A stretch of DNA of 64,000 nt, from the NCBI RefSeq assembly GCF_022045235.1, contig NW_027266286.1, positions 71,610,001-71,674,000 of the forward strand. Direction: 5' to 3'. Origin of the DNA: Haliotis cracherodii. Its lineage: Eukaryota. Positions 1 through 64,000 of this stretch are shown here, piece by piece. The notes under the pieces are model-generated. The model was given only the letters and a program-made list of their open reading frames with translations, was not told where the DNA came from and searched no databases. How positions within the stretch are numbered: position 1 is the stretch's first letter; each line of letters starts with the position of its first letter. The translations under genes and the position numbers were made by a program.

Positions 1-13
1 TTCCTTGTAGACT

Positions 14-281
14 GACCCGTGAAGACCCGGGGTAGAATGGGTCTTCAGCAACCCATTCTTGCCATAAAAGGCGACTATGCTTGTCGTAAGAGGCGACTAA
101 CGGGGTCGGGTGGTCAGGCTCGCTGACTTAGTTGATGCATGTCATCGTATCCCAATTGTGTGGACCGATGCTCATGATATCAATCACTGGATATTCTGGT
201 CCAGACTCGATTATTTACAAACCGCCGTCACATAGCTGATACATTGCTGAGTGCGACGTTAAACAACAAACAACAAACAAA
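14..281 (+). mobile_element. SINE family 1 with (CAAA)n tail
   Basis: gacccgtgaagacccggggtagaa...gcgttaaacaacaaac; recurs six or more times in the window. Confidence 0.8.
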
Positions 282-1663
282 CCTCCTGAGTGTACACCTA
301 TCCAAGACGTGAAGTGCTTGTGGAAGAAATATACTTGACAACAACATAGAAGTACGTATATACAAGGAAGTTTCAGCTGTTGTTGTCAAGCGACTTCACC
401 GGTAATCAAAGAGGGCATGCTATAGTATGCTGTTGATTTGGGTAGCTGTGGTAAAACCTCTTTGATTGAGGTTAATGTATAATACAGGCAATAAACTGCC
501 AAGTGTTAATAAAACACAGCGACATATATGGCTTCATGTCCGATGAATAGATACCAATACGTTTAAAGTCATTCGTTGTTTGTTGACATTTAGAAACTAT
601 TGTCATAGCGACTGATTTATGACTACCATTGTCTGCAGTACATTTGACTTCAAGGGCAATTTACCCTGTAGCCATGTCTCCATAACTTAATTGTCATTAC
701 GTTTTAGGCGCTAATCCCCGTTGTTAATCCTCACCAACATTTCATTGTATTTTGACTGTCAGTCAGCCTGGACTACCATATCACTTCCCTTTAACTACTG
801 CTTTTTATAGTATGGCATTTATTGCCCTAATTGATCATCCCATGAACTGTGTTTGTTAATCACGCCCATATGTCCAAAGCAACGTCGTTGTCTCTTTGTC
901 TGTCCATTGTTGTTCATTACTATATATGTGCTACCATTACACAGTTACTACGGTGTTAGTCAGGCTTGGTATTCCGAGTGCTGGCATAGGGACGACCTCG
1001 AGCAGGATATGCTGCTCGTAGGAAACGCCCTGAGGTGAGCTGGAGCTCCGCTCACCTCTTGTACGCCTGAGCTGGAAAGTCTGCTCATTGCTGTGTTTGA
1101 CTATGTGTTGTCAGAGCAGGTATTCCGCTCATTGTGCAATTGTTGTTTATTGTTTACATGTTGTGCATAAAGCGTTCCGGGGACAGTGATGTCGATTTTG
1201 TCCTTTATTCCCCCAAGAGCTAATTCCCCGTCAACACATGCACGTTGACACTATTGTTACTCGTCTGCTGCTATTACTAAGCGTGTTACAGCTGCTACAA
1301 GCATCTCTATACAGCCTGACCAAGCGATCCATGTAGTCGCCTCGTACTTGTAGGTTCTTCCTGGACCTACCGGGTTAGGCCGACCTATCCTACATTACAT
1401 AAGAATTGAATAAATGCGAATAAATAAACTGCAGTACACGGTGTTTGTACATACAGAAAGAGTGCATAGTTTCACTGTACGCGAAGCGTGAATAACGTAA
1501 TGTGTAAGCAATTGCGGCTCGGCCTTTTACACTGCCAACAAGGATATATTAATAGACCTGTTCTGGCGCCTTTAAACAAATATTGAACAAGATATCGCCG
1601 TAAGTGTACCATCCCCGTCAGTTTTGCAGTGCTAATGAACCGCTATGGATGTAATAGACCAGA

Positions 1664-1943
1664 GTGAGTGAGTGAGTTGGGTTTAACGCCGCTTTTAACA
1701 GTATTCCTGTTATATCGCGGCGTGTCAGCTTAATGTGGGAGGAAAGCCCGAAGTGATGCAGGTCTCAGACGTTTACCACTTTGGTGAAACCCACGAGCAC
1801 GGGTACGGTGCTGACAAACCTAGAAACATAATCGGGGCGAATCGGGATTCGAACCCACAATCATAGGTTTCTGGCGTGCCCAAGGGACGCAACTCTGCAC
1901 AGCGAATCGCGGCGCCTTAGACGACTGGGCCACCCGTGCCCCC
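1664..1943 (-). mobile_element. tRNA-derived SINE family 3; other copies at ~4980-5147, 15540-15630, 32525-32700, 36440-36565, 38616-38851, 57598-57763
   Basis: A box TGGCCCAGTCG, B box GGTTCGAATCC, (ACTC)n tail; TSD taat(a/g)gaccaga. Confidence 0.82.
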
Positions 1944-1968
1944 TAATGGACCAGAACGAATAACCACA

Positions 1969-2037
1969 AGTGAGGTGAGGTGAAATTGGGTTTAACGTCG
2001 CGTCCAAGATTATTGCACTTATATAGCGACGTGCATG

Positions 2038-2085
<48 letters not shown>

Positions 2086-2330
2086 TGTGTGTGCTTGTGT
2101 GTGCTTGTGTGTGCTTGTACTTGTCCGGACTGATGCCGATTTATAGTGCTAGCCCACTGAGATACCATGCCGCAGTTTAACAGTATACTGACTCCGAGCC
2201 GACCAGTCCTTGTTTTAGCCCCTTAATGCCGAGCGCCAGACAGGGTAACAACAAGTACCATGTTTTAACGTCTTTTGGTATGCCGGGGATCGAGCGGGCG
2301 GACGCTCTGCCACTAGGCCACGTAGGCGGT
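1969..2330 (-). mobile_element. tRNA-derived SINE family 4 with internal (TG)n; other copies at ~22290-22515, 48040-48340, 56986-57290
   Basis: 12-bp TSD cgaataaccaca; dispersed copies. Confidence 0.8.
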
Positions 2331-2786
2331 CGAATAACCACAGAGACATATGTAGAGTATATCGGTTAGGGAGATGAACATGTCCTGTAACATTGTATAC
2401 CGTGTTTCTGACGAGAAATAAGTTGGTGGGAGAGTTTCAATTTCACGTCGCATCGGCTGTGTTCCAGTCACAATGAGGAATGATCAAAGATATTAAAATA
2501 TCAGTTGTGAACACTCATGTGTATATGGTTTCATGATTTGTTACACAACGACTGTGTTCCAGCTATATTGCGACCTGGAGAATGAGCAATGACACAAAAC
2601 TATAAGCTGTCAAACCAAGTTTTCTCAGTTAAAGTTCTGTTCTCAGAGTCCTGCCTGGTGCCTCACTACCAGCAGAACAACAACACGAAGTATCGCTCAC
2701 TGGGGATTAACTGTTCCCTACCTAGATTTACTTTTGCTGGTAATCAACCTTTGTTTAATCATATCTGATCAAAAACAATACATAAT

Positions 2787-3057
2787 TTGGTTGGTTGGTT
2801 GGTTTGTAGTTTAACGCCGCACTCAGCAATATTCCAGCTATATGACGGCGGTCTGTAATAATCGAGTCTGGACCAGACAATCCAGAGATTGATATCATGA
2901 GCATCGATCCACGCAATTGGGATCGATGACATGCATCAACCAAGTCAGCGAGCCTGACCACCCGATTCCGTTAGTCGCCTTTTACGACAAGCATGGATGC
3001 TTTTTACGGCAAGCATGGTTTGCTGAAGACCTATTCTACCCCGGATCTTCACGGGTC
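2787..3057 (-). mobile_element. SINE family 1
   Basis: 12-bp TSD acaatacataat at 2775-2786 and 3058-3069. Confidence 0.85.
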
Positions 3058-3934
3058 ACAATACATAATACCAGAGAAGCATATGTTCAACATGAGATAC
3101 TGGATCTCTTTATCTGTGAGATTGATGGTGTATTGATGAATCAAATCACATCAAATCGTTTTATTCAATATTCTGGTGAGATATATTAAAATAAATGTAT
3201 ATACATGGTATTTATGTTTTACATGTCTAATACTGCATGTTTAATACTTTTCCCATATTGTGTGTAAAATGCAATAAGATGATATTGGTGGAATATTGCT
3301 AAAAAGCGGCGTAAAACATACTCAGTCACTCACTCACACTTACAGGGCAATTCATGTACTGTTGACATGTACACTTTGCCTAGGCATACATTCATGTAAG
3401 CAAAATGTTTGAACATATTTTCTTAAAGAATGCAGTTGATTATCGACACAAAGCTCCAAAAGTCAGCTTTTCAATTCAGGAGTGAAGATTTCAGTGACAA
3501 CTGTGAATAAACGCGATAAATTCTTTCCATAATCATAAGAAATCTCGGCCAAAAGTAGAGTCCGATAAGCATGTGTTTATGAATCGCTATCTAATAATGA
3601 TGATACCAGGTGTTTACAAATAGATAACCGTTTCCTGCCCCACCGGTGGCACTCGTCACAAACACATGCAAAGGCATGTCAATTGTTTGCCTGAATGATA
3701 CAGGAACATATGATATAAATAGTGAAAATTCATCGATTATCATTTTGTTCACTGATGCGTCAAATTTGGAAATATCCTCCACATTTCGTTTTCAAAGCTT
3801 TACTGAGGCATTGAATGTTGTAACCTTGATCAAACAACTTCTAGGACATATTCATAGCTCAAAAGTTGTGAAAACACCAGGTCTGGAGCTGCTCGACATA
3901 AGGGAAAGTTGACTTTCGGATCTCATCCAAATAC

Positions 3935-4140
3935 CCTGTTCCCCTGCATCACATATGCTGCAGTCAGCAGGGTTTTTTTATCCCACCTTGTATGCTGTGA
4001 ACTCGACCAAAGGTACCAGTATGGCGTTTATGCGCTTGTCTGATTATGAAGCAATACACCCGATGGACATTTCTAGAAAGAACCCTCGCGATTAATTGCT
4101 GCCGATAGCTTCCGAAGGACATCATCCAAAGATGTATCCC
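3935..4140 (-). pseudogene. Orphan 3' fragments of PHYHIP-like paralogs
   Basis: 4071-4140 encodes GDTSLDDVLRKLSAAINREGSF*, like the copy 5 tail; 3935-4026 encodes HTGTFGRVHSIQGGIKK/PADCSICDAG with a frameshift. Confidence 0.7.
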
Positions 4141-4173
4141 TAGCTTGTCTGATTATGAAGCAAAACACTCATT

Positions 4174-4838
4174 CTAAGATGTATCCCCAACACTGCATAT
4201 GCTGCAGCCCACAGTCTTCCTTATCCCACCTTGTGAGCTGTGACCTCGACCAAAGGTACCAGTATGGGAGAGATCTCTGTCTGTCATATTCACGGCCTCT
4301 GTATACATAACCTCCACGTGGACACGAGGACAGTCCTTTGTTCTGTATGTTGAGAATGTCTTTATCAAAAACTTGTTGGAGCACGAATCAAGCTTGAGCA
4401 GGTGCATATTACAGAAACTGTCTGCCTCTGATCCTGAACGTGTCAGGACCAAGGTCACGTAGTGAACACGCGTGCGTGTGATTCTGCGTGGGGACCTGCG
4501 TGGTGGCTTGCAGTAGAAGTCAGCAAAGTAAAGTTTTGCTGAATCATCAAAAACCTCACTCAGTTGCACTTTCACTCTCGTGTCTCCAAAAGGCGACTTA
4601 TCTGGCAGTTGTCCATTCGTAAGTGTCACGTTAAAGAAAAGACCCTTCAGTCTCCCATTTATTGGACAGCGTTGGTCTCCGCCATTGTCCTTTAGATAAG
4701 GTTCCATGATGTTATTGTGGTTCTGCCGAATGTCCACGAAATAGGAGGACGGCTTGTTGCGATAGAGGATAGATACATTATCAAAGCTGCCTCCACTGCA
4801 ATGGTCCTCGGCTTTGCGGAGCAGCTTTTTTAGATATT
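4174..4838 (-). CDS. PHYHIPL: PHYHIP-like C-terminal-domain protein, copy 1 (type A), exon 2; exon 1 at ~5609-5642; ~232 aa
   Basis: AG acceptor at 4839-4840, then (E)YLKKLLRKAEDH..LYRNKPSSYF..KDNGGDQRCPINGRLKGLFF..SPFGDTR..LYFADFYC..HYVTLVL..EVMYTE..CSIC; these motifs match the PHYHIP/PHYHIPL C-terminal domain as I recall it; stop at 4174-4176. Confidence 0.85.
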
Positions 4839-5608
4839 CTGATACAGGAAATTTAAAATGAACACCATGATAACATCCGGTGCAGTACTGAAAATTAGAA
4901 ACTTAAGATGAGATAACGTTTGTAATATCAAAACGTCAACGCCATAGAATAATCAGTCTTGATTCCAAAGAGCCATCCCAATGATGTTTCTAGGTTTGCC
5001 GGCACCATACCCGTGCTCGTGGGTTTCACCGAAGTGGTAAACGTCTGAGACCTGCATCACTCCGGGCTTTCCTACCACATAAAGCTGACACGCCGTGATA
5101 TAACTGGAATACTGTTAAAAGCGGCGTTAAACCGAACTCACTCACTCCACAGGGCGTACAAGGAAAAATAGGGATGACAATGATATGCATGTGTCAGTTG
5201 ATTTGTGACTCCAGGTGGAAGCAGGAAGATAGAGCATAAGAAGTGTGAAACATTCTTTGAAAAGCAATCCGTTCAAGCATCATTATATTTGTATTGTAAA
5301 TTATATTTAATGAAATTTGTTTTGTTTAAAATGTTTAAAAACGATCTGCAAATGCTTTTTGAGTAAAGAATTGTGACCTTGACTTTTGTAGCTATCAGTT
5401 AATTATATTCGCATCCAACCAAGATATTCATTAATACNNNNNNNNNNNNNNNNNNNNNNNNNNNNNNNNNNNNNNNNNNNNNNNNNNNNNNNNNNNNNNN
5501 NNNNNNNNNNNNNNNNNNNNNNNNNNNNNNNNNNNNNNNNNNNNNNNNNNNNNNNNNNNNNNNNNNNNNNNNNNNNNNNNNNNNNNNNNNNNNNNNNNNN
5601 NNNNNNNN

Positions 5609-5642
5609 NTTTCTCGACATTTATACTCCCTCCTTCAGCCAT
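5609..5642 (-). CDS. Exon 1 of copy 1 (MAEGGSINVEK)
   Basis: ATG at 5640-5642; homologous to the complete exon 1 of copy 5; the last base and donor fall in an N gap. Confidence 0.75.
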
Positions 5643-5780
5643 GACAGATAGGATAGTTGTTGTCCTACTGCTTTTCCAAGCTCTTCTTCACAAAGTGACT
5701 TGAGTAGTCATGTTGGATCGATATATACCTCGATACGCTTGTGTGTAAACAAGATCCCTTTGTCCCCTACATCAATGCTG

Positions 5781-5813
5781 ATCCTAGAACTGTTACTTTC
5801 CCTTTCGATTTCG
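5781..5813 (-). promoter_or_regulatory. ISRE/IRF element (CGAAATCGAAAGGGAAAGT) with adjacent degenerate GAS, copy 1 promoter
   Basis: Three GAAA cores spaced by 2 nt at 5795-5813, ~153 bp upstream of the ATG; conserved in copies 3 and 5. Confidence 0.7.
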
Positions 5814-8459
5814 CATTCTAAGTATGTAGTAAGATAACCTTTATGATAATTAGAGGTCATGAAGACCCGATTTTCATTCAAAGTTAAGATACAGCCCCCT
5901 TGTGATTTTATAGACATTACATCTATCACAACTACGCCCCCAGTACGCCATGCTTGTCGTTAGAGCCGACGTATGAGGACTGAGTGCTTACAGGGCTTGG
6001 CTCATTGTATGTACCTAAGGCTAGGGTCGTTGCTCATACTGTCCCCCACTGTTTCCACTAAAGAAGTTCGATACATCTGATCAATCACCTGCATGTGTTT
6101 TACGTTTCTTCCCGTTTATGCAGTCGATGTGCAGTTAATGACTTATCATAGACGTTTCCTTAATATGCAGTATGAAGAAAATCTTGATATTTCACTCTTA
6201 TGAATTGGCCGAAAATCTATGTGTGTCAAATGTTTAAGAAACCAAACGTCATTCAATTCCAACGTTTATGAACTAAAATACATACTTACATGTCTTGCTT
6301 AGGTATAAGTACCCTTCACTGGACTGTTCGTATGAGTGTAATTGTGTTCGAATCCCAGATCACCACAAGATAAGTGAGTGAGTGACTTTGACTTTACACA
6401 TCCTTCGCAATAATTCTGGCAATACCATATGGAGACACCGGAATTAGGATTTTCACGTTTAACACGTGTGGGGTCACTCGGCGTTGTGAATAAATCACCA
6501 GGCTACCCCACGGCCCATAACCAATAAAGATCGTAAATGCATATGAAACATCTTAGCGTGTGGGTACCCAGAACACTACCATTTTAACTCCAGCAGGTAT
6601 GTATCACTTTGGAAAGTTAATTAACCCAATGATAAAATAAAACTCAGGTACACAACAAAAAGCATTAAACTTTGCAACTCCTATACAAAACAATTGACAG
6701 ATACACAAAAGACATGGTCTTTTGTCATAAACTTACTGTTTTCATTTGGTTTCATAAAAGAGTGTGAAATCAAAACACCTCCCTTGTGGGCTTGGTTATA
6801 CACTTATCACAGATGTGAAGTGCCTGTGTAAAAACGTTCATATCTGTTACTGAAGAAATATACTTGACATAGGGGGCAGAGTTACCTTGATACGTGGCGG
6901 GTAGAGTTACCTTGATACGTGGCATTTATCAGAAGAAATCTCTACTGCATTACACACACACGTTTCAGCTCTATCGTTCAAGTGACTGGAGAAACGCTGA
7001 CATAGAGTCCATAACAAAGTTTGCATTTGATTTGGATAGTTGTTGTGGTAGCAAATAATTATGTCATAACATACATGACATTTAAATGAAGCATATAGTT
7101 AACGTGAGAGACTGGCTCTCTTTATCTGTGACATTGATGATATATTGATGAATCAAATCAAATCAACATAGATCACCATTTATTCAATAATTCAAACGAT
7201 TAAAACGATCATTAAGATCAAAACGAATGACAGCAAATAATTATGTCATAACATACATGACATATATGTGAAGCAATTTGTTAACATGAGAGACTGGCTC
7301 CCTTTATCTGTGACATTGGTGCTGTATTGATGAATCAAAACAAATCAAACCAAATCGTTTTATTCAATATTTTGGTGAGACGCAACAATGAGAATGTGCA
7401 ATGTGAGCTTCAAACATCAGAATCAAATAATAAGGTTAACAATGACAATGTCAGAAGTACACTTTGAAGCAAACAATTAATTACGTATACATGTATATGG
7501 AAATAACAATATTTTACATGGTTAATACTTAAGGCACACAAAAAGTAAATAAAAGACAAGAGTGGAATATTGGTAAAAACCAGACACTCAAACATTGAGA
7601 GATGTTAATCATTGCAGTGATACAACATTTACACTTACACTGCAATTCATGAGCCAACTATTCCAGCACACCCCAAACACCATCTTGAGTCTTCATGAGC
7701 GTTCAGCTCGTAAAATCCCNNNNNNNNNNNNNNNNNNNNNNNNNNNNNNNNNNNNNNNNNNNNNNNNNNNNNNNNNNNNNNNNNNNNNNNNNNNNNNNNN
7801 NNNNNNNNNNNNNNNNNNNNNNNNNNNNNNNNNNNNNNNNNNNNNNNNNNNNNNNNNNNNNNNNNNNNNNNNNNNNCTTTACTAACTATTCATCACAAAG
7901 TGTTAATATTTTCTAGCTTTTTAGATATTTTTATCAAAGTTTAAGCATTTGTAATGGGTTTGTGTGACAAAGTGGATATTGGATGTCATTTTCTGCCTCA
8001 TATTTGTTGGTAAAAAGAAGACAGTGACTTGATGATTATATAGATTTTTCATGATTAATTAATTATAAAATGCAAAATGGTTCCTACGTTATTTTTTTCA
8101 CATGAATCAATTTGTCTGGTTTCATTCGTTGTAGGTAAAACAGTATCTTGAAATGATTACAATCCCAGATTTCAGAAATCCACACCAAAATGCATTAAAC
8201 ACAGTACCTTTTTAGACTAATGTTGCCACACATTTATGATCAAATCCATGAGCTTAAAAGCAACTCTACATGTGTATCTCATCTGATTATGTGAAATAAA
8301 ATAATATTGTCTGTACGAAAAAAATATATATACTGTGTGACACATTACTCTAAAGACATGTCATAGTATATACACATTATACTAATACAAACACCTACTC
8401 GGGCGATCTGTCATTGAATCTGCTCAAGATTATTTAATATAGTCCCATCAATCGAGGTA

Positions 8460-9250
8460 TCAATAGTAATCATCAGAATCATAGCTAATACCCATATCAT
8501 CATAATCGTTTGTATATCCAAAAGGATCGTCATAGTCAAAACGAACGTCATCGTCAGAAAGATCGTCATCGTCAAAAAGATCGTCATATTCCACGGGATG
8601 TACATATCTTCTTCCGGGGTCGACTCCGACATTGCAAATCCCACACCCACCAGCTTTTGGTATTCCCCCAACACTTTGCCCTCGTCCATATATCCCTGTA
8701 GAACTGAGGATCCTGTTTGATATGTCTATATCTTCTGTATAGAACACATCAACAAATACTTTGGATTGTTTCAGTGTTGAGTACCCAAAGCTTTGCTTTC
8801 GCAAGTACAAGTTGTTCATGACATTGAGTTTGATCAGGTTCTCTTTACAGAACATATCTGCTTCTGAATCAGCCTTTGTCAGAACCAAGGTAACATAATG
8901 TATTCGGTTGGGTGAAGGTTTGCAAAAGAAATCGGCAAAGTACAAATTTGATGAGCCATGAAACACCTCACTCAGCGGAACTTTAACTCTTGTGTTTCCA
9001 AATGGCGATTTTTCTGGTATAACACCTCCCTGTAGTGTAACCCCAAAAAAGAGTCCGCCAAGTCTGTTATTGATTGGACAGCGTGGATCACCTCCATTGT
9101 CTTTGAGTCTCGGTTTCATGATGCCATTGTACTTATTTTTGATATCCTGAAAGTAGCTGTTGGGTTTATTCCGGTACAGGTAATATACACCTTCAGATAT
9201 GCCACTCTGGCTGTGATCATTAGCTTTATCTAACAGCTTCTGAAGATATT
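8460..9250 (-). CDS. PHYHIPL: PHYHIP-like protein, copy 2 (type B, Asp/Tyr-rich tail), exon 2; ~274 aa with exon 1
   Basis: Acceptor ttttacag|AATAT at 9251-9252; intact domain with CGIC, then an acidic tail; frame matches exon 1. Confidence 0.88.
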
Positions 9251-9510
9251 CTGTAAAATGAATATGTAAATTATGTTTTAGTATAGATATCATGGAAGCC
9301 ATGTTAACATCGACGAAAAGTATTTCAAATTATTGTGACTCTCACAGATGAGAAATTATGTCCCATTCAATACCGACTGCATATCTGTCCGCCGCATTAT
9401 ACAACAGAAATACAAAATATGTCAGACGAGATCGTTTGAGCGATTCCTTTAGCACACAAAATACTATGAAAATACTGTAATAGTCATCTTGGACATAAGT
9501 ATATCCATAC

Positions 9511-9544
9511 CTTTTCCTGCATCTGTGCTTCCTCCTACAGCCAT
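9511..9544 (-). CDS. Exon 1 of copy 2 (MAVGGSTDAGK+G)
   Basis: ATGGCTGTAGGAGGAAGCACAGATGCAGGAAAAG|GTATGG; phase-1 donor joins exon 2 in frame (G|AA = Glu). Confidence 0.8.
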
Positions 9545-9681
9545 GATTGCAATATGGTTGCCGATACCTGTTCTGTGCATATGTTGGCTCTATTAATAGA
9601 AACAGAGTACTGTTGTGCAATAGGCCAGATTCTTTGTATTGAGGTAACTGACATAATGCTCAAGCGTATACAATGACAAGG

Positions 9682-9712
9682 TTCCTTGAATTTCTACTTT
9701 CATTTTCACTTC
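9682..9712 (-). promoter_or_regulatory. GAS (TTCCTTGAA) plus ISRE-like (GAAGTGAAAATGAAAGT) composite, copy 2 promoter
   Basis: GAS at 9682-9690; ISRE-like at 9696-9712, ~152 bp from the ATG, the same position as the type A element. Confidence 0.65.
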
Positions 9713-10389
9713 TATTTTCTGTGAGGTATAAGAAAGGCATTTTAGGTTATAACCAGTGTAATGCTAGATAGGGTATGATTCCCATGCAGGAAGTATCCGA
9801 GGTAGGATCAACACTACTTAGTGGTATGCAAGGAGTATATTATGGTATGCTAGGAGTCGGTTATTGACGTAGAAACCGTTGCATGATGTGCACACGTCAA
9901 ATCAGAGGTAACAAAAAGTCGTATATTTTCACTCATATTTTAACTAACTCACTCATTAGCTGCTTGATCTGAACCAAACGCTGCTTTACTGTTTAAACCG
10001 TTTTATGTAAGGTATCACCTATCTCTCCGATCGGTTTTCTTATCCGACTTCTTTCTATACAAAAGATGCTTTTGACACCATATATAATGGCTGCTTTCGT
10101 TTACGTGGTTCTAGCCAAAGCCACATATTCCCGAGAGCGTGGCTGATATCATATCCCATGTTCCCGAAGCGAATGTCTGGTTCCCTGGATGACCTGACAA
10201 AATGTGTTCATGGCCTAAAAAGCACTTATCGACTCCTTCATTTGTCTCGAAGTCGTAATCGAACATATCAAGTCTCTAATACCTTGAACTACGACGCATG
10301 TTCTTGATTCAGACATGATTCGGTATAGAATAGGTGCAATTGTTAAATCTTTGATAACACATATATCAAATAGACACAATGCTCAAAAC

Positions 10390-11460
10390 ATTATTATTAT
10401 ATTTACTATTTACATATTAGAATAAGAAATGCAGCAAAGAGGTTTTTGGTGATCCTGGCACGTCCGGGCTGGTTAGGCTCAACATCAGCTCAGGGCCCTT
10501 GCCCTACACGTTGCCCAGATAGCGAATGGGACTTCTCCTAGCAAGCGCTGCCTAGTCGAACCCACCCAAAACTTTTCGGAGAATGTGAAGACTCCCCAAC
10601 ACTGGAGCCTTCTGCATTACCCAGGTTGTCAGAAGAGCTGTATTCCTGGTAGCAAACCAGGGCACTCTCCCAATGTCAGTCAACAGATTGGGAGGTACAA
10701 ACCTAAGGCACAGAGAACAATGGGGAGTCTGACAACTTGGCACTTGGGATGCAAGCGTGATATTTCGAAAGCGAGGTCTGCATATTTGCCATGTTTTTCC
10801 TGAATCTTGTTAATTACATTAGTGTCAAAAGGGACAAAAAATTATCAAATAGGACAAGATTAGGTTTTTTGACCTGGATACGTCTGAGGCTGTGTACGGA
10901 CCTATTCTAAAGAATTTTGTATTTATCATTTTCCATGACGCCCTCTACATATTCCGGGTTGTACCATGGATGGACCTCTGTGTCAAAGCCACAAGCATAG
11001 CAAAGACGGTAATAAAATGATCGAGCCACTCCATCACGTCGCTTAAGATACTGTGTTTGTGCCAAAGCTGGGCATCCACTGACATTGTTGTTGACAGTCT
11101 CATTGAATTCATTGCATATTGTACATTTGATATTTACATGTTGATGCCAAATTACATGTTGACGGTTTCGAGTGGAAGTGACTGGCCTTCTGTTTTACTT
11201 TTGAGGCCAGTCGTCTCTATCCAAGCGAAGGACTCCGCAGGGTTGCTGATCTTCTCAACACACTGCATAACAACTCGAAGCAGTGGACCAGCGACACTGA
11301 CATTTACTTCTTCCGACACAAGATGAGAACCAAATTTGTTTCAAATTCGATTTTCCATATGGCCGGCACAACAGCTGTAATGAAAACCTATTCATTGTTA
11401 TTGTTCGTCTTCGACATGTGTAACGTTGGCCTCCTCCCATATTACCCTAACAAACTGTGA
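10390..11460 (-). mobile_element. Decayed RLE-type (R4/Dong-like) non-LTR retrotransposon 3' fragment; duplicate at ~20875-21925
   Basis: Remnants GCPALAQTQYLKR.DGVARSFY, P.LVLFD and VL.LRFVPPNL; (TAA)n tail; homologous to 50500-53470. Confidence 0.7.
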
Positions 11461-12856
11461 TAAACGTCATGCAAGGATGTCTCTGAGAGACGTTTGCAAA
11501 GTGGCATTAAACTAAACTCACTGTTTATATTTCCTTAACACTAACACGTTTAGCTTTTGTGAATATAGACCAACACAACACCGATTAGAGAAGCACTCTG
11601 AACATGCATTATCCCCTTTACATCATATAGTCAGATTAGTGCACCTTCCTTGTTTTCGATAAATTGAGACAACACTACAATACATCAAGATCTAACCTCT
11701 GTCTACCTGGACTAAGCATTCACTTAAATTTGCAATGTACATATTCGTATTCTTATTCTAATGTACAAGCTATCTCTTTTAGATTCTGATGCCCAAATTA
11801 GCTGTATATCCATATCAACACTGTCTCTCCTTTCCCACCAGAGACGTATATCAGGTAGCTGATACTACTGACAAGAGCCTCACATGAGCCTCACATGACA
11901 TGTGCCACGTATACGCAACGTTTCAGGAAGTGGAGCATTCCTGATTGGGCTATTGTTGGTAACCCCATATTAAGGCAGTGAGGTGAGGTGAGATGACACG
12001 CCGCGATAAACTATCATATAGCGACATCTGTGCCTGTGTGTTCCACCATGCACTGCACGGGGCAGGACAAGCCCACACGGGTTATTAATACCCTCTGTCA
12101 CCATTACAAGTTAACCTGAATGAATACAAAAACATACACATGATAAAGCGAGAGTTATTAATACAGTTTGGATTATTTATACACAGAGACCATATTCGAT
12201 TAAATGGTCATTTTATAGTATGTAACCATTGCTAGGGGAAGGTCTCCTGACACCTAGTAGTTGATCAGATGAATTTGCATGAATGTGCCTACCATTAAAA
12301 TGTTGATTGAATTTTCTTTAAATGATTTTCCAGAAACCTAGAGGACATGCTTATGAGCATTTACAATTTTGGTTAAAGGCATTATTCACCTTTTGTTTAG
12401 AACAAATTGTTGACCCATGTGGATTTCCAAAAAGTTAGTTGGACTAATTAATAAAGTAGCTATCGATTTGTTCTTCCAGTACTCAACAAATTAAACAAAA
12501 ATATAGCATCCATCAAGAATTTGGGACTTTTTGGAACTTTTATGAGTTTTAAATCTTAAACTGAAAAATACAGTTGTACAGACTTGCAGTTGTAATCAGC
12601 ATAGTTTCAATTTGCTAAATTCAAGTGTCTCCATTCACTGGGGCGTTCAATGTTTGGTCTCCAGAAGGAAATGCGATTTTATAGGCTATTTACAAGATTA
12701 ATCGAATCACATGAAAGACGAAAGAGTGAGCTATCTGCTCACATCAACTTAGTTAGCTGAAACGCCAAGGATCAAGTATTGGGGAACTATTCAGATCCGG
12801 GATGCCTGAGTTGTTACAATTTGAAAATGAAAAATAATTCATGTACAGATAGCTTT

Positions 12857-13584
12857 GATGCACGTCAATAGATGCTGGCATCTTTTGTTTCCTTATAACT
12901 ATGATGTACGTCAATAGATGCTGGCATCTTTTGTTTCCTTATAACTATGATGCACGTCAATAGATGCTGGCATCTTTTGTTTCCTTATAACTATGATGTA
13001 CGTCAATAGATGCTGGCATCTTTTGTTTCCTTATAACTATGATGCACGTCAATAGATGCTGGCATCTTTTGTTTCCTTATAACTATGATGCACGTCAATA
13101 GATGCTGGCATCTTTTGTTTCCTTATAACTATGATGTACGTCAATAGATGCTGGCATCTTTTGTTTCCTTATAACTATGATGCACGTCAATAGATGCTGG
13201 CATCTTTTGTTTCCTTATAACTATGATGCACGTCAATAGATGCTGGCATCTTTTGTTTCCTTATAACTATGATGTACGTCAATAGATGCTGGCATCTTTT
13301 GTTTCCTTATAACTATGATGTACGTCAATAGATGCTGGCATCTTTTGTTTCCTTATAACTATGATGCACGTCAATAGATGCTGGCATCTTTTGTTTCCTT
13401 ATAACTATGATGTACGTCAATAGATGCTGGCATCTTTTGTTTCCTTATAACTATGATGCACGTCAATAGATGCTGGCATCTTTTGTTTCCTTATAACTAT
13501 GATGCACGTCAATAGATGCTGGCATCTTTTGTTTCCTTATAACTATGATGCACGTCAATAGATGCTGGCATCTTTTGTTTCCTT
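12857..13584. repeat. 46-bp minisatellite, ~16 units (~2 units at 23920-24003)
   Basis: Unit gatgyacgtcaatagatgctggcatcttttgtttccttataactat. Confidence 0.95.
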
Positions 13585-13616
13585 TTGTAGTATCTATGCT
13601 TCCTCCTTCAGCTGTA
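13581..13616 (-). pseudogene. Decayed exon 1 (TAEGGSIDTTK) of a lost paralog; duplicate at ~24001-24035
   Basis: GCTGAAGGAGGAAGCATAGAT is identical to copy 5 exon 1, but ATG is ACA and the GT donor is lost. Confidence 0.6.
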
Positions 13617-14751
13617 CCTTTTACTGTCAATAAGGTCCGGGACAGAGCATACAAATCTTTAAAGATGTTTTGTCTTTTCGATGCCACAAAATGGAATTCA
13701 TACGCCAGACCATCTAAATACAACAACACCCTACCATATCTGATATAGACATAGTGTTTTGCCAGTATCTTCTCTTCAGCCCATCAGTACAGTTGAATAT
13801 TTCCATCAGTAAACACCGCTTGAGCATTCACAGTGTCTTTATTCTTTCTATAGCATGTAATGTAATGTATTTGTACATATATTTTGTTCCAGCATATGTG
13901 TAATATGATAAAGAACGTAGAGGAAAGTAAGGGGTAAAAATTTATTTCAAATGCACGGCGCACGTAAGCACAATGTAAATATAAAAACAGAAACCACACA
14001 CAATATGAAATACGAGTAGAAAGTAGTGGAATGCTTGATACTGATTGGTAAAAAGGAGGTATCCTTTTTCCTGCAGACACCTCATTTCCATGAAATCCCT
14101 TCTCACTGTGACTTCCAAGAAATGACTTGGTTAAGTCCAAGCTCTGCACACATACAACAGGTTGCGAAAAACTAATTATATTTCTACGGAGCGTTATTTT
14201 ATCAATTCTTTTGAAAAACGATGCATTTTGTAACAATCTGGAGTTAGTCAAGAGTAAAAGTAAATAGAATTGAGCGTGCACGAGTGTGTATGGTCTTACA
14301 CCGCCTTTAGCAATATTCAAGCAATAAGACGCCTGGGAACACTAACAATGGGCTTTACACATGTGGGAATCGAACCCGGGCCTTCAGCATGACGCGTAAA
14401 CGCTTTAAACACAAGGGTACCCCCATCTTCCCGAAAGTGAGAGAGAATAATTATGGTAGGACTGGAAGAATTTATAGAGAAGAAACAAATTCCAGGCCCC
14501 CTTAGAAAATCAAATGGTCGGTCACTGATGACAAGAGCAATTTGTTGGCAACATGTGCAACAACCGTATGACTGCCAACCATGGTGCCGCAAGCACATAT
14601 TAAAATTTACAGGTGGTCATTGCCATTTACACAAAATATCAGCTGTGTGTTTCTCGTCACATTTAATGACAGGCTATTATCGCTGATAATTCGGTGTATG
14701 TTCAGGCGTTCATGCACTTGTCTGATTATGAAGCAAAACACTCGATGGGTA

Positions 14752-15395
14752 TTTCTAGAAGGAACCCTCGAGATTACATCCTGCCAGTAGCTTGGGAAGC
14801 AGCTCATCCAAAGATGTATCACCAAACATTGCATATGCTGCAGCCCACAGTCTTCCTTATTCCACCTGGTGTGCTGTGGCCTTGACCAATGATACCAGTA
14901 AGGGAGAGAAACCTGTGTGTCATGTTCACGGCCTCTGTATACATGACCTCCACGTGAACTGCAGGACGGTCCAGTGTCTCGTATGTGCCAGATAAGTATG
15001 TCTTTCGCAAATAAATGTTGGTGTACGAATCAAGCTTCAGCAGGTGTGTCTGACAGAAACTGTCTGCCTGTGATCCTGAATGTGTCAGAACCAAGGTGAA
15101 TCATCAAAAACCTCGCTCAGTGGCATTTTCACTCTCGTGTCTCCAAAAGGCGACACATCTGGCAGATGTCCATTCCTAAGTGTAACGTTAAAGAAGAGAC
15201 CCTTCAGTCTCCCATTTATTGGACAGCGTTGGTCTCCGCCATTGTCCTTCAGATAAGGTTCCATGATGTTATTGTGGTTCTGCCGAATGTCATCAAAATA
15301 GGAGGATGGCTTGTTGCGATAGAGGGTAGATACATTATCAAAGCTGCCTTCACTGCAGTGGTCCTCGGCTTTGCGGAGCAGCTTTTTCAGATATT
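14752..15395 (-). pseudogene. PHYHIP-like copy 3, chimeric pseudogene, exon 2
   Basis: 61-bp deletion relative to copy 5 at 15099/15100 removes LYFADFYC..HY and shifts frame; a 1-bp insertion near 14825 gives CNVW*; acceptor at 15396-15397. Confidence 0.85.
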
Positions 15396-16129
15396 CTGAA
15401 ATAGGAAATTTAAAATGAACACCATGATAACATCCGGTGGAGTACTGAAAATTAGAAACTTAAGATGAGATGACGTTTGTAATATCAAAACGTCAACGCC
15501 ATAGAATAATCAGTCTCGATTCCATAGGGCCATCCCAATGATGTTTCTAGGTTTGTCGGCACCATACCCGTGCTCGTGGGTTTCACCGAAGTGGTAAACG
15601 TCTGAGACCTGCATCACTTCGGGCTTTACCTGCTTTACAACTCTGTGTGAAAGTCTCATCACGTAGTAAACTTTCGAAAGAGTGCATGCTCTGTAATAGG
15701 CATGCTTTTGACTATGACAGCCACGTTATTAAGGCAAAATAGGGATGACAATGATATGCATGTGTCAGTTGATTTGTGACTCCAGGTGTTCGCGAAGCAG
15801 GACGATAAAGCATAAGAAGTGTTTAACATTCTTTGAAAAGCAATCCGTTCAAGCATCATTATATTTGTATTGTAAATTATATTTAATGAATTTGTTTTGT
15901 TTAAAATGTTTAAAAAAGATCTACAAATGAAAGCTTTGCTTTTTGAGTAAAGAATTGTGACCTTGACTTTTGTAGCTNNNNNNNNNNNNNNNNNNNNNNN
16001 NNNNNNNNNNNNNNNNNNNNNNNNNNNNNNNNNNNNNNNNNNNNNNNNNNNNNNNNNNNNNNNNNNNNNNNNNNNNNNNNNNNNNNNNNNNNNNNNNNNN
16101 NNNNNNNNNNNNNNNNNNNNNNNNNNNNN

Positions 16130-16163
16130 CTTTCTCGACATTTGTACTCCCTCCTTCAGCCAT
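16130..16163 (-). pseudogene. Exon 1 of copy 3 (MAEGGSTNVEK+G)
   Basis: 34-nt exon identical in layout to the other copies; donor falls in an N gap. Confidence 0.7.
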
Positions 16164-16300
16164 GACAGATAGGATAGTTGTTGTGCTACTGCTTTTCCAA
16201 GCTCTTCTTCACAAAGTGACTTGAGAAGTAATGTAGGTCGATATATACCTCAATACGCCTGTGTGTAAACAAGATACATTTGTCCCCTACATCAATGCTG

Positions 16301-16333
16301 ATCCTAGAACTGATACTTTCCCTTTCGATTTCG
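16301..16333 (-). promoter_or_regulatory. ISRE/IRF element, copy 3 promoter
   Basis: actttccctttcgatttcg at 16315-16333. Confidence 0.65.
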
Positions 16334-18948
16334 CATTCTAAGTATGTAGTAAGATAACCTTTGTGATAATTAGAGGTCATGAAGACCCGATTTTCATTCA
16401 AAGTTAAGATACAGCCCCCTTGTGATTTTATAGACCTTTACATCTATCACAACTACGCCCCCAGTACGCCATGCTTGTCGTTAGAGCCGACGTATGAGGA
16501 CTGAGTGCTTACAGGGCTTGGCTCATTGTATGTACCTAAGGCTAGGATTGTTGCTCATACTGTCCCCCACTGTTTCCACTAAAGAAGTTCGGTACATCTG
16601 ATCAATCACCTGCGTGTGTTTTACGTTTCTTCCCGTTTATGCAGTCGATGTGCAGTTAATGACTTATCATAGACGTTTCCTTAATATGCAGTATGAAGAA
16701 AATCTTGATATTTCACTCTTATGAATTGGCCGAAAATCTATGTGTGTCAACTGTTTAAGAAACCAAACGTCATTCAATTCCAACGTTTATGAACTAAAAT
16801 ACATACTTACATGTCTTGCTTAGGTATAAGTACCCTTCACTGGAGTGTTCGTATGAGTGTAATTGTGTTCGAATCCCAGATCACCACAAGATACGTGAGT
16901 GAGTGACTTTACACATCCTTCGCAATAATTCCGGCAATACCATATGGAGACACCGGAATTAGGATTTTCACGTTTAACACGTGTGGGGTCACTCGGCGAT
17001 GTGAATAAATCATCAGGCTACCCCATAATCAATACAGATCGTAAATGGATATGAAACATCTTACCGTGTGGGTACCCATGACAATACCATTTTAACTCCA
17101 GCAGGTATGTATCTCTTTGGAAAGTTAATTATCCCAATGATAAAATAAAACTCAGGTACACAACAAAAAGCATTAAACTTTGCAACTCCTATACAAAACA
17201 ATTGACAGATACACAAAAGACATGGTCTTTTGTCATCAACTTACTGTTTTCATTTGGTTTCATAAAAGAGTGTGAAATCAAAACACCTCCCTTGTGGGCT
17301 TGGTTATACACTTATCACAGATGTGAAGTGCCTGTGTAAAAACGTTCATATCTGTTACTGAAGAAATATACTTGGCATAGGGGGCAGAGTTACCTTGATA
17401 CGTGGCATTTATCAGAAGAAATCTCTACTGCATTACACATATATATATCATATTCTCGAAAGTAATATTCAAGTATTTGTCAATGAGTATTAACAAGTAC
17501 GTTTCAGCTCTATCATTCAAGTGACTGGAGAAACGCTGACATAGAGTCCATAACAAAGTTTGCTTTTGATTTGGATAGTTGTTGTGGTAGCAAATAATTA
17601 TGTCATAACATACATGACATTTAAATGAAGCATATAGTTAACGTGAGAGACTGGCTCTCTTTATCTGTGACATTGATGATGTATTGATGAATCAAATCAA
17701 ATCAACATAGATCACCATTTATTCAATAATTCAAACGATTTAAACGATCATAACGATCAAAACGAATGACAGCAAATAATTATGTCATAACATACATGAC
17801 ATATATGTGAAGCAAGTTGTTAACATGAGAGACTGGCTCCCTTTATCTGTGACATTGATGCTGTATTGATGAATCAAAACAAATCAAACCAAACCGTTTA
17901 ATTCAATATTTTGGTGAGACGCAACAATGAGAATGTGCAATGTGAGCTTCAAACATCAGAATCGAATATCAAGGTTAACAATGACAATGTCAGAAGTACA
18001 CTTTGAAGCAAACAATTAATTACGTATACATGTATATGGAAATAACAATATTTTACATGGTTAATACTTAAGGCACACAAAAACTAAATAAAAGACAAGA
18101 ATGGAATATTGGTAAAAACCAGACACTCAAACATTGAGAGAAGTTATTCATTGCAGTGATACAACATTTACACTTACACTGCAATTCATGAGCCAACTGT
18201 TCCAGCACACCCCAAACACCATCTTGAGTCTTGATGAGCGTTCAGCTCGTAAAATCCCANNNNNNNNNNNNNNNNNNNNNNNNNNNNNNNNNNNNNNNNN
18301 NNNNNNNNNNNNNNNNNNNNNNNNNNNNNNNNNNNNNNNNNNNNNNNNNNNNNNNNNNNNNNNNNNNNNNNNNNNNNNNNNNNNNNNNNNNACTAACTCT
18401 TCATCACAAAGTGGTAATATTTTCTAGCTATTTAGATATTTCTATCACAGTTTAAGTATTTGTAATGGGTTTGTGTGACAAAGTGGTCATTTTCTGCCTC
18501 ATATTTGTTGGTAAAAAGAAGACAGTGACTTGATGATTATATAGATTTTTCATGATTAATTAATTATAAAATGCAAAATGGTTCCTACGTTATTTTTTTC
18601 ACATGAATCAATTTGTCTGGTTTCTTTCATTGTAGGTAAAACAGTATCTTGAAATGATTACAATCCCAGATTTCAGAAATCCACACCAACATGCATTAAA
18701 CACAGTACCTTTTCAGACTAATGTTGCCACACATTTATAATCAAATCCATGAGCTAAAAAGCAACTCTACATGTGTATCTCATCTGATTAAGTGAAATAA
18801 AATAATACTGTCAGTACGGAAAAAAAATATATACTGTGTGACACATTACTCTAAAGACATGTCATAGTATATACACATTATACTAATACAAGCACCTACT
18901 CAGGCGATCTGTCATGGAATCTGCTCAAGATTATTTAATATAGTCCCA

Positions 18949-19766
18949 TCAATTGAAGTATGAATAGTAATCATCAAAATCATAGCTAATACCCATATCA
19001 TCATAATAGTCCTCAAAAGGATTGTTTGTATATCCAAAAGGATCGTCATAGTCAAAACGAACGTCATCGTCAAAACGATGGGCATCGTCAAAAAGATCGT
19101 CATATTCCACGGGATGTACATATCTTCTTCCGGGGTCGACTCCGACATTGCAAATCCCACACCCACCAGCTTTTCGTATTCCCCCAACACTTTGCCCTCG
19201 TCCATATATCCCTGTAGAACCGAGGATCCTGTTTGATATGTCTATATCTTCTGTATAGAACACATCAACAAATACTTTGGATCGTTTCAGTGTTGAGTAC
19301 CCTAAGCTTTGCTTTTGCAAGTACAAGTTGTTCATGACATTGAGTTTGATCAGGTTCTCTTTACAGAACATATCTGCTTCTGAATCAGCCTTTGTCAGAA
19401 CCAAGGTAACATAATGTATTCGGTTGCGTGAAGGTTTGCAAAAGAAATCGGCAAAGTACAAATTTGATGAGCCATGAAACACCTCACTCAGCGGAACTTT
19501 AACTCTTGTGTTTCCAAATGGCGATTTATCTGGTATAACACCTCCCTGTAGTGTAACCCCAAAAAAGAGTCCGCCAAGTCTGCTATTGATTGGACAGCGT
19601 GGATCACCTCCATTGTCTTTGAGTCTCTTTTTCATGATGCCATTGTAGTTATTTTTGATATCCTGAAAGTAGCTGTTGGGTTTATTCCGGTACAGGTAAT
19701 ATACATCTTCAGATGTGCCACTCTGGCTGTGATCATTAGCTTTATCTAACAGCTTCTGAAGATATT
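18949..19766 (-). CDS. PHYHIPL: PHYHIP-like protein, copy 4 (type B), exon 2; ~283 aa with exon 1
   Basis: Acceptor at 19767-19768; intact ORF; domain ~98% identical to copy 2 at nucleotide level; longer acidic tail. Confidence 0.88.
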
Positions 19767-20029
19767 CTGTAAAATGAATATGTAAATTATGTTTTAGTAT
19801 AGATATCATGGAAGCCATGTTAACATCGACGAAAAGTATTTCAAATTATTGTGACTCTCACAGATGAGAAATTATATCCCTTTCAATACCGACTGCATAT
19901 CTGTCCGCCGCATTATACAACAGAAATACAAAATATGTCAGACGAGGTAGTTTGAGGGATTTCCCCTTTTAGCACACAATTACTATGAAAATACTGTAAT
20001 AGTCATCTTGGACAGAAGTATATCCATAC

Positions 20030-20063
20030 CTTTTCCTGCATCTGTGCTTCCTCCTACAGCCAT
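20030..20063 (-). CDS. Exon 1 of copy 4 (MAVGGSTDAGK+G)
   Basis: ATG at 20061-20063; GT donor at 20028-20029, phase 1. Confidence 0.8.
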
Positions 20064-20176
20064 GATTGCAATATGGTTGCCGATACTCGTTCTGTGCATA
20101 TGTTGGCTCTATAAATAGAAACAGAGTATTGTTGTGCAATAGGTCAGATAATGCTCGAGCGTATACAATGACAAGG

Positions 20177-20207
20177 TTCCTTGAATTTCTACTTTCATTT
20201 TCACTTC
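20177..20207 (-). promoter_or_regulatory. GAS plus ISRE-like composite, copy 4 promoter
   Basis: TTCCTTGAA at 20177-20185; actttcattttcacttc at 20191-20207. Confidence 0.65.
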
Positions 20208-22562
20208 TATTTTCTGTGAGGTATAAAAAGGCATTTCAGGTTATAACCAGTGTAATGCTAGATAGGGTATGATTCCCATGCAGGAAGTATCCGAGGTAGG
20301 ATCAAGACTACTTAGTGGTATGCAAGGAGTATATTATGGTATGTTAGGAGTCGGTTATTGACGTAGAAACCGTTGCATGCATGATGTGCACAAGTCAAAC
20401 CAGAGGTAACAAAAAGTCGCATATTTTCACTCATATTTTCACTAATTCACTCATTAAGTGATTGATCTGAACCAAACGCTGCTTTACTGTTTTATCCGTT
20501 TTATGTAAGGTATCAGCTATCTCTCCGCTCGGTATTCTTATCCGACTTCTTTCTATACAAAAGATGCTTTTGACACCATATATGATGGCTGCTTACGTTT
20601 ACGTGGTTCTAGCCAAAGCCACATATTCCTGAGAGCGTGGCTGATATCATATTCCATGTTCCCGAAGCGAATGTCTGGTTCCCTGGATGACCTGACAAAA
20701 TGTGTTCATGGCCTAAAAAGCACTTATCGACTCCTTCATTTGTCTCGAAGTCGTAATCGAACATATCAAGTCTCTAATACCTTGTACTACGACGCATGTT
20801 CTTGATTCAGACATGATTCGGTATTGAATAGGTGCAATTGTTACACATATATCAAATAGACACAATGCTCAAAACATTATTATTATTATATTTACTATTT
20901 ACATATTAGAATAAGAAATGCAGCAAAGAGGTGTTTGGTGATCCTGGCACGTCCGGGCTGGTTAGGCTCAACATCAGCTCAGGGCCCTTGCCCGTCTACA
21001 CGTTGCCCAGATAGCGAATGGGACTTCTCCTAGCAAGCGCTGCCTAGTCGAACCCACCCAAAACTTTTCGGAGAATGTGAAGACTCCCCAACACTGCAGC
21101 CTTCTGCACTACCCAGGTTGTCAGAAGAGCTGTATTCCTGGTAGCAAACTAGGGCACTCTGCCAATGTCAGTCAACAGATTGAGAGGTACCAAACCTAAG
21201 GCACAGAGAACAATGGGGAGTCTGACAACTTGGCACTTGGGATGCAAGCGTGATATTTCGTGATACATTACTGTCAAAAGGGACAAACATTTATCAAATA
21301 GGACAAGATTAGGTTTTTTGACCTGGATACGTCTGAGGCTGTGTACGGACCTATTCTAAAGAATTTTGTATTTATTATTTTCCATGACGCCCTCTACATA
21401 TTCCGGGTTGTACCATGGATGGACCTCTGTGTCAAAGCCACAAGCATGGCAAAGACGGTAATAAAATGATCGAGCCACTCCATCACGTTGCTTAAGATAC
21501 TGTGTTTGTGCCAAAGCTGGGCATCCACTGACAATGTTGTTGACAGTCTCATTGAATTCATTGCATATTCTACATTTGATATTTACATGTTGATGCCAAA
21601 TTACATGTTGACGGTTTCGAGTGGAAGTGACTGGTCTTGAGCAGGAAACAGAAAGCCTTCGGTTTTACTTTTGAGGCCAGTCGTCTCTATCCAAGCGAAG
21701 GACTCTGCAGGGTTGCTGATCTTCTCAACACACTGCATAACAACTCGAAGCAGTGGACCAGTGACACTGACATTTACTTCTTCCCACCCAAGATGAGAAC
21801 CAAATTTGTTTCAAATTCGATTTTCCATATGGCCGGCACAACAGCTGTAATGAAAACCTATTCATTGTTATTGTTCGTCTTCGACATGTGTAACGTTGGC
21901 CTCCTCCCATATTACCCTAACAAACTGTGATAAACGTCATGCAAGGATGTCTCTAAGAGACGTTTGCAAAGTGGCATTAAACTAAACTCACTGTTTATAT
22001 TTCCTTAACACTAACACGTTTAGCTTTTGTGAATATAGACCAACTTAACACCGATTAGAGAAGCACTCTGAGCATGCATTATCCCCTTTACATCATATAG
22101 TCAGATTAGTGCACCTTCCTTATTTCGATAATTTGAGACAATACTACAATACATNNNNNNNNNNNNNNNNNNNNNNNNNNNNNNNNNNNNNNNNNNNNNN
22201 NNNNNNNNNNNNNNNNNNNNNNNNNNNNNNNNNNNNNNNNNNNNNNNNNNNNNNNNNNNNNNNNNNNNNNNNNNNNNNNNNNNNNNACTAATGAAGATCT
22301 CATAGTGCTATCCAACTGAGATGCCGTGCCGCAGTTTAACACGAAGACCCCACTCATACACAGTATTCTGTCTCCGAGCCGAATAATACTTGGTTTAACC
22401 ACTTGATTCCGTGTGCCAGTCAGGGTACCGAACAGTACGATCTTTTAACGTCCTTTGGTAGACCCTCGACCTTGCTCTCTCCGGGCACACGCTCTATCCA
22501 CTGGACCATGGAGAAGTCGAATGAACACGGCGTAGTTGGAATAGATACAAATAAATACAAAG

Positions 22563-22690
22563 TGGGCTATATCCTGACTTTAAAAGATTTTGGTCGGGTC
22601 TTCATAACCTCTAATTTTCCTGGAAGGTTCTCTTAATCTATACTTAGAACGCGAAATCGAAAAGGGAAGTAACAGTTCAAGGATCAAGGA
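22563..22690 (+). promoter_or_regulatory. Inverted copy of the type A promoter module (GAS plus ISRE-like)
   Basis: Reverse complement of ~5775-5900; TTCCTGGAA at 22617-22625; CGAAATCGAAAAGGGAAGT at 22652-22670. Confidence 0.6.
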
Positions 22691-25419
22691 TGTGTGTGGC
22701 CTTGACAGTCTTGATAACTACAATTACTGGGGTATATATATCTAACCTCTGTCTACCTGGGCTTAACATTCACTTAAATTTGCAATGTACATATTCGTAT
22801 TCTTATTCTAATGTACAAGCTATCTCTTTTAGATTCTGATGCCCAAATTAGCTGTATATCCTTATCAACACTGTCTCTCCTTTCCCACCAGAGACGTATA
22901 TCAGGTAGCTGATACTACTGACAAGAGCCTCACATGAGCCTCACATGACATGTTCCACGTATACGCAACGTTTCAGGAAGTGGAGCATTCCTGATTGGGC
23001 TATTGTTGGTAACCCCATATTAAGGCAGTGAGGTGAGTTGAGATGACACGTCGCGATAAACTATCATATAGCGACATCTGTGCCTGTGTGTTCCACCATG
23101 CACTGCACGGGGCAGGACAAGCCCACACGGGTTATTAATACCCCATGTCACCATTACAAGTTAACCTGAATGAATACAAAAACATACACATGATAATGCG
23201 AGAGTTATTAATACAGTTTGGATTATTTATACACAGAGACCATATTCGATTAAATGGTCATTTCATAGTATGTAACCATTGCTAGGGGAAGGTCTCCAGA
23301 CACCTAGTAGTTGATCAGATGAATTTGCATGATTGTGCCTACCATTAAAATGTTGATTGAATTTTCTTTAAATGAAGGTGGCATTCCCGGAAACGTAGAG
23401 GACTTGCTTATGAGCATTGAAAATTTTGGTTAAAGGCATTATTCATCTTTTGTTTAGAACAAATTGTGGACCCATGTGGATTTCCCAAAAATTAGTTGGA
23501 CTAATTAATAAAGTAGCTAACGATTTGTTCTTCCAGTACTCAACAAATTAGACAAAAATATAGCATCCATCAAGAACTCGGGACTTTATTGGACCTTTTA
23601 TGAGTTCTTAATCTTAAACTGAAAAATACATTTTGTACAGACTTGCAGTTGTAATCAGCATAGTTCCAATTTGCTAAATTCAAGTGTCTCCATTCACTGG
23701 GGCGTTCAATGTTTGGTCTCCAGAAGGAAATGCGATTTTATAGGCTATTTACAAGATTAATCGAATCACATGAAAGACGAAAGAGTGAGCTATCTGCTCA
23801 CATCAACTCCACTTAGTTAGCTGTAACGCCAAGGATCAAGTATTGGCGAACTATTCAGATCCGGGATGCCTGAGTTGTTACAATTGAAAATGAAAAATAA
23901 TTCATGTACAGATAACTATGATGTACGTCAATAGATGCTGGCATCTTTTGTTTCCTTATAACTATGATGTACGTCAATAGATGCTGGCATCTTTTTTTTC
24001 CTTTTGCAGTATCTATGCTTCCTCCTTCAGCTGTACCTTTTACTGTCAATAAGGTCCGGGACAGAGCATACAAATCTTTAAAGATGTTTTGTCTTTTCGA
24101 TGCCACAAAATGGAATTCATACGCCAGACCATCTAAATACAACAACACCCAACCATATCTGATATAGACATAGTGATTTGCCAGTATCTTCTCTTCAGCC
24201 CATCAGTACAGTTGAATATTTCCATCAGTAAACACCGCTTTAGCATTCACAGTGTCTTTATTCTTTCTATAGCATGTAATGTAATGTATTTGTACATATA
24301 TTTTGTTCCAGCATATGGGTAATATGATAAAGAACGTAGAGGAAAGTAAGGGGTAAAAATTTATTTCAAATGCACGGCGCACATAAGCACAATGTAAATA
24401 TAAAAACAGAAACCACACACAATATGAAATACGAGTAGAAAGTAGTGGAATGCTTGATACTGATTGGTAAAAAGGAGGTATCCTTTTTCCTGCAGACACC
24501 TCATTTCCATGAAATCCCTTCTCACGGTGACTTCCAAGAAATGACTTGGTTAAGTCCAAGCACTGCACACACACAACAGGTTGCGAAAAACTAATTATAT
24601 TTCTACGGAGCGTTATTTTATCAATTCTTTTGAAAAACGATGCATTTTGTAACAATCTGGAGTTAGTCAAGAGTGAAGGTAAATAGTATTGAGCGTGCGC
24701 GAGTGTGTATGGTCTTACACCGCCTTTAGCAATATTCAAGCAATAAGACGCCTGGGAACACTAACAATGGGCTTTACACATGTGGGAATCGAACCCGGGC
24801 CTTCAGCATGACGCGTAAACGCTTTAAACACAAGGGTACCCCCATCTTCCCGAAAGTGAGAGAAAAATTATGGTAGGACTGGAAGAATTTATAGAGAAGA
24901 AACAAATTCCAGGCCCCCTTAGAAAATCAAATGGTCGGTGACTGATGACAAGAGCAATTTGTTGGCAACATGTGCAACGACCGTATGACTGCTAACCATG
25001 GTGCCGCAAGCACATATCAAAAATTAAAGGTGGTCATTGCCATTTACACAAAATATCAGCTGTGTGTTTCTCGTCACTTTTGAGAAGGTGAATGTTATTA
25101 TGTATTACATACCATATTTGGTATGTTATTGTATATTACAACACAGCAGCCTATCCGAAGCATAAGAAACATTTCCTCATGACATGAGCATCAATAACCG
25201 CTGCCGGGTGAAATAAGACATAATTAGAAATAACATTGCACCCAGCCGGAGTTCACATCCCTGTTGTATGGATGAGTTCGTTAAACATTACATTTAACCA
25301 AAATGAGATCAGCTTTATGTCTTGCATTTAATGGCAGGCTATTATCACTGATAATTTGGTGTATGTTCTGGCGTTCATGCACTTGTCTGATTATGAAGCA
25401 AAACACTCGATGGGTATTT

Positions 25420-26123
25420 CTAGAAGGAATCCTCGCGATTAAATGCTGCCAGTAGCTTGCGAAGCAGCTCATTCAAAGATGTATCCCCAACATTGCATAT
25501 ACTGCAGCCCACAGTCTTCCTTATTCCACCTCGTGTGCTGTGGCCTTGACCAAAGGTATCAGTAGGGGCCAGAACCCTGTGTGTCATGTTCACGGCCTCT
25601 GTATACATGACCTCCACGTGAACTGCAGGACGGTCCAGTGTCTCGTATGTGCCAGATAAGTATGTTTTTTTTCGCAAATAAATGTTGGTGTACGAATCAA
25701 GCTTCAGCAGGTGTGTCTTACAGAAACTGTCTGCCTCCGATCCTGAATGTGTCAGAACCAAGGTGACGTAGTGAACACGCCTGCGTGAGGGCTTGCAATA
25801 GAAGTCAGCAAAATACAGATTTGCTGAATCATCAAAAACCTCGCTCAGTGGCATTTTTACTCTCGTGTCTCCAAAAGGCGACATATCTGGCAGATGTCCA
25901 TTCCTAAGTGTCACGTTAAAGAAAAGACCCTTCAGTCTCCCATTTATTGGACAGCGTTGGTCTCCGCCATTGTCCTTCAGATAAGGTTCCATGATGTTAT
26001 TGTGGTTCTGCCGAATGTCCACGAAATAGGAGGATGGCTTGTTGCGATAGAGGGTAGACACAGTATCAATACTGCCCCCACTGCAGGGGTCCTCAGCTTT
26101 GCGGAGCAGCTTTCTCAGATATT
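25420..26123 (-). CDS. PHYHIPL: PHYHIP-like protein, copy 5 (type A), exon 2; ~245 aa with exon 1
   Basis: Acceptor attgcag|AATAT at 26124-26125; intact domain ending CSICNVGDTSLNELLRKLLAAFNREDSF*. Confidence 0.88.
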
Positions 26124-26580
26124 CTGCAATAGGAAATGTACAAGCTGCAGCATGGTTACATCCGGTGCAGTACTGACAATTATAAACGTAGTATGAGATG
26201 AAAAATAGGCACAACAGTGATGAATGGATGAATGGATCACTGAAAGTCAGTGATAGCACGGCGAAAGGGGTAAACATGTAGATATTAGACAAGACAGCAT
26301 GATACGTTCTTAAATGAGCAGTCCATTGAACTGTCAATTTATTTTGCTTAATAAATTATATACAATTTATTCGTTTTGTGGACTAAACATAGGGAAGTCA
26401 TATTTGAATAAAAATCTTCAAATGAAAGTGTTGCTTTAAGTTAAGATTTGTTATGTCTTGTGGCCTGTAAGTCTAAGGTTAATTATATGTCGAATCCCCC
26501 TAGATATTTATGAATACCAAGTGAAACACGAATAACAACTTTCAAGACATGTTTTTTAAAAACTTTTTCCCTTGTAGACT

Positions 26581-26829
26581 GACCCGTGAAGACTCGGGGT
26601 AGAATAGGTCCTCAGCAGCCCATCTTGCCATAAAATGCGACTATGCTTGTCGTAAGAGGCGACTAACGGGATAGGGTGGTCAGGCTCGCTGACTTGGTTG
26701 ATGCACGTCATCGTATCCCAATTGCGTGGATCGATGCTCATGATATTAATCTCTGGATTGTCTGGTCCAGACTCGATTATTTACAGACCGCCGTCATATA
26801 GCTGTAATACTGCTGAGTGCGGCGTTAAA
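26581..26829 (+). mobile_element. SINE family 1
   Basis: TSD ccttgtagactg on both sides. Confidence 0.85.
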
Positions 26830-27109
26830 CCTTGTAGACTGGTGAGGGCAAACGAATAAATTATATCAAAAGTTAAATTTGTCTTAAGGAATCTTAGGTT
26901 TTCTGTTTCTTTAATTTTATGCTGTTTGTTTTACACCCTTTATTTTGTCGACATCCCTAAAATATATCAGATAATGGAGAATAGTTTCCAAAGTTACTAT
27001 GCTTCACTGCGTCAACAGTATCATGAAACAAACTTCAAGGATTTTTAGTTCGGAAAAAGATAAGTAGTCGTTCGTCCCTAAAATGTGCTTTGTACCCATC
27101 TCTTATTCC

Positions 27110-30100
27110 CAAAGTTGGACAACATCTAACAAAACAAGGCATGTTAATAACAGCTGGACAGCATCTTACCAAACAAGGCATGTTAATAACAGCTGGACAA
27201 CATGTAACCAAGCAAGGCATGTTAATAATAGTTTGCAAACATCTAAGCAAGCAAGCCATGTTAATAAAAGTTTGCCAACATCAAACCAAACAAGGCATGT
27301 TGATGACAGCTGGACAACATCTAGTCAAACAAGGCATGTAAATAACAACTGGAGAGCATCTTACCAAACAAGGCATGTTAATAACAGCTGAACAACATCT
27401 AACAAAACAAGGCATGTTAATAACAGCTGGACAGCATCTTACCAAATAAGGCATGTTAATGACAGCTGGACAACATCTAACCAAACAAGGCATGTTAATG
27501 ACATCTGAACAACATCTAACCAACCAAGGCATGTTAATAACAGCTGGACAACATCTAGTCAAACAAGGCATGTTTACAACAGTTGGACAACAGCTAAGCA
27601 CACAAGGCATGTTAATAACAGTTGGACAACATCTAAGCAAGCAAGGCATGTTAATAACAGTTGGACAACATCTAACCAAACAAGGCATATTAATAACAGT
27701 TGGACAACATCTAACCAAACAAGGCATGTTAATAACAGTTGGACAACATCTAAGCAAGCAAGGCATGTTAACAACAGTTGGACAACATCTAAGCAAGCAA
27801 GGCATATTAATAACAGTTGGACAACATCTAACCAAACAAGGCATATTAATAACAGTTGGACAACATCTAAGCAAGCAAGGCATGTTAATAACAGTTGGAC
27901 AACATCTAACCAAACAAGGCATGTTAATAACAGTTGGACAACATCTAAGCAAGCAAGGCATGTTAATAACAGTTGGACAACATCTAACCAAACAAGGCAT
28001 ATTAATAACAGTTGGACAACATCTAGTCAAACAAGGCATGTTAATAACAGTTTGCTAACATGTAACCAAACAAGGCATGTATATTACAGTTGAACAACAT
28101 CTAACCAAACAAGGCATGTTACTGACAGTTGGACAATATCTAATCAAAAAAGGCATGTTTATAACAGCTGGACAATATCTAACCAAGCAAGGCATGTTAA
28201 TAACCGTTTGACAATATCTAAGGAAGCAAGGCATGTGAATAACAGCTGGACAACATCTAACCAAACAAGGCATGTTAACAACATTTGGACAACATCTAAC
28301 CAGACAAGGCATGTTAATGACAGTTGGACAACATCTAAGCAAGCAAGGCATGTTAATAACAGTTTGCTAACATGTAACCAAACAAGGCATGTTGATGACA
28401 GGTGGACAACATCTAAGCAAGCAAGGAATGTAAATAACAGTTTGCCAACATCTAGTCAAACAAGGCATGTTAATAACAGGTGGACAACATCTCACCAAAC
28501 AAGGCATCTTGATGACAGTTGGACAACATCTAACCAAACAAGGCATGTTAATAATAGCTGGACAACATCTAGTCAAACAAGGCATGTTTATAACAGCTGG
28601 ACAACATCTAACCAAACAAGACATGTTAATAACAGCTGGATAACACCTAGTCAAACAAGGGATGTTAATAACAGGTGGACAACATCTAACCAAACAAGGC
28701 ATGTGAATAACAGTTTGCCAACATCTAACCAAACAAGGCATGTGAATAACTGCTGGACAACATCTAGTCAAACAAGGCATGTTAATATCAGTTTGCCAAC
28801 ATCTAGGCAGGCAAGACATGTTAATAACAGTTTGCCAACATCAAAGCAAGCAAGGCATGTTAATAACAGCTGGACAATATCTAACCAAACAAGGCATGTC
28901 AATGACAGTTAGACAACATCTAACCCAACAAGGCATGTTAATAACAGTTGGACAATATATAACCAAACAAGGCATATTAATAACAGCTGGACAGCATCTA
29001 ACCAATCAAGGACATGTTGATGACAGTTTCCAACATCTAAGCAAGCAAGGCATGTTAATAACAGTTTGTTAACATCTAACCAAACAAGACATGTTGATGA
29101 CAGGTGGACGACATCTAACCAAGCAAGGAATGTTAAGAACAGTTTGCAAACATCTAAGCAAGCAAGGCATGTTAATAACAGCTGGACAACATCTAAGCAA
29201 GCAAGACATGTTAATAACAGCTGGATAACACCTAGTCAAACAAGGGATGTTAATAACAGGTGGACAACATCTAACCAAACAAGGCATGTTAATAACAGTT
29301 TGCCAACATCTAACCAAAACAAGGCATGATAATAACAGCTGGACAACATCTAGTCAAACAAGGCATGTTTATAACAGTTTGCCAACATCTAACCAAACAA
29401 GGCATGTTAATAACAGGTGGACAACATCTAACCAAACAAGGCATGTTAATAAAAGCTGGACAACATCTAACCAAACAAGGCATGTTAATAACAGCTGGAC
29501 AATATCTAACCAAACAAGGCATGTAAATAACAGCTGGACAACATCTAAGCAAGCAAGGCATAGTAATAACATTTGGAGAACATCTAACCAAACAAGGCAT
29601 GCTAATAACAGCTGGACAACATCTAAGCAAACAAGGCATGTTAATAACAGCTGGACAACATCTAAGCAAACAAGGCATGTTAATAACAGCTGGACAACAT
29701 CTAACCAAACAAGGCATGTTAATAACAGTTTGCCAACATCTAACCAAACAAGGCATGCTAATAACAGCTGGACAACATCTAACCAAACAAGGCATGCTAA
29801 TAACAGCTGGACAACATCTAAGCAAACAAGGCATGTTAATAACAGCTGGACAACATCTATCCAAACAAGGCATGTTAATAACAGTTGGACAACATCTAAG
29901 CAAGCAAGGCATGTTAATAACAGTTGGACAACATCTAACCAGACAAGGCATATTAATAACAGTTGGACAACATCCAGTCAAACAAGGCATGTTAATAACA
30001 GTTTGCTAACATTTAGCCAAACAAGGCATGTATATTACAGTTGGACAACATCTAATCAAAGAAGGCATGTTAATAACAGCTGGACAATATCTAACCAAAC

Positions 30101-30965
30101 AAGGCATGTTACTGACAGTTGGACAATATCTAATCAAAAAAAGGCATGTTAATAACAGCTGGACAATATCTAACCAAGCAAGGCATGTTAATAACCGTTT
30201 GACAATATCTAAGGAAGCAAGGCATGTGAATAACAGCTGGACAACATCTAACCAAACAAGGCATGTTAACAACATTTGGACAACATCTAACCAGACAAGG
30301 CATGTTAATGACAGTTGGACAACATCTAAGCAAGCAAGGCATGTTAATAACAGTTTGCTAACATGTAACCAAACAAGGCATGTTGATGACAGGTGGACAA
30401 CATCTAAGCAAGCAAGGAATGTAAATAACAGTTTGCCAACATCTAGTCAAACAAGGCATGTTAATAACAGGTGGACAACATCTCACCAAACAAGGCATCT
30501 TGATGACAGTTGGACAACATCTAACCAAACAAGGCATGGTAATAACAGCTGGACAACATCTAGTCAAACAAGGCATGTTAATAACATTTGGAGAACATCT
30601 AACCAAACAAGGCATGTTAATAACATTTGGAGAACATCTAACCAAACAAGGCATGTTAATAACAGCTGGACAACATCTAACCAAACAAGGCATGTTAATA
30701 ACAGTTGGACAACATCTAACCAAACAAGGCATGTTAATAACAGCTGGACAACATCTAACCAAACAAGGCATGTTAATAACAGTTTGCCAACATTTAGCCA
30801 AAGTAGGCATGTGTATTACAGTTGGACAACATCTGATCTAAGAGGGCAATGTTTATGACACTTTGACAACGTCAAACCAACCAAAGCATGTTTATTTTAG
30901 TTGGACAACATTTAACAAAGGAAAGTATTTGATGACAGTTTGACAACATCTAACCAACATCTGAC
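27110..30965. repeat. 39-bp satellite, ~100 units, in intron 1 of copy 5
   Basis: Consensus aacaaggcatgttaataacagctggacaacatctaacca. Confidence 0.97.
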
Positions 30966-31294
30966 CATAATATTTTAGATGTTCCCATACTCCACCATAG
31001 TCTTAGAAATATCCATTGTCTATTACAGTCTGTCCTTTCATTTGTAATTAACTGTTTGGTTACGGTATGCTTTATCATGTTCATACTCCGCTGTACATGG
31101 AACCATTTTCTCCATCTCCATGTCATGTCATCCTGACTATTTTGGCACTAGAAATAATTTGTATGATTAGGTTGCACAGTTGTAATCTATTGTGCTACTG
31201 AAGTGCTTTGCTTTCTGTGTAATCTGAAGGTGGGGATTAAGTTAGGATCATCAGACAAATAAATGTGTGGCCAAGTGCACGATACAATTCTATC

Positions 31295-31295
<1 letters not shown>

Positions 31296-31355
<60 letters not shown>

Positions 31356-31481
31356 AAGGGTTATTGTTTAAATCTGAAAATATTCTCTGTGTTTAGCTCA
31401 AGGACAAGAGATGATTTCAAAATGTATGAGGCAAACTCAGTGTCACCCTCGTGCAGGTGGATGAAGTACGAGCTATTATAA

Positions 31482-31515
<34 letters not shown>

Positions 31516-31585
31516 GCCACACACACACACACACACTCACACGCCACACACACACACTCACACGCCACACACACACGCCACGCAC
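31296..31585. repeat. (TAG)n and (CA)n microsatellites
   Basis: At 31296-31355 and 31483-31585. Confidence 0.95.
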
Positions 31586-31608
31586 AGAAACACGTTTTGT
31601 ATCTCTAC

Positions 31609-31642
31609 CTTTCTCATCATCTATGCTTCCTCCTTCAGCCAT
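31609..31642 (-). CDS. Exon 1 of copy 5 (MAEGGSIDDEK+G)
   Basis: ATG..GAGAAAG|GTAGAG; phase 1; intron 26124-31608 contains the 39-bp satellite. Confidence 0.78.
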
Positions 31643-31820
31643 TACGGATTCTCAACCTACTTCCTTTCCTAGTTCCTTCTTCATACGGTGACTGGACTAG
31701 TAATGTTTGTTATTCGTATACGTTGGCACTATTATTATCCCAATACACTCGTGTGCAAACATGTCTGTATTGCCGTATCCAACTGTTAACTGCTCGTCAA
31801 CAACCTTGACATGTACGTGG

Positions 31821-31888
31821 ATCCTAGAAATGTTACTTTCGCTTTCGATTTCGCATTCTAGGTATGGAGTAAAATAACCTTCCTGGAA
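31821..31888 (-). promoter_or_regulatory. ISRE (CGAAATCGAAAGCGAAAGT) and perfect GAS (TTCCTGGAA), copy 5 promoter
   Basis: ISRE at 31835-31853; GAS at 31880-31888. Confidence 0.72.
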
Positions 31889-33657
31889 TATTAGAAGTCA
31901 TCGTTACCGTACTTAAAGTCGGTTCATGACCCCCTAGTGTATTTGTTTAAACTATTGCATCGATTCATTCCTCTACACCTGTTTCATTGAGTGTGAGGAT
32001 CAGACCCAGTAATCCATGTTTTTTGTAAAAAGCCTTTTGAGGATTGAGTGCTTACAGAGCGTGGCTGATTGCATGCACATTCAGTGCTCATGCTATCAAC
32101 CACTGCTTCTACTAGAGATGGCAGATACATCTGATAAATTACTTTAATGTTTTTACGTTGGTGACCGTTAATGCATTTCATGTGAAGTCTATGATTTTTC
32201 ATAAACGTTTCCGGTTGCAGTATGAAGAAAATATTTGTCATTCAGTCTTATCAAGTGGTCAAACGTCTTTGTATATTAATTGTTTAAGAAAACTAACGTC
32301 ACTAATTTCCCATATTTATGAATTATTTATTACTAGTTCATAAACTGCCCTATTATATCTAGATAAACAGAAAACAGAATTAATATGAAGTAAGAGTTAG
32401 CTCACTTGGTTGATTCATATTTGAATAACCATCATATTCAGATTGACATGTGATGTTTGATGCAGAAATAACCTACGCGCTTCGATAACTTCATGGTTAA
32501 CCATTGATTCCTCAACCCTATTGAGCGAGTGAGTGAGTTGGGTTTAACGTCGCTTTAACAGTATTCCAGTTATATTACGGCGTCTCAACTTAATGTGGGA
32601 GGAAAGCCCAACGTGATGCAGGTCTCGGCATTTTCCACTCTGGTGAAACCCACAAGCTCGGGTATGATGCAGACAAAGTTTCTGGAATGTCCAAGGGACG
32701 AAACGAATTGCGAGGCCCCCAACACAACCCGAAAATGAGGACATGTGTCCATCCTAGATATCCCAGACAGAATATGGGTTGAATAGTGCTAAAAAGAGCT
32801 TAAAACCCTTTCCTTGGAATCAGCCTGCCCGACAAGAAAAATAGAAAGTAGATTTTCATTGTTTATTTTATTTACAAATTAAATAAAAAATAATTCCAAA
32901 CATAAAATATAATTTGAGAGTAATATAAAACTGTAAAACAAGACATATACATATATAGCTATATATACATCAAACCTATTCAGTTTACATGATGTGATAT
33001 AAATATCAATGTACACATATTGTATCTTTACCCATATATACATATTAGGCAATAAAGTAAATCAGGCGAGATAAAGCATAATCATAATACACCAGCGTGT
33101 GAATCCCAAATTCGATGAAATCAGAAAAGGAAGCTGATTATCCATTTAAAGTAAATAAAATAGACAAAACCCTTAACCAAGGATAATACCGACATATTGT
33201 CAATTTTTTCTAGCATCCTTATAACAGGATTGTGATGCTTTCCGAAATGGTGTCAATTTGTATCAATCTTCACTTCTGGAAAAAACTCAGTGTCATGTAT
33301 TGCCAAAATAAAATTGGTCGGCTCGTCCTTTCAGAGGAAGTCTTTGTTTTGCGACAGTGACCAAAGATAGATTCTATCTTCACCTCACTTCCAGTTGCAC
33401 TATCACACTGACTCTGTTTATATATATATAATTAAAAAAATATAAATAAAACGGTGACATTTTTCAATTGTATCCCTCTATTGATTTTCATGGCACTTTT
33501 AAATCTATGCACTTCAGAGTCGTTTTGTCTTGGGTACCGACCATAAGGGTTAAAGCAATATCCAGGAATGCTGATCACTCAGCTGAGTTGCCATAGTTGG
33601 AAATATTTCGGTCATATCACTTTCAAGTATGACCACCACCAATCCATTAAAACGTCA

Positions 33658-34295
33658 TCACCAGACATTGCATATGTCACAATTTTCAGACTTGCTTATT
33701 CCTCCTGGCGTGCTGTGACCTTGACCAATGGTGGGAGTAGAGGTGAGATGTCGATGGGACATGTCAATACTCTCTGTATACATGACCTCCACCTGCACTT
33801 CAGATTGGTCCAGTGTCATGTATGTGTCAGAAAATTCATCTTTCCACAAATAATTGTTGTTGTACGGATCGAGCTGGATGAGGTGTCGCCTGCAGAAACG
33901 GTCTGCATCTGATCCCGCATCTGTAAGTACCAAGGTCACGTAATGGATGTGTTTGCGTGAAGGCTTGCAGTAGAAATCAGCAAAGTACAGGTTTGCTGAA
34001 TCATCAAAGAGTTCATCAAGTGGTACTATCACTCTGGTGTTTCCGAACGGCGACATGTCTGGAAGATCACCCCTGTAGAGCGTCACCCCGAAGAAGAGAC
34101 CATTAAGTCTCCCGTTTATTGGACAACGCGGATCCCCTCCATCGTCCTTAACATACGGTACCATGATGTTACCGTGGTGTCTACGAATGTTTTTGAAGTA
34201 GGAGGATGGCTTGTTTCGGTAGAGATCAGACACCTGGTCATAGTCGTCTCCATCACAGTGTTCTTCGGCTTTCGGTAGCAGCTTTCGCAAATAGG
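33658..34295 (-). CDS. PHYHIPL: PHYHIP-like protein, copy 6, exon 2; ~221 aa with exon 1
   Basis: Acceptor ccttgcag|CCTAT at 34296-34297; intact domain ending CDICNVW*. Confidence 0.88.
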
Positions 34296-35579
34296 CTGCA
34301 AGGAGAAGACCAGTTTGTAACTTGCATGATGATTGACCCTTTATATATATACATGTATATATATTTTATTTTATTGTTTTCATCTGTTTGTGGAGAAAAC
34401 TATTAAAGACATTGTAAATGAAACTGAATGATATGGCAACGTTGGCTGAAGATGTGGTTACCTTCTTTTTTTTTATAAAATATTTCAATTCAGTGGACAT
34501 AATTGTAACATTGACACATGAGGTATATACGTGTAGCAATTCATGGTATCTGTATACTTGATCAGATATGTGTAAATATATATATTGGATTGACTGATGA
34601 AGAATATTAAGTAGATCTGTCAAACTTATTAATCTTCTATTTTCGTTGCGATAAACTTTTCTATTTTACATACATCTTTCAATATTTTTAAGAAAAATGG
34701 AAAGCATATGGAGTTTTCTTAACGCTTGACTGGGGAATGTATTTTTTGGCAAGAAGAATTATATGGTTGAAAAGATATGTAGAATGGTAATATGAATATC
34801 ATTTGCAAGTTTCTAGTTTAGGTACACTTCTAATCCTAACCATAATTCCTTTACAAAAGTGCATTCTATATACTGGTATAAGTTTTCAGAATCAGAGCTA
34901 CAAAAGGCTCATATATATATATATCTGTGTAGCCCTGTTAGATATGTTAGATATTCAATAGACATGTGAAAAAGTAACGCGTAAAAAATTATCTTTTTTA
35001 AACAAATAAATGTATTCTTATTACACTGGAAAAAAATCACACCCGATTTATTGTCTTAATTATGAGTACGCTAATCACACAAAACTAGAAATCGAACCAA
35101 AATTTTAAGTTAGACGAGTAAACGATTCATCCCCTCGGCTAACCCAGCACACTTTGGTTCAAGAAATGAGAAAATTGTGATAAAATCCCCGCTGGACTAC
35201 CGCCAAGCCTTTACCGTTATTCTTAACAATTACAGGTACTTGGTATATATCCAGACTCAGCCAGCCTGGACTAAACAATAACCCTCGAACTGAATTATTT
35301 ACTTTGACGAGCAAACGTTTCAGCCACTAGGCTAGCCAACTGAACTTTGGTTCGGGAATAAGAAACTGTTGATTAAAACCCGCTAGACTGTCGCAAAGCC
35401 TTGACCGTTTGTTGATAATTATAAGTATAAGGGTGTGCACATATAGCAAGAGTCTACAACGCAATTGGATAAATTTACTATGTATTTTTTCCTATAGATT
35501 GTGATGCACAAATTAGCTATATATCTCTGTCAACACTGTTTCTCCGACGTATATCAGGCAGCTTGAGCCTAACGACATG

Positions 35580-35606
35580 TTCCACGAATATGCAACGTTC
35601 CAGGAA
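35580..35606. promoter_or_regulatory. Tandem GAS pair in intron 1 of copy 6
   Basis: TTCCACGAA-N9-TTCCAGGAA; a third site, TTCCAGGAA, at 35870-35878. Confidence 0.6.
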
Positions 35607-35654
35607 ACGGAGCACTTTCTGACTAGGCCATTGTTGGCAACCCTATATTCAGGC

Positions 35655-35709
35655 AGTGAGGTGAGGTGAGGTGACACGTGAGGTGAGCTGAGGTGAGGTG
35701 AGGTGAGGC

Positions 35710-35775
<66 letters not shown>
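35655..35775. repeat. (GAGGT)n and (GA)n microsatellites
   Basis: Read directly from the sequence. Confidence 0.9.
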
Positions 35776-35777
<2 letters not shown>

Positions 35778-36138
35778 TGAATGTTCTGGAAGGACAAAGT
35801 AGAAAGCAGTATCACGTATTCCTGCTGCACTATGTCACGACCCACGTTATCAATGCGGGTATTTTTGTGTTCCAGGAAGTAATATTCTCCAAATTGGCAG
35901 TTGTTAGCCTTCGTTTTGACGCTTAGTTTTGTGTAAATTACTTTTTTCATATTCTTCAATTCCAATTTATACTGACTAAGAGGTTACAGCTGTTATCACA
36001 AATGAAACTCTTGGCTGTGTGTGTCAATTGTCAATTGATTGAAAGGCCTATACTGTTCATGAATAACGATGAGCAAATACAACCAACAAACGTGTTAGAA
36101 ATTGCGGAAATCAACCACATTGATTATTGTATAACTAC

Positions 36139-36166
36139 CTTTATCCTGGTGCCCTCCTCTGGCCAT
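36139..36166 (-). CDS. Exon 1 of copy 6 (MARGGHQDK+G)
   Basis: ATGGCCAGAGGAGGGCACCAGGATAAAG|GTAGTT; joins exon 2 in frame (G|CC = Ala). Confidence 0.72.
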
Positions 36167-36682
36167 GTTGCTGGAACAGTGAGTAGAAGCTACGTGTGAC
36201 CACCGTAACACGAGTTTATTGCTTGTTGTCTAACTTGCAAGTGTAACAAGAACTGTGTATGATTGTGAGTCAGATCTTCTTATGTGCGGGAAAACCGGTT
36301 CTATTAATAGATCCATGTAATGGTTATGTTATAGATTATTACCTCTTGAAAAGTTAAATGTCCGAGGGCAGCACTATCGTCGATCGTGGCATCAATGCTC
36401 CAACAGCGTCTCGACATCACAGTTGTTTAGATGAAGTTTTTATGGGAGGAAAGCCAGAAGTGATGCAGGTCTCAGACGTTTACCACTTTGATTAAATCCA
36501 CAAGCACGGGTATGGTGCTGACAAACCTAGAAACATAATCAGGGATACCGGGATTCGAACCGACCGACTTAAGTGAAATCCACTTACACGGTATAGGCAT
36601 TTTAGTAGGAGAAGGAAAAAAGTAGTTCCCATGGAATTGTGGGATCAATGACATTAGCACATGGTCTGTGACTGAGTTTAAA

Positions 36683-37111
36683 GGCCTTAACAAGCAATAT
36701 CCAAGCTATAACAAGTAGGCCTGGAATTTACTCTGGGCCTTAACAAGCAATATCCAAACTATAACAAGTAGGCCTGGAATTTACTCTGGGCGTTAACAAG
36801 CAATATCCAAGCTATAACAAGTAGGCCTGGAATTTACTCTGGGCCTTAACAAGCAATATCCAAGCTATAGCAAGGAGACTTGAAATTTATTCTGGGTCTT
36901 AACAAGCAATATCCAAGCTATAACAAGTAGGCCTGGAATTACTCTGGGCCTTAACAAGCAATATCCAAGCTATAACAAGTAGGCCTGGAATTTACTCTGG
37001 GCCTTAACAAGCAATATCCAAGCTATTACAAGTAGGCCTGGAATTTACTCTGGACCTGGCCTTAACAAGCAATATCCAAGCTATAACAAGTAGGCCTGGA
37101 ATTTACTCTGG
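36683..37111. repeat. 53-bp minisatellite, ~8 units
   Basis: Unit ggccttaacaagcaatatccaagctataacaagtaggcctggaatttactctg. Confidence 0.95.
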
Positions 37112-37498
37112 GAAAGACAAACCAGTGGTTGAAAAAATGACAAAACGATCCTCGACATGTGGGCAAGATGACACAAAATCAGTTGTTCTCCAGAATCTCC
37201 GTAGGTCATATGTATATCAAAAAGAACAAAGTCAAAAATAACATGACTGAGCTGACATATCTGCCACATTCCATAACTCTCCCAATACGTATAGCTGACA
37301 GTTCAAGTCTGACAAAGAATGCTCCTTACTTTTGCAAAGGTACAACTCAGGGGCCTGTCAAAATACCCATTCGCAACAAGTGACCCAGGGGTAAGAATAC
37401 CATGCAAAGCTCACTGCGTCTCAGTTGTACCGGTTCCTTGAGGGAGTCGCCATCTTTTCAAAACAGTTTTCATTTTGGAACGTGTTACCTTTTTTTGC

Positions 37499-38345
37499 CT
37501 ATGGCACATTCTTCTTCCTAATTCCGCCTGGCGTGGTATGACCTTGACCAAGGGCGCCTGTAAGGGAGAGAACCCTGTATGACATGGCCTCTGTATATAT
37601 GACCTCCAAGTGAACTCCAGATCGGTTCAGTGTTCTGTATGTACCAGTAAAGAATCTTTTTCTCAAAATTTAATACATATTCTCATACGGATTCATTTTG
37701 ATCAAGTTCTTCTAACAAGATTGGTCAGCTATGGGCCAGTCGCTGTCAAAACCTAGTTCATATAATGAATGTGTTTGCGTGACGGCTTGCAGTAGAAAAT
37801 CAGTAAATTATAGAAATGCTGATACATCAGAAACGTCCCTCAGTGATCTTGTCCCTCGGGTTTTCAGCAACCCATGCTTGCCGTTAAAGGCGACTATGCT
37901 TGTCGTAAGTGGTGATTAACGGGATCGGGTGGTCAGCCTCGCTGACTTAGTTGACAAATGTCATCGTATCCCAATTGCGTAGATCGATGCTCATGATGTC
38001 AATCACAGAATTATCTTGTCCAGATGCGATGATTTTAGACCGTCGACATATAGCTGAGTGCGGCGTTAAGCATCAAAATACACAAAAAACCATCATAAAG
38101 GCAGCCTGTCTGGTAGACCACTGTTACACAGGATCGCCCCAAACAGACCCATCAGCTTCCCATTGATTGGACATCGTGTGTCCTTCCACTCTCCACGTGT
38201 GAGGGTCCATGATGCTGCAGCGTCTTCTTCAAATATTTCTGAAGTAAGAGGATGTTTTTTTTGCGATACAGAGCATCTACCCATGTTCCTCCATTTCCTC
38301 CATCGCAGTATTCATCTACTTCATGTAGCAGCTGCCGTAGATATA
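37499..38345 (-). pseudogene. PHYHIP-like copy 7, decayed and interrupted by a SINE
   Basis: Acceptor at 38346-38347; remnants VYLRQLL..LYR..RCPINGKL.GLF..FYCKPSRKHIHY..GQGHTTPGGIRK with stops and frameshifts; SINE at ~37851-38085. Confidence 0.82.
37851..38085 (+). mobile_element. SINE family 1 inside pseudogene copy 7
   Basis: Homology to the other family 1 copies. Confidence 0.8.
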
Positions 38346-38879
38346 CTGCAATAATAATATTTATTTGAAAATTAGGATTTGTTACTTATTGTTTGTTTGT
38401 ATATTGTTTAACGGCATATTCAATAACATTCCAGCTATATGACGACGTCCTGACTGACTGGCGCATACACATCAGCAACGGTCCCCACCGTCGGGGTTAG
38501 ATGAAACAGTCACCAAGCCTGACCACCCGATCTCCTTTTGTCGCCTCACACAAACAGAACAAGTTTGCTGGGAACTACTGTATCCGGAAATCCACATGGT
38601 CGGTCTATTCTATTAGTGAGTGAGTGAGTGATTTTGGTTTAACGCCGCGTTTAACAGTATTCCAGTCCTATCACGGCGTGTCAGCTTAATGTAGGAGGAA
38701 AGCCCGAAGTGATGCAGGTTTCAGACGTTTACCAATTCACGAGCACGGGTATGGTGCTGACAAACCTAGAAACATAATCGGGGCGAACCGGGTTTCGAAC
38801 CCACAATTATAGGTTTCTGGCGTGCTCAAGAGACGCAACTCTGCACAGCGAAGTCAAGTCTTAAAAGACACATCAAAAT

Positions 38880-39044
38880 GGGGGCGGTCGGGTAGCCTAG
38901 TGGTTAAAGCGTTCGCTCGTCACGCCGAAGACCCGGGTTCGATTCCCGACATGGGTACAATGTGTGAAGCATCTGGTGTCCCCCGCCGTGATATTGCTAG
39001 AATATTGCTAAAAGCGGCGTAAAACTATACTCACTCACTCACTC
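38880..39044 (+). mobile_element. tRNA-derived SINE family 2
   Basis: GGTAGCCTAGTGGTTAAAGCG..GGTTCGATTCCC head, (ACTC)n tail; copies at ~14270-14425, 24690-24845, 43495-43640. Confidence 0.82.
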
Positions 39045-39317
39045 ATGATCAGTGACTTGGTTGACTGTTTAACATTGAGCCCAAGGCCATGAATCGTTGT
39101 TCATGTGCCTTGTTTACCTGGCCCATACTCGATCATATCTTGGCAACGTGATATGGCTGGTATATTTTTTTTAACTGCACAACTACTTGTACGTTGCTCA
39201 CACCCACTTGAGCCCACTGACGTATGAAAGTCACTCCAGTGTTATACTAGCTGTGTAGGGTGTGTGTAATTCAAGCCAAGCTGTCTACTCCAGCCTACAC
39301 TGGCTATTGATTACGGA

Positions 39318-39344
39318 TTCTACGAACCGCAAACGTTCCAGGAA
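39318..39344. promoter_or_regulatory. Tandem GAS pair in intron 1 of copy 7
   Basis: TTCTACGAA-N9-TTCCAGGAA, same spacing as in copy 6. Confidence 0.6.
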
Positions 39345-39924
39345 CTCTAAACTAGGTCATTGATATAACACTGACAATTACAACCCTGCAGAATATGACG
39401 TAACAAAATACAGTGGCATTGTTATCATACCAATGTAGCGTATGGCGCATTCTCACGCACACACTGGCTATTGATCTTGTCCAGTAAGCCTGATGTTTGT
39501 CTGCTGACATAAACAGCAACAACTCAGTTAGTGAGTGAGTATGGTTTTACGCCGCTTTTAGCAATATCACGGCGGGGGACACCAGGAATAGACTTCACAA
39601 ACAACTCACAGACAATGATCGGCCCGTTAGACGGGTACAACTAGTACTCCTTAAACCCGGTCATTTTAGACGTTGTTGACGGTGCACTCAGCAGTATTCC
39701 AGCATTGTACGGCGACCTGTACATAAACGAGTCTGCACCAGACAATCCAGTGACTGGTATTATCAGCAACATCCCACGGCGTCGGGGAGCGATAACACAC
39801 ACTCTGACAGGTCACCTGACCACCCAAGGGAGCCTGACCACCCGATCCAGCTAAGGCTGCTTGGGGAACAATTCAAACCACGTCAGTAAATGCAGTTTCC
39901 ATAACAGTAAATAGGAAGAAGTAC

Positions 39925-39949
39925 CTGTCCGAGTCCCCCCCACGGCCAT
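39925..39949 (-). pseudogene. Exon 1 of copy 7 (MAVGGTRT+G)
   Basis: ATGGCCGTGGGGGGGACTCGGACAG|GTAC, phase 1. Confidence 0.6.
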
Positions 39950-40113
39950 GATCTATGTATCAGTAAATGGAAGTGGTATACATACAGTAAGACAGATGTG
40001 TCCGTTGACAATGTTACAGCTGTAAGCTACAAAAAACAATGCGATACCACAATACCATTTTCTTTGAAGGAAAAACAGATTTAGAAATAGATTAACATTG
40101 ATACCAGTGCCGA

Positions 40114-40380
40114 CTGTGAAGATCTGTGGTAGAATAGGTCTTCAGCAACCCATACTTGCCTTAAAAGGCGATTATGCTTGTCGTAAGAGGCGACAAACGG
40201 GATCGGATGGACAGGCTCGCTGACTTGGTTGATGCATGTCATCGATCCCAATTGCGTGGATTGATGCTCATGATGTCAGTCACTGGATTGTCTGGTCCAG
40301 ACTCTATTATTTACAGATCGCCGTCATATAGCTGGAATATTTTTTGAGTGCGGCGTTATACAACAAACAAGCGAAACGAC
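40114..40380 (+). mobile_element. SINE family 1
   Basis: 15-bp TSD tgataccagtgccga at 40099-40113 and 40381-40395. Confidence 0.85.
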
Positions 40381-41279
40381 TGATACCAGTGCCGAGTCAT
40401 CCCGCTGTTGGCTGCAAAAAACAATGTGAAAACGTGATGCTGATTGTTCGTTTAATTACCATTTCTTTTGTGGTAAAACCGGTTATATTGATAGATCCAT
40501 TCAGTAACAGAGCCGAGTTGTATTATTCCCTATTCCAAAAAACATGTTTAAATATGCAGTGGGAATTCTGCCAAGTACAAACACCCATGCAATCTACTTG
40601 TTCGTCGTTAAACCGTCTCTGTTGTGAGCGTCGCCCGAGATCAGAAGCTCGGTAGTTCCATCCACTGGAAGTATCATACTAAAGGACGTTAACAGACAGT
40701 ACTTGCTTTTTACCCTATCTGGCGCTAGGTATTAAGGACTGGGCAGATCGGAGTCGGTAGTTTGATCCACTGGGCGTTCCTGAATAGCACATGATTCGAC
40801 ATTGAATACTAGAAGATGAAGTTGTTATATTTTTGTTAACACGCACATCAAATATACAGTATACTCAAAACATTGTAATGTGTTTGTTATTAGGCTAGTC
40901 GATAATTCATAACTACTGTTTCATAACGTCTGTCAAGGATTATCCTTATCTAATAGTTGTTATAGGACTTAACGTCACGTCCTATCTTCCTGACAAACGT
41001 AGTATGGTGGTCTTTGGTTGCTGGCGATTTATATCTTTATTTTGTGTTGTTGTAAAATAGTTTCCTCTGGTAAATGGTCTCAAACTAGTTTTAACAGACA
41101 AAAAATATGTTGCTAGTTATTGTTGACAGGTCTTAATACATTACTATTAATGTATAACATTTACTTGTCATGCCATGACTGAACTACTGCCAGGGTACTT
41201 TTGTGCCTTCATCCAAGCTTCAGATATTATGTGATAATCGAGTAGAGAGCGGGTGCAATGATAAGTTAAGACTGCATTA

Positions 41280-42545
41280 GATCTCCGATGCCTATTGTCA
41301 TACATCCCAATATGATTAAATCCAACATTCGGTTGTCCAAACGCTTTCCTTGGATACCTTGTATATGACCATTCATAATATACATGTAATACAACACAAT
41401 GCTAACTTTGTACCGCCACACATAAACATTGATTATTCAGTGTATATTATCAATGTTATAATGAAAGTATCATGAACCCACTAGCCGCCATAGGTTCGCT
41501 TTTTGTCCTATTAGAATGACGCCAAAAGTAGCTGCTGCATCAAATAGCACTGTTCTTGAAACAAGTGGTTCCATCACCTTAACTCGACTCGCCTACTGTC
41601 ACTTATATAAAGAAAGACAAATAATGTGCTAAGTTAGTGATGGAATGGCGATACAAACGTCGCTTCAGATACGAAGCTACGACGGCAAGGATGGTCCAAC
41701 CTATTTATCAGAGGACAAATATATAGGATACACTGGATAATCAAAAATGTGTCGGGAATTGATATAGAAGGAGACTGAACCATTGTGTGGGGCAATACTA
41801 TCCCATGTCCTATCGTATATGAAGAATATATACCCGAAGGCCCTTGACTTATTAAACCACTTGGAATAAGAATAAAGCCCACCATTTCGGATGCAAATAT
41901 TAACCTTACAATTATATCTCCCACTCAGACTGTGTATTCTTCTCTGTGGCAGTAAATAAAGCCACAGGTCGATCTGACGCTAACCAAAGTAAAGAAATCG
42001 GATACAAATCAGTTAATTTATAAGCTAGAACATACCGAGTAAAGAAGCACTTATAGAACTTACAAATCCATAGATACAGACGGATCCAAGAATGGTGGAG
42101 CATTAGATCCAAAACAATATCATCAAGAGTACCAGAAGACAGTTCAGTTTTTAAGCAGAATCAAACAGCTCTCAAATATATAAACACTCAATCTAAACAT
42201 AAAGAGTTCATGATATTTTCTTACTTCCTTTCCTGACTTCAGGTCATTAAGAATATGTCCCGTCAACATCAACGTCCACGTAAAAATACAGAATAATACA
42301 ATAACCTTGCTACTGGCAAATATGACATTGTCTTTTTCTTGGGTACGAAGCCATGTTGGAATCATTGGTCATCAACAAATCTAGGACAACATTTCTAATT
42401 TCATACTGCGATAATGTGATTAGGTGTAACATCAGAGATCTAATGTAAAAGAAGTGGGACACCCAAGTAGGTATTAACAAATTATATCAAATTTGTTAAC
42501 AACAAACAGGCTACAATTACTTGGGTTGTCAGTCTAGGTTTGAAG
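41280..42545 (+). mobile_element. Decayed RNase H-bearing LINE (I-group-like) fragment
   Basis: Broken frames PLGIRIKP..PQVDLTLTKVKKSDTN..DTDGSK; homologous to 54520-55260. Confidence 0.65.
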
Positions 42546-42559
42546 AAGATCTGTAGGAA

Positions 42560-43490
42560 TGCGTACTGCAGACGTTACATTTGTGTGTATTTTAGGTCAG
42601 TACAACGTTCGAGGAAGTGTTACAATGCAACTGGAGTAACCACTGATCGTCCGAGAAGTGGACGTCGACGGGTGACAACACCAGCTGAAGGTCGCTATAT
42701 TGTGACGTCACATTTACGCAATCGTTTTCTACCAGCAACAGTTACTGCCTAGACCACTCAAGGAACTCATAACAACAGAACCTGTGCTCAAATTGTTCGC
42801 ATTCGGCTACGACGGCAGGGTCTGAGAGCCAGGAGGCCATACGTTGGGTCAGTTCGTCAACGTCAACGTTGAGCGTGAGCTCGTGCATATCTGCGTTGGA
42901 CTCGGCGTACCTGACAGGGTGTGTTCTTTAGTTATAAATCCCGTTTTTCACTCTCCAGAGGTGACGGTCGACATCGGAGTTACAGACGGATGAGTGAACG
43001 TTGTGTTGACGCTTGTGCTGGATCTGTAATGGTTTGGGCATCACACGGGACTTCCAGCAGGCTAACCACGTGGATGTCATGCTTTTGCCAACCAAAAGTC
43101 AGGACATGAATCCAATTTAACATTTGAGGGAGTCTTTGACAGACGTGTAAGACAACGTCAGAATCGGCATCAGAACATCCGGGAACTTGAAACTGCCTTG
43201 TTTGCGGAATTTTAATAACATTCCACAACAAGAAATTTAGACATTAGTGACGTTAATGAGACGCCGATACAGAGTCTGATTGATGCAGACGGTGGCCACA
43301 CACGGTTCTGACTTTCCACTTTAACGTCAGCCACATCGTTCCACGGATGTTTCAGTGACTGATTTCTGTTAATATCTACTCACAAAGCAGTGCATGCTAT
43401 GGACTATTATATCATAGTTTACATCACCATGACAATGAAATATAATTTTGATTTTAAAAAGTCCGACGTTTCTTTTTTGTTCAGCATAGT
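42560..43490 (+). mobile_element. Decayed Tc1/mariner transposon
   Basis: TGVTTDRPRSGRRRVTT..LRNRFLPAT; F.Y.SRF..GDGR; GSVMVW; GGHT. Confidence 0.8.
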
Positions 43491-43494
43491 TATA

Positions 43495-43640
43495 GTGAGT
43501 GTGTGAGTTTGGTTTTACGCCGCTTTTAGCAATATTCCAGCAACATCACGGCTTCACACATTGTACCCATGTCGGGAATCGAACACGGGTCTTAGGCGTG
43601 ACGAGCGAACGCTTTAACCATTAGGCTACCCGACCGCCCC
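43495..43640 (-). mobile_element. tRNA-derived SINE family 2
   Basis: Reverse complement of 38880-39044. Confidence 0.8.
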
Positions 43641-45309
43641 TTATATAGATATACAATGGAACGTTTCTTTATTAAGGTATACTTTGGTTGACAACTACTG
43701 TTATGCATGCACGGCTGCTCAAACAACTACCCAGTGTTATAGCCCCACGTTTGCAACAGTCCTTTCAATGCCTCAACATAAATTGTACAAAGGTCAGTGT
43801 GAATATATATATTTATTCGTGTTTGTTATCTGATATCATATTTTCGAAATTATCTGCCAGAGTTATAATGCGAGAAAGATATATCGTGAACGTCTTATTT
43901 TATTAGATGCCACTCAGAACAAGGATAGGTTTAGAAATAGAAACAGTGAGTTTGAGAATTTAAAAAAAAATCTTTTGGAAACTTGTTGCTTTGGAAATGC
44001 AAACACGAAACATTGAAACGTCATAGAACAAACCAGATGACGTCAAAATCTGACTCCCTATGACGTCACCTAACAACGGGCGTGATAGTGGCCCGTCGTC
44101 AAGCAATATGAGGTCGTTATCAAGTTACAGTGGCCCGCTCATTTCTGATAACATGCGGGCGGTTTAATGATAATTTTATCCATTTTAGCTATAAATGTTA
44201 TTGTTCCACAGATGAGCTGTGTATGGCTTGTACAACATGTTGGTGACGAAAAGCTCTTTATATGTACAATTGTGCCAACAGCTACAGATATTTATATTCA
44301 AAACTGGCACCAGTCAATATGTACTTCAAACTGTTTATCACATTATTCAGATAACAGAGCATCATTTGAAACATAAATGTACATCACAAAGTTACATGAT
44401 AAGGCGTTAGTTAGGGTATTTTACAAATTTAACTTTAATGTTAATAATATCGGTAAATTATATTGTGTTGATCAGTAAGCTGCCATACGTAGGAATTTTG
44501 ATTCTGGTGAGACTGAATATAAAGTGAATGTATTGTTTATTTGTACTTTGTTTACACATTTACGAATATATATTTACCCAATCTCAGATGTACCAATGGT
44601 TACAGACAATGGTGAATGTATTAAATTAGAACAATATTAACCATATTCACTGTTTAGTTTTGTTTCTTAAACGTGTTCCTTTATACTAAATGTAGTAAAT
44701 CTTAATATTTCTTGCAACTATTTCCACAAGACAAATTAATCTATCATTTTCATTGTACTGTGAGCCATTTGCCTTTCGCTACTAAATAAAATGTCTGTGT
44801 GTCTTTAATTTTATAAGGAAGGTCAAATTTAATATGTCCTCTTCATATTTTAAGGAAACTGCTCTGAAATACTTATAGAATGAAGCCATACAAATTTGCT
44901 TTTCACTGTTCAGCGATAGGGCAGTATTGAGAGAGCGTCATACGAAGGATGTCATACACTTGCCAAGAGAATGTAATCTGGTTTTCATCCTGTCTTGTGT
45001 GTGTCTATGGCCATGGACACGCTTATCCAAACGCAAAATTTCAATTTTCTTTGTGTCTAAATCAGCCTGAAAGACCATATGTTCCTTTCATACGAATAAC
45101 TTCACATGATCCCGGAACGCCACGTCTCAAATCCAAGACGACTACTTTCAAGTAAGGTGCTATGGACAGATAAATCATAATCGGTGATAATCTCAGATTT
45201 GGAAAATTAAAAAGGCTTTCTGGCACAAAAAGGGCGCAACTCAATGGAATTTTATCGGAAAACATAATTTGTAGCAGAGATTGCTTGGAAGAAAAATAGA
45301 TTGGTTACG

Positions 45310-45310
<1 letters not shown>

Positions 45311-45367
<57 letters not shown>

Positions 45368-45405
45368 ACCCACACTCTATTTCTCTCTCTCACTCACTCA
45401 CTCAT
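45311..45405. repeat. (CA)n microsatellite
   Basis: Read directly from the sequence. Confidence 0.9.
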
Positions 45406-45736
45406 TAAGCAAAAAATAGCATATGCATGAACAATTCAACTTTCTCAAAAACAGATTTTAATTCACATTTCTGCAAACGACAGACACGTTAAAATCGAAA
45501 ATATATTTATTTCCCAAATATTATTTAAACTGGCGAAAATGTAAGTTCGTACATCACATATGGTATTGATATCAGTCACAAGAATTAAGTATTGATCAGT
45601 TTGTGTACAGTTTTTATAGTCAAACATCCATTATAGTGTTTATAGGTGATTCATATGGCACTGCTGAGAGACCAATCTCGACCTTATGACGGCCATCTAC
45701 AATAAAAACATTTGCGAAATAAATACTGGTGTGTTT

Positions 45737-46359
45737 TCAAATTTGAACACAGCATATTTCACAACCAGATGTTTTAGGTATGCCTCCTGAGCTACTGCCT
45801 CTCCCCATCACATCAGTTTCAGTCAGATCCAGACCTTTTATGTTCACTTCATTCGTATAGAACACTTCAACCCACACTTTGTCCTGGCGGAGCGTTTTAT
45901 ACGTGCCCCCTTCCTTCCTCAGAAATACGTTCTGCTTTTTGTCCAGACGAACGAGGTGTTCCCGACAGAAACGATCTGCTTCTGAATCACGCTCTGTCAG
46001 GACCAATGTGACGTAGTGGTTATCACTTTGACCTGACATACAGTAAAAATCCGCGAAGTACAGCCTGGCTGACCTATCAAAGACTCGCTCCAGGGGAACC
46101 TTCACTCTGGTGTCTCCATATGGTGATTTAGTTGGTAGACGACGGTTCCACAGCGTCACCCCGAAGAACACACCTTCATGTTTCCCGTTTATGGGGCAGC
46201 GTGGATCTCCTCCGTTGTCCTTCATTTGTGGTGTCATGATGTTGTTTTGAAGTTGGGTGAAATAGTCGCCGGGTTTATTGCGGTAAAGACCATCCACTTC
46301 GTCGAAATACCTGCTGGAACAATGCTTTTCGGCCTTCTCGAGTAGTGTTTCAAGATAAT
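45737..46359 (-). CDS. PHYHIPL: PHYHIP-like protein, copy 8 (most divergent), exon 2; ~216 aa with exon 1
   Basis: Acceptor ttattgcag|ATTAT at 46360-46361; DYLETLLEKAEKH..LYRNKPGDYF..SPYGDTR..LYFADFYCM..HYVTLVL..EVFYT..CEIC. Confidence 0.88.
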
Positions 46360-47768
46360 CTGCAATAAATAATATTTACCATCAATGCCTATAAGATGTA
46401 ACAAAGAATCGTCCATATTGATTATATCTGCTACTGTTTTTATGTTACCAGTACAACATTAGATTCGAGTGTTAAGAAACTATTTCTGTTCATCAAGTAT
46501 ACGCGACGCAGAATACGCAGTAACCCAGACGCTCACACCTAGACTTAGCTCCTCCGCTTGGGGTCGCTGCTCTCCTTTCCAGGAACAACGGAAACCAGTC
46601 AAGCGTAGCTATTAAGCATAGCCAAGTAAAGCTGGCGCTGGTTGCCCCTGGTATTGCTTGCAATCCACCTGAAAGCAACCCAAAACTGGGACACTTTGGC
46701 GGTTGCTGTGTATCTGGCGTACACTCTCCGCCCGAGAACATCCCACAGATGCTCTAACAAATATCAGGGGGGCATAGCGGGCCAGTTCAATGTCGCCCGA
46801 GAACATCCCACAGATGCTCTAACAAATATCAGGGGGGCATAGCGGGCCAGTTCAATGTCACTATGACTTCTCGTAGGAGTCCTGGGCACGCATTCTGCCG
46901 ATAGTGAACGTAACGAACGGACGCAAAATGTCGTCAACATATCGCTTGAGAAAGAGTCTCACGTATATTCTTCCCGGTGACTGTGTTTCTCGAGATGCAA
47001 ATACACATCTATGCGATCCACATTACCTATTTGCGAATCACGGCTTGAAGATTATCGCACTTCATAACAACGTTCATATAACCTTCACAACTGAAAATTA
47101 TTGCTATCGGGCACAGTGTAAAGGAATCTCCGAGNNNNNNNNNNNNNNNNNNNNNNNNNNNNNNNNNNNNNNNNNNNNNNNNNNNNNNNNNNNNNNNNNN
47201 NNNNNNNNNNNNNNNNNNNNNNNNNNNNNNNNNNNNNNNNNNNNNNNNNNNNNNNNNNNNNNNNNNNNNNNNNNNNNNNNNNNNNNNNNNNNNNNNNNNN
47301 NNNNNNNNNNNNNNNNNNNNNNNNNNNNNNNNNNNNNNNNNNNNNNNNNNNNNNNNNNNNNNNNNNNNNNNNNNNNNNNNNNNNNNNNNNNNNNNNNNNN
47401 NNNNNNNNNNNNNNNNNNNNNNNNNNNNNNNNNNNNNNNNNNNNNNNNNTCAAAACTGTTCTTGTTATCAATAGATAATTTCGTACAACAGAAGTATAAG
47501 AGGAAGACGAATTCCAACACCTACCGTTAAAAACCAGCTATATGTAGCCCACCTAAAAGCAAGTACAGGTTCCAGGATATGCATATTAACAAAATGATTG
47601 TTGGTGGATAGTAAAGAGAACTAGCCCAGCTGAGAAGGGCAATCGACTCCGGTGAATGCTTCAGATCACATGCAGTAAACGTAATGTAAAGGAAGGTTCG
47701 GCATATTATACGAGACCACAGTGCGTTCTCTCCTTTGTCGAAGCAGTAATGAGTACTATCATATATAC

Positions 47769-47796
47769 CTGGTACAGCGCTTGATCCCTCTGCCAT
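47769..47796 (-). CDS. Exon 1 of copy 8 (MAEGSSAVP+G)
   Basis: ATGGCAGAGGGATCAAGCGCTGTACCAG|GTATAT; joins exon 2 in frame (G|AT = Asp). Confidence 0.72.
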
Positions 47797-50700
47797 GTTG
47801 AAAGGTGTAGCTGGTTTAATGCTGATGTCACATGCACGTTTTATCTACCTGCATTAATACGTTGGCACTATAAATACTGTATGACGTGTTGGTGGACCAT
47901 CCAGATTAGTTATACCTAGGCTGTAATTTCGTTGACGTGTTATCTTCTTGAGCATTTATCACATGCATTCTGTGATGACTTCATACTAAGAGTTCTAGGT
48001 CTTGTTCACGTATCAAACAATACATTCAACACCAACGACAGCCTCCGTGGTGTAGTGGATAGAGCGTCTGCCCGGAGAGCGGAAGGTTGGTGGTTAGTTC
48101 CCCGGCCGCGTCATACCAAAAGACTTTAACATACTTGCTTGTTGTTACCCTGCCTGGCGCTCAGCGTTAAGGGGATAAAAAAAAGTACTTGGTCGGCTCT
48201 GAGTCAGTATACTGTGTCTGTGGGGGTATTCATGTTTAAACTACGGCATGGGCTGGCATGAAATACGCTTTAGTCCAAACTAATACAGCAACGTCCCAAT
48301 ATAACCTTGAACGCGACGTTCAACCCCATTTCTCCCCACATTCCACACCAACAAACGTTTTATGTACATACTAAAGGGATTGTTGTTTTGTGTGTAAATA
48401 ACAGATATTTCAGATAAGACATTAACAAGATCTATGTCTAAATGTCTTAAGCATATATCACCGAGTGGATTTCATGCAAGTTTTGTTACCGTCAATATGT
48501 ATAATGCTATTGACAAGAATTCAAATTCAGGGTTATTTAAAACTCTTATCTGCAGTCCACCAGATGACTTGATAAGCCCACGTTTGCAATCGGAAGGTCT
48601 TGCCTCCGTAGTCTTGTGTAATCATGTCCTTTCAATAGTTTCGTTGATTATAGAACAGGCGACGGATCAAGATGTTGCTCCTGTGTTGTCAGTATCATGT
48701 GTGAAATATGTTATACATTGCTCTTTTACAACCTGCGGTGGTTTATTGGGAAACATAAACTTTTGAAGTTACGGATAGGTTGCTTCAACACTACTCCCAA
48801 TTATATATTGCCCATTTCATATTCAAGGCAATGACCATCAATGTACTCATTGGATAAACATTAATTATGTATAACTAGAATTACGTCTGGTTAATAATGG
48901 GCTACTGGTGAATGAGGTCACATCAGAGAGCTGCACCGAAGAGATACCCATCTATTGTAGAGTTGATACTTTCCCACAGTCTGCGCTGTGTTGATGTTGG
49001 TCTCGGAGTTGCTCATTGGTTACCACGAGTTTTCAGGCATTTCTTATCACATCCCCTTATTCAATGGCATTTGCATTAATGGATCGGGTGGTAATGCTCT
49101 TCCCAACAGACTGCACATAAACGCGATGCAGTGGTTGTTCGTATAGCCTCTAATTGGATGACAGCGTGACAGCGATAACCTCTGAACGACCACTGCATCG
49201 AGGTTATGTGATGTGTGTTGAGTCAGCAACCCTGCAGAGTCCTTCGCTTGGATCAAGTCGGCTGGCCTGAAAAGTGAAACAGAAAATATTTGGACATGGA
49301 GGTTTACTCCATCATCACAGAACAGAGGAAGGATCTAGAGTCTTTCTTCCTTACGTTCACACGAGAGGTCACCGTGACTCAATCGATGAATTTGATCCAA
49401 TGGATTTGCAGAGGACTTTTAATGACATTCAATTATTAGTTCAAGATAATAAACCGTCAGCATTTTGTCTCCAAGAGACATATCTTAAGCAAACAGATAC
49501 CTATGACCTACGTCAGTATAATATTTTTCATATTCTTCTCCAGGTGACAAAGCGACTGGAGGCTGTACTTTTTCAGTCAGGCAGGATGTCATTCATAGTA
49601 CTGTACATCTGATAACTAACCTTCAAGCCCTTCATACCCGCTTACTTTGCACATTGCATTCACTTGTCCTGTTTGTATGTTCCACCTTCATCTGCACTTC
49701 GACAATCTGATCTCCAGAATCTATTTGATCAGCTCCTAAAGCCATGCAACATAATGGGCGGTTTAAATATCATGTGCCTAAAATATAAAAGCTGTCAATG
49801 TTATAAAAGTACCCGATCCCATCAAGTTGTTGTCAAGTGAACTCAATGATATTGCTGACCAAACAATTACGAAGTCCTCTGCAAATCCTCATGTTCGTAA
49901 ACCATGGTTTAATAATGAATGCAAACATCCCCAAACATCCTACAATTCATAACATGAATAATGTCAAGGAAAAACTTCGGGCAGAGTACAAATGTAGACT
50001 TAAGAAAATCTGGAGTTCAGAGCTGAACGCTCGCAATAAAGTCAAAGCCACAAATACTTTTGCTGTGCACGTCCTTTCGTATTCTTTTGGTGTTGTTGAT
50101 TGGACGAAACAAGAAATTCAGGGTACTGACACCCTCACACGAAGAATCATGTCCGACAATAGATCCAACCACCCTCGCTCTTCCCTCAATCGCTTATATT
50201 TACCAAGTATGATGGGAGGGGGTGGTTTGATTAATTCGGAGGCGCTTCATTATAGAACTGTTTTGTGCACTTTTGCACACATTTATTTGTCTGATAATCC
50301 TCTTGTGAAGCATGTCAAGGCTCATGATGAATACAAGGTATTTCACAGTTTCCTAAAACGAGCCAAGGACATAATCTCAATGTCGGTGTTGATTTTGTTG
50401 ATGGTTCTGTACTGCTGGACGGTACAGAAATGAGTGTCAACCAAGCGAAGTGCCATATCAAGTCGGCCCAGATTCAGTTTTTCAAGTAGAGGCTTTCTGA
50501 ACGACCACTACATCGAGTTTATGTGCAGTGTGTTGTGAAGATCAGCAATCCTGCAGAGTCCTCCACTTGGATTAACTTGTCTGGCCTGAAAAGTGAAGCA
50601 GAAGGCTTTCTGTTTGCTGCTCAGGACCAGTCACTTCCCACTCGAAACCGTCAATGTGTGATTTTGCATCAAAATGTAGATTATGTAATGAATTGAATGG

Positions 50701-50880
50701 GACTGTCTAACACATTGGGAGTGGATGCCCAGCTTTGGCACAGACACAGTATCTTAAGCGACATGATGGGATGGCGCGATCATTTTATTACCGTCTTCGC
50801 CATGCTTGTGGTTTTGACACAGAGGTCCATCCATGGTACGACCCGGAATATGTAGAGGGCGTCATTGAAAAGGATAAAAA

Positions 50881-53014
50881 TACTAAACCAAATTAAAAAC
50901 TTCACAATCCTAAAATTTTAACATTTTGACCAGTTATCATTGTTGGCCCTTATTGTGTATTTAAACAGTAATGGCCACGTATTGTCTTCAGATAACACCC
51001 GTTTTTGTGCAGGTGAATCGATCAAAATCATGTGCACAGCACAAAAGTGGCAAAAGTGGTTTTTCACTTGCAACTGGTCACGTAGCCATAATACCGCACG
51101 TGTTTTCAGCCATACCTGCTAGCAGTCATTAACAAAAAAAAGAAAAACACAAGAAAACAAAAGTCTTTACGGCCATTTGTCATGCCACGCCTTTCAAATG
51201 TGCAACGTGAACGTGCCATCGGCATGTTGCAAACGGGAACGTCCGTAGCTGAAGTCGCAAGGACGATGGGTTGTAGTCGACGGACTGTTTATGATTTACA
51301 GACGCGTCTACAGCAAACGGGTACCACCGCTGATCGCCCTCGGCCAGGTCGACCACGTGTGACGTCACATGCAGAGGATCGTCAGATTGTCTTACGTCAA
51401 CTCCGTAACCGATTTTTGACGGCTACATCAACCAGAAATGAACTGTTTAGGGGTAGACTGAGTGCGCAAACTGTTCGAAACCGTCTGAGAACTGCTCACC
51501 TTCAAGCACGACGGCCATACTGCGGGCCGATTCTGACTCCATTGCACAGACGTCAACGTCAATTGTGGGCACAGTGGCACTTATGATGGATTCAGAGATA
51601 TTGGAATCAAGTCGTATTCAGTGATGAATCCCAATTTAAAGGGGAAGTGTACACGCAAAAATCACTTTCTTTCTTTTTCTAAACAAAACGCAATTTTAGA
51701 ATTAGTTAGTATCTGTGTTTGAAAATATACACTCATTTTTTTTCACAGTGAAAGTAGGAAGCTCACAATAGTGTGAAAGTGATATGCCGTTATGAGGCCT
51801 TCGTTTTACGAGCGAAAAAGGCCTGAGTTATCCCCCTTAGATTATGACGTAATTGGTGCCAATTCAACTGGGTCCCTGTCTATTCTCAACGCAAAAGATA
51901 TCAAGGACCAGTTTGCGGTAAAACAACATGGTCTACGACACACTCCGGCGCAGTGGTGTCTCAGCATAACACAATTCTGGCTGGCATCTGAGATGCTAGA
52001 ATCACAAAACTGTACCTACCCCACGTGAAGCGGCTCTAACAAAGCATGATGACGTCATAATGTTTATCAATTGGCACCAATGACGTCATATTGCAAGGGG
52101 CATAAGCCATGGTGTTTTTGTTATGGAAATAGAACACTTGGTAAATGTGAAAAATATGAATCGTTTTAGTGCAAAAAATATGTTTATTAAATATGATGTT
52201 TTTATATTTTTGTCTATGACACTTCTATGTTAACACTTTTAATGTGGAAAAAGTACAAGAAAAAATGGTTCATTTCCGTGTGAACTTGCCCTTTAATCAT
52301 CAATTTGCTGATGATAGGGCGAGGGTGTGGAGGCGCCGTCATGAACGTTACGCCCAGTGTTGTGTACAGGAAGTTGACAGATTTTGAGGCGGAAGTGTCA
52401 TGATGTGGGGTGCTTTCTGTGGCAATGCACGTTCCAGGCTTCTTGTCATCCGTGGCAACCTCAACGCTACTGCTTACCGCGACCAGGTACTGGCACCAGA
52501 ACTTCTGCCTTTTATAGCAGCACATGGACCCGGTTTGATCTTCCAACACGACAATGCCAAACCACACACAGCAATTGTGACAAGGAATTTCCTTCAGAAT
52601 GCGGGAGTCAACGTCATGGACTGGCCGTCAAGGTCTCCCGACCTCAATCCCATCGAACACGTCTGTTATGCACTTGGCAGAAGTCTGCGCACTGTCCAGA
52701 ACCAACCACAGAATTTGCAAGATCTTGGCACCATTTTGCAGCAGCAATGGTGTCGTCTTCCCAAAAATGTGTTCACAAGCATCACAAGGTCCATGCGGAG
52801 GCGTTGTGTGGCACGCTACTAAACTTGTGATTTAAACTGTTGATGTTATTACCGAATACCGTAGGTGCTTGGAACAAATTATGGTTACCACCGTTAATTT
52901 AAATCCTTCTTTGGACATTAATGATTATAAAATACCTTCTCTGATACATTTGTCCGTTGTATATCATATATGGGATTACTTTTAAAAATGTGAAGTTTTT
53001 AATTGGACTCAGTA
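50881..53014 (+). mobile_element. Tc1/mariner DNA transposon, near full length
   Basis: TIRs tact..caattaaaaacttcaca; transposase 51182-52822 with HTH, FSDES, QHDNA and SPDLNPIEH, carrying stops. Confidence 0.88.
51640..52292. mobile_element. Non-autonomous TIR element with TTAA TSD (Kolobok/piggyBac-type MITE)
   Basis: TTAA at 51636-51639 and 52293-52296; TIRs aggggaagtgtacacg / cgtgtgaacttgccct. Confidence 0.8.
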
Positions 53015-56000
53015 TACAAAATCCTTTGGAATAGGCCCGTATTCAGCCTCGGACATATCCAGGCAAACAAACCTGATCTTGTCCTTTTTGATAAGTCCAA
53101 TGAAATTATTTATATCATTGAATGTTCTCGCTTTCGAAATGTCACGCTTGCATCCCAAGTCCCAAGTTGTCCGACTCCCCATTGTTCTCGGTGCCTTAGG
53201 TTTGGTACCTCCCTATCTGTTGACTGACATTGGGAGAGTACCCGGGTTTGCTAAAGGGAATACAGCCCTTCTGACAATGTTTGGGATTCTTCTCTCCGAA
53301 AAGTTCTGGGTGGGTTTGACTAGGCAGCACTTAACAGCGCTGTCTGGGCTGCGTGTGGAGGGGGTAAGGGCCCTGAGCTGTTGATGAGCCTGACTGTGCC
53401 AGGATCACCCAAACCCTCTTTGCTGCATTTTTTTGTTTTAATCTGTAAATAATAATGATAATAATAATCATAATAGGCTATTTATATTGCGCACATTTCC
53501 ACAAAGCTCTATTATTATTACAAATTTTTAATGTGGTTTCCGTAAAAAAAGAAGTACTACTGATCATTTAGTACTATTAGAATCCTTTGTTAAAAATGCT
53601 ATAGCATAACAACACGTAATATCAGTTTTCTTTGATCTTGAGAAAGTCTATGATACTACCTGGAACCAAGACACTTTAAAGTAATTACATGATTGCGTCT
53701 TGAGAGGTCGTGTACCTCATTTTACATCACAGTTTTTAACAGCCAAGCAATTGAAAGTCCGAGTGGGTACAAGCCTGTCTGATCCTTATTATCAGGATCA
53801 GGGTGCCCCACAATGCAGTATTGTGACTGTCACTTTACTATTAAAATAAATAGTTTTTCAAAGGGTTTTTTAAGTGATTCAGTAGATGGATCACTTTTCG
53901 TGGATGATCTTAATATTTCTTTTCGTGGTAAAAATATGTATACCACAGAAAGGCAGTTACAACTTAAACTAAATTCTCAATAAAATTCACAAGTGGTCCC
54001 TTGAAACTCAAAAACTTATTGTATTTATTTCTGCAAAACATATAAACCACATAAGGACCGTGAACTAGTTTTTAGTGGTGCGCCTATCAAAGTGGTGAAG
54101 TTTTGGGGACTTTTGGGGCTCTATCTAACTTTCGTACCGCATATAATACCTTTAAGGTAAATGTCTGAAGGCACTCGATTTGTTGAAAGTAGTTTCTAAT
54201 TCAAAGTTGGGAGAGGATCAGACAACCCTTTTACACGTGCACAGGTCACCGACCCGTTCCAAACTTGATTACGGCTCCATCGTCTATTGTGGATCATGTA
54301 AAAGTAATTTACAAAAAGGAGATACTATCTACCATGGAGGTCTGAGGATTTGCCTTGGAGCCTTTATGCTTCTTTAATTCATAGTCTGTATGTGGAAGCG
54401 GATGAGCCTTACACAGTGCTGTCTACAATTATCATTTCAATATGACATCAATCAAATCCTGTTTTTGATTGTGTTTTTAATCCTCTTTATGAAAACATTT
54501 ACAATAAAAAATCATCTCTGCTTCCACCACTTGGAATAAGAATAACATTTTATCGAATACTAAACTTTTAGCTATAGCTCCCAGCAAACTTTTGTCATCG
54601 CCTACTAAGCAAATGGTAAAGCCAGAGGTGGAACTTACTTAACTAAACGTAAGAAATCAGAAACAAACCAACTCATTTACCAACAACAACATAATCAATT
54701 AAGAAACACTTATGACACTTACAATTCTATATTTAGAGATGGATCTAATGATGGTGGCGCAGCTGCTAGTACTACTATCACTGGATCAAGAACAATATGT
54801 TCAGATTTCCATTTTCACAGCTGAAGCAAATGCTATTTTAACAGCTCTGAAGTATATCTATAACCAATCTAAATATAAACAAGTTATATTTATTCGGATT
54901 TTCTGTCGGGCCTTCAGGCTATTAAAACGTCATGTAAGCATCCACTCATACTCAACATTTTTAGTTACGAAATGATCTTGCCACTGGCCACTATGACATC
55001 GTATTTTTGTTGGTTACCAAGCCATGTTGGAGTCACTGCTAACACAATGGCCGATGCTCCTGCAATGGCAGCACTCCACAAATCCGTAACGCCAATTCTT
55101 ATCCATACAGTGATCATAAAACTGTAAACAGACGTCAAACATCAAAGATCTCATGCGAAAAGAAGTCGGACACCCAAGTAGGTATCAATAAATGACATGA
55201 AATTGAACCAAATATCGGTTGCACTTATTGGGTTGTCAGTCCAGATTTGAAGAGGTCATTCTAACACGTATTTGCCATTCCCGAGTAGTAGTTATTCCCA
55301 TGAGTAGTTATTGAAAGGCGAGGATCCTCAGTGCTGTATCCCTTGTGATGAAAGAATCACGGTCAAATATGTCCTGCTTGACTGTATTGATTTTGCCATC
55401 ACAAGGTATATTACAAAATACAAAATATTACAAATATATTTACTGACGTAAGTTTTCATTTAATCTTACGTTTTTTAAAAGAAATTGAACTGATACATTT
55501 GGCTGTAACTTAAATTGGTAGTGTCTAATTGTTGACTGAGATAGTGTGTGGCATGGTTAAAATACTTTTAAACATATATTCCCCCGAGAGGGTATCGTAT
55601 GACCATGTCATTCAGAGTATGTTATTCCTATCATAGCTTTTATCGTGGAATATGTGTTCTTTTAAATTACGGATTAAGTTGCAAATAATCGCTAACACCT
55701 GAAGGGATGGTGTTAATCAATCCAGCTTGAGTCCATGCAGGTAGCAAAGGTACCGAAAGTCCTCATGGACCCCACCATGGAGATCTACCATCAGTTGCTG
55801 ACGATCTATAGCCCGTTTTCAAAATGTGTTGTTATTCTTGTGATATATTTTCATGGTTATATACTAGTTTTAAATAAAAGCTGTGAAAGGTCTAGTCATT
55901 TGACTCTCACTCACTCACTCACACTCCTGTCTGTTTATGTGAATGTTAAGTGCATGAGTCAAATTTTGATCAAGTCAAACTCCCCTGGTACAAGATGCTG

Positions 56001-56439
56001 CTGCACCATTGTCTCAAACCTCTAGGTACTACCCCTCAGACATTAATGACCAGTTGTTCGAGTTCATTGATGACTGCTTCAATTCTTCAATCGTATTGTC
56101 TCAGCTGATAAAACCCATCTCTTTCTTGAAGTCGCAAGAGATATCTTGAACAGTTCGCATATTGAAAGGAAATAAATATATAGATAAATCTTATCCTTTG
56201 CTCAAAGTCTGGTAGCTCATGGTTCTTATCTTAAACAATTCATATCAAATAAATCCAAACTTGCAGATGGTCCCTGAATCAGGAGACAACACCTGTGGCC
56301 GGAGAGTAATCATATTATCAAGGGTTACGTCACTTTCTTCTGGGATAGAATGAGCCATCCAAATCTCGTAGAGCACATAATGCAATATTGGTTGAATCTG
56401 ATTTGTCCTTCAAAGAGCAATAATTGCCAAAAACAGCTT

Positions 56440-56960
56440 TTGAAGCCAATGCTGTTGAGAATTTCTTTGACGAAACTAAATCACAGTGATTAATGTATAT
56501 TATGACCATATGAAATTACCCGAGGGTGGTAATTAGCCCTATTTTGTTTGTGGCGATGTTAAATGTTACAGTGTTTTGTGAAGAAGTAATAAAGCAGAAT
56601 ACAATGGAACAGTTGTTGAAAATATTTTAGATGAATCAGACCTGGTGATTTTAAAAATTACCCGAATGGATTTGGGAAGATGGGTGTTTTCTCCCTTGCA
56701 CCTATTGATGATATCGTCACCTTTAGCTTCTAAAGTGGGATGTATTCCAGGACGATGCTTTAGGTAGTGACCACTTCCCCGTATTCACTGAAATTCGAAT
56801 CATTCCACTTTGATCATCTAATGTACATATTCTTCAATGGAAATTTAAAACTTTTACTATTTCTAATCGTGAGTCACACATTACATTGTAAGTAATAATC
56901 GAAGACGTTCATGTTTCAAATGGTATCTTTACTGCACAAATTATTGAAATTTCCCGGGCT
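56440..56960 (+). mobile_element. Decayed LINE endonuclease fragment
   Basis: GSDHFP motif at ~56763-56780; broken frames. Confidence 0.5.
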
Positions 56961-58573
56961 ACTATTGGAAAAAAACAAAGTTTCGAGGTGAGGTGAAGTG
57001 AAATGGGGTTTAACGTCGCGTCCAAGATTATCGCACTTATATAGCGACGTGCATGCACGTGGGTGTGTACGCGTGTGTGGCTACTTGTACTAGTCCGGAT
57101 TTATAGTGCCAGCACACTGAGATGTCATGCTGCAGTTTAACATGAATATTCCACTCTGACACAGTATACTGACTCCAAGCCGACCAGTCCTTGTTTTAGC
57201 CCCTTAATGCCGAGCGCCAGACGGGTAACAACAAGTACCATCTTTTAACGTCTTTTGGTATGACGCTCTACCACTAGACCACGGAGACGGACCCAAAGTG
57301 TAAGTGAAAGGTGTAAGTGAAAAGGCAGACAAAGCAAAGACACAAGCCTGCAAAAGGGTTGTCATACTCCACTCCCTGGTTGTGTTCAGAAAGAGACGTG
57401 CCGAGATCCACAATGTCGTTCGTGGGGCAAAACGCCTCAGATTATTATTTAAAGTATAAGTAGATTACCGCCATTACCTTCTGTTTGGTTAGAATCAAAA
57501 GTATAAGCGATACACACACCCGGTGCCCTATATCTTTTTTAGGCCTAGACGGCAGTAGAGTTGGCAACTTTCAGAAGACTAATACACTAACTGAACATTT
57601 TACCACTTCGGTGAAACCCACGAGCACGGGTATGGTTCTGACAAACCTAGAAACATAATCGGGGCGAACCGGGGTTCGGACCCACAATCATAGGTTTCTG
57701 GCGTGCCCAAGGGACGCAACTCTGCATAGCGAATCTGGGCGCCTTCGACGACCCGTGCCCCCTAATCACATCAGACTACATTTAAAAGTGCAGGAAAGAC
57801 AGCACATTTTCTCTAACTAGACTTTTGGGCCCAACATATTTAAGTTTCAATTTTAGACTTCGTGTCTGTGTCGGGATTTTTTATATAATAAAGCAGACTA
57901 ACATATTTATACATTGTGTTTTGACTTTTAACCCATCACCACTTACTTTTCAGAAATGAAATAATGTTTACTTTATAAAATAGATAATAAAGCAGATAAG
58001 TTAATCGTTGCATTTTCATTGCCTACTTTGCTCTTGTTTAAATCCATTTGATGAGTTGGACACACATATTCTCTTAATGGCCCAACTAATCATAAACCTT
58101 AATCAATACCATTACAATCAACAGACTCGCTGAAGTTGCCTGCTGTTCAAATCTGACCACGACAGAACGTAGATTTACTAGTATTTCTATCAATGAAATT
58201 ATTTACAACAATAATTACACATAAAAATGTGTGCTATATATCGTCAAAACAATTCTGCTCAAATCAAAATCAAAATGCTGCACGTTTGGTGGAATTGATA
58301 TCTGAGTTAACACATCGTTTCAATTTGTGAATCGCCACGTAACAATATTTCCAAAACAATTTTTTTTAAATAATAGAAAACCTGAAGTGCATTTGTCTTT
58401 CCTCATTCGTCAAAAGTGTTTCAAATTTTGCAGTTTATCTGATTCTTTGATTGTTAAAGGTTACTTGAGATATTAATTGCATTATATTTGCATCCTACTC
58501 CAGTAAACTAAATCGTATGTATGTGTTTTTCATGAATGTCGGATATAAGGGTCAGCCTCACTGAGATATAGAC

Positions 58574-61281
58574 CGGCAGCCCAGAGCACTTTGGTCAAAC
58601 GAACAAGGTACCAATATCCGAACACAGGAACATTTACTGTGTAACCCAACATATTCATATATGGATGTCTGCCGGGGAGCCCCTGCTGCGTGTGGCCCCT
58701 GGCCCCCCAAAAGAAGGGGCCATTCAAGGGCTGGATCAAACATTGGAGGTACCACATGAAAGTAAGTGTAAATGAACTGGTACATCTCACAGAGTACAGA
58801 ATGGGCCACGCCAGACAAATCTTCCTCTGCAAAAGTCCTGCCAGACACCCCCAAAGAGGGTCCCCAAAGAGGGTCCCCAAATTTGGGCTGGGTTAAACAT
58901 TGGAGGTACCACATGAAATCAACATAAAATGAACTATTTCACTCTACTAAGAATAAAAAACCCATTGCCAGACAAATCGTCTGCTGCAAAAGGCCCGCCA
59001 GACACCCCCAAATGTTGACCCTTAATGCACTCAGTGAACACAGACGAATGCAGTCAGAGACCATCCTCGGAGTGGCAGGCCACGCGTAACCAATAATCGA
59101 CAAGACAACTGGATTCGAAGAGCACACCTACAAAATCGATTCTATCCAGCAACAGTGACTGCAAGAAGCATCCCTGGCCTTCGACGATTATCTTCACAAA
59201 CCGTACATCTCCGCCTCAGATGTGCAGGGATTGTCTTCATTGTGTCATGGAAGAAGATCGGTTCTGGGGCGGCAGCGTTTTGGTATCGGGTCAGATTACA
59301 GCAAGACAGAGGACCCGTTTGATAGTGGTAGAGGGAAATCTCAATGGACAGCGCTACCGCGACGAGATCATCGGACCTGTTGTTCTACCGTTTTGGAGTC
59401 GTCATGGCCCAGGCATTACCTTTCAACATGACAACGCCCGGCCTCATATTGCTCGACTTGTTCAGGATCTCTTCAACAAAAACAACGTGAATGTCATCCC
59501 CTGGCCGGCTCACTCCCCTGATCTATCAGCAATCAAGGACATGTGGGATGAGATGGATCGGGGCCTTCGACGTCAACCACGTGTTCCACAGACACTCCTG
59601 GAACTTCGAAACATGCTCCAGCAGATATGGACAGATATCCCACAGAACTTTGTGCGACGCCTGGTCCATTCCATGAGACGAAGATGTGTTGCTTGCATCG
59701 CAGCCAGAGGCGGTCACACTCGCTATTGATTTGTAAATTGACATTTTGGCGTGTTCATGTTTTTTCAATGAAATCACGCATTTTCCGAAGTCAGTATGAC
59801 AAATTAAAACAATTTGAACACTTACAGGAGTCTTTTATCTGTTGCAAGCCGAAATTGTTTCAGATTTGGTAAAAACATAACTTTGCATTAAATCTTATTC
59901 AATGTCACAGGATCTTTTGTTGTTCAGTATATAAAAATCATGGCACATAGCATCATATGCCCATCTGGCTTGTAGGAATCCATAGCCAAGCTATCAGGCT
60001 GTAGCTTTGAGGACTTCATAGCTGATCAGATATATATTCACAAGATTCAGATTCATGCCTTTTTCATTACATTTCAACGATAGGCCTAATCTATGATATC
60101 AATACTAGTATTCAAAGACCTGATTTTATAAATACGTGATTTTAATCTCAATAAAATCCTTCCATCTTTAAGAACAAAACATAAATTTGACCATCTGTTG
60201 ACTCTCAGAGCTGATGTCCAATGTTTCATTATGCACACTGGGATTACAGAGGGTCAACTGTGTGGGGTGGGGTGAGGGTGTGTCTAGCGGTCTTTATGCA
60301 GAAGAGGATTTGTCTGGCAATGGGTATTTTGTAATGAGTAGAGTGTAATAGTTCATTTTATGTTGGTTCCATGTGATACCTCCAATGTTTAAGCCTTATA
60401 CAGAGGAAGATTTGTCTGGTGTGGCCCATTCTGTACTCTGTGATATGAACCTGTTCATTCAAACGTACCTTAATGTGGTACAATCGATATATATTCCACA
60501 CCAATTTTACCCGTGTATACCTGAAGGGTCAACTTTTTGTGGGTGTCTGGCGGGCCTTATGCAGAAGATGATTTGTCTGGCAATGGGTATTGTGCAATAA
60601 GTAGAGTGCAATTGTTCATTTTATGTTGGTTTCATGTGGTACCTCCAATGTTTAACCCAGCCGAAATTTTGGGACCCTCTCTGGGGGGTCTGGCGGACCT
60701 TATGCAGAGGAAAATTTGTCAGGTATGGGCCGTGTTGTACTCAGTAACATGTACCTGTTCACCTAAACTTACTTTCATCTGGTACTTTGAATGTATACTC
60801 TAGTCAAATTTTACCAGAGTGTTCACTGAGTGCATTAAGGGTCAACATTTGGGGGTGTCTGGCGGGCCTTTTGCAGCAGACGATTTGTCTGGCAATGGGT
60901 TTTTTATTCTTAGTAGAGTGAAATAGTTCATTTTATGTTGATTTCATGTGGTACCTCCAATGTTTAACCCAGCCCAAATTTGGGGACCCTCTTTGGGGGT
61001 GTCTGGCAGGACTTTTGCAGAGGAAGATTTGTCTGGCGTGGCCCATTCTGCACTCTGTGAGATGTACCAGTTCATTTACACTTACTTTCATGTGGTACCT
61101 CCAATGTTTGATCCAGCCCTTGAACGGCCCCTTCTTTTGGGGGGGGGGGGGGCCAGGGGCCAGACGCAGCAGGGGCTCCCCGGCAGACATCCATATATGA
61201 ATATGTTGGGTTACACAGTAAATGTTCCTGTGTTCGGATATTGGTACCTTGTTCGTTTGACCAAAGTGCTCTGGGCTGCCG
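58574..61281. repeat. ~465-bp inverted repeat (58574-59041 and 60819-61281), with diverged tandem units at 60250-60830
   Basis: The arms are near-perfect reverse complements; ORF translations on opposite strands are nearly identical. Confidence 0.9.
59042..59930 (+). mobile_element. Internally deleted Tc1/mariner transposon
   Basis: DHPRSGRPRVT; ORF 59220-59729 with GGSVLV..FQHDNARPH..WPAHSPDLSAI..GGHTRY. Confidence 0.85.
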
Positions 61282-63514
61282 CTCTAATAGCTCTAGGCTG
61301 TTTCAATGTTCGTCGGAATTGCACAAACTTTCTGAATACATTGAACTTAGAGGAACTGCCGTCATATAGCTGAGTATGGCGTTAAACAACAAACAAACAA
61401 AACATACCGCTGTCAAATAGCTGGAATATTGCTGAGTACGGCGTAAAAAATCGAGTCTGACGATGACATGCTTCAACCAAGTCCGCGAACCTGACCACCC
61501 GATCCTTCTCGTCGCCTCTTACAACAAGCATAGTCGCCGTTTACGGCAAGCAATGGTTTTCTAACGTAACAAAGCATGTTACCAACACTGACAAACACCT
61601 TCAGTGAATTCTACTTATTTAATTAGTAACCGACCAGAAGGTTGGCAAACAACGAATTCATTGTCGTGCCTGGTAGATCGCAGGGGACAGCAGTGGAGAG
61701 AAGGGGTATCATATATCAGTTTCAGCACCAAGATCACGTGACATTGTTCACTTCCCCTTGATCACGCTCGCCATTTTGAGAAAACAAGATGATTATGAGT
61801 CAAGGGTGTTATGTATATATTGGCTTTGTAACGTTGTTTGTGTTGATTTCTCGTGACTGAGAAAATTATAAACTTTATAGCTTGTACTCAATGAAGAAGG
61901 GAGGTTAGTTGAGTTTGCCAGTGCAAAACAGGACTTGTATTTCTTACTTAACTGCCATTAACATTTTGTAGTATTGTGTAACTTAACTTAAACCATGGCT
62001 CCTTTGTCTTTGGCCGGGTATCAACTGAGTAAATTGTCAGTCAAACACCACTTGGCAATGGCAATGGCGGAACATTTATGACATTATAAGCCAATTCTGG
62101 TGCCTGAGAATGTATGATTTGGCCATGCTTACCTAGCTGTGACATGTTCATTTGTTTGTAATTAACATTTATGAAACGACTTTTAGAGAATTCTGGTATC
62201 GACTTGTCACATGAGCAACACGTGTGTCCACGGGAGCGTAGTCAATTTTATCGTCATGGCCTCAGCGTGCATATCACCCTGTGACAGGCCAAATATGTTT
62301 GCCCAAATTCTGTGCCCCGCCTACTTGTCTCAAACGCGTTTTGTAAGTAAGTTCAACTTATCCTGGATTGTCAGTAGGTGCTTAGGTTCTTAAAATGAAT
62401 GTTAGCCATGGCTTAAATAGGTTAGACCACTCGGAGTTCTGTGGTTGGTCTTTGAAATTGCGTTAAACTGACCATTTCAACGATAAAACATCATATGTTT
62501 TTTCCCACCTATATTGTTTGTGTCATTGTTATTTACTTGGATTTTAGCAAATTATCAACAGCGAGCGCGGAATTACCAAGAAATGAGGATTTATATAAAT
62601 GTACAGTAAAACTCACGACAGGCATAGTAAATATACTATTGTGGTTATGACGAGAAGATTAGTAAATATCACTTATTAAATTAGCGGAATTTACCAGTAG
62701 TTCTTTGAAAGATGGATAGTCACATCAAATGATTAGTAAATTTACTAATCTACGATCGGCCATCTACTAGTCTAATTAGCAAACATTTACTAACTGTAGT
62801 GAAGTTTACTCACATTTTGGTGTCTGGGTGGACAGTGAAATTCACTAAGTTAGTAAACTATTTCTGTCAGTTCACGGTGAGGTGTACGTATTTGTCATTA
62901 TTTTAATAACCCTTTACCATCTAACTGACTGTATAGTTCGTCACCATGTTGGGCACCTCGCACTATGAATGAAAAACAAGGGACATGGTGATTTTAAAAC
63001 TTGATCCACATATTTATCCCTTAATGGTGTATGCCAAGTTTCAGCGCTGTATATGGTTCATGGCGGTTTTCGAGATAATCTGTACAGTTAAACAATGGCC
63101 AAAAGCATAAGGCAAAGACCACAACCATGTAGAATAGTAATTACCGATGCCGGGTTGATCTACATAAATGTCAAGTGTTTGAGTGGCATTTAGAAGTGAT
63201 ATACATAAGAGAGCGAATTAATGTCAACTTCTTTATTATGATGAACACAACGCTCCGGAGTATATGCTTACTCCTTCATCTGGTGAATGAGTTCAACGTT
63301 GGCACAGAATTTAATACTGATAAAAAGCAAGGTTGGGCTCAATCATCCGTAACCGTCAGCATGCGGTGACTGTACAGTGAAAGTGTAATGTAACTCCCCT
63401 ACAGCAAGACTAACATTTGAGTGAGATTGGAAAGTACCTTCAACCATCCCCGAATGAATCATCATTTGACCTTCATCTGATCTGAATGATTCACCGGTTT
63501 TGATTCGCCGCTCC

Positions 63515-63970
63515 GTTACCCATCTCCTTTGTGATTTGATCCTCCATAACGAATCTCCCTCTGATTTGATCCCCTATGACCCATCTCCCTCTGAATTGAT
63601 CCTCCACAACCCATCTCCCTCTGATTTGATCCTCCATAACCCATCTCCCTCTGATTTGATCCTCCATAACGAATCTCCCTCTGATTTGATCCCCTATGAC
63701 CCATCTCCCTCTGAATTGATCCTCCACAACCCATCTCCCTCTGATTTGATCCTCCATAACCCATCTCCCTCTGATTTGATCCTCCACAACCCATCTCCCT
63801 CCGATTGGATCCTCCATAAACCATCTCCCTCTGATTTGATCCTCCATAACCCATCTCCCTCTGTTTTGATCCCCAATAACCTATCTCTCTCTGATTTGAT
63901 CCTTCATCATCCACCTCCATCTGATTTGATCCTCCATACCCCATCTCCCTCTGATTTGATCCTCCATCAC
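63515..63970. repeat. 30-bp tandem repeat, ~15 units
   Basis: Unit ccatctccctctgatttgatcctccataac. Confidence 0.92.
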
Positions 63971-64000
63971 CTCTGCCAGCAATTTGCTCCTTGATAACCC

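Follow-up and report, generated by a model that had tools for sequence, protein, structure and literature searches.

The window analyzed here, a 64,000-nt stretch of the Haliotis cracherodii genome (GCF_022045235.1, NW_027266286.1, 71.61-71.67 Mb), carries a tandem array of small genes, which raises the question of what such an array encodes and what might switch it on. A first-pass annotation had viewed it as an inducible family of immune effectors, and our analysis partly supports that interpretation. Our preferred reading, which we hold tentatively and rate a little below an even chance, is that of a lineage-expanded birth-and-death family consisting of the PHYHIP_C domain only, switched by IRF/STAT signalling and possibly resembling ADP-ribosyltransferases (ARTs).

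An array of two-exon PHYHIP_C genes

A tblastn search identified eight copies of the PHYHIP C-terminal domain (PHYHIP_C, PF19281) in the window, all on the minus strand, together with one relic. Exon 2 is open in six of these (c1-c6), while the other two (p3 and p7) are pseudogenes, so the set of co-oriented paralogs and relics listed in the first-pass annotation was recovered in full by tblastn and Pfam. Its domain assignment was likewise confirmed, since the PF19281 profile matched all six ORFs with E-values of 2.6e-29 to 1.7e-38 (103-133 bits, far above the gathering cut-off of 27 bits) and covered up to positions 10-219 of its 221. The motifs YRNKP, DNGGDP, LYFADFYC, HYVTLV, VEVFYTE, and CxxC are conserved in the abalone domain, and the animal's own genome contains at least 24 PF19281 matches, most of them on the same chromosome as the cluster.

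The open second exons, each matched by Pfam, are located at 4174-4838 (c1, 221 codons plus stop, also found by tblastn), 8460-9250 (c2), 18949-19766 (c3, a recent duplicate of c2), 25420-26123 (c4), 33658-34295 (c5), and 45737-46359 (c6), while those of the pseudogenes p3 (~14680-15395) and p7 (37514-38345) were placed by tblastn. Exon 2 of c1 has an 8-codon insertion after FYCKP and has lost the C-terminal tail, while that of c2 has an acidic D/Y-rich tail and replaces the near-invariant Glu of the family with D. The relic lies downstream of c1 on the same strand (3973-4138) and combines the remnant of a c4-type C-terminal tail (71% identity to c4 aa 285-305) with a weak domain fragment (41% identity to c1 aa 127-174).

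Inspection of the upstream sequences bore out the proposed two-exon, phase-1 layout with a 25-34 nt exon 1. Every copy has a polypyrimidine-AG acceptor after which exon 2 opens at the second position of a codon, and every copy is preceded by an ATGGC... mini-exon with 25-34 nt of coding sequence. The coding part of exon 1 is 25 nt in p7 (39925-39949, donor GTACTT), 28 nt in c5 and c6 (47769-47796 in the latter, donor GTATAT), and 34 nt in c2 (9511-9544, donor GTATGG, intron of 260 nt), p3 (16130-16163), c3 (20030-20063, intron of 263 nt), and c4 (31609-31642, donor GTAGAG); a GT donor is present wherever it can be read (c2, c3, c4, c5, p7, and c6). The c4 intron 1 extends over 5485 nt and includes 98.5 copies of a 39-nt minisatellite (27113-30957), whose translations account for the long repetitive ORFs of the window. 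Six assembly gaps occur in the window, none within any exon 2 and three of them intergenic. The gap at 47135-47449 falls within c6 intron 1, while those at 5438-5609 and 15978-16129 directly border the first exons of c1 (5610-5642, MAEGGSINVEK) and p3, respectively, and conceal both donors as well as the last base of c1 exon 1. Therefore, the intactness of c1 rests upon exon 2 and the 33 visible nucleotides of exon 1.

Frame continuity of the spliced models was checked by arithmetic and scripted translation as well as by the identity of the c5 and c6 conceptual products to RefSeq P0001 (221 aa) and P0018 (216 aa). As two conceptual products equal RefSeq proteins, the cluster genes are already part of that annotation, where they are labelled PHYHIP-like. 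A full-text literature search returned no paper describing the abalone PHYHIP_C cluster or any invertebrate PHYHIP member. The first-pass annotation had also proposed spliced transcripts as a check, and two transcript contigs, X5 (1252 nt) and X7 (1401 nt), confirmed the c5 junction by stopping exactly at 34295 and resuming at 36139. Their 79-87 additional letters past 34295 were placed by bin depths at 36139-36217, which corresponds to 28 nt of coding sequence from the ATG at 36166 plus at least 51 nt of 5' UTR, and depth was zero over 35400-35999 of the intron. The cluster genes are real, two-exon, and co-oriented, and at least c5 is transcribed and spliced at the predicted junction.

The full products span 216-290 aa, with just 8-11 residues in front of PHYHIP_C, and have no signal peptide; presumably, they are cytosolic. 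Pfam detected no fn3 match in the cluster ORFs, the N-terminal parts of longer relatives gave no match within the window, and a tblastn search for FN3 exons ahead of the 4.5 Mb-type paralogues came back empty. Of 141 diverse representatives of the family, just 5 gave an fn3 match with Pfam, and about two fifths fall into the 150-250 aa length bins expected of domain-only proteins; FN3-less forms are common across the wider PHYHIP_C family. The cluster products are FN3-less as the first-pass annotation had described, but the scarcity of fn3 among relatives leaves its proposed loss unsupported as an event.

Duplication, turnover, and selection

The cluster includes two tandem units of ~10.5 kb each (4540-14664 and 15097-25081) that are 94.5-98% identical and have colinear flanks. 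Pseudogene p3 sits at their junction and is chimeric, being c1-like upstream of ~15326-15331 and c4-like downstream; a 61-nt deletion has taken out its LYFADFYC...HYV core and shifted the frame. The ~10.5 kb duplication arose by unequal crossing-over between paralogues and left p3 behind as a chimeric pseudogene. It could be argued that the two units are haplotypes or a mis-join and the copy number partly an assembly artefact, given their high identity and the N gaps at homologous positions (5438-5609 vs 15978-16129 and 7720-7876 vs 18260-18391). We regard this as very improbable, because a chimera of c1 and c4 bearing a 61-nt deletion that is private to it is what real unequal crossover predicts, c2 and c3 differ by tail indels plus 18 residues, and H. 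rufescens P0014 clusters with both c2 and c3 on the Haliotis tree. The same tree includes lineage- and species-specific duplicates, identifies H. rufescens P0012 and P0003 as the orthologues of c1 and c4, respectively, and groups c5 with H. asinina P0002 and c2/c3 with P0013. Together with the relic and the two pseudogenes, of which p7 is old and consists of fragments in several frames at ~40% identity by tblastn, these duplications substantiate the birth-and-death turnover that had been claimed.

The replacement-biased divergence noted in the first-pass annotation was confined to c2/c3. In this youngest pair, whose flanks are 3-4% diverged, all 19 substitutions are non-synonymous (P ~0.01), whereas the older paralogue pairs all have dN/dS values of 0.10-0.41 and are under purifying selection. 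Such constraint is compatible with an ordinary lineage-specific PHYHIP-like expansion serving a non-immune role, such as that of tissue-specific adaptor or scaffold proteins, which we consider quite possible, if short of an even chance. This explanation also accommodates the retention of orthologues across distant Haliotis species (c5/H. asinina P0002 and c2/c3/P0013) and the expression of c5 in several unrelated runs, none of them with a known challenge and all without treatment metadata. A domain census of the longer relatives adds to it, as only fn3 and one hAT fragment were found, with no Death, TIR, or CARD domain among them and no immune-type fusion in the wider family. The exclusively non-synonymous changes of the newest pair speak against it, as do several features of the noncoding DNA.

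Candidate IRF and STAT elements

A strict ISRE (GAAANNGAAASY) occurs 8 times in the window vs 0.69 expected, a count reached in none of 100 shuffles. On the sense strand, six of these lie 130-210 nt ahead of exon 1, in c1, c2, p3, c3, and c4, and a GAS-like site adjoins the promoter ISREs. The motif scan placed a triple-GAAA ISRE (GAAATCGAAAGGGAAAGT) 164-170 nt upstream of the c1 ATG (5795-5812) and a copy of this element in the p3 promoter (16315-16332), while c2 has a composite of ISRE (GAAAATGAAAGT) followed by GAS (TTCAAGGAA) at 9682-9707, c3 a composite of both at 20177-20202, and c4 a double ISRE (GAAATCGAAAGCGAAAGT) 204-210 nt upstream of its ATG (31835-31852), all on the minus strand. 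No promoter ISRE was found within 600 nt of c5 or c6, both of which are intact. A tandem GAS pair (TTCCACGAA N9 TTCCAGGAA) in c5 intron 1 (35580-35606) recurs in p7 intron 1 (39318-39344), even though the intron flanks cannot be aligned. An interferon-stimulated-gene-type regulatory element is present as an ISRE for c1, c2, p3, c3, and c4 and as an intronic GAS for c5 and p7, and is absent from c6. Of the IRF/STAT elements attributed to the cluster, the ISREs are far more frequent than chance predicts and correctly placed in five of the eight copies, and the tandem GAS footprint is common to the c5 and p7 introns, but over the whole window GAS motifs hardly exceed expectation (30 vs 19.6 expected, a count reached in 4 of 100 shuffles).

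The ISRE/GAS composite also precedes paralogues at 71.605 Mb and 46.9 Mb, and it recurs ~3.9 kb ahead of the second exon in a pseudogene at 71.59 Mb, for which exon 1 was not located. Genome-wide, the composite ISRE pattern has 20 matches vs 5 for the control. No regulon emerged from these matches; several of those outside PHYHIP clusters derive from a single repeat, and downstream of a composite ISRE outside these clusters we found no recognizable immune gene. The H. cracherodii genome includes two IRF genes, and oyster IRFs activate ISRE reporters (PMC5557890).

In the reading that we favor, the c1/c4 and c2/c3 lineages would be controlled from a proximal promoter that combines an IRF-type ISRE and a neighbouring STAT-like half-palindrome with a TATA-like box, and the c5/p7 lineage carries its conserved GAS tandem within intron 1. 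Given the promoter ISREs and the intronic GAS pairs, transcription would most likely be switched on by IRF/STAT signalling, as in mollusc antiviral and stress genes. If the expansion were non-immune, these sites would serve other factors or simply be inherited promoter sequence with no immune meaning. Against this stand a strict ISRE that is twelve-fold over expectation and keeps its distance to exon 1 even between lineages with saturated coding dS, and a tandem GAS footprint that survives in otherwise unalignable introns. A further possibility, which we deem unlikely, is that the genes respond to general stress or development (heat, hypoxia, or metamorphosis) via STAT or IRF1-like factors and encode non-catalytic binding modules. 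STAT and IRF sites do serve growth and stress programmes as well, c2 and c3 have Asp where the catalytic Glu would be and end in a long, disordered acidic tail of a kind that suits binding, and ART activity of PHYHIP_C is a prediction. The triple-GAAA element, on the other hand, is the classical IRF/ISRE form, although stress and immune readings fit the present data alike.

Predicted fold and relation to known systems

The structural neighbours of the predicted PHYHIP_C fold were all ARTs, albeit with weak matches, and included PARP1/2/3/4/12/13/16, tankyrase, pertussis toxin S1, scabin, EcPltA, and CARDS toxin. This uniformity counts against a non-immune expansion, in which the ART likeness would reflect only a shared strand arrangement. 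R36, S91, Y113, and E179 are near-invariant in the family, and R36, E179, and four cysteines (C119/C144/C215/C218) remain so over the 141 representatives. From alignment end-points only, we infer that R36 may coincide with the His/Arg, and E179 with the Glu, of PARP1/2/3, tankyrase-2, pertussis toxin, scabin, and DarT; in c2 and c3, position 179, the putative catalytic Glu, is Asp. Sequence-level comparisons were negative, as hhalign runs with nine PARP catalytic domains from abalone paired nothing beyond LYFA/aYFA (probability 0.1%, not significant) and a profile search of PDB sequences gave no relevant match. A BFVD fold search gave no match below E 0.03, and an ESM Atlas feature search returned unnamed bacterial and viral clusters at 0.92-0.94, which is within the noise range. 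The full-text literature search found no paper tying PHYHIP to ARTs or ADP-ribosylation, nor one tying the family to immunity, the latter being what a non-immune expansion would lead one to expect.

More speculatively, PHYHIP_C may be a very divergent ART-like fold, in which the conserved Arg of YRNKP would occupy the NAD-binding position on strand 1 and the conserved Glu of VEVFYTE the catalytic position on strand 5, while the four cysteines might bind zinc. If so, the proteins would be NAD+-using enzymes acting on host or pathogen targets by analogy with interferon-induced PARPs, and c2/c3, with Asp for Glu, could be pseudo-enzyme decoys. The boldest version, in which PHYHIP_C including human PHYHIP/PHYHIPL is an unrecognised, very divergent ART clade with an Arg...Tyr/Ser...Glu site and a Cys4 zinc site, and the abalone domain-only branch a set of IRF/STAT-inducible, fast-duplicating, NAD+-dependent defence effectors, the molluscan counterpart of antiviral PARPs, strikes us as doubtful.

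Mollusc antiviral responses run through IRF and STAT pathways, and to our knowledge few of their effector genes have been described. The cluster, in which ISRE/GAS elements are conserved, pseudogenes attest to turnover, and one pair has amino-acid-changing differences only, provides a concrete candidate effector set, and it may be relevant to abalone disease work on herpesvirus and on withering syndrome in the endangered H. cracherodii; without induction, it would be one more annotated lineage-specific expansion. The annotation table of one abalone herpesvirus transcriptome study lists a single PHYHIPL-like unigene. Tandem lineage-specific expansion with pseudogenes is also seen in expanded mollusc immune families such as the oyster IAPs (PMC8917759), for which challenge induction has been measured; in the abalone cluster, induction is a prediction.

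The abalone cluster resembles the interferon-induced PARPs (PARP9/12/13/14-type mono-ARTs) in its predicted fold neighbours, which include PARPs, and in a YFA strand motif (GAYFA in abalone PARPs and LYFAD in PHYHIP_C). Like them, it combines gene turnover with promoters of the ISRE type and with signs of adaptive change; antiviral PARPs evolve rapidly. With the R-S-E ARTs (cholera/pertussis-toxin-like, scabin, and C3-like), PHYHIP_C shares an aromatic-Arg strand-1 motif (LYRNKP) and a conserved late-strand Glu, but it has no clear STS motif or ExE/QxE, is not secreted, gives weak matches, and is no more than a putative member. Vertebrate PHYHIP and PHYHIPL (the PAHX-AP1 family) are low-copy and brain-enriched, and are not known to have an immune link. 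They share the PF19281 C-terminal domain and its motifs with the abalone copies, whereas the abalone genes lack FN3, have an N-terminal exon of 8-11 residues, and occur as a tandem multi-copy array with pseudogenes in ISRE/GAS-bearing DNA. Neither the vertebrate proteins nor their abalone relatives have a known biochemical function (PMC7953787). The predicted ART-like site (R36, E179, and the four cysteines) would, if true, be the first mechanistic handle on the PHYHIP/PHYHIPL family.

Gene structure and transcription of the PHYHIP_C copies

Six long minus-strand ORFs in the window match the Pfam profile PF19281 (PHYHIP_C; E 2.6e-29 to 1.7e-38), which upholds the domain identity proposed in the first-pass annotation, and none of the six has a Pfam match other than PHYHIP_C. 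With these ORFs as queries, tblastn identified a total of eight co-oriented copies plus one relic in the window, arranged in the order c1, c2, p3, c3, c4, c5, p7, and c6, where c1 to c6 are the open copies and p3 and p7 are pseudogenes, the latter an old one. All sequence searches were run with exons or database protein identifiers as queries, rather than joined gene models. The proposed two-exon layout was likewise recovered. In each copy, a polypyrimidine tract and an AG lie before the domain exon (exon 2), whose first two bases finish a split codon ahead of a conserved Tyr-Leu, indicating a phase-1 intron. Upstream of each copy is a mini-exon (exon 1) that begins with ATGGC and encodes a peptide of the form MA.G..., its coding length being 25 nt in p7, 28 nt in c5 and c6, and 34 nt in c2, p3, c3, and c4, and it is closed by a GT donor in every copy in which the donor is readable. 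Intron 1 measures 260 nt in c2, 263 nt in c3, 5485 nt in c4, 1843 nt in c5, and 1409 nt in c6. Read directly from the sequence, the N-termini (MAEGG...) are short and hydrophilic and have no hydrophobic leader. There are six stretches of N in the window and none breaks an exon 2. Two of them (5438-5609 and 15978-16129) start directly after exon 1 of c1 and p3, respectively, and leave both donors unread, so c1 is intact only to the extent that it can be read. Another (47135-47449) is located within intron 1 of c6, while 7720-7876, 18260-18391, and 22155-22286 are intergenic.

We looked for spliced transcripts among the contigs of four coded sequencing runs, placed on positions 33400-39399. Contigs from runs X5 and X7 (1252 and 1401 nt) span 33400-34295 and end precisely at the first base of c5 exon 2, while their leftover 79-87 letters explain the depth at 36000-36399. 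The 36000-36199 bin holds 61 letters in each of these runs, equivalent to 36139-36199, which means that c5 exon 1 ends at 36139, where the donor was predicted. No depth was recorded across 35400-35999 of the intron. From the contig break at 34295 and the resumption at 36139, we can conclude that c5 is transcribed and that its splicing follows the model; its 5' UTR is at least 51 nt. A further run, X19, yielded unspliced contigs across the c5 intron, as genomic DNA from a relative would.

Cluster growth, repeats, and selection

Self-comparison revealed two tandem units of ~10.5 kb (4540-14664 and 15097-25081) sharing 94.5-98% identity. Two pairs of gaps (5438-5609/15978-16129 and 7720-7876/18260-18391) occupy homologous positions in these units and have colinear flanks; it seems that identical underlying sequence was unread or masked in both. 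The p3 pseudogene, located at the unit junction, is chimeric: it resembles c1 from the promoter through exon 1 and the intron to 65-70 nt into exon 2, and c4 from there on. Unequal crossing-over of c1 with c4 should leave such a gene behind, and its presence favours a true duplication over a haplotype artefact. A private 61-nt deletion in p3 has removed the LYFADFYC...HYV core and shifted the frame.

The cluster extends past both ends of the window, and the genome contains at least 24 PF19281 matches, mainly on the same chromosome (at 4.5, 20.3, 29.8, 46.9, and 71.6 Mb). In a maximum-likelihood tree that included proteins of four Haliotis species, c5 with the H. asinina protein P0002 and c2/c3 with the database protein P0013 formed old retained lineages. 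Lineage-specific duplications were represented by c1, c4, and a copy at 71.605 Mb, each paired with an H. rufescens orthologue, and separate duplications were found in H. asinina and H. rubra. Given both old retained lineages and lineage-specific duplications, birth-and-death turnover is a fair description, as had been proposed. This tandem family of PHYHIP_C-only genes is firmly established as real and expressed, annotated yet undescribed, and evolving by unequal crossing-over. At 4.52-4.61 Mb of the same contig, at least five clustered copies include a second PHYHIP_C subtype (loci L010 and L011, 4.54-4.59 Mb), which reads DNNGDPYSAIN in place of DNGGDPRCPIN, carries a low-complexity insertion of 40-70 residues ahead of its VEFLYTE strand, and requires a further exon upstream.

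The window also contains other repeats. A 39-nt minisatellite (27113-30957; 98.5 copies, 85% match) occupies most of c4 intron 1 and gives rise, on either strand, to long repetitive pseudo-ORFs (MPCLVRCCPTVIN... and similar). The unit 1 spacer contains a very regular 46-nt tandem repeat (12849-13584; 16 copies, 98% match), for which self-alignment revealed a homologous stretch in unit 2, and a 53-nt tandem repeat (36683-37112; 8 copies) lies upstream of c5. Contig depth reaches 1e5-1e7 in all four runs at 36400-36600, 37800-38200, and 38600-39200, with many back-joints at ~38881-39045; these stretches, which fall in the c5-p7 spacer and within intron 1 of p7, resemble dispersed SINE-like repeats of very high copy number. 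Of the ORFs at 59220-59729 and 49837-50433, one appears Tc1/mariner-transposase-like (DDE-type C-terminal half) and the other resembles a reverse-transcriptase fragment, while a 30-nt tandem repeat (63511-63971; 15 copies) encodes a repetitive PSPSDLILHN ORF.

Nei-Gojobori dN/dS values were 0.10-0.27 between old lineages and 0.35-0.41 inside the c1/c4 clade; average selection is purifying to moderately relaxed. The replacement-biased divergence described in the first-pass annotation was therefore limited to the youngest pair, c2 and c3, and to small counts: all 19 nucleotide differences over 262 aligned codons are non-synonymous (binomial P of 0.011 over the entire exon and 0.04 over the domain). 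The flanking and intronic DNA of this pair has diverged by 3-4%.

ISRE and GAS motifs

We counted eight occurrences of the strict ISRE pattern GAAANNGAAASY in the window compared to 0.69 expected, a number reached by none of 100 shuffles. Of these, six lie on the sense strand, 130-210 nt 5' of the exon 1 ATG in c1, c2, p3, c3, and c4. The c1/c4-type ISRE is a triple-GAAA element, GAAATCGAAAGSGAAAGT. The ISRE is followed by TTCTAGGAT in c1 and c4 or by an exact GAS, TTCAAGGAA, in c2 and c3, with a TATA-like box further downstream. The same composite is found 5' of exon 1 in the 71.605 and 46.9 Mb paralogues as well as upstream of a pseudogene at 71.59 Mb. It has been kept between lineages with saturated synonymous sites (dS >2), and the identity of the promoter block overall is just modestly higher than that of its flanks. 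A promoter ISRE is absent from c5, p7, and c6. Common to c5 and p7 is a tandem GAS pair (TTCCWSGAA N9 TTCGTRGAA, gene strand) ~0.55 kb from the 5' end of intron 1, in intron sequence that otherwise does not align. GAS motifs were not clearly enriched window-wide (30 vs. 19.6 expected, a count that 4 of 100 shuffles attained).

At least two genes with an IRF DNA-binding domain are present in the genome, and oyster IRFs activate ISRE reporters (PMC5557890). Together with the ISRE composites and the GAS pair, this renders IRF/STAT control plausible at the motif level, and IRF and/or STAT control of most members is probable. The regulatory elements previously proposed are present as promoter ISREs in c1, c2, p3, c3, and c4 and as the c5/p7 GAS pair, but they do not extend to a promoter ISRE in c6 or to a clear excess of GAS alone.

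A strict ISRE match (GAAATTGAAACT) is also located on the minus strand at 2433-2444, away from the cluster copies, and no exon 1-like ATG was found near it. In the 20.3 Mb PHYHIP cluster (20351400-20360900), three identical tandem GAAAGTGAAAGTAACATTTGATTAAGAAAGAGCTGATCAA...GGTATG elements, in each of which an ISRE precedes a possible donor, occur in plus-strand orientation at oriented positions 464, 3169, and 5620 with a spacing of 2.5-2.7 kb.

The PHYHIP_C domain and its possible likeness to ADP-ribosyltransferases (ARTs)

A phmmer search of 1.84 billion representatives returned 640 clusters at E ≤0.001. Among the best 141 of these, five have a Pfam fn3 match, none has an immune-type fusion domain, and about two fifths fall into the 150-250 aa length bins, approximately the size of the domain. 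FN3-less forms are therefore common in the wider family, which does not show that abalone lost FN3. Overall, the earlier view of an inducible, interferon-stimulated-gene-like defence family is partly supported: the expressed tandem family and its promoter ISRE motifs are real, but FN3 loss is not shown and a general replacement bias does not hold.

AlphaFold2, supplied with a 38-sequence alignment, produced a confident model (pLDDT 94, pTM 0.91). Foldseek searches with this model gave no significant match; the top weak matches were exotoxin A and diphtheria toxin, and after re-scoring of the top 1000, which are rich in Ig and TRAF chains, only ARTs again remained. When mapped from alignment end-points, assuming no gaps at the alignment ends, the near-invariant Arg36 (YRNKP) would align with the strand position of the His/Arg of known ARTs, which we take to be His862 in PARP1, His1031 in tankyrase-2, Arg9 in pertussis toxin, and Arg77 in scabin. 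Similarly, the near-invariant Glu179 (VEVFYTE) would align with the Glu of the same four proteins, presumably Glu988, Glu1138, Glu129, and Glu160, respectively. In c2 and c3, position 179 is Asp and there is an acidic tail of ~50 residues. Four near-invariant cysteines (C119, C144, C215, and C218) suggest a putative zinc site.

PARP catalytic-domain (PF00644) matches number at least 43 genome-wide, with local clusters on contigs C80 (31, 46, and 52 Mb), C12 (37.25-37.30 Mb), and C14 (14.46-14.53 Mb), which suggests that mono-ART PARPs have expanded in abalone.

The LYFAD strand of PHYHIP_C resembles the GxYFA strand of PARPs, as seen in nine abalone PARP domains, and is the sole segment paired by hhalign, at a non-significant probability of 0.1%. 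It is possible that PHYHIP_C represents a cryptic enzyme or pseudo-enzyme of an ART-like kind, in which case this family would be functionally analogous to the interferon-induced PARPs.

What the first reader, a model, noticed from the sequence alone, without database searches (positions are those of the whole stretch)
5781..31888. Positionally conserved GAS+ISRE composite promoter upstream of five paralogs
Type A copies carry a triple-GAAA ISRE (5795, 16315, 31835). Type B copies carry TTCCTTGAA, 5 nt, then GAAGTGAAAATGAAAGT (9682, 20177). The types align (atcctagaa-N5-actttc vs ttccttgaa-N5-actttc) and lie 152-153 bp from the ATG in copies 1 and 2 although the flanks have diverged. Copy 5 adds a perfect TTCCTGGAA. 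GAAANNGAAA (IRF) and TTCN3GAA (STAT) are established ISG signatures, and molluscs encode IRF and STAT factors. Function here is inferred.
Basis: partly seen in the sequence, partly recalled or inferred. Interest (0 to 1): 0.85.

Follow-up and report, generated by a model that had tools for sequence, protein, structure and literature searches.

The report
IRF/STAT-type promoter module in abalone genes
A short DNA module resembling vertebrate interferon-response sites (an IRF site next to a STAT-like site) is conserved about 100-150 bases upstream of the transcription start of one subfamily of tandemly duplicated abalone PHYHIP-C genes, so these genes are good but untested candidates for virus-inducible immune genes.

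Summary
The window comes from black abalone (Haliotis cracherodii), and its genes lie on the minus strand. On that strand, GAAANNGAAAGT sits 5 nt upstream of TTC[T/A]AGGA[T/A] in front of five two-exon PHYHIP_C genes.

The five copies are not independent. Copies 1/3 and 2/4 belong to a 10.5 kb tandem duplication that is 94-97% identical. I found five more copies: an inverted gene-less fragment in the window and four elsewhere on the chromosome.

RNA contigs from three abalone species splice gene 2 and end at 9568, 30 bp below a TATA box. That places the module at -114 to -151, in a real promoter.

Between the old A and B promoter types only three blocks stay conserved: the module, the TATA block and the ATG. 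10 of the 11 A/B differences in the module fall at degenerate consensus positions (P=0.002). Consensus positions are hit only in the two dead copies.

The genome encodes IRF and STAT, and ISRE-spacer-GAS composites are 3-6 fold over control genome-wide.

Still untested: factor binding and inducibility. The A-type proximal "GAS" is also one base off consensus.

First-stage notes on other pieces of this genome report ISREs upstream of TRIM, macro-E3 and IFI44L genes; these are unchecked.

Verdict: a probable functional IRF(/STAT) module, and a new member of a known kind.

The parts
5781..5812 (-). G1 (type A) composite: TTCTAGGAT (5781-5789), 5-nt spacer, triple-GAAA ISRE GAAATCGAAAGGGAAAGT (5795-5812)
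5720..5727 (-). G1 TATA-like box (TATATATC), 68 bp downstream of the ISRE. The predicted start near 5697 is inferred.
5610..5658 (-). G1 exon 1 (ATG at 5642, MAEGGSINVEK). An RNA-like contig of the same species covers it with 0 mismatches. The splice donor is hidden in gap 5438-5609.
9682..9719 (-). G2 (type B) composite: perfect GAS TTCAAGGAA (9682-9690), 5-nt spacer, ISRE GAAGTGAAAATGAAAGT (9696-9712), and one more GAAA up to 9719
9591..9598 (-). G2 TATA box (TATTAATA) with the adjacent conserved GCCAAC (9583-9588)
9511..9568 (-). G2 exon 1. The transcript 5' end is at about 9568, where a contig end abuts Illumina adapter. ATG at 9544.
   Evidence: record 24, loose end at 9568
9251..9510 (-). 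G2 intron 1 (GT..AG), spliced out in RNA contigs of three species
   Evidence: table 5
8460..9250 (-). G2 exon 2, encoding the PHYHIP_C domain (PF19281, E=1e-32)
16301..16332 (-). G3 composite, a near-duplicate of G1 (97% identical promoter)
20177..20214 (-). G4 composite, a near-duplicate of G2. A 24-bp deletion brings it to 128 bp from the ATG.
31821..31888 (-). G5 (type A) composite: TTCTAGGAT (31821-31829), ISRE (31835-31852) and an upstream palindromic GAS TTCCAGGAA (31880-31888). ATG at 31642, TATA at 31730-31737. Intron 1 holds a 3.8 kb 39-bp satellite.
22617..22684 (+). Inverted, gene-less promoter fragment: GAS TTCCTGGAA (22617-22625), ISRE with GAAAGT changed to GGAAGT (22653-22670), TTCAAGGAT (22676-22684). 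It has no exon 1 and lies in an insertion next to gap 22155-22286.
36167..36500 (-). G6 promoter (ATG 36166, TATA 36302-36309) WITHOUT the module. It serves as an internal contrast.
47797..48130 (-). G8 promoter (ATG 47796, TATA 47869-47876 plus GCCAAC) WITHOUT the module. It serves as an internal contrast.

Best explanation
The 33-bp block is a functional proximal-promoter module of one subfamily of abalone PHYHIP_C genes: G1-G5 here, plus two genes just upstream of the window and one at 46.9 Mb.

Anatomy: two to four GAAA hexamer repeats form an IRF-type ISRE / IRF-E. A fixed 5-nt spacer follows, then TTC[T/A]AGGA[T/A], a STAT-type GAS or GAS half-site. Most A-type copies carry a second, palindromic GAS about 45 bp further upstream.

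Position: the module sits 68-98 bp upstream of a TATA box. In G2 that is about -114 to -151 from the transcription start.

Proposed mechanism (inferred): an abalone IRF binds the GAAA repeats once it is activated by nucleic-acid sensing. A STAT-like or other partner binds the adjacent half-palindrome. Together they switch on or boost transcription of these genes during infection. Paralogs without the module (G6, G8 and the other clusters) would not respond.

Shown here: the sequence, its promoter position, its selective conservation, and the presence of IRF and STAT genes. Inferred: which factor binds, and whether the genes are inducible.
For: 1. Real promoter. RNA contigs from three species splice out 9251-9510. 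One ends at 9568 directly against adapter sequence, 30 bp below TATTAATA at 9591-9598.

2. Selective conservation.
- Among A-type copies, identity is 0.88-0.92 in the module against 0.52-0.78 in the flanks.
- Between A and B it is 0.74 in the module, 0.73 at TATA/GCCAAC, 0.86 at the ATG, and 0.31-0.56 elsewhere.
- The A and B genes are about 1 substitution per site apart at the protein level.

3. Pattern of differences. Of the 11 A/B differences in the 33-bp block, 10 fall at positions that are N in the a-priori consensuses GAAANNGAAAST and TTCNNNGAA (hypergeometric P=0.0017). There are no indels.

4. Decay in dead copies. Only two copies have changes at consensus positions. One is the gene-less inverted fragment. 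The other lies upstream of a paralog with an in-frame stop.

5. Specificity. The degenerate 27-mer has 8 exact sites in 1.18 Gb and 0 in the reversed control. Seven of the eight lie upstream of a gene of this subfamily; the eighth is the gene-less inverted fragment.

6. Trans factors. The genome has at least 2 IRF genes and at least 1 STAT gene.

7. Recurring grammar. ISRE-N1-30-TTCCNGGAA occurs 13 times against 2 in the control, and 11 of the 13 have spacers of 9 nt or less. ISRE-N3-9-TTCNNNGAA occurs 58 times against 19. One such site lies directly upstream of a RING-finger ORF.

8. Literature. Oyster and shrimp IRFs activate ISRE reporters, and shrimp IRF binds a native ISRE of Vago4 (PMC5869526; PMC4602278).
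Against: - No expression data under viral or dsRNA challenge, and no binding data.
- G2 transcripts are present in three ordinary RNA data sets, so expression is at least partly constitutive.
- The A-type proximal site TTCTAGGAT fails the TTCN3GAA consensus. G1/G3 have also lost the upstream perfect GAS.
- A-versus-B similarity (22-23 of 33) lies within the range of the best chance matches when all offsets are allowed. The case therefore rests on position and on where the differences fall.
- The triple-GAAA pattern is not enriched genome-wide (180 against 170), because of (GAAAGT)n microsatellites.
- No ISRE-GAS composite lay near the TLD (IFI44-type) genes I located.
- Cross-species promoter footprinting could not be done. 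The nearest species in the read data differs by only about 2.5%.
- The evidence from dead copies is two cases only.
Confidence: 0.55

Rival explanations
1. The block is a functional cis-element, but a different factor reads it and it controls tissue-specific or developmental expression rather than immune induction. Candidates are a PRDM1/Blimp-1-type zinc finger (which recognises AGTGAAAGT-like sites overlapping IRF sites), a BCL6-like factor on TCCTAGAA, or an unknown lineage-specific factor.
For: - The conservation data show constraint, not the identity of the factor.
- G2 is expressed in unstimulated-looking RNA sets of three species.
- The A-type TTCTAGGAT is not a canonical GAS.
- The B-type sequence AGTGAAAAT / ATGAAAGTA resembles PRDM1 sites (from established knowledge of PRDM1/IRF site overlap).
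Against: - The a-priori ISRE consensus is met exactly in all live copies.
- IRF genes are present.
- The same ISRE-short spacer-GAS order recurs at unrelated loci, including upstream of a RING-finger gene. This fits an IRF/STAT grammar better than a single-factor site.
Confidence: 0.25
2. The block has no function. It is a remnant of the ancestral promoter that happens to be better preserved, or was locally homogenised by gene conversion among paralogs, and it resembles ISRE/GAS by chance.
For: - All copies descend from one ancestral promoter, so motif counts against shuffles overstate independence.
- Two of the pairs are 94-97% identical duplicates.
- A-versus-B identity of 22/33 is not above the best chance match over all offsets.
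Against: - Gene conversion would give identical tracts including flanks. Instead A and B differ at 11 of 33 positions, and 10 of the 11 are degenerate consensus positions (P=0.0017).
- The spacing is indel-free while the surrounding sequence is full of indels.
- The module is as conserved as the start of the coding sequence.
- It decays only in the gene-less copy and the pseudogene copy.
Confidence: 0.1

Closest known systems
Vertebrate ISRE and IRF-E / PRDI-type hexamer repeats (GAAANNGAAAST; the GAAAGT repeats of the IFN-beta promoter)
   Same: Two to four GAAA cores at 6-bp phase, with a GAAAGT end. They lie in the proximal promoter within about 150 bp of the start, upstream of a TATA box.
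   Different: No interferon is known in abalone. The binding factor is not identified. The target genes have no vertebrate ISG counterpart.
Vertebrate composite ISRE+GAS promoters, such as the GBP and IRF-family genes (from established knowledge)
   Same: An IRF-type site and a STAT-type TTCN3GAA site sit a few bases apart, with fixed spacing across copies.
   Different: In type A the proximal site is one base off the GAS consensus. The order ISRE then GAS with a 5-nt spacer is specific to this family; other abalone loci use 4-9 nt. No STAT binding has been shown.
Shrimp Vago4 ISRE bound by L. vannamei IRF (PMC4602278)
   Same: A native invertebrate ISRE that controls a lineage-specific immune gene. 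There, IRF binding was shown by EMSA and reporter assay.
   Different: The shrimp site is a single ISRE in the 5'UTR. Here the site is an upstream composite shared by about 8 paralogs, and it is untested.
Oyster IRF / IFN-like pathway (PMC5869526, PMC8218723)
   Same: Mollusc IRFs activate ISRE and IFN-beta reporters. Oyster CgIFNR-3 activates human ISRE, STAT3 and GAS reporters.
   Different: Those assays used mammalian response elements. In the open literature I searched, I found no native mollusc ISRE-GAS promoter module described.
Vertebrate PHYHIP / PHYHIPL
   Same: The PHYHIP_C domain (PF19281) is present, E=1e-29 to 1e-38.
   Different: The abalone genes are two-exon and lack FN3: a 9-23 aa exon 1 plus the domain. 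They are tandemly expanded, with at least 24 domain exons in the genome. No immune role is known for the vertebrate proteins.

Membership tests
ISRE / IRF-E (IRF-binding element) | Match to the consensus GAAANNGAAA(C/G)T | tested here: met
   Exact match in G1-G5 on the gene strand, and in the three copies outside the window. The inverted solo copy has GGAAGT.
ISRE / IRF-E (IRF-binding element) | Located in a promoter or enhancer of a transcribed gene | tested here: met
   In G2 the module lies at -114 to -151 from the RNA contig 5' end at 9568. TATA is at 9591-9598, and the transcript is spliced in three species.
ISRE / IRF-E (IRF-binding element) | A cognate IRF factor is encoded by the organism | tested here: met
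   PF00605 matches above cut-off at two loci, C2:52.91 Mb and C12:81.33 Mb.
ISRE / IRF-E (IRF-binding element) | Bound by an IRF protein | not testable with these tools
   Needs EMSA, DAP-seq or ChIP.
GAS (STAT-binding element) | Palindromic TTCN3GAA | tested here: inconclusive
   Met in type B (TTCAAGGAA) and in the upstream site of G5, the inverted copy and the three outside copies (TTCCWGGAA). Not met at the proximal A-type site (TTCTAGGAT), and the upstream site is absent in G1/G3.
GAS (STAT-binding element) | STAT factor encoded and binding | tested here: inconclusive
   A STAT_bind domain gene is present at C8:25.99 Mb. Binding is not testable here.
Interferon-stimulated-gene-like (virus/dsRNA-inducible) gene | Transcript induced by virus, dsRNA or an IFN-like cytokine | not tested
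   Only unlabelled RNA contigs were available. No open paper links PHYHIP-like genes to mollusc immunity.
PHYHIP family | PHYHIP_C domain | tested here: met
   PF19281, 103-133 bits in five window ORFs.
PHYHIP family | N-terminal fibronectin type III domain, as in vertebrate PHYHIP/PHYHIPL | tested here: not met
   The gene models are a 9-23 aa exon 1 plus the domain exon. The RefSeq abalone proteins of 215-291 aa carry only PF19281.

The most novel reading that the evidence does not exclude
Abalone may run an interferon-like transcriptional programme through a native composite code: an IRF-type ISRE, a 4-9 nt spacer, then a STAT-type GAS. The FN3-less PHYHIP_C proteins would then be a so far unrecognised family of ADP-ribosyltransferase-fold antiviral effectors driven by that code and evolving under positive selection. 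In the youngest pair, G2 and G4, all 18 differing codons change the amino acid.
Probability: 0.2. Interest if true: 0.75.

Novelty: new member of a known kind. Interest (0 to 1): 0.5.

Why it matters
Abalone antiviral signalling is poorly understood. The genomes lack MAVS and have divergent RLR and STING genes (PMC11103948). Mollusc IRF work has relied on mammalian reporter elements.

This finding offers a native, short and well-delimited promoter module. Its start site is mapped. It also has natural controls: paralogs without the module, and decayed copies. That gives a direct reagent for asking whether mollusc IRF and STAT factors drive an ISG-like regulon.

It also nominates a lineage-specific, fast-evolving gene family as candidate effectors. 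This is relevant to herpesvirus (HaHV-1) disease in farmed abalone and to conservation of an endangered species.

Tried and rejected
The read data reach only species about 2.5% diverged, and most differences were not listed.
- Triple-GAAA pattern genome-wide: not enriched (180 against 170), dominated by (GAAAGT)n microsatellites.
- IFI44-type positive control: TLD-domain genes were located, but none lies near a composite site.
- Literature link between PHYHIP-like genes and mollusc immunity: none found in the main text of the searched papers, nor in the supplements of one OsHV-1 study.
- Transposon origin: rejected. The 27-mer has only 8-10 sites genome-wide. All but one chance-like hit belong to this gene subfamily: upstream of its genes, or in the gene-less inverted fragment.
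- Heat-shock element: rejected. The GAA/TTC units are not at the nGAAnnTTCn spacing.
- NF-kB site (GGGRNNYYCC): rejected. There is no match.
- Ets-IRF composite (GGAANNGAAA): rejected. The GGA(A/T) lies 3' of the GAAA repeats and 14 nt away.
- An ISRE 3.5 kb upstream of the C34 paralog: it lies inside a retroelement-like ORF, so it was discounted.
- Foldseek against PDB for the domain model: no match at E of 0.001 or better.
Full report
**What the region is.** The window is G000:C23:71610001-71674000 of a 1.18 Gb abalone genome. One window ORF is 100% identical to a Haliotis cracherodii RefSeq protein on a contig of the same length, 76,751,615 bases. The organism is therefore black abalone.

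The genes of interest lie on the minus strand. They are two-exon genes. A short exon 1 encodes MA(E/V)GG... (9-23 aa), and one large exon encodes a PHYHIP_C domain (PF19281, E=1e-29 to 1e-38). Exon-1 ATGs lie at these positions:
- 5642 (G1)
- 9544 (G2)
- 16163 (G3)
- 20063 (G4)
- 31642 (G5)
- 36166 (G6)
- 39949 (G7, probably dead)
- 47796 (G8)

**Checking the observation.**
- Type A (G1, G3, G5) reads GAAATCGAAAG(G/C)GAAAGT, then 5 nt, then TTCTAGGAT.
- Type B (G2, G4) reads GAAGTGAAAATGAAAGT, then 5 nt, then TTCAAGGAA.

GAAANNGAAAGT occurs 5 times in the window against 0.14 expected from shuffles. The 25-nt composite with up to 3 mismatches occurs 6 times against 0.02.

The quoted 152-153 bp from the ATG holds for G1, G2 and G3. 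It is 128 bp in G4 and 193 bp in G5, and the distance to the TATA box varies from 68 to 98 bp. The exact equality is partly coincidence.

**Independence and gaps.** A self-comparison shows a 10.5 kb tandem duplication, roughly 4540-15097 against 15097-25800, at 94-97% identity. G1/G3 and G2/G4 are therefore recent duplicates, and the window holds three independent promoter lineages.

The assembly gaps fall at homologous places in both units. One pair lies right after exon 1 of G1 and G3. The other pair lies in the G2/G4 3' regions. Sequence on both sides is collinear between the two units. Contig ends at the edges of the 7720-7876 gap run into (CA)n. No gap separates a motif from its ATG. The splice donors of G1 and G3 are unread. 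I filled nothing.

**Is it a promoter?** Contigs of three RNA-like runs were laid on the window: the same species plus two related ones. All skip 9251-9510, which is GT..AG on the minus strand. G2 is therefore transcribed and spliced. One contig ends at 9568 and is followed directly by Illumina adapter. The high-depth contigs of the other two runs stop at about 9553 and 9558. A conserved, palindromic TATA box, CTATTAATAG, lies at 9590-9599 (core TATTAATA at 9591-9598), which is 30 bp upstream of 9568. The start site is thus about 9568, and the module lies at -114 to -151. A contig of the same species also covers G1 exon 1 (5610-5658) without mismatch.

**More copies.** The degenerate 27-mer GAAANNGRAAGTANNANTTCWAGGAWC has 8 exact sites in the whole genome and none in the reversed control. 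Allowing two mismatches adds one more in this cluster and one chance-like hit elsewhere. Seven of the eight exact sites, and the added cluster site, lie upstream of a PHYHIP_C gene with the same exon 1. The eighth exact site is the gene-less inverted fragment in the window. Two of the extra genes lie just before the window, and one is 25 Mb away at 46.9 Mb. Most A-type copies also carry a perfect palindromic GAS, TTCCWGGAA, about 45 bp upstream of the ISRE. G1 and G3 lack it. In a related species' DNA, paralogous contigs align only over the module and then read into the same GAS (loose ends at 5836/5841).

**Conservation.** I aligned nine promoter copies.
- Among A-type copies, identity is 0.88-0.92 across the module and 0.52-0.78 in the flanks.
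- Between A and B there are three peaks only: the module (0.74), the TATA/GCCAAC block (0.73) and the ATG region (0.86). Elsewhere it is 0.31-0.56.

The A and B genes are old, about one substitution per site apart at the protein level.

Within the 33-bp block, A and B differ at 11 positions. Ten of them are N positions of the a-priori consensuses GAAANNGAAAST and TTCNNNGAA (hypergeometric P=0.0017). There are no indels, although the surroundings are full of them.

Only two copies carry changes at consensus positions. One is the gene-less inverted fragment. The other lies upstream of a paralog with an in-frame stop.

A caveat: the raw best ungapped A/B match (22-23 of 33) is not above the best chance match if all offsets are allowed. 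The argument therefore rests on position, spacing and where the differences fall.

**Distribution in the family.** The genome has at least 24 PHYHIP_C domain exons. I fetched 6 kb upstream of the others. None has an ISRE near its exon 1, and G6, G7 and G8 in the window also lack it. In a maximum-likelihood tree, B (G2, G4) is sister to a group holding G6 with its relative, plus the A types, with support 86/85-87. The simplest reading is one origin before the A/B split followed by loss in the G6 lineage. The support is only moderate.

**Trans factors and grammar.** The genome encodes at least two IRF genes and at least one STAT gene. Two genome-wide counts bear on a shared grammar:
- An ISRE followed within 30 nt by TTCCNGGAA occurs 13 times against 2 for the reversed control. 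11 of the 13 have spacers of 9 nt or less.
- ISRE-N3-9-TTCNNNGAA occurs 58 times against 19.

One such site (C30:1232321) lies directly upstream of a RING-finger ORF. Another lies upstream of an uncharacterised Haliotis gene. First-stage notes on other pieces of this genome report ISREs upstream of TRIM, macro-E3 and IFI44L genes. I could not check them. The TLD (IFI44-type) genes I located are not near a composite site.

**What the genes encode.** An AlphaFold model of the G2 domain exon is confident (pLDDT 85, pTM 0.80). Foldseek finds nothing significant. In the wide structural search every score is weak (Z 3.6 or less). However, nearly all 40 reported rows are ADP-ribosyltransferase-fold proteins: DarT, PARPs, tankyrase, Tpt1/KptA, diphtheria- and pertussis-type toxins, OspC3/CopC and Rhs toxin domains. 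That is a hint at a divergent ART-like fold, not a demonstration.

G2 and G4 differ at 18 codons, and every one of them changes the amino acid. This fits positive selection.

**Mechanism.** My best reading, at 0.55, is that an IRF binds the GAAA repeats and a STAT-like or other partner binds the neighbouring half-palindrome at fixed spacing. This would make the subfamily inducible by infection. The sequence, position, constraint and presence of the factors are shown. Binding and induction are inferred.

There are two rivals. In the first, the same constrained element is read by another factor such as PRDM1 or BCL6 types (0.25). In the second, it is a functionless remnant (0.10).

**Relation to what is known.** The elements match vertebrate ISRE / IRF-E and GAS consensuses and the idea of composite ISRE+GAS promoters. 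In invertebrates, shrimp IRF binds a native ISRE of Vago4 (PMC4602278). Oyster IRFs and an IFN-receptor-like protein activate mammalian ISRE/GAS reporters (PMC5869526; PMC8218723). I found no open paper that describes a native mollusc ISRE-GAS module or links PHYHIP-like genes to mollusc immunity. I therefore rate this a new member of a known kind.

**Limits.** Deep cross-species footprinting and annotation of the other composite sites were therefore not possible.

Noticed in passing
window 8460-9250 vs 18949-19767: The exon-2 coding sequences of G2 and G4 differ at 18 codons, and all 18 change the amino acid (0 synonymous). The surrounding non-coding DNA differs by about 6%. This looks like positive selection after the duplication.
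   Followed up: partly
window 8460-9250 (model m29a92a12b3ef): The confident AlphaFold model of the PHYHIP_C domain has no significant Foldseek match. Nearly all 40 weak rows of the wide structural search (Z 2.0-3.6) are ADP-ribosyltransferase-fold proteins (DarT, PARPs, Tpt1, diphtheria/pertussis-type toxins, OspC3/CopC). The fold may be a divergent ART-like one.
   Followed up: partly
L065 (G000:C30:1232321-1232345, minus strand): GAAAACGAAAGT-AGGA-TTCCTGGAA lies directly upstream of an ORF with a C3HC4 RING finger (E=3e-9). This is another ISRE-GAS composite, in front of a TRIM-like gene.
   Followed up: partly
L064 (G000:C13:13967764-13967791): An ISRE-N7-TTCCTGGAA composite lies about 200 bp upstream of the ATG of a 230-aa ORF. 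Its only relative found is an uncharacterised Haliotis rubra protein (57% identity), and it has no Pfam domain.
   Followed up: partly
L033 (C1:64047184); L034-L036 (C1:74274826, 74281927, 74288246): More promoter-like ISRE plus perfect GAS pairs. L033 has TTCTAGGAA 24 bp upstream of GAAAATGAAAGTGAAAGT. Three tandem copies about 7 kb apart have GAAACCGAAAGTGAAAGT followed 31 nt later by TTCTCAGAA. The downstream genes were not identified.
   Followed up: no
G000:C56:65.86-68.23 Mb; C2:48997448 and 49002376; C12:47712613: Identical ISRE-spacer-GAS strings recur: GAAAGAGAAACTTACGTCATTTCATTGAA five times, and GAAACGGAAACT(T/G)CATTCTAGGAA several times. This suggests further gene families or repeats that carry the composite.
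   Followed up: no
window 27113-30957: A 3.8 kb satellite of a 39-bp unit (98.5 copies, 85% matches) fills most of intron 1 of G5. It gives long spurious ORFs on both strands.
   Followed up: partly
window 12849-13584 and 36683-37112: Two tandem arrays: a 46-bp unit (16 copies, 98% matches) between the duplicated units, and a 53-bp unit (8 copies) in G6 intron 1.
   Followed up: no
window 5438-5609 / 15978-16129 and 7720-7876 / 18260-18391: The gaps sit at homologous positions of the two duplicated units. Contig ends at the 7720-7876 gap edges run into (CA)n. In paralogs, (GT)n-rich sequence follows exon 1, where the 5438-5609 / 15978-16129 gaps lie. The gaps probably mark repeats that the assembler could not cross.
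   Followed up: partly
window 35598, 35870, 39336: Perfect palindromic GAS sites (TTCCAGGAA) lie in intron 1 of G6 and G7, the paralogs that lack the promoter ISRE.
   Followed up: no
window 3-283, 2789-3058 (inverted), 26570-26830, 37858-38091, 40116-40370: A repeat of about 260 bp at 81-92% identity is scattered through the cluster in both orientations. It is probably a short interspersed element.
   Followed up: no
G000:C4:22710413-22714985: A long (GAAAGT)n / (GAAAAT)n microsatellite array. Arrays like this swamp genome-wide counts of tandem IRF-type hexamers.
   Followed up: no

Follow-up and report, generated by a model that had tools for sequence, protein, structure and literature searches.

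Two tandem pairs of STAT-type palindromes occur in the first introns of two PHYHIP_C paralogs of the abalone Haliotis cracherodii, and their likeliest reading, which we regard as evenly balanced, is one inherited intronic response element for two STAT dimers. The window, that is, the whole stretch of 64,000 nucleotides that was analysed, contains two exact matches to TTCN3GAA-N9-TTCN3GAA, namely the pairs of copy 6 and copy 7, and no others. In the proposed mechanism, two STAT dimers would bind the pair independently or with weak cooperation, and their binding would raise transcription after cytokine or antiviral signalling. We infer that the two pairs have a common origin, that selection has retained them, that STAT is the binder and that immune signals induce the genes. 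First introns with paired STAT sites are already known, so that the abalone element would add one more example. If this is true, a short native reporter of STAT activity would be available for abalone, animals in which virus disease is a concern, and the PHYHIP_C family, the function of which is unassigned, would become a candidate target of a mollusc interferon-like pathway.

Paired sites and their host genes

In the window, eight genes or gene remnants with the PHYHIP_C domain (PF19281) are clustered in tandem on the minus strand, and tblastn finds all eight. The four copies scanned with the PF19281 HMM (4/4) scored above the curated cut-off, with 113-134 bits versus 27, and a PF19281 match is present in 25 of the 25 alignment members. 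Conserved residues in the host proteins are Y42-R43, S91 and E179. Copies 1-2 and 3-4 are a recent duplication of ~10.5 kb. Clusters of annotated PHYHIP_C proteins occur in H. cracherodii, H. rufescens, H. rubra, and H. asinina, and exon 2 of copy 6 has 100% identity to a protein labelled Haliotis cracherodii that has a cluster mate in H. rufescens. Copy 6 has orthologs in H. rufescens (XP_046365373.2) and in H. asinina (XP_067674808.1), the latter at 76% protein identity. The vertebrate form of PHYHIP_C carries an N-terminal FN3 domain, whereas each abalone copy is short, has two exons and a single domain, and belongs to a cluster with fast birth and death of genes. The pairs, a third perfect site and the exons around them are located as follows.

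35580..35606, no strand assigned: copy 6 pair, TTCCACGAA-N9-TTCCAGGAA, in intron 1 at +560/+578 from the ATG
39318..39344, no strand assigned: copy 7 pair, TTCTACGAA-N9-TTCCAGGAA, in intron 1 at +605/+623 from the ATG
35870..35878, no strand assigned: perfect TTCCNGGAA site, counted as the third, within copy 6 intron 1 (+288)
36139..36166, minus strand: copy 6 exon 1, MARGGHQDK with a phase-1 GT donor, the N-terminus of a database protein (P0001)
33658..34295, minus strand: copy 6 exon 2, with an intact PHYHIP_C domain (PF19281)
39925..39949, minus strand: copy 7 exon 1, predicted from sequence pattern only
37490..38345, minus strand: copy 7 exon 2, a pseudogene interrupted by stop codons, by frameshifts and, at 37859-38091, by a SINE-like repeat

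Protein P0001 begins with MARGGHQDK and continues in exon 2 from 34295, which places intron 1 of copy 6 at 34296-36138. The predicted intron 1 of copy 7 spans 38346-39924 and, like its exon 1, was placed by pattern. The first-pass annotation had assigned both pairs to intron 1, and this location holds, by an annotated protein in copy 6 and by the pattern in copy 7. The N9 pairs that it had claimed are both real and agree exactly with the GAS consensus TTCN3GAA. From base composition, 0.006 N9 pairs are expected per window, and 0.096 pairs with any gap of 5-20. A scan of paired palindromes (24 half-sites x 16 gaps = 384 patterns) gave four patterns with any match, and two of these four have the GAS half-site.

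Perfect single sites are also in excess. Seven TTCCNGGAA sites had been reported at 22617, 23384, 31880, 35598, 35870, 39336, and 46577, and all were recovered; the accompanying estimate of about one site per window is in line with base-composition models and Markov models of order 1-4, which put the expectation at 0.66-1.17. Among 96 palindromes of the same composition, TTCC.GGAA (7) ranks first, with the runners-up at 6, 5, 5, and 5. The excess is specific to the spacer, with seven occurrences of TTCC-N-GGAA at gap 1 and 0-2 at each other gap from 0 to 8. The sites at 22617 and 31880 are homologous promoter sites and those at 35598 and 39336 are probably homologous, so that the seven sites are not independent and about five origins are left (Poisson P ~0.004 at mean 1). 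The generic TTCN3GAA is mildly raised (30 vs 19.6 +/- 4.4, a count reached by 4 of 100 shuffles). The enrichment of TTCCNGGAA is real but modest.

Conservation between copies 6 and 7 and in the relics

Between copies 6 and 7, nothing in the introns can be aligned except for repeats and the island that holds the pair, which bears out the earlier remark that the surrounding intron differs. The exons of the two copies are 66% identical, and at a support of 0.53-0.68 the exon 2 tree does not resolve the two as sisters. Within the pair 21 of 27 bases are identical, the top 27-base match in those parts of both introns that were compared and one reached in 1 of 100 shuffles. All 12 TTC/GAA bases are kept, and the six mismatches all fall outside them (P = 0.017). 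The orientation, the gap and the distance from exon 1 are alike in both copies, with the strong site on the exon 1 side. In the weak site TTC and GAA are exactly kept and the middle is variable. Conservation also covers four spacer bases adjoining the strong site, and a 12-mer near the pair matches at 11 positions. Between the paralogs the pair is more conserved than its flanks, at a modest strength and for an island ascertained by its motif. Matches to the island of 60 bp within the window are confined to copy 6, copy 7 and two relics, and the island could be part of a repeat that is dispersed elsewhere in the genome. A second island is common to the promoters of the two copies.

36277..36352, no strand assigned: promoter island of copy 6, with the palindrome AACCGGTT at 36293
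40463..40539, no strand assigned: copy 7 counterpart of this island, with AACCGGTT at 40477

The promoter islands are 87.5% identical over 32 bp (E 6e-5). The 8-mer AACCGGTT, a palindrome that we take to be Grainyhead-like, occurs twice in the window, once in each island. Short islands that persist in unalignable DNA would fit the pattern of selected binding sites, the intronic pair having been found by its motif, and the pairs of copies 6 and 7 look like a regulatory footprint that goes back to one inheritance rather than to two independent events.

The foremost alternative, which we consider rather unlikely, is that the pairs are a neutral leftover, either a duplication remnant or a short gene-conversion tract, which appears conserved through the motif search alone. 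By BLAST alone, the island, which was chosen for matching the motif, reaches E ~0.1, and control palindromes also occur in 5-6 copies; both results agree with a neutral origin. It is opposed by the sparing of the key bases by the mismatches, by the low identity of the exons and the loss of alignment in the remaining introns, by the second island in the promoters, and by the clustering of further GAS-like and ISRE-like motifs near exon 1. The relics bear on the same question.

22825..23051, no strand assigned: relic B block, a homolog of copy 6 intron 1 that is 13.2% divergent, with the pair remnant at 22953-22979
11780..12000, no strand assigned: relic A block, a duplicate of relic B, with the pair remnant at ~11903-11929

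The relic sites are off consensus at key bases (2 of 12 in relic B and 3 of 12 in relic A), and in this they are decayed as had been claimed. The explanation offered with that claim, decay after loss of selection, falls away, since the relics are one recent duplication and two changes in 12 are expected from the flank divergence of 13.2% (25 of 189 columns differ between the relic block and copy 6; P = 0.48). Relics A and B are 3.1% apart, so that their shared changes count as one event. When all of the 2/12 key-base changes are put on the relic branch, P = 0.19. The comparison of copy 6 with the relic revealed no excess conservation of the pair over its flanks, and decay at the flank rate is what a neutral leftover would show. 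The gene-less relic region itself contains perfect sites, namely 22617 and 23384 out of the seven. The relic exon 1 has been considered as exon 1 of copies 2 and 4 and was rejected, because both have their own exon 1 (P0015).

The state of the motifs is uncoupled from the state of the genes, because the pair is still present in copy 7, which is dead, and the promoter GAS that copy 5 and an orphan fragment retain has been lost in copy 1, which is intact; this turnover of GAS in an intact copy also favours the neutral reading. In the pseudogene copy 7, 21% of otherwise invariant exon columns have changed versus 9% in copy 6 (leave-one-out), and a terminal branch of 0.10 was obtained for the repeat inside the copy 7 exon. 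The survival of 12 bases through neutral decay of 10-21% has P ~0.06-0.28, a further point on the neutral side. The survival of the copy 7 pair is compatible with chance or with reuse by copy 6: the copy 6 ATG is 3.15 kb off in the direction of transcription, and the pair could now serve that gene.

Spacing, binding factors and motifs at other copies

A gap of 9 bp corresponds to 18 bp from centre to centre. The first-pass annotation had proposed a conserved STAT tetramer enhancer, in which two dimers joined by their N-domains would bind cooperatively. As regards a conserved STAT-type element the proposal is reasonable, given the footprint common to copies 6 and 7 and the GAS/ISRE-like motifs near exon 1 of other copies; as regards the tetramer it is weakened, the distance of 18 being a trough. 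The presence of two tandem consensus sites with an equal gap in both copies would suit a tetramer. Gap ranges of 2-17 bp have been quoted for STAT5 tetramers (PMC13234138), and a gap of 9 lies inside this range; for STAT1, tetramers have been reported on a probe whose gap is 10 bp (PMC4284922). The gap is outside the favoured helical phase (6-7, 11-13, and 16-17 in mouse STAT5A data). In mouse STAT5 tetramer sites the gaps have their main peak at 11-12 and lesser ones at 6-7 and 16-17 (PMC4990345), and preferred gaps of 11-13 and 16 have also been reported (PMC5673064). The centre distance of 18 is a named trough of the mouse STAT5 tetramer distribution and of the model, at which sites are rare but not absent, and the modelled two-N-domain feasibility there is 0.10 versus 109-110 at 20-21 for 10.5 bp/turn and 4.9 versus 88 at 20 for 10.0 bp/turn (PMC4990345). 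These spacing data come from mouse STAT5A, and the linkers of abalone STAT may differ; no data on STAT tetramer spacing in molluscs were found in the literature. As far as mouse STAT5 applies, a gap of 9 is predicted to suit STAT tetramers poorly, and a true tetramer enhancer is quite improbable. The least probable reading is another or composite factor, with a BCL6-like zinc-finger or ETS protein (GGAA core; BCL6 and ETS motifs overlap GAS) at the strong site and a factor on the spacer or 12-mer, which would account for the conservation of the four spacer bases and the nearby 12-mer but not for a weak site that keeps TTC and GAA around a varying middle, like a STAT palindrome, nor for the IRF-type motifs of the sister promoters, which fit a STAT/IRF programme.

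The proposed STAT response element can be set beside the motifs of the other copies. In copies 1, 3, and 5 an ISRE-type GAAA-NN repeat stands in triplicate 160-210 bp upstream of the ATG, and in copies 2 and 4 an ISRE-like motif adjoins a GAS-like site. The ISRE label of the GAAA-NN repeats is our assumption from established knowledge. Two of these modules are located as follows.

31820..31901, minus strand: copy 5 promoter module, with GAS (31880) and a triple ISRE-like repeat (31837-31852)
22529..22746, plus strand: orphan promoter module of the copy 1/3/5 type, in inverted orientation, with an intact GAS (22617) and an ISRE-like motif (22653)

The proximity of sites to exon 1 was counted in the non-redundant part of the window, from which satellites, masked bases and the first unit of the duplication (4540-14664) had been taken out. 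In this part, 13 of 24 TTCN3GAA sites are within -600..+700 of the seven exon-1 starts, a range that was picked after seeing the data and that covers 17.7% of bases. With the two pairs removed, 9 of 20 sites are within this range (P = 0.004). The proximity weakens at other widths (P = 0.04 at +/-500 and P = 0.14 at +/-300), and a control motif also shows enrichment at +/-1500. Long ISRE-like motifs are within 300 bp of exon-1 starts in four of five cases.

Distant PHYHIP_C loci have also been compared. Removal of near-duplicates reduced 80 loci to 59, of which 57 have at least 100 bp upstream, giving 91.6 kb. The upstream DNA of these 57 loci contains zero N9 pairs. Generic GAS sites number 35 there versus 29.3 in shuffles and strict GAS sites 4 versus 1.3. 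An ISRE excess upstream of the same loci (20 vs 6.8 shuffled) was rejected because spacer controls reach 13-18. The distant PHYHIP_C loci give no specific support for the STAT reading. In oysters, an interferon-like pathway with IRF and JAK/STAT components has been described (PMC8218723, PMC11103948). The accessible part of an oyster poly(I:C) supplement (PMC7064767) has no PHYHIP entry, its one match being a different gene, and the seven files of the PMC6353905 supplement gave no match to PHYHIP. No expression data for the cluster genes were found in the literature or in the parts of supplements that were covered.

A possible ADP-ribosyltransferase fold and the closest known systems

The AlphaFold model of the copy 6 protein has a pLDDT of 89.6. 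A structure search with this model returned 35 chains at Z of at least 2 among 48,161, and by their titles all 35 have an ADP-ribosyltransferase (ART) fold (Tpt1, DarT, PARPs, and toxins), at low Z of 2.0-3.6. The best match has Z 3.6, rmsd 3.5 and 90 aligned positions, and in a second structure look the best 50 rows were likewise ART-fold. Foldseek with the same model gave nothing at E <= 0.001, and its lists were mixed. A language-model search gave OspC, PARP, DarT, and Arr clusters at 0.84-0.88, which is lead level only. With a sequence profile, neither a solved relative nor an ART Pfam family was recovered, and among open-access papers naming PHYHIP none is about an ART fold as judged by title or start of abstract. 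As a lead, the modelled PHYHIP_C domain weakly but consistently resembles ADP-ribosyltransferase folds.

Interferon-induced members of the PARPs are known, and by analogy with them STAT/IRF control of the cluster would make biological sense if the fold is ART-like. With this fold in addition to the STAT element, the function of PHYHIP proteins would be directly testable. An extended reading, which we hold to be unlikely, joins these parts: the cluster would encode STAT/IRF-inducible ART-fold effectors with split wiring, the copy 7 pair would be an enhancer of copy 6, and PHYHIP_C would be a divergent ART fold. If so, the cluster would represent an unrecognised family in abalone and a mollusc counterpart of interferon-induced PARPs, wired through ISRE-plus-GAS promoters in copies 1-5 and through a GAS pair inside the intron in copies 6 and 7. 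Copy 7 being dead, its pair would have been kept as an upstream enhancer for copy 6, and human PHYHIP_C proteins would also have a divergent ART fold.

Among known systems, the two-site element of Drosophila dome intron 1 is, by analogy, the closest precedent for the abalone pair. The Drosophila Stat92E site is TTC(3n)GAA (PMC2556238). The dome element (dome-MESO, SLF4) is also an invertebrate element of ~40 bp with two STAT palindromes in a conserved island (PMC2556238). The dome element has 4n sites in D. melanogaster, with cross-species conservation and a test by mutation (PMC2556238), whereas the abalone sites are 3n, with conservation known between paralogs alone. A dome intron fragment with three 3n sites is reported to have driven no mesodermal expression (PMC2556238), and the consensus alone is thus insufficient. 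The STAT5 tetramer sites in the promoter and first intron of Il2ra and in the Bcl2 intron likewise include tandem GAS in an intron, but they favour gaps of 11-13 and 16, and also 6-7, whereas the abalone gap of 9 is in the trough (PMC5673064, PMC4990345). The STAT1 2xGAS probe likewise has two TTCN3GAA sites, bound as dimers and tetramers; it is synthetic, with a 10-bp gap and human STAT1, whereas the abalone pair has a gap of 9 and is part of a native intron (PMC4284922).

Promoter motifs of the PHYHIP_C copies

Copies 1-5 carry GAAA-NN-GAAA ISRE-like repeats, with the ATG lying 140-210 bp downstream of them, and one such repeat is also borne by an inverted orphan fragment that is a copy of the copy 1/3/5 promoter. 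These repeats are better preserved than the neighbouring GAS motifs. In the orphan fragment both the GAS and the ISRE-like motif are unbroken; the duplicate unit has no counterpart of the fragment at the 11685/11690 junction.

ISRE-like repeats and orphan fragment
5797-5812, 16317-16332, 31837-31852, 22653-22662, 9698-9707, 20193-20202: ISRE-like repeats (copies 1-5 and orphan)
22529-22746: inverted orphan promoter fragment

The Grainyhead-like palindrome AACCGGTT (36293-36300 and 40477-40484) occurs in just two of the promoters, those of copies 6 and 7. Intron 1 of copy 4 contains an NF-kB-like decamer (19956-19965) that was not found in its duplicate, copy 2. At L012, apparently a distant PHYHIP_C locus, a GAS is fused to an ISRE-like motif ~2.4-2.5 kb upstream of the match, and at L057, apparently another, two GAS 6 bp apart lie immediately upstream of the match.

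The gene-less relic

Another pair of GAS motifs lies at 14086-14121 and 24505-24540, its two sites 18 bp apart (centre distance 27); 9 bp beyond it is a further site bearing two mismatches. Relic exon 1 (13570-13630, 23990-24050) follows ~480-510 bp downstream of the pair. Judged by its sequence the relic is a chimera, because its exon 1 is similar to that of copy 5, but without ATG and donor, and the block downstream is similar to the copy 6 intron.

Repeats, transposon-like elements and the copy 6 protein

In copy 3, exon 2 is missing an internal segment and is frameshifted (15097). An element with 480-bp terminal inverted repeats flanking a putative transposase fragment, labelled Tc1/mariner-like by the appearance of the ORF, and several tandem arrays were also observed.

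Repeats and transposon-like elements
12849-13584: 46-bp array
26976-30860: 39-bp satellite, ~100 units, copy 5 intron 1
36683-37112: 53-bp array
58569-61286: element with the Tc1/mariner-like transposase fragment
42471-43300 and 51092-52830: similar fragments

Conserved residues of the copy 6 protein P0001 (33658-34295) are Y42-R43, S91, E179 and C215/C218. All matches of its PHYHIP_C model at Z >= 2 (35 of 35; best Z 3.6) were, by their titles, ADP-ribosyltransferase folds, and the model bears a faint yet consistent likeness to that fold.

Follow-up and report, generated by a model that had tools for sequence, protein, structure and literature searches.

A predicted, highly diverged ADP-ribosyltransferase fold in the PHYHIP_C domains of a tandem abalone gene cluster

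A stretch of 64,000 nucleotides of the Haliotis cracherodii genome (contig NW_027266286.1; here called the window) carries a short coding interval whose motif order had been read, from the letters alone, as an R-S-E type ADP-ribosyltransferase (ART) with a zinc site. Does this interval encode an ART, and if so, of which kind? The vertebrate relatives of its product, PHYHIP and PHYHIPL, are conserved proteins of the brain for which no biochemical function is stated to be known, and an ART fold makes that function directly testable. If active, the family would form a new class of animal ADP-ribosylation writers, with a triad and a probable zinc site unlike those of PARPs or ecto-ARTs. For such biochemistry the abalone provides compact natural versions, its repeatedly duplicated stand-alone copies, and these may point to a role in mollusc defence.

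The focal gene and its cluster

The interval 45737 to 46359 is a real coding unit: it coincides exactly with exon 2 of a two-exon gene, and the GT and AG ends are present (the AG acceptor ends at 46360). The annotated product has 216 residues, 9 of them from exon 1; residue numbers used here are counted from exon 2, and those of the full protein are higher by 9. PHYHIP_C (PF19281) is the sole Pfam family matched in the product, at 119.4 bits against a gathering cut-off of 27 (E 2e-34, Pfam profiles). No signal peptide was seen by eye in the 216 residues, and with so short a first exon the N-terminal fibronectin III domain is absent. Eight PHYHIP_C copies lie in the window, all on one strand, of which six are intact, one is broken and one is decayed:

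45737..46359, minus strand: focal exon 2, entire PHYHIP_C domain (PF19281), predicted divergent ART fold
47769..47796, minus strand: coding part of focal exon 1, nine codons plus one base, GT donor next to it
33658..34295, minus strand: exon 2 of an intact paralogue, Glu type; its exon 1 ends at 36139
25420..26124, minus strand: exon 2 of an intact paralogue, Glu type
18949..19773, minus strand: intact paralogue, Asp type, with an Asp/Tyr-rich tail
8460..9257, minus strand: intact paralogue, Asp type, with an Asp/Tyr-rich tail; recent duplicate of the 18949 copy
4174..4845, minus strand: exon 2 of an intact paralogue, Glu type
14800..15402, minus strand: broken paralogue, with about 19 codons missing and a frame change near 15097
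37430..38350, minus strand: decayed paralogue, interrupted by stops, frame changes and insertions

The five other intact copies score 102.8 to 132.9 bits against PF19281. The codon loss and frame change near 15097 have removed the Cys/His hairpin motif from the broken copy. The focal gene was covered in all four sequencing runs by contigs of 151 to 741 bases; the run types are guesses, and no RNA run was listed as carrying the gene. Set against the focal gene, the contig from one run has 13 base differences, 11 of them in changed codons; set against the 33658 copy it has 6, of which 4 are synonymous. Spliced contigs give the 33658 paralogue the same short first exon as the focal gene, and its splice joint (34295-36139) was found in 4/4 runs from three studies, the run types again being guesses.

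Several other features of the window were recorded. The tails of the Asp-type copies (8460-8620 and 18949-19135) are rich in Asp, Tyr and Phe and of low complexity, and an Asp-rich repeat tail like theirs is present in one homologue (P0119). Positions 5610-14664 match 16131-25081 in blocks 94.5 to 97.9% identical, with N gaps at corresponding places; this recent tandem repeat of some 10.4 kb may be a genuine duplication or the product of joining two haplotypes in the assembly. A minisatellite at 27113-30957 (39-bp unit, 98.5 copies, long open frames on both strands) appears to lie inside an intron of the 25420 copy, the exon 1 of which is likely at 31642. Tc1/mariner-like transposase remnants occur at 51092-52819 and 59097-59726 (the second with a DDE_3 match, E 5e-10), and a fragment at 49807-50430 resembles, by eye, a reverse-transcriptase element.

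Distribution and phylogeny of the family

Profile searches matched 914 clusters at 50% identity (E<=0.001), and the named homologues come only from animals (molluscs, annelids, a brachiopod, nematodes and vertebrates). Pfam recognized PF19281 alone, and no ART family, in 105 family members. A tree of 55 rows places the six intact copies within an abalone-only clade of 27 rows (support 100/99), separate from both a limpet clade of 7 rows and the longer abalone paralogues, which makes the expansion lineage-specific within this sample. One of the 118 pattern matches in GTDB contigs was a homologue, and none of the 15 in viral contigs. The lone GTDB match (L001:1418-2085), a PHYHIP_C gene whose frame is interrupted, lies on a Bacillales MAG contig of 3.8 kb and is likely eukaryotic contamination. 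The vertebrate members are highly conserved, and PMC7953787 describes them as brain and testis genes and gives the function of PHYHIPL as unknown.

Conservation of the proposed motifs

The motifs LYR, G[LV]FF[GN]V, SP[FY]G, V[ED]V[MF]YT, F[YF]C, HY and the terminal CxxC each occur in 6/6 intact copies, as the original prediction had listed them. Its claim that Asp replaces Glu in some copies also holds, for two (8463 and 18952), and the Ser that it gave for vertebrate PHYHIP follows FF in 12/12 vertebrate homologues. Conservation was counted over the 274 domains that span 170 or more profile positions, out of 295 homologues searched, with partial ones dropped. Arg27 is kept in 269/270, Phe65 in 262/274, Gly82 in every one of the 274, and Glu165 in 263/274 (Asp in 2/6 intact window copies), with Arg and Glu conserved from nematodes to vertebrates. 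K47, S79, R85 and D104 are further near-invariant polar residues. Given these counts for Arg, Glu and Gly82, the motifs are a property of the whole family and not a chance resemblance. The residues discussed below map to the window as follows:

46280..46282, minus strand: Arg27, predicted strand-1 NAD-binding residue (conservation and model register)
46160..46174, minus strand: G63-V-F65-F66-G67, predicted strand 2 (strand E62-67), where Phe65 would take the position of the PARP Tyr or the first Ser
46016..46042, minus strand: Cys107 and His115, candidate zinc ligands 1 and 2, in an inserted beta-hairpin (E98-108/E111-123)
45866..45868, minus strand: Glu165, predicted strand-5 catalytic residue (conservation and model register)
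45752..45763, minus strand: C200-x-x-C203, candidate zinc ligands 3 and 4, C-terminal

Predicted fold and catalytic register

Two structure predictions, one for the abalone domain and one for a PHYHIP domain from a fish, support with their alignments the proposed ART fold as well as the functions assigned to the Arg and Glu strands; judging from these models, the PHYHIP_C domain very probably has an ART fold. The predicted core is a split beta-sheet with six strands in ART order. The resemblance of the two models to ART-type proteins is weak but exclusive, as no non-ART chain stands among the 43 and 50 rows listed from 48,161 chains compared. The chance of 43/43 ART rows is about 1e-73 if 1,000 ART chains are assumed, the chains not being independent. 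Structural alignments to ART chains have low Z and rmsd of 3 to 6.7 Å. Foldseek searches of the PDB and of viral models gave no match at E<=0.001, and a sequence search of the PDB gave no match for the protein and three chance matches (E 1.1-2.1) for the profile. Comparison of PHYHIP_C by hhalign with samples of DUF3626, DUF952, DarT and DUF3841 gave probabilities below 2%, a blank that is not evidence of absence because the templates were shallow (6 to 10 sequences each).

The best viral Foldseek row was an uncharacterised pithovirus protein (A0A481ZDK8, E 0.038), which with the giant-virus DUF5846 and DUF5863 clusters (scores 0.86-0.89) makes up the nearest look-alikes outside animals; all three may be further unrecognised ART folds. 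Among the language-model neighbours of the abalone protein DUF3626 ranked first. In one DUF3626 sequence (L002:1480-2565) the His, Tyr-Gly and Glu motifs follow, by eye, an order like that of ARTs; profile comparison with PHYHIP_C was blank.

The register was counted inwards from the ends of the alignment ranges, assumed to be gap-free, in 14 rows picked for having residue numbers at hand; the PARP rows among them are not independent of each other. As strand-1 anchors we took PARP1 H862, PARP10 H887, PARP15 H537 and pertussis R9. Other anchor numbers were drawn from published work: PARP4 (PMC10711553), yeast and mouse Tpt1, PARP10 I987 and PARP15 L637 (PMC10415124), PARP1 E988 (PMC10789625) and pertussis E129 (PMC9079181). 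By this range-end counting, the strand-1 His/Arg anchor falls on Arg27 in 13/14 rows, while the strand-5 anchor falls exactly on Glu165 in 8/14 and within one residue of it in 12/14, that of mouse TRPT1 being off by five in both models. The ART-like models and the retained Arg and Glu suggest that the PHYHIP family is likely an overlooked group of NAD-using enzymes.

Triad and candidate zinc site

The R-S-E label itself did not survive. Strand 2 places Phe first, its third place is variable, and the residue two before Glu165 is rarely Glu (7 of 274) or Gln (6 of 274). Residue 67 is Ser in 102/274 domains (12/12 vertebrate, 0/25 stand-alone abalone and 90/237 other sequences) and is Gly or Asn in all 25 stand-alone abalone sequences. 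The strand-2 register follows from motif analogy, not from an alignment, with the S-x-S and Y-F-A/S motifs as they appear in Table 1 of PMC7955679. Membership in the R-S-E clade was rejected, S-x-S on strand 2 and E/Q-x-E both being missing from PHYHIP_C. Membership in the PARPs (H-Y-E, PF00644) was rejected as well, strand 1 reading R-N-K rather than H-G-S/T and strand 2 having Phe rather than Tyr, with no PF00644 match in the focal product. On this analysis PHYHIP_C is best called R-F-E, an apparent hybrid outside both classical clades.

A Cys3-His zinc site quite likely exists, to judge from residue conservation. Cys107 is kept in 272/274, His115 in 273/274, Cys200 in 265/266 and Cys203 in 266/267 homologue domains; all four are present together in 263/274, and 8 of the 11 exceptions are gaps at the C-terminal columns. 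The Cys-His spacing of two residues given in the original prediction needs correction, the actual gap being 7 to 15 residues. In a coupling analysis of shallow effective depth (194), D52-K196 and G50-M108 ranked second and third, and Y106-Y116 and K196-C203 were also on the list; by these four pairs, Cys107 would face His115 and the tail would be brought to the same loop. The listed pairs D48-E165 and Y116-E165 would place the hairpin and loop region beside Glu165. The C-terminal tail of the predicted model has a pLDDT of 90-93.

Proposed mechanism and its alternatives

From the predicted fold and register we infer NAD+ binding, catalysis and zinc binding, and the reading that we favour, with modest confidence, is that PHYHIP_C is a highly diverged, NAD+-cleaving ART with an Arg-Phe-Glu triad, probably braced by Cys3-His zinc. 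On the models, NAD+ cleavage of some kind is probable, and a plain mono-transferase or NADase is reasonably so. Arg27 on strand 1 would grip NAD+, Phe65 on strand 2 would lie along the nicotinamide pocket, and Glu165 on strand 5 would stabilise the oxocarbenium state, with one ADP-ribose handed to either an acceptor or water. Cys107 and His115, which sit in an insert of roughly 50 residues (98-146), would bind zinc together with the C-terminal CxxC; the zinc would pin the tail and the K47-D48...D52 loop next to Glu165, making the likely acceptor site.

It is unlikely that the domain is instead an ART-fold pseudo-enzyme, or an NAD- or nucleotide-binding scaffold, that acts through protein binding in the manner of TASOR and PARP13. 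The near-complete retention of Arg and Glu from nematodes to vertebrates argues against this, as do the other near-invariant polar residues, and the human pseudo-ARTs in Table 1 of PMC7955679 have lost the Arg/Glu positions; on the other side stand the missing G-T/S on strand 1, stable Ser and E/Q-x-E, and vertebrate PHYHIP is described through its binding partners in PMC7953787. Two window copies also carry Asp, and since a Glu-to-Asp change inactivates pertussis S1, according to PMC9079181, the Asp-type copies may be weakened or retuned.

Less likely still is an ART-fold enzyme with extra chemistry, in which Cys107, His115 and Asp104, possibly catalytic instead of structural, serve an OspC/CopC-like two-step reaction or a nucleic-acid target as in DarT and Tpt1. 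In its favour, Foldseek ranks OspC3 first for the abalone model (E 0.094), no alignments are longer than those with CopC and OspC3 (136-142 residues), DarT and Tpt1 are among the top Z rows, and the couplings D48-E165, Y116-E165 and D48-Y116 suggest a conserved cluster at Glu165. A superficial beta-sandwich resemblance, with PHYHIP_C having a fold of its own and an unrelated function, is the least probable, for although the low Z, high rmsd, non-significant Foldseek values and blank profile comparisons would suit it, only ART chains are among the rows listed and the most conserved Arg and Glu fall on both catalytic positions.

Novelty and the question of defence

The PHYHIP family is known by name, and we did not find the ART fold class of PHYHIP_C in print. 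No PHYHIP-ART link was found in full-text searches of the open literature; subscription papers, the supplements of ART surveys, ECOD, CATH/TED and InterPro may already hold the assignment. The searched text of the ART surveys and reviews PMC10789625, PMC7955679, PMC10450202, PMC9503650 and PMC12522546 (with its preprint) contains no such statement; PHYHIP is missing from the human ART domains listed in 2021 (Table 1 of PMC7955679) and from the main text of the 2023 Foldseek survey (PMC10450202). A wider reading, less likely than not, is offered tentatively: PHYHIP_C would be an unrecognised, active, zinc-braced R-F-E ART clade across bilaterians. PHYHIP and PHYHIPL would then join the ADP-ribose writers or NADases as new members that neither the PARP nor the ecto-ART lists contain, and the genes expanded in abalone and limpet would act in defence as NAD-dependent effectors with fast turnover.

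A defence role for the abalone cluster, taken by itself, is doubtful, and nothing observed here directly supports the suggested analogy to antiviral PARPs. Tandem birth and death and the separate expansions in abalone and limpet point towards such a role indirectly. The Asp-type copies 8622-9248 and 19138-19764 differ at 13 coding bases (12 codons), 13/13 of them non-synonymous, which has p ~0.03 under neutrality in a post hoc test of one pair picked from 15; this is a hint of positive selection only, and the pair may be alleles assembled in tandem. The older paralogues are under purifying selection (dN/dS 0.17-0.39 in 12 of 15 paralogue pairs), which counts against defence, as do the high conservation of the vertebrate members and their description as brain and testis genes (PMC7953787). 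No infection data naming the family were found in the literature, abalone included, and mollusc papers containing "phytanoyl" do not mention it; its absence from the supplements of two oyster herpesvirus studies says nothing either way.

Comparison with known systems

Vertebrate PHYHIP and PHYHIPL share the PHYHIP_C domain with the abalone genes, all key residues being common to 12 vertebrate sequences, and the fish and abalone domains are predicted to fold alike; the abalone genes differ in being two-exon, stand-alone domains that lack the N-terminal fibronectin III part. The domain resembles the ARTD/PARP group (H-Y-E) in strand order, in the alignment of the PARP His with Arg27 and Glu with Glu165, and on strand 2, where F-F-[S/A/G] recalls Y-F-A/S. 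With the ARTC/R-S-E group (cholera, pertussis, scabin and ecto-ARTs) it has in common the Arg on strand 1 and the Glu on strand 5, but it is without S-T-S and the E/Q-x-E turn motif. Tpt1/KptA, CC0527 (DUF952), DarT and OspC3/CopC/SopF provide the top or longest structural rows for both models. Like TASOR, TEX15, NEURL4 and LRRC9, PHYHIP is a poorly known animal protein with a remote ART fold, here a predicted one; unlike TASOR, TEX15 and LRRC9, it retains the basic strand-1 residue and the Glu.
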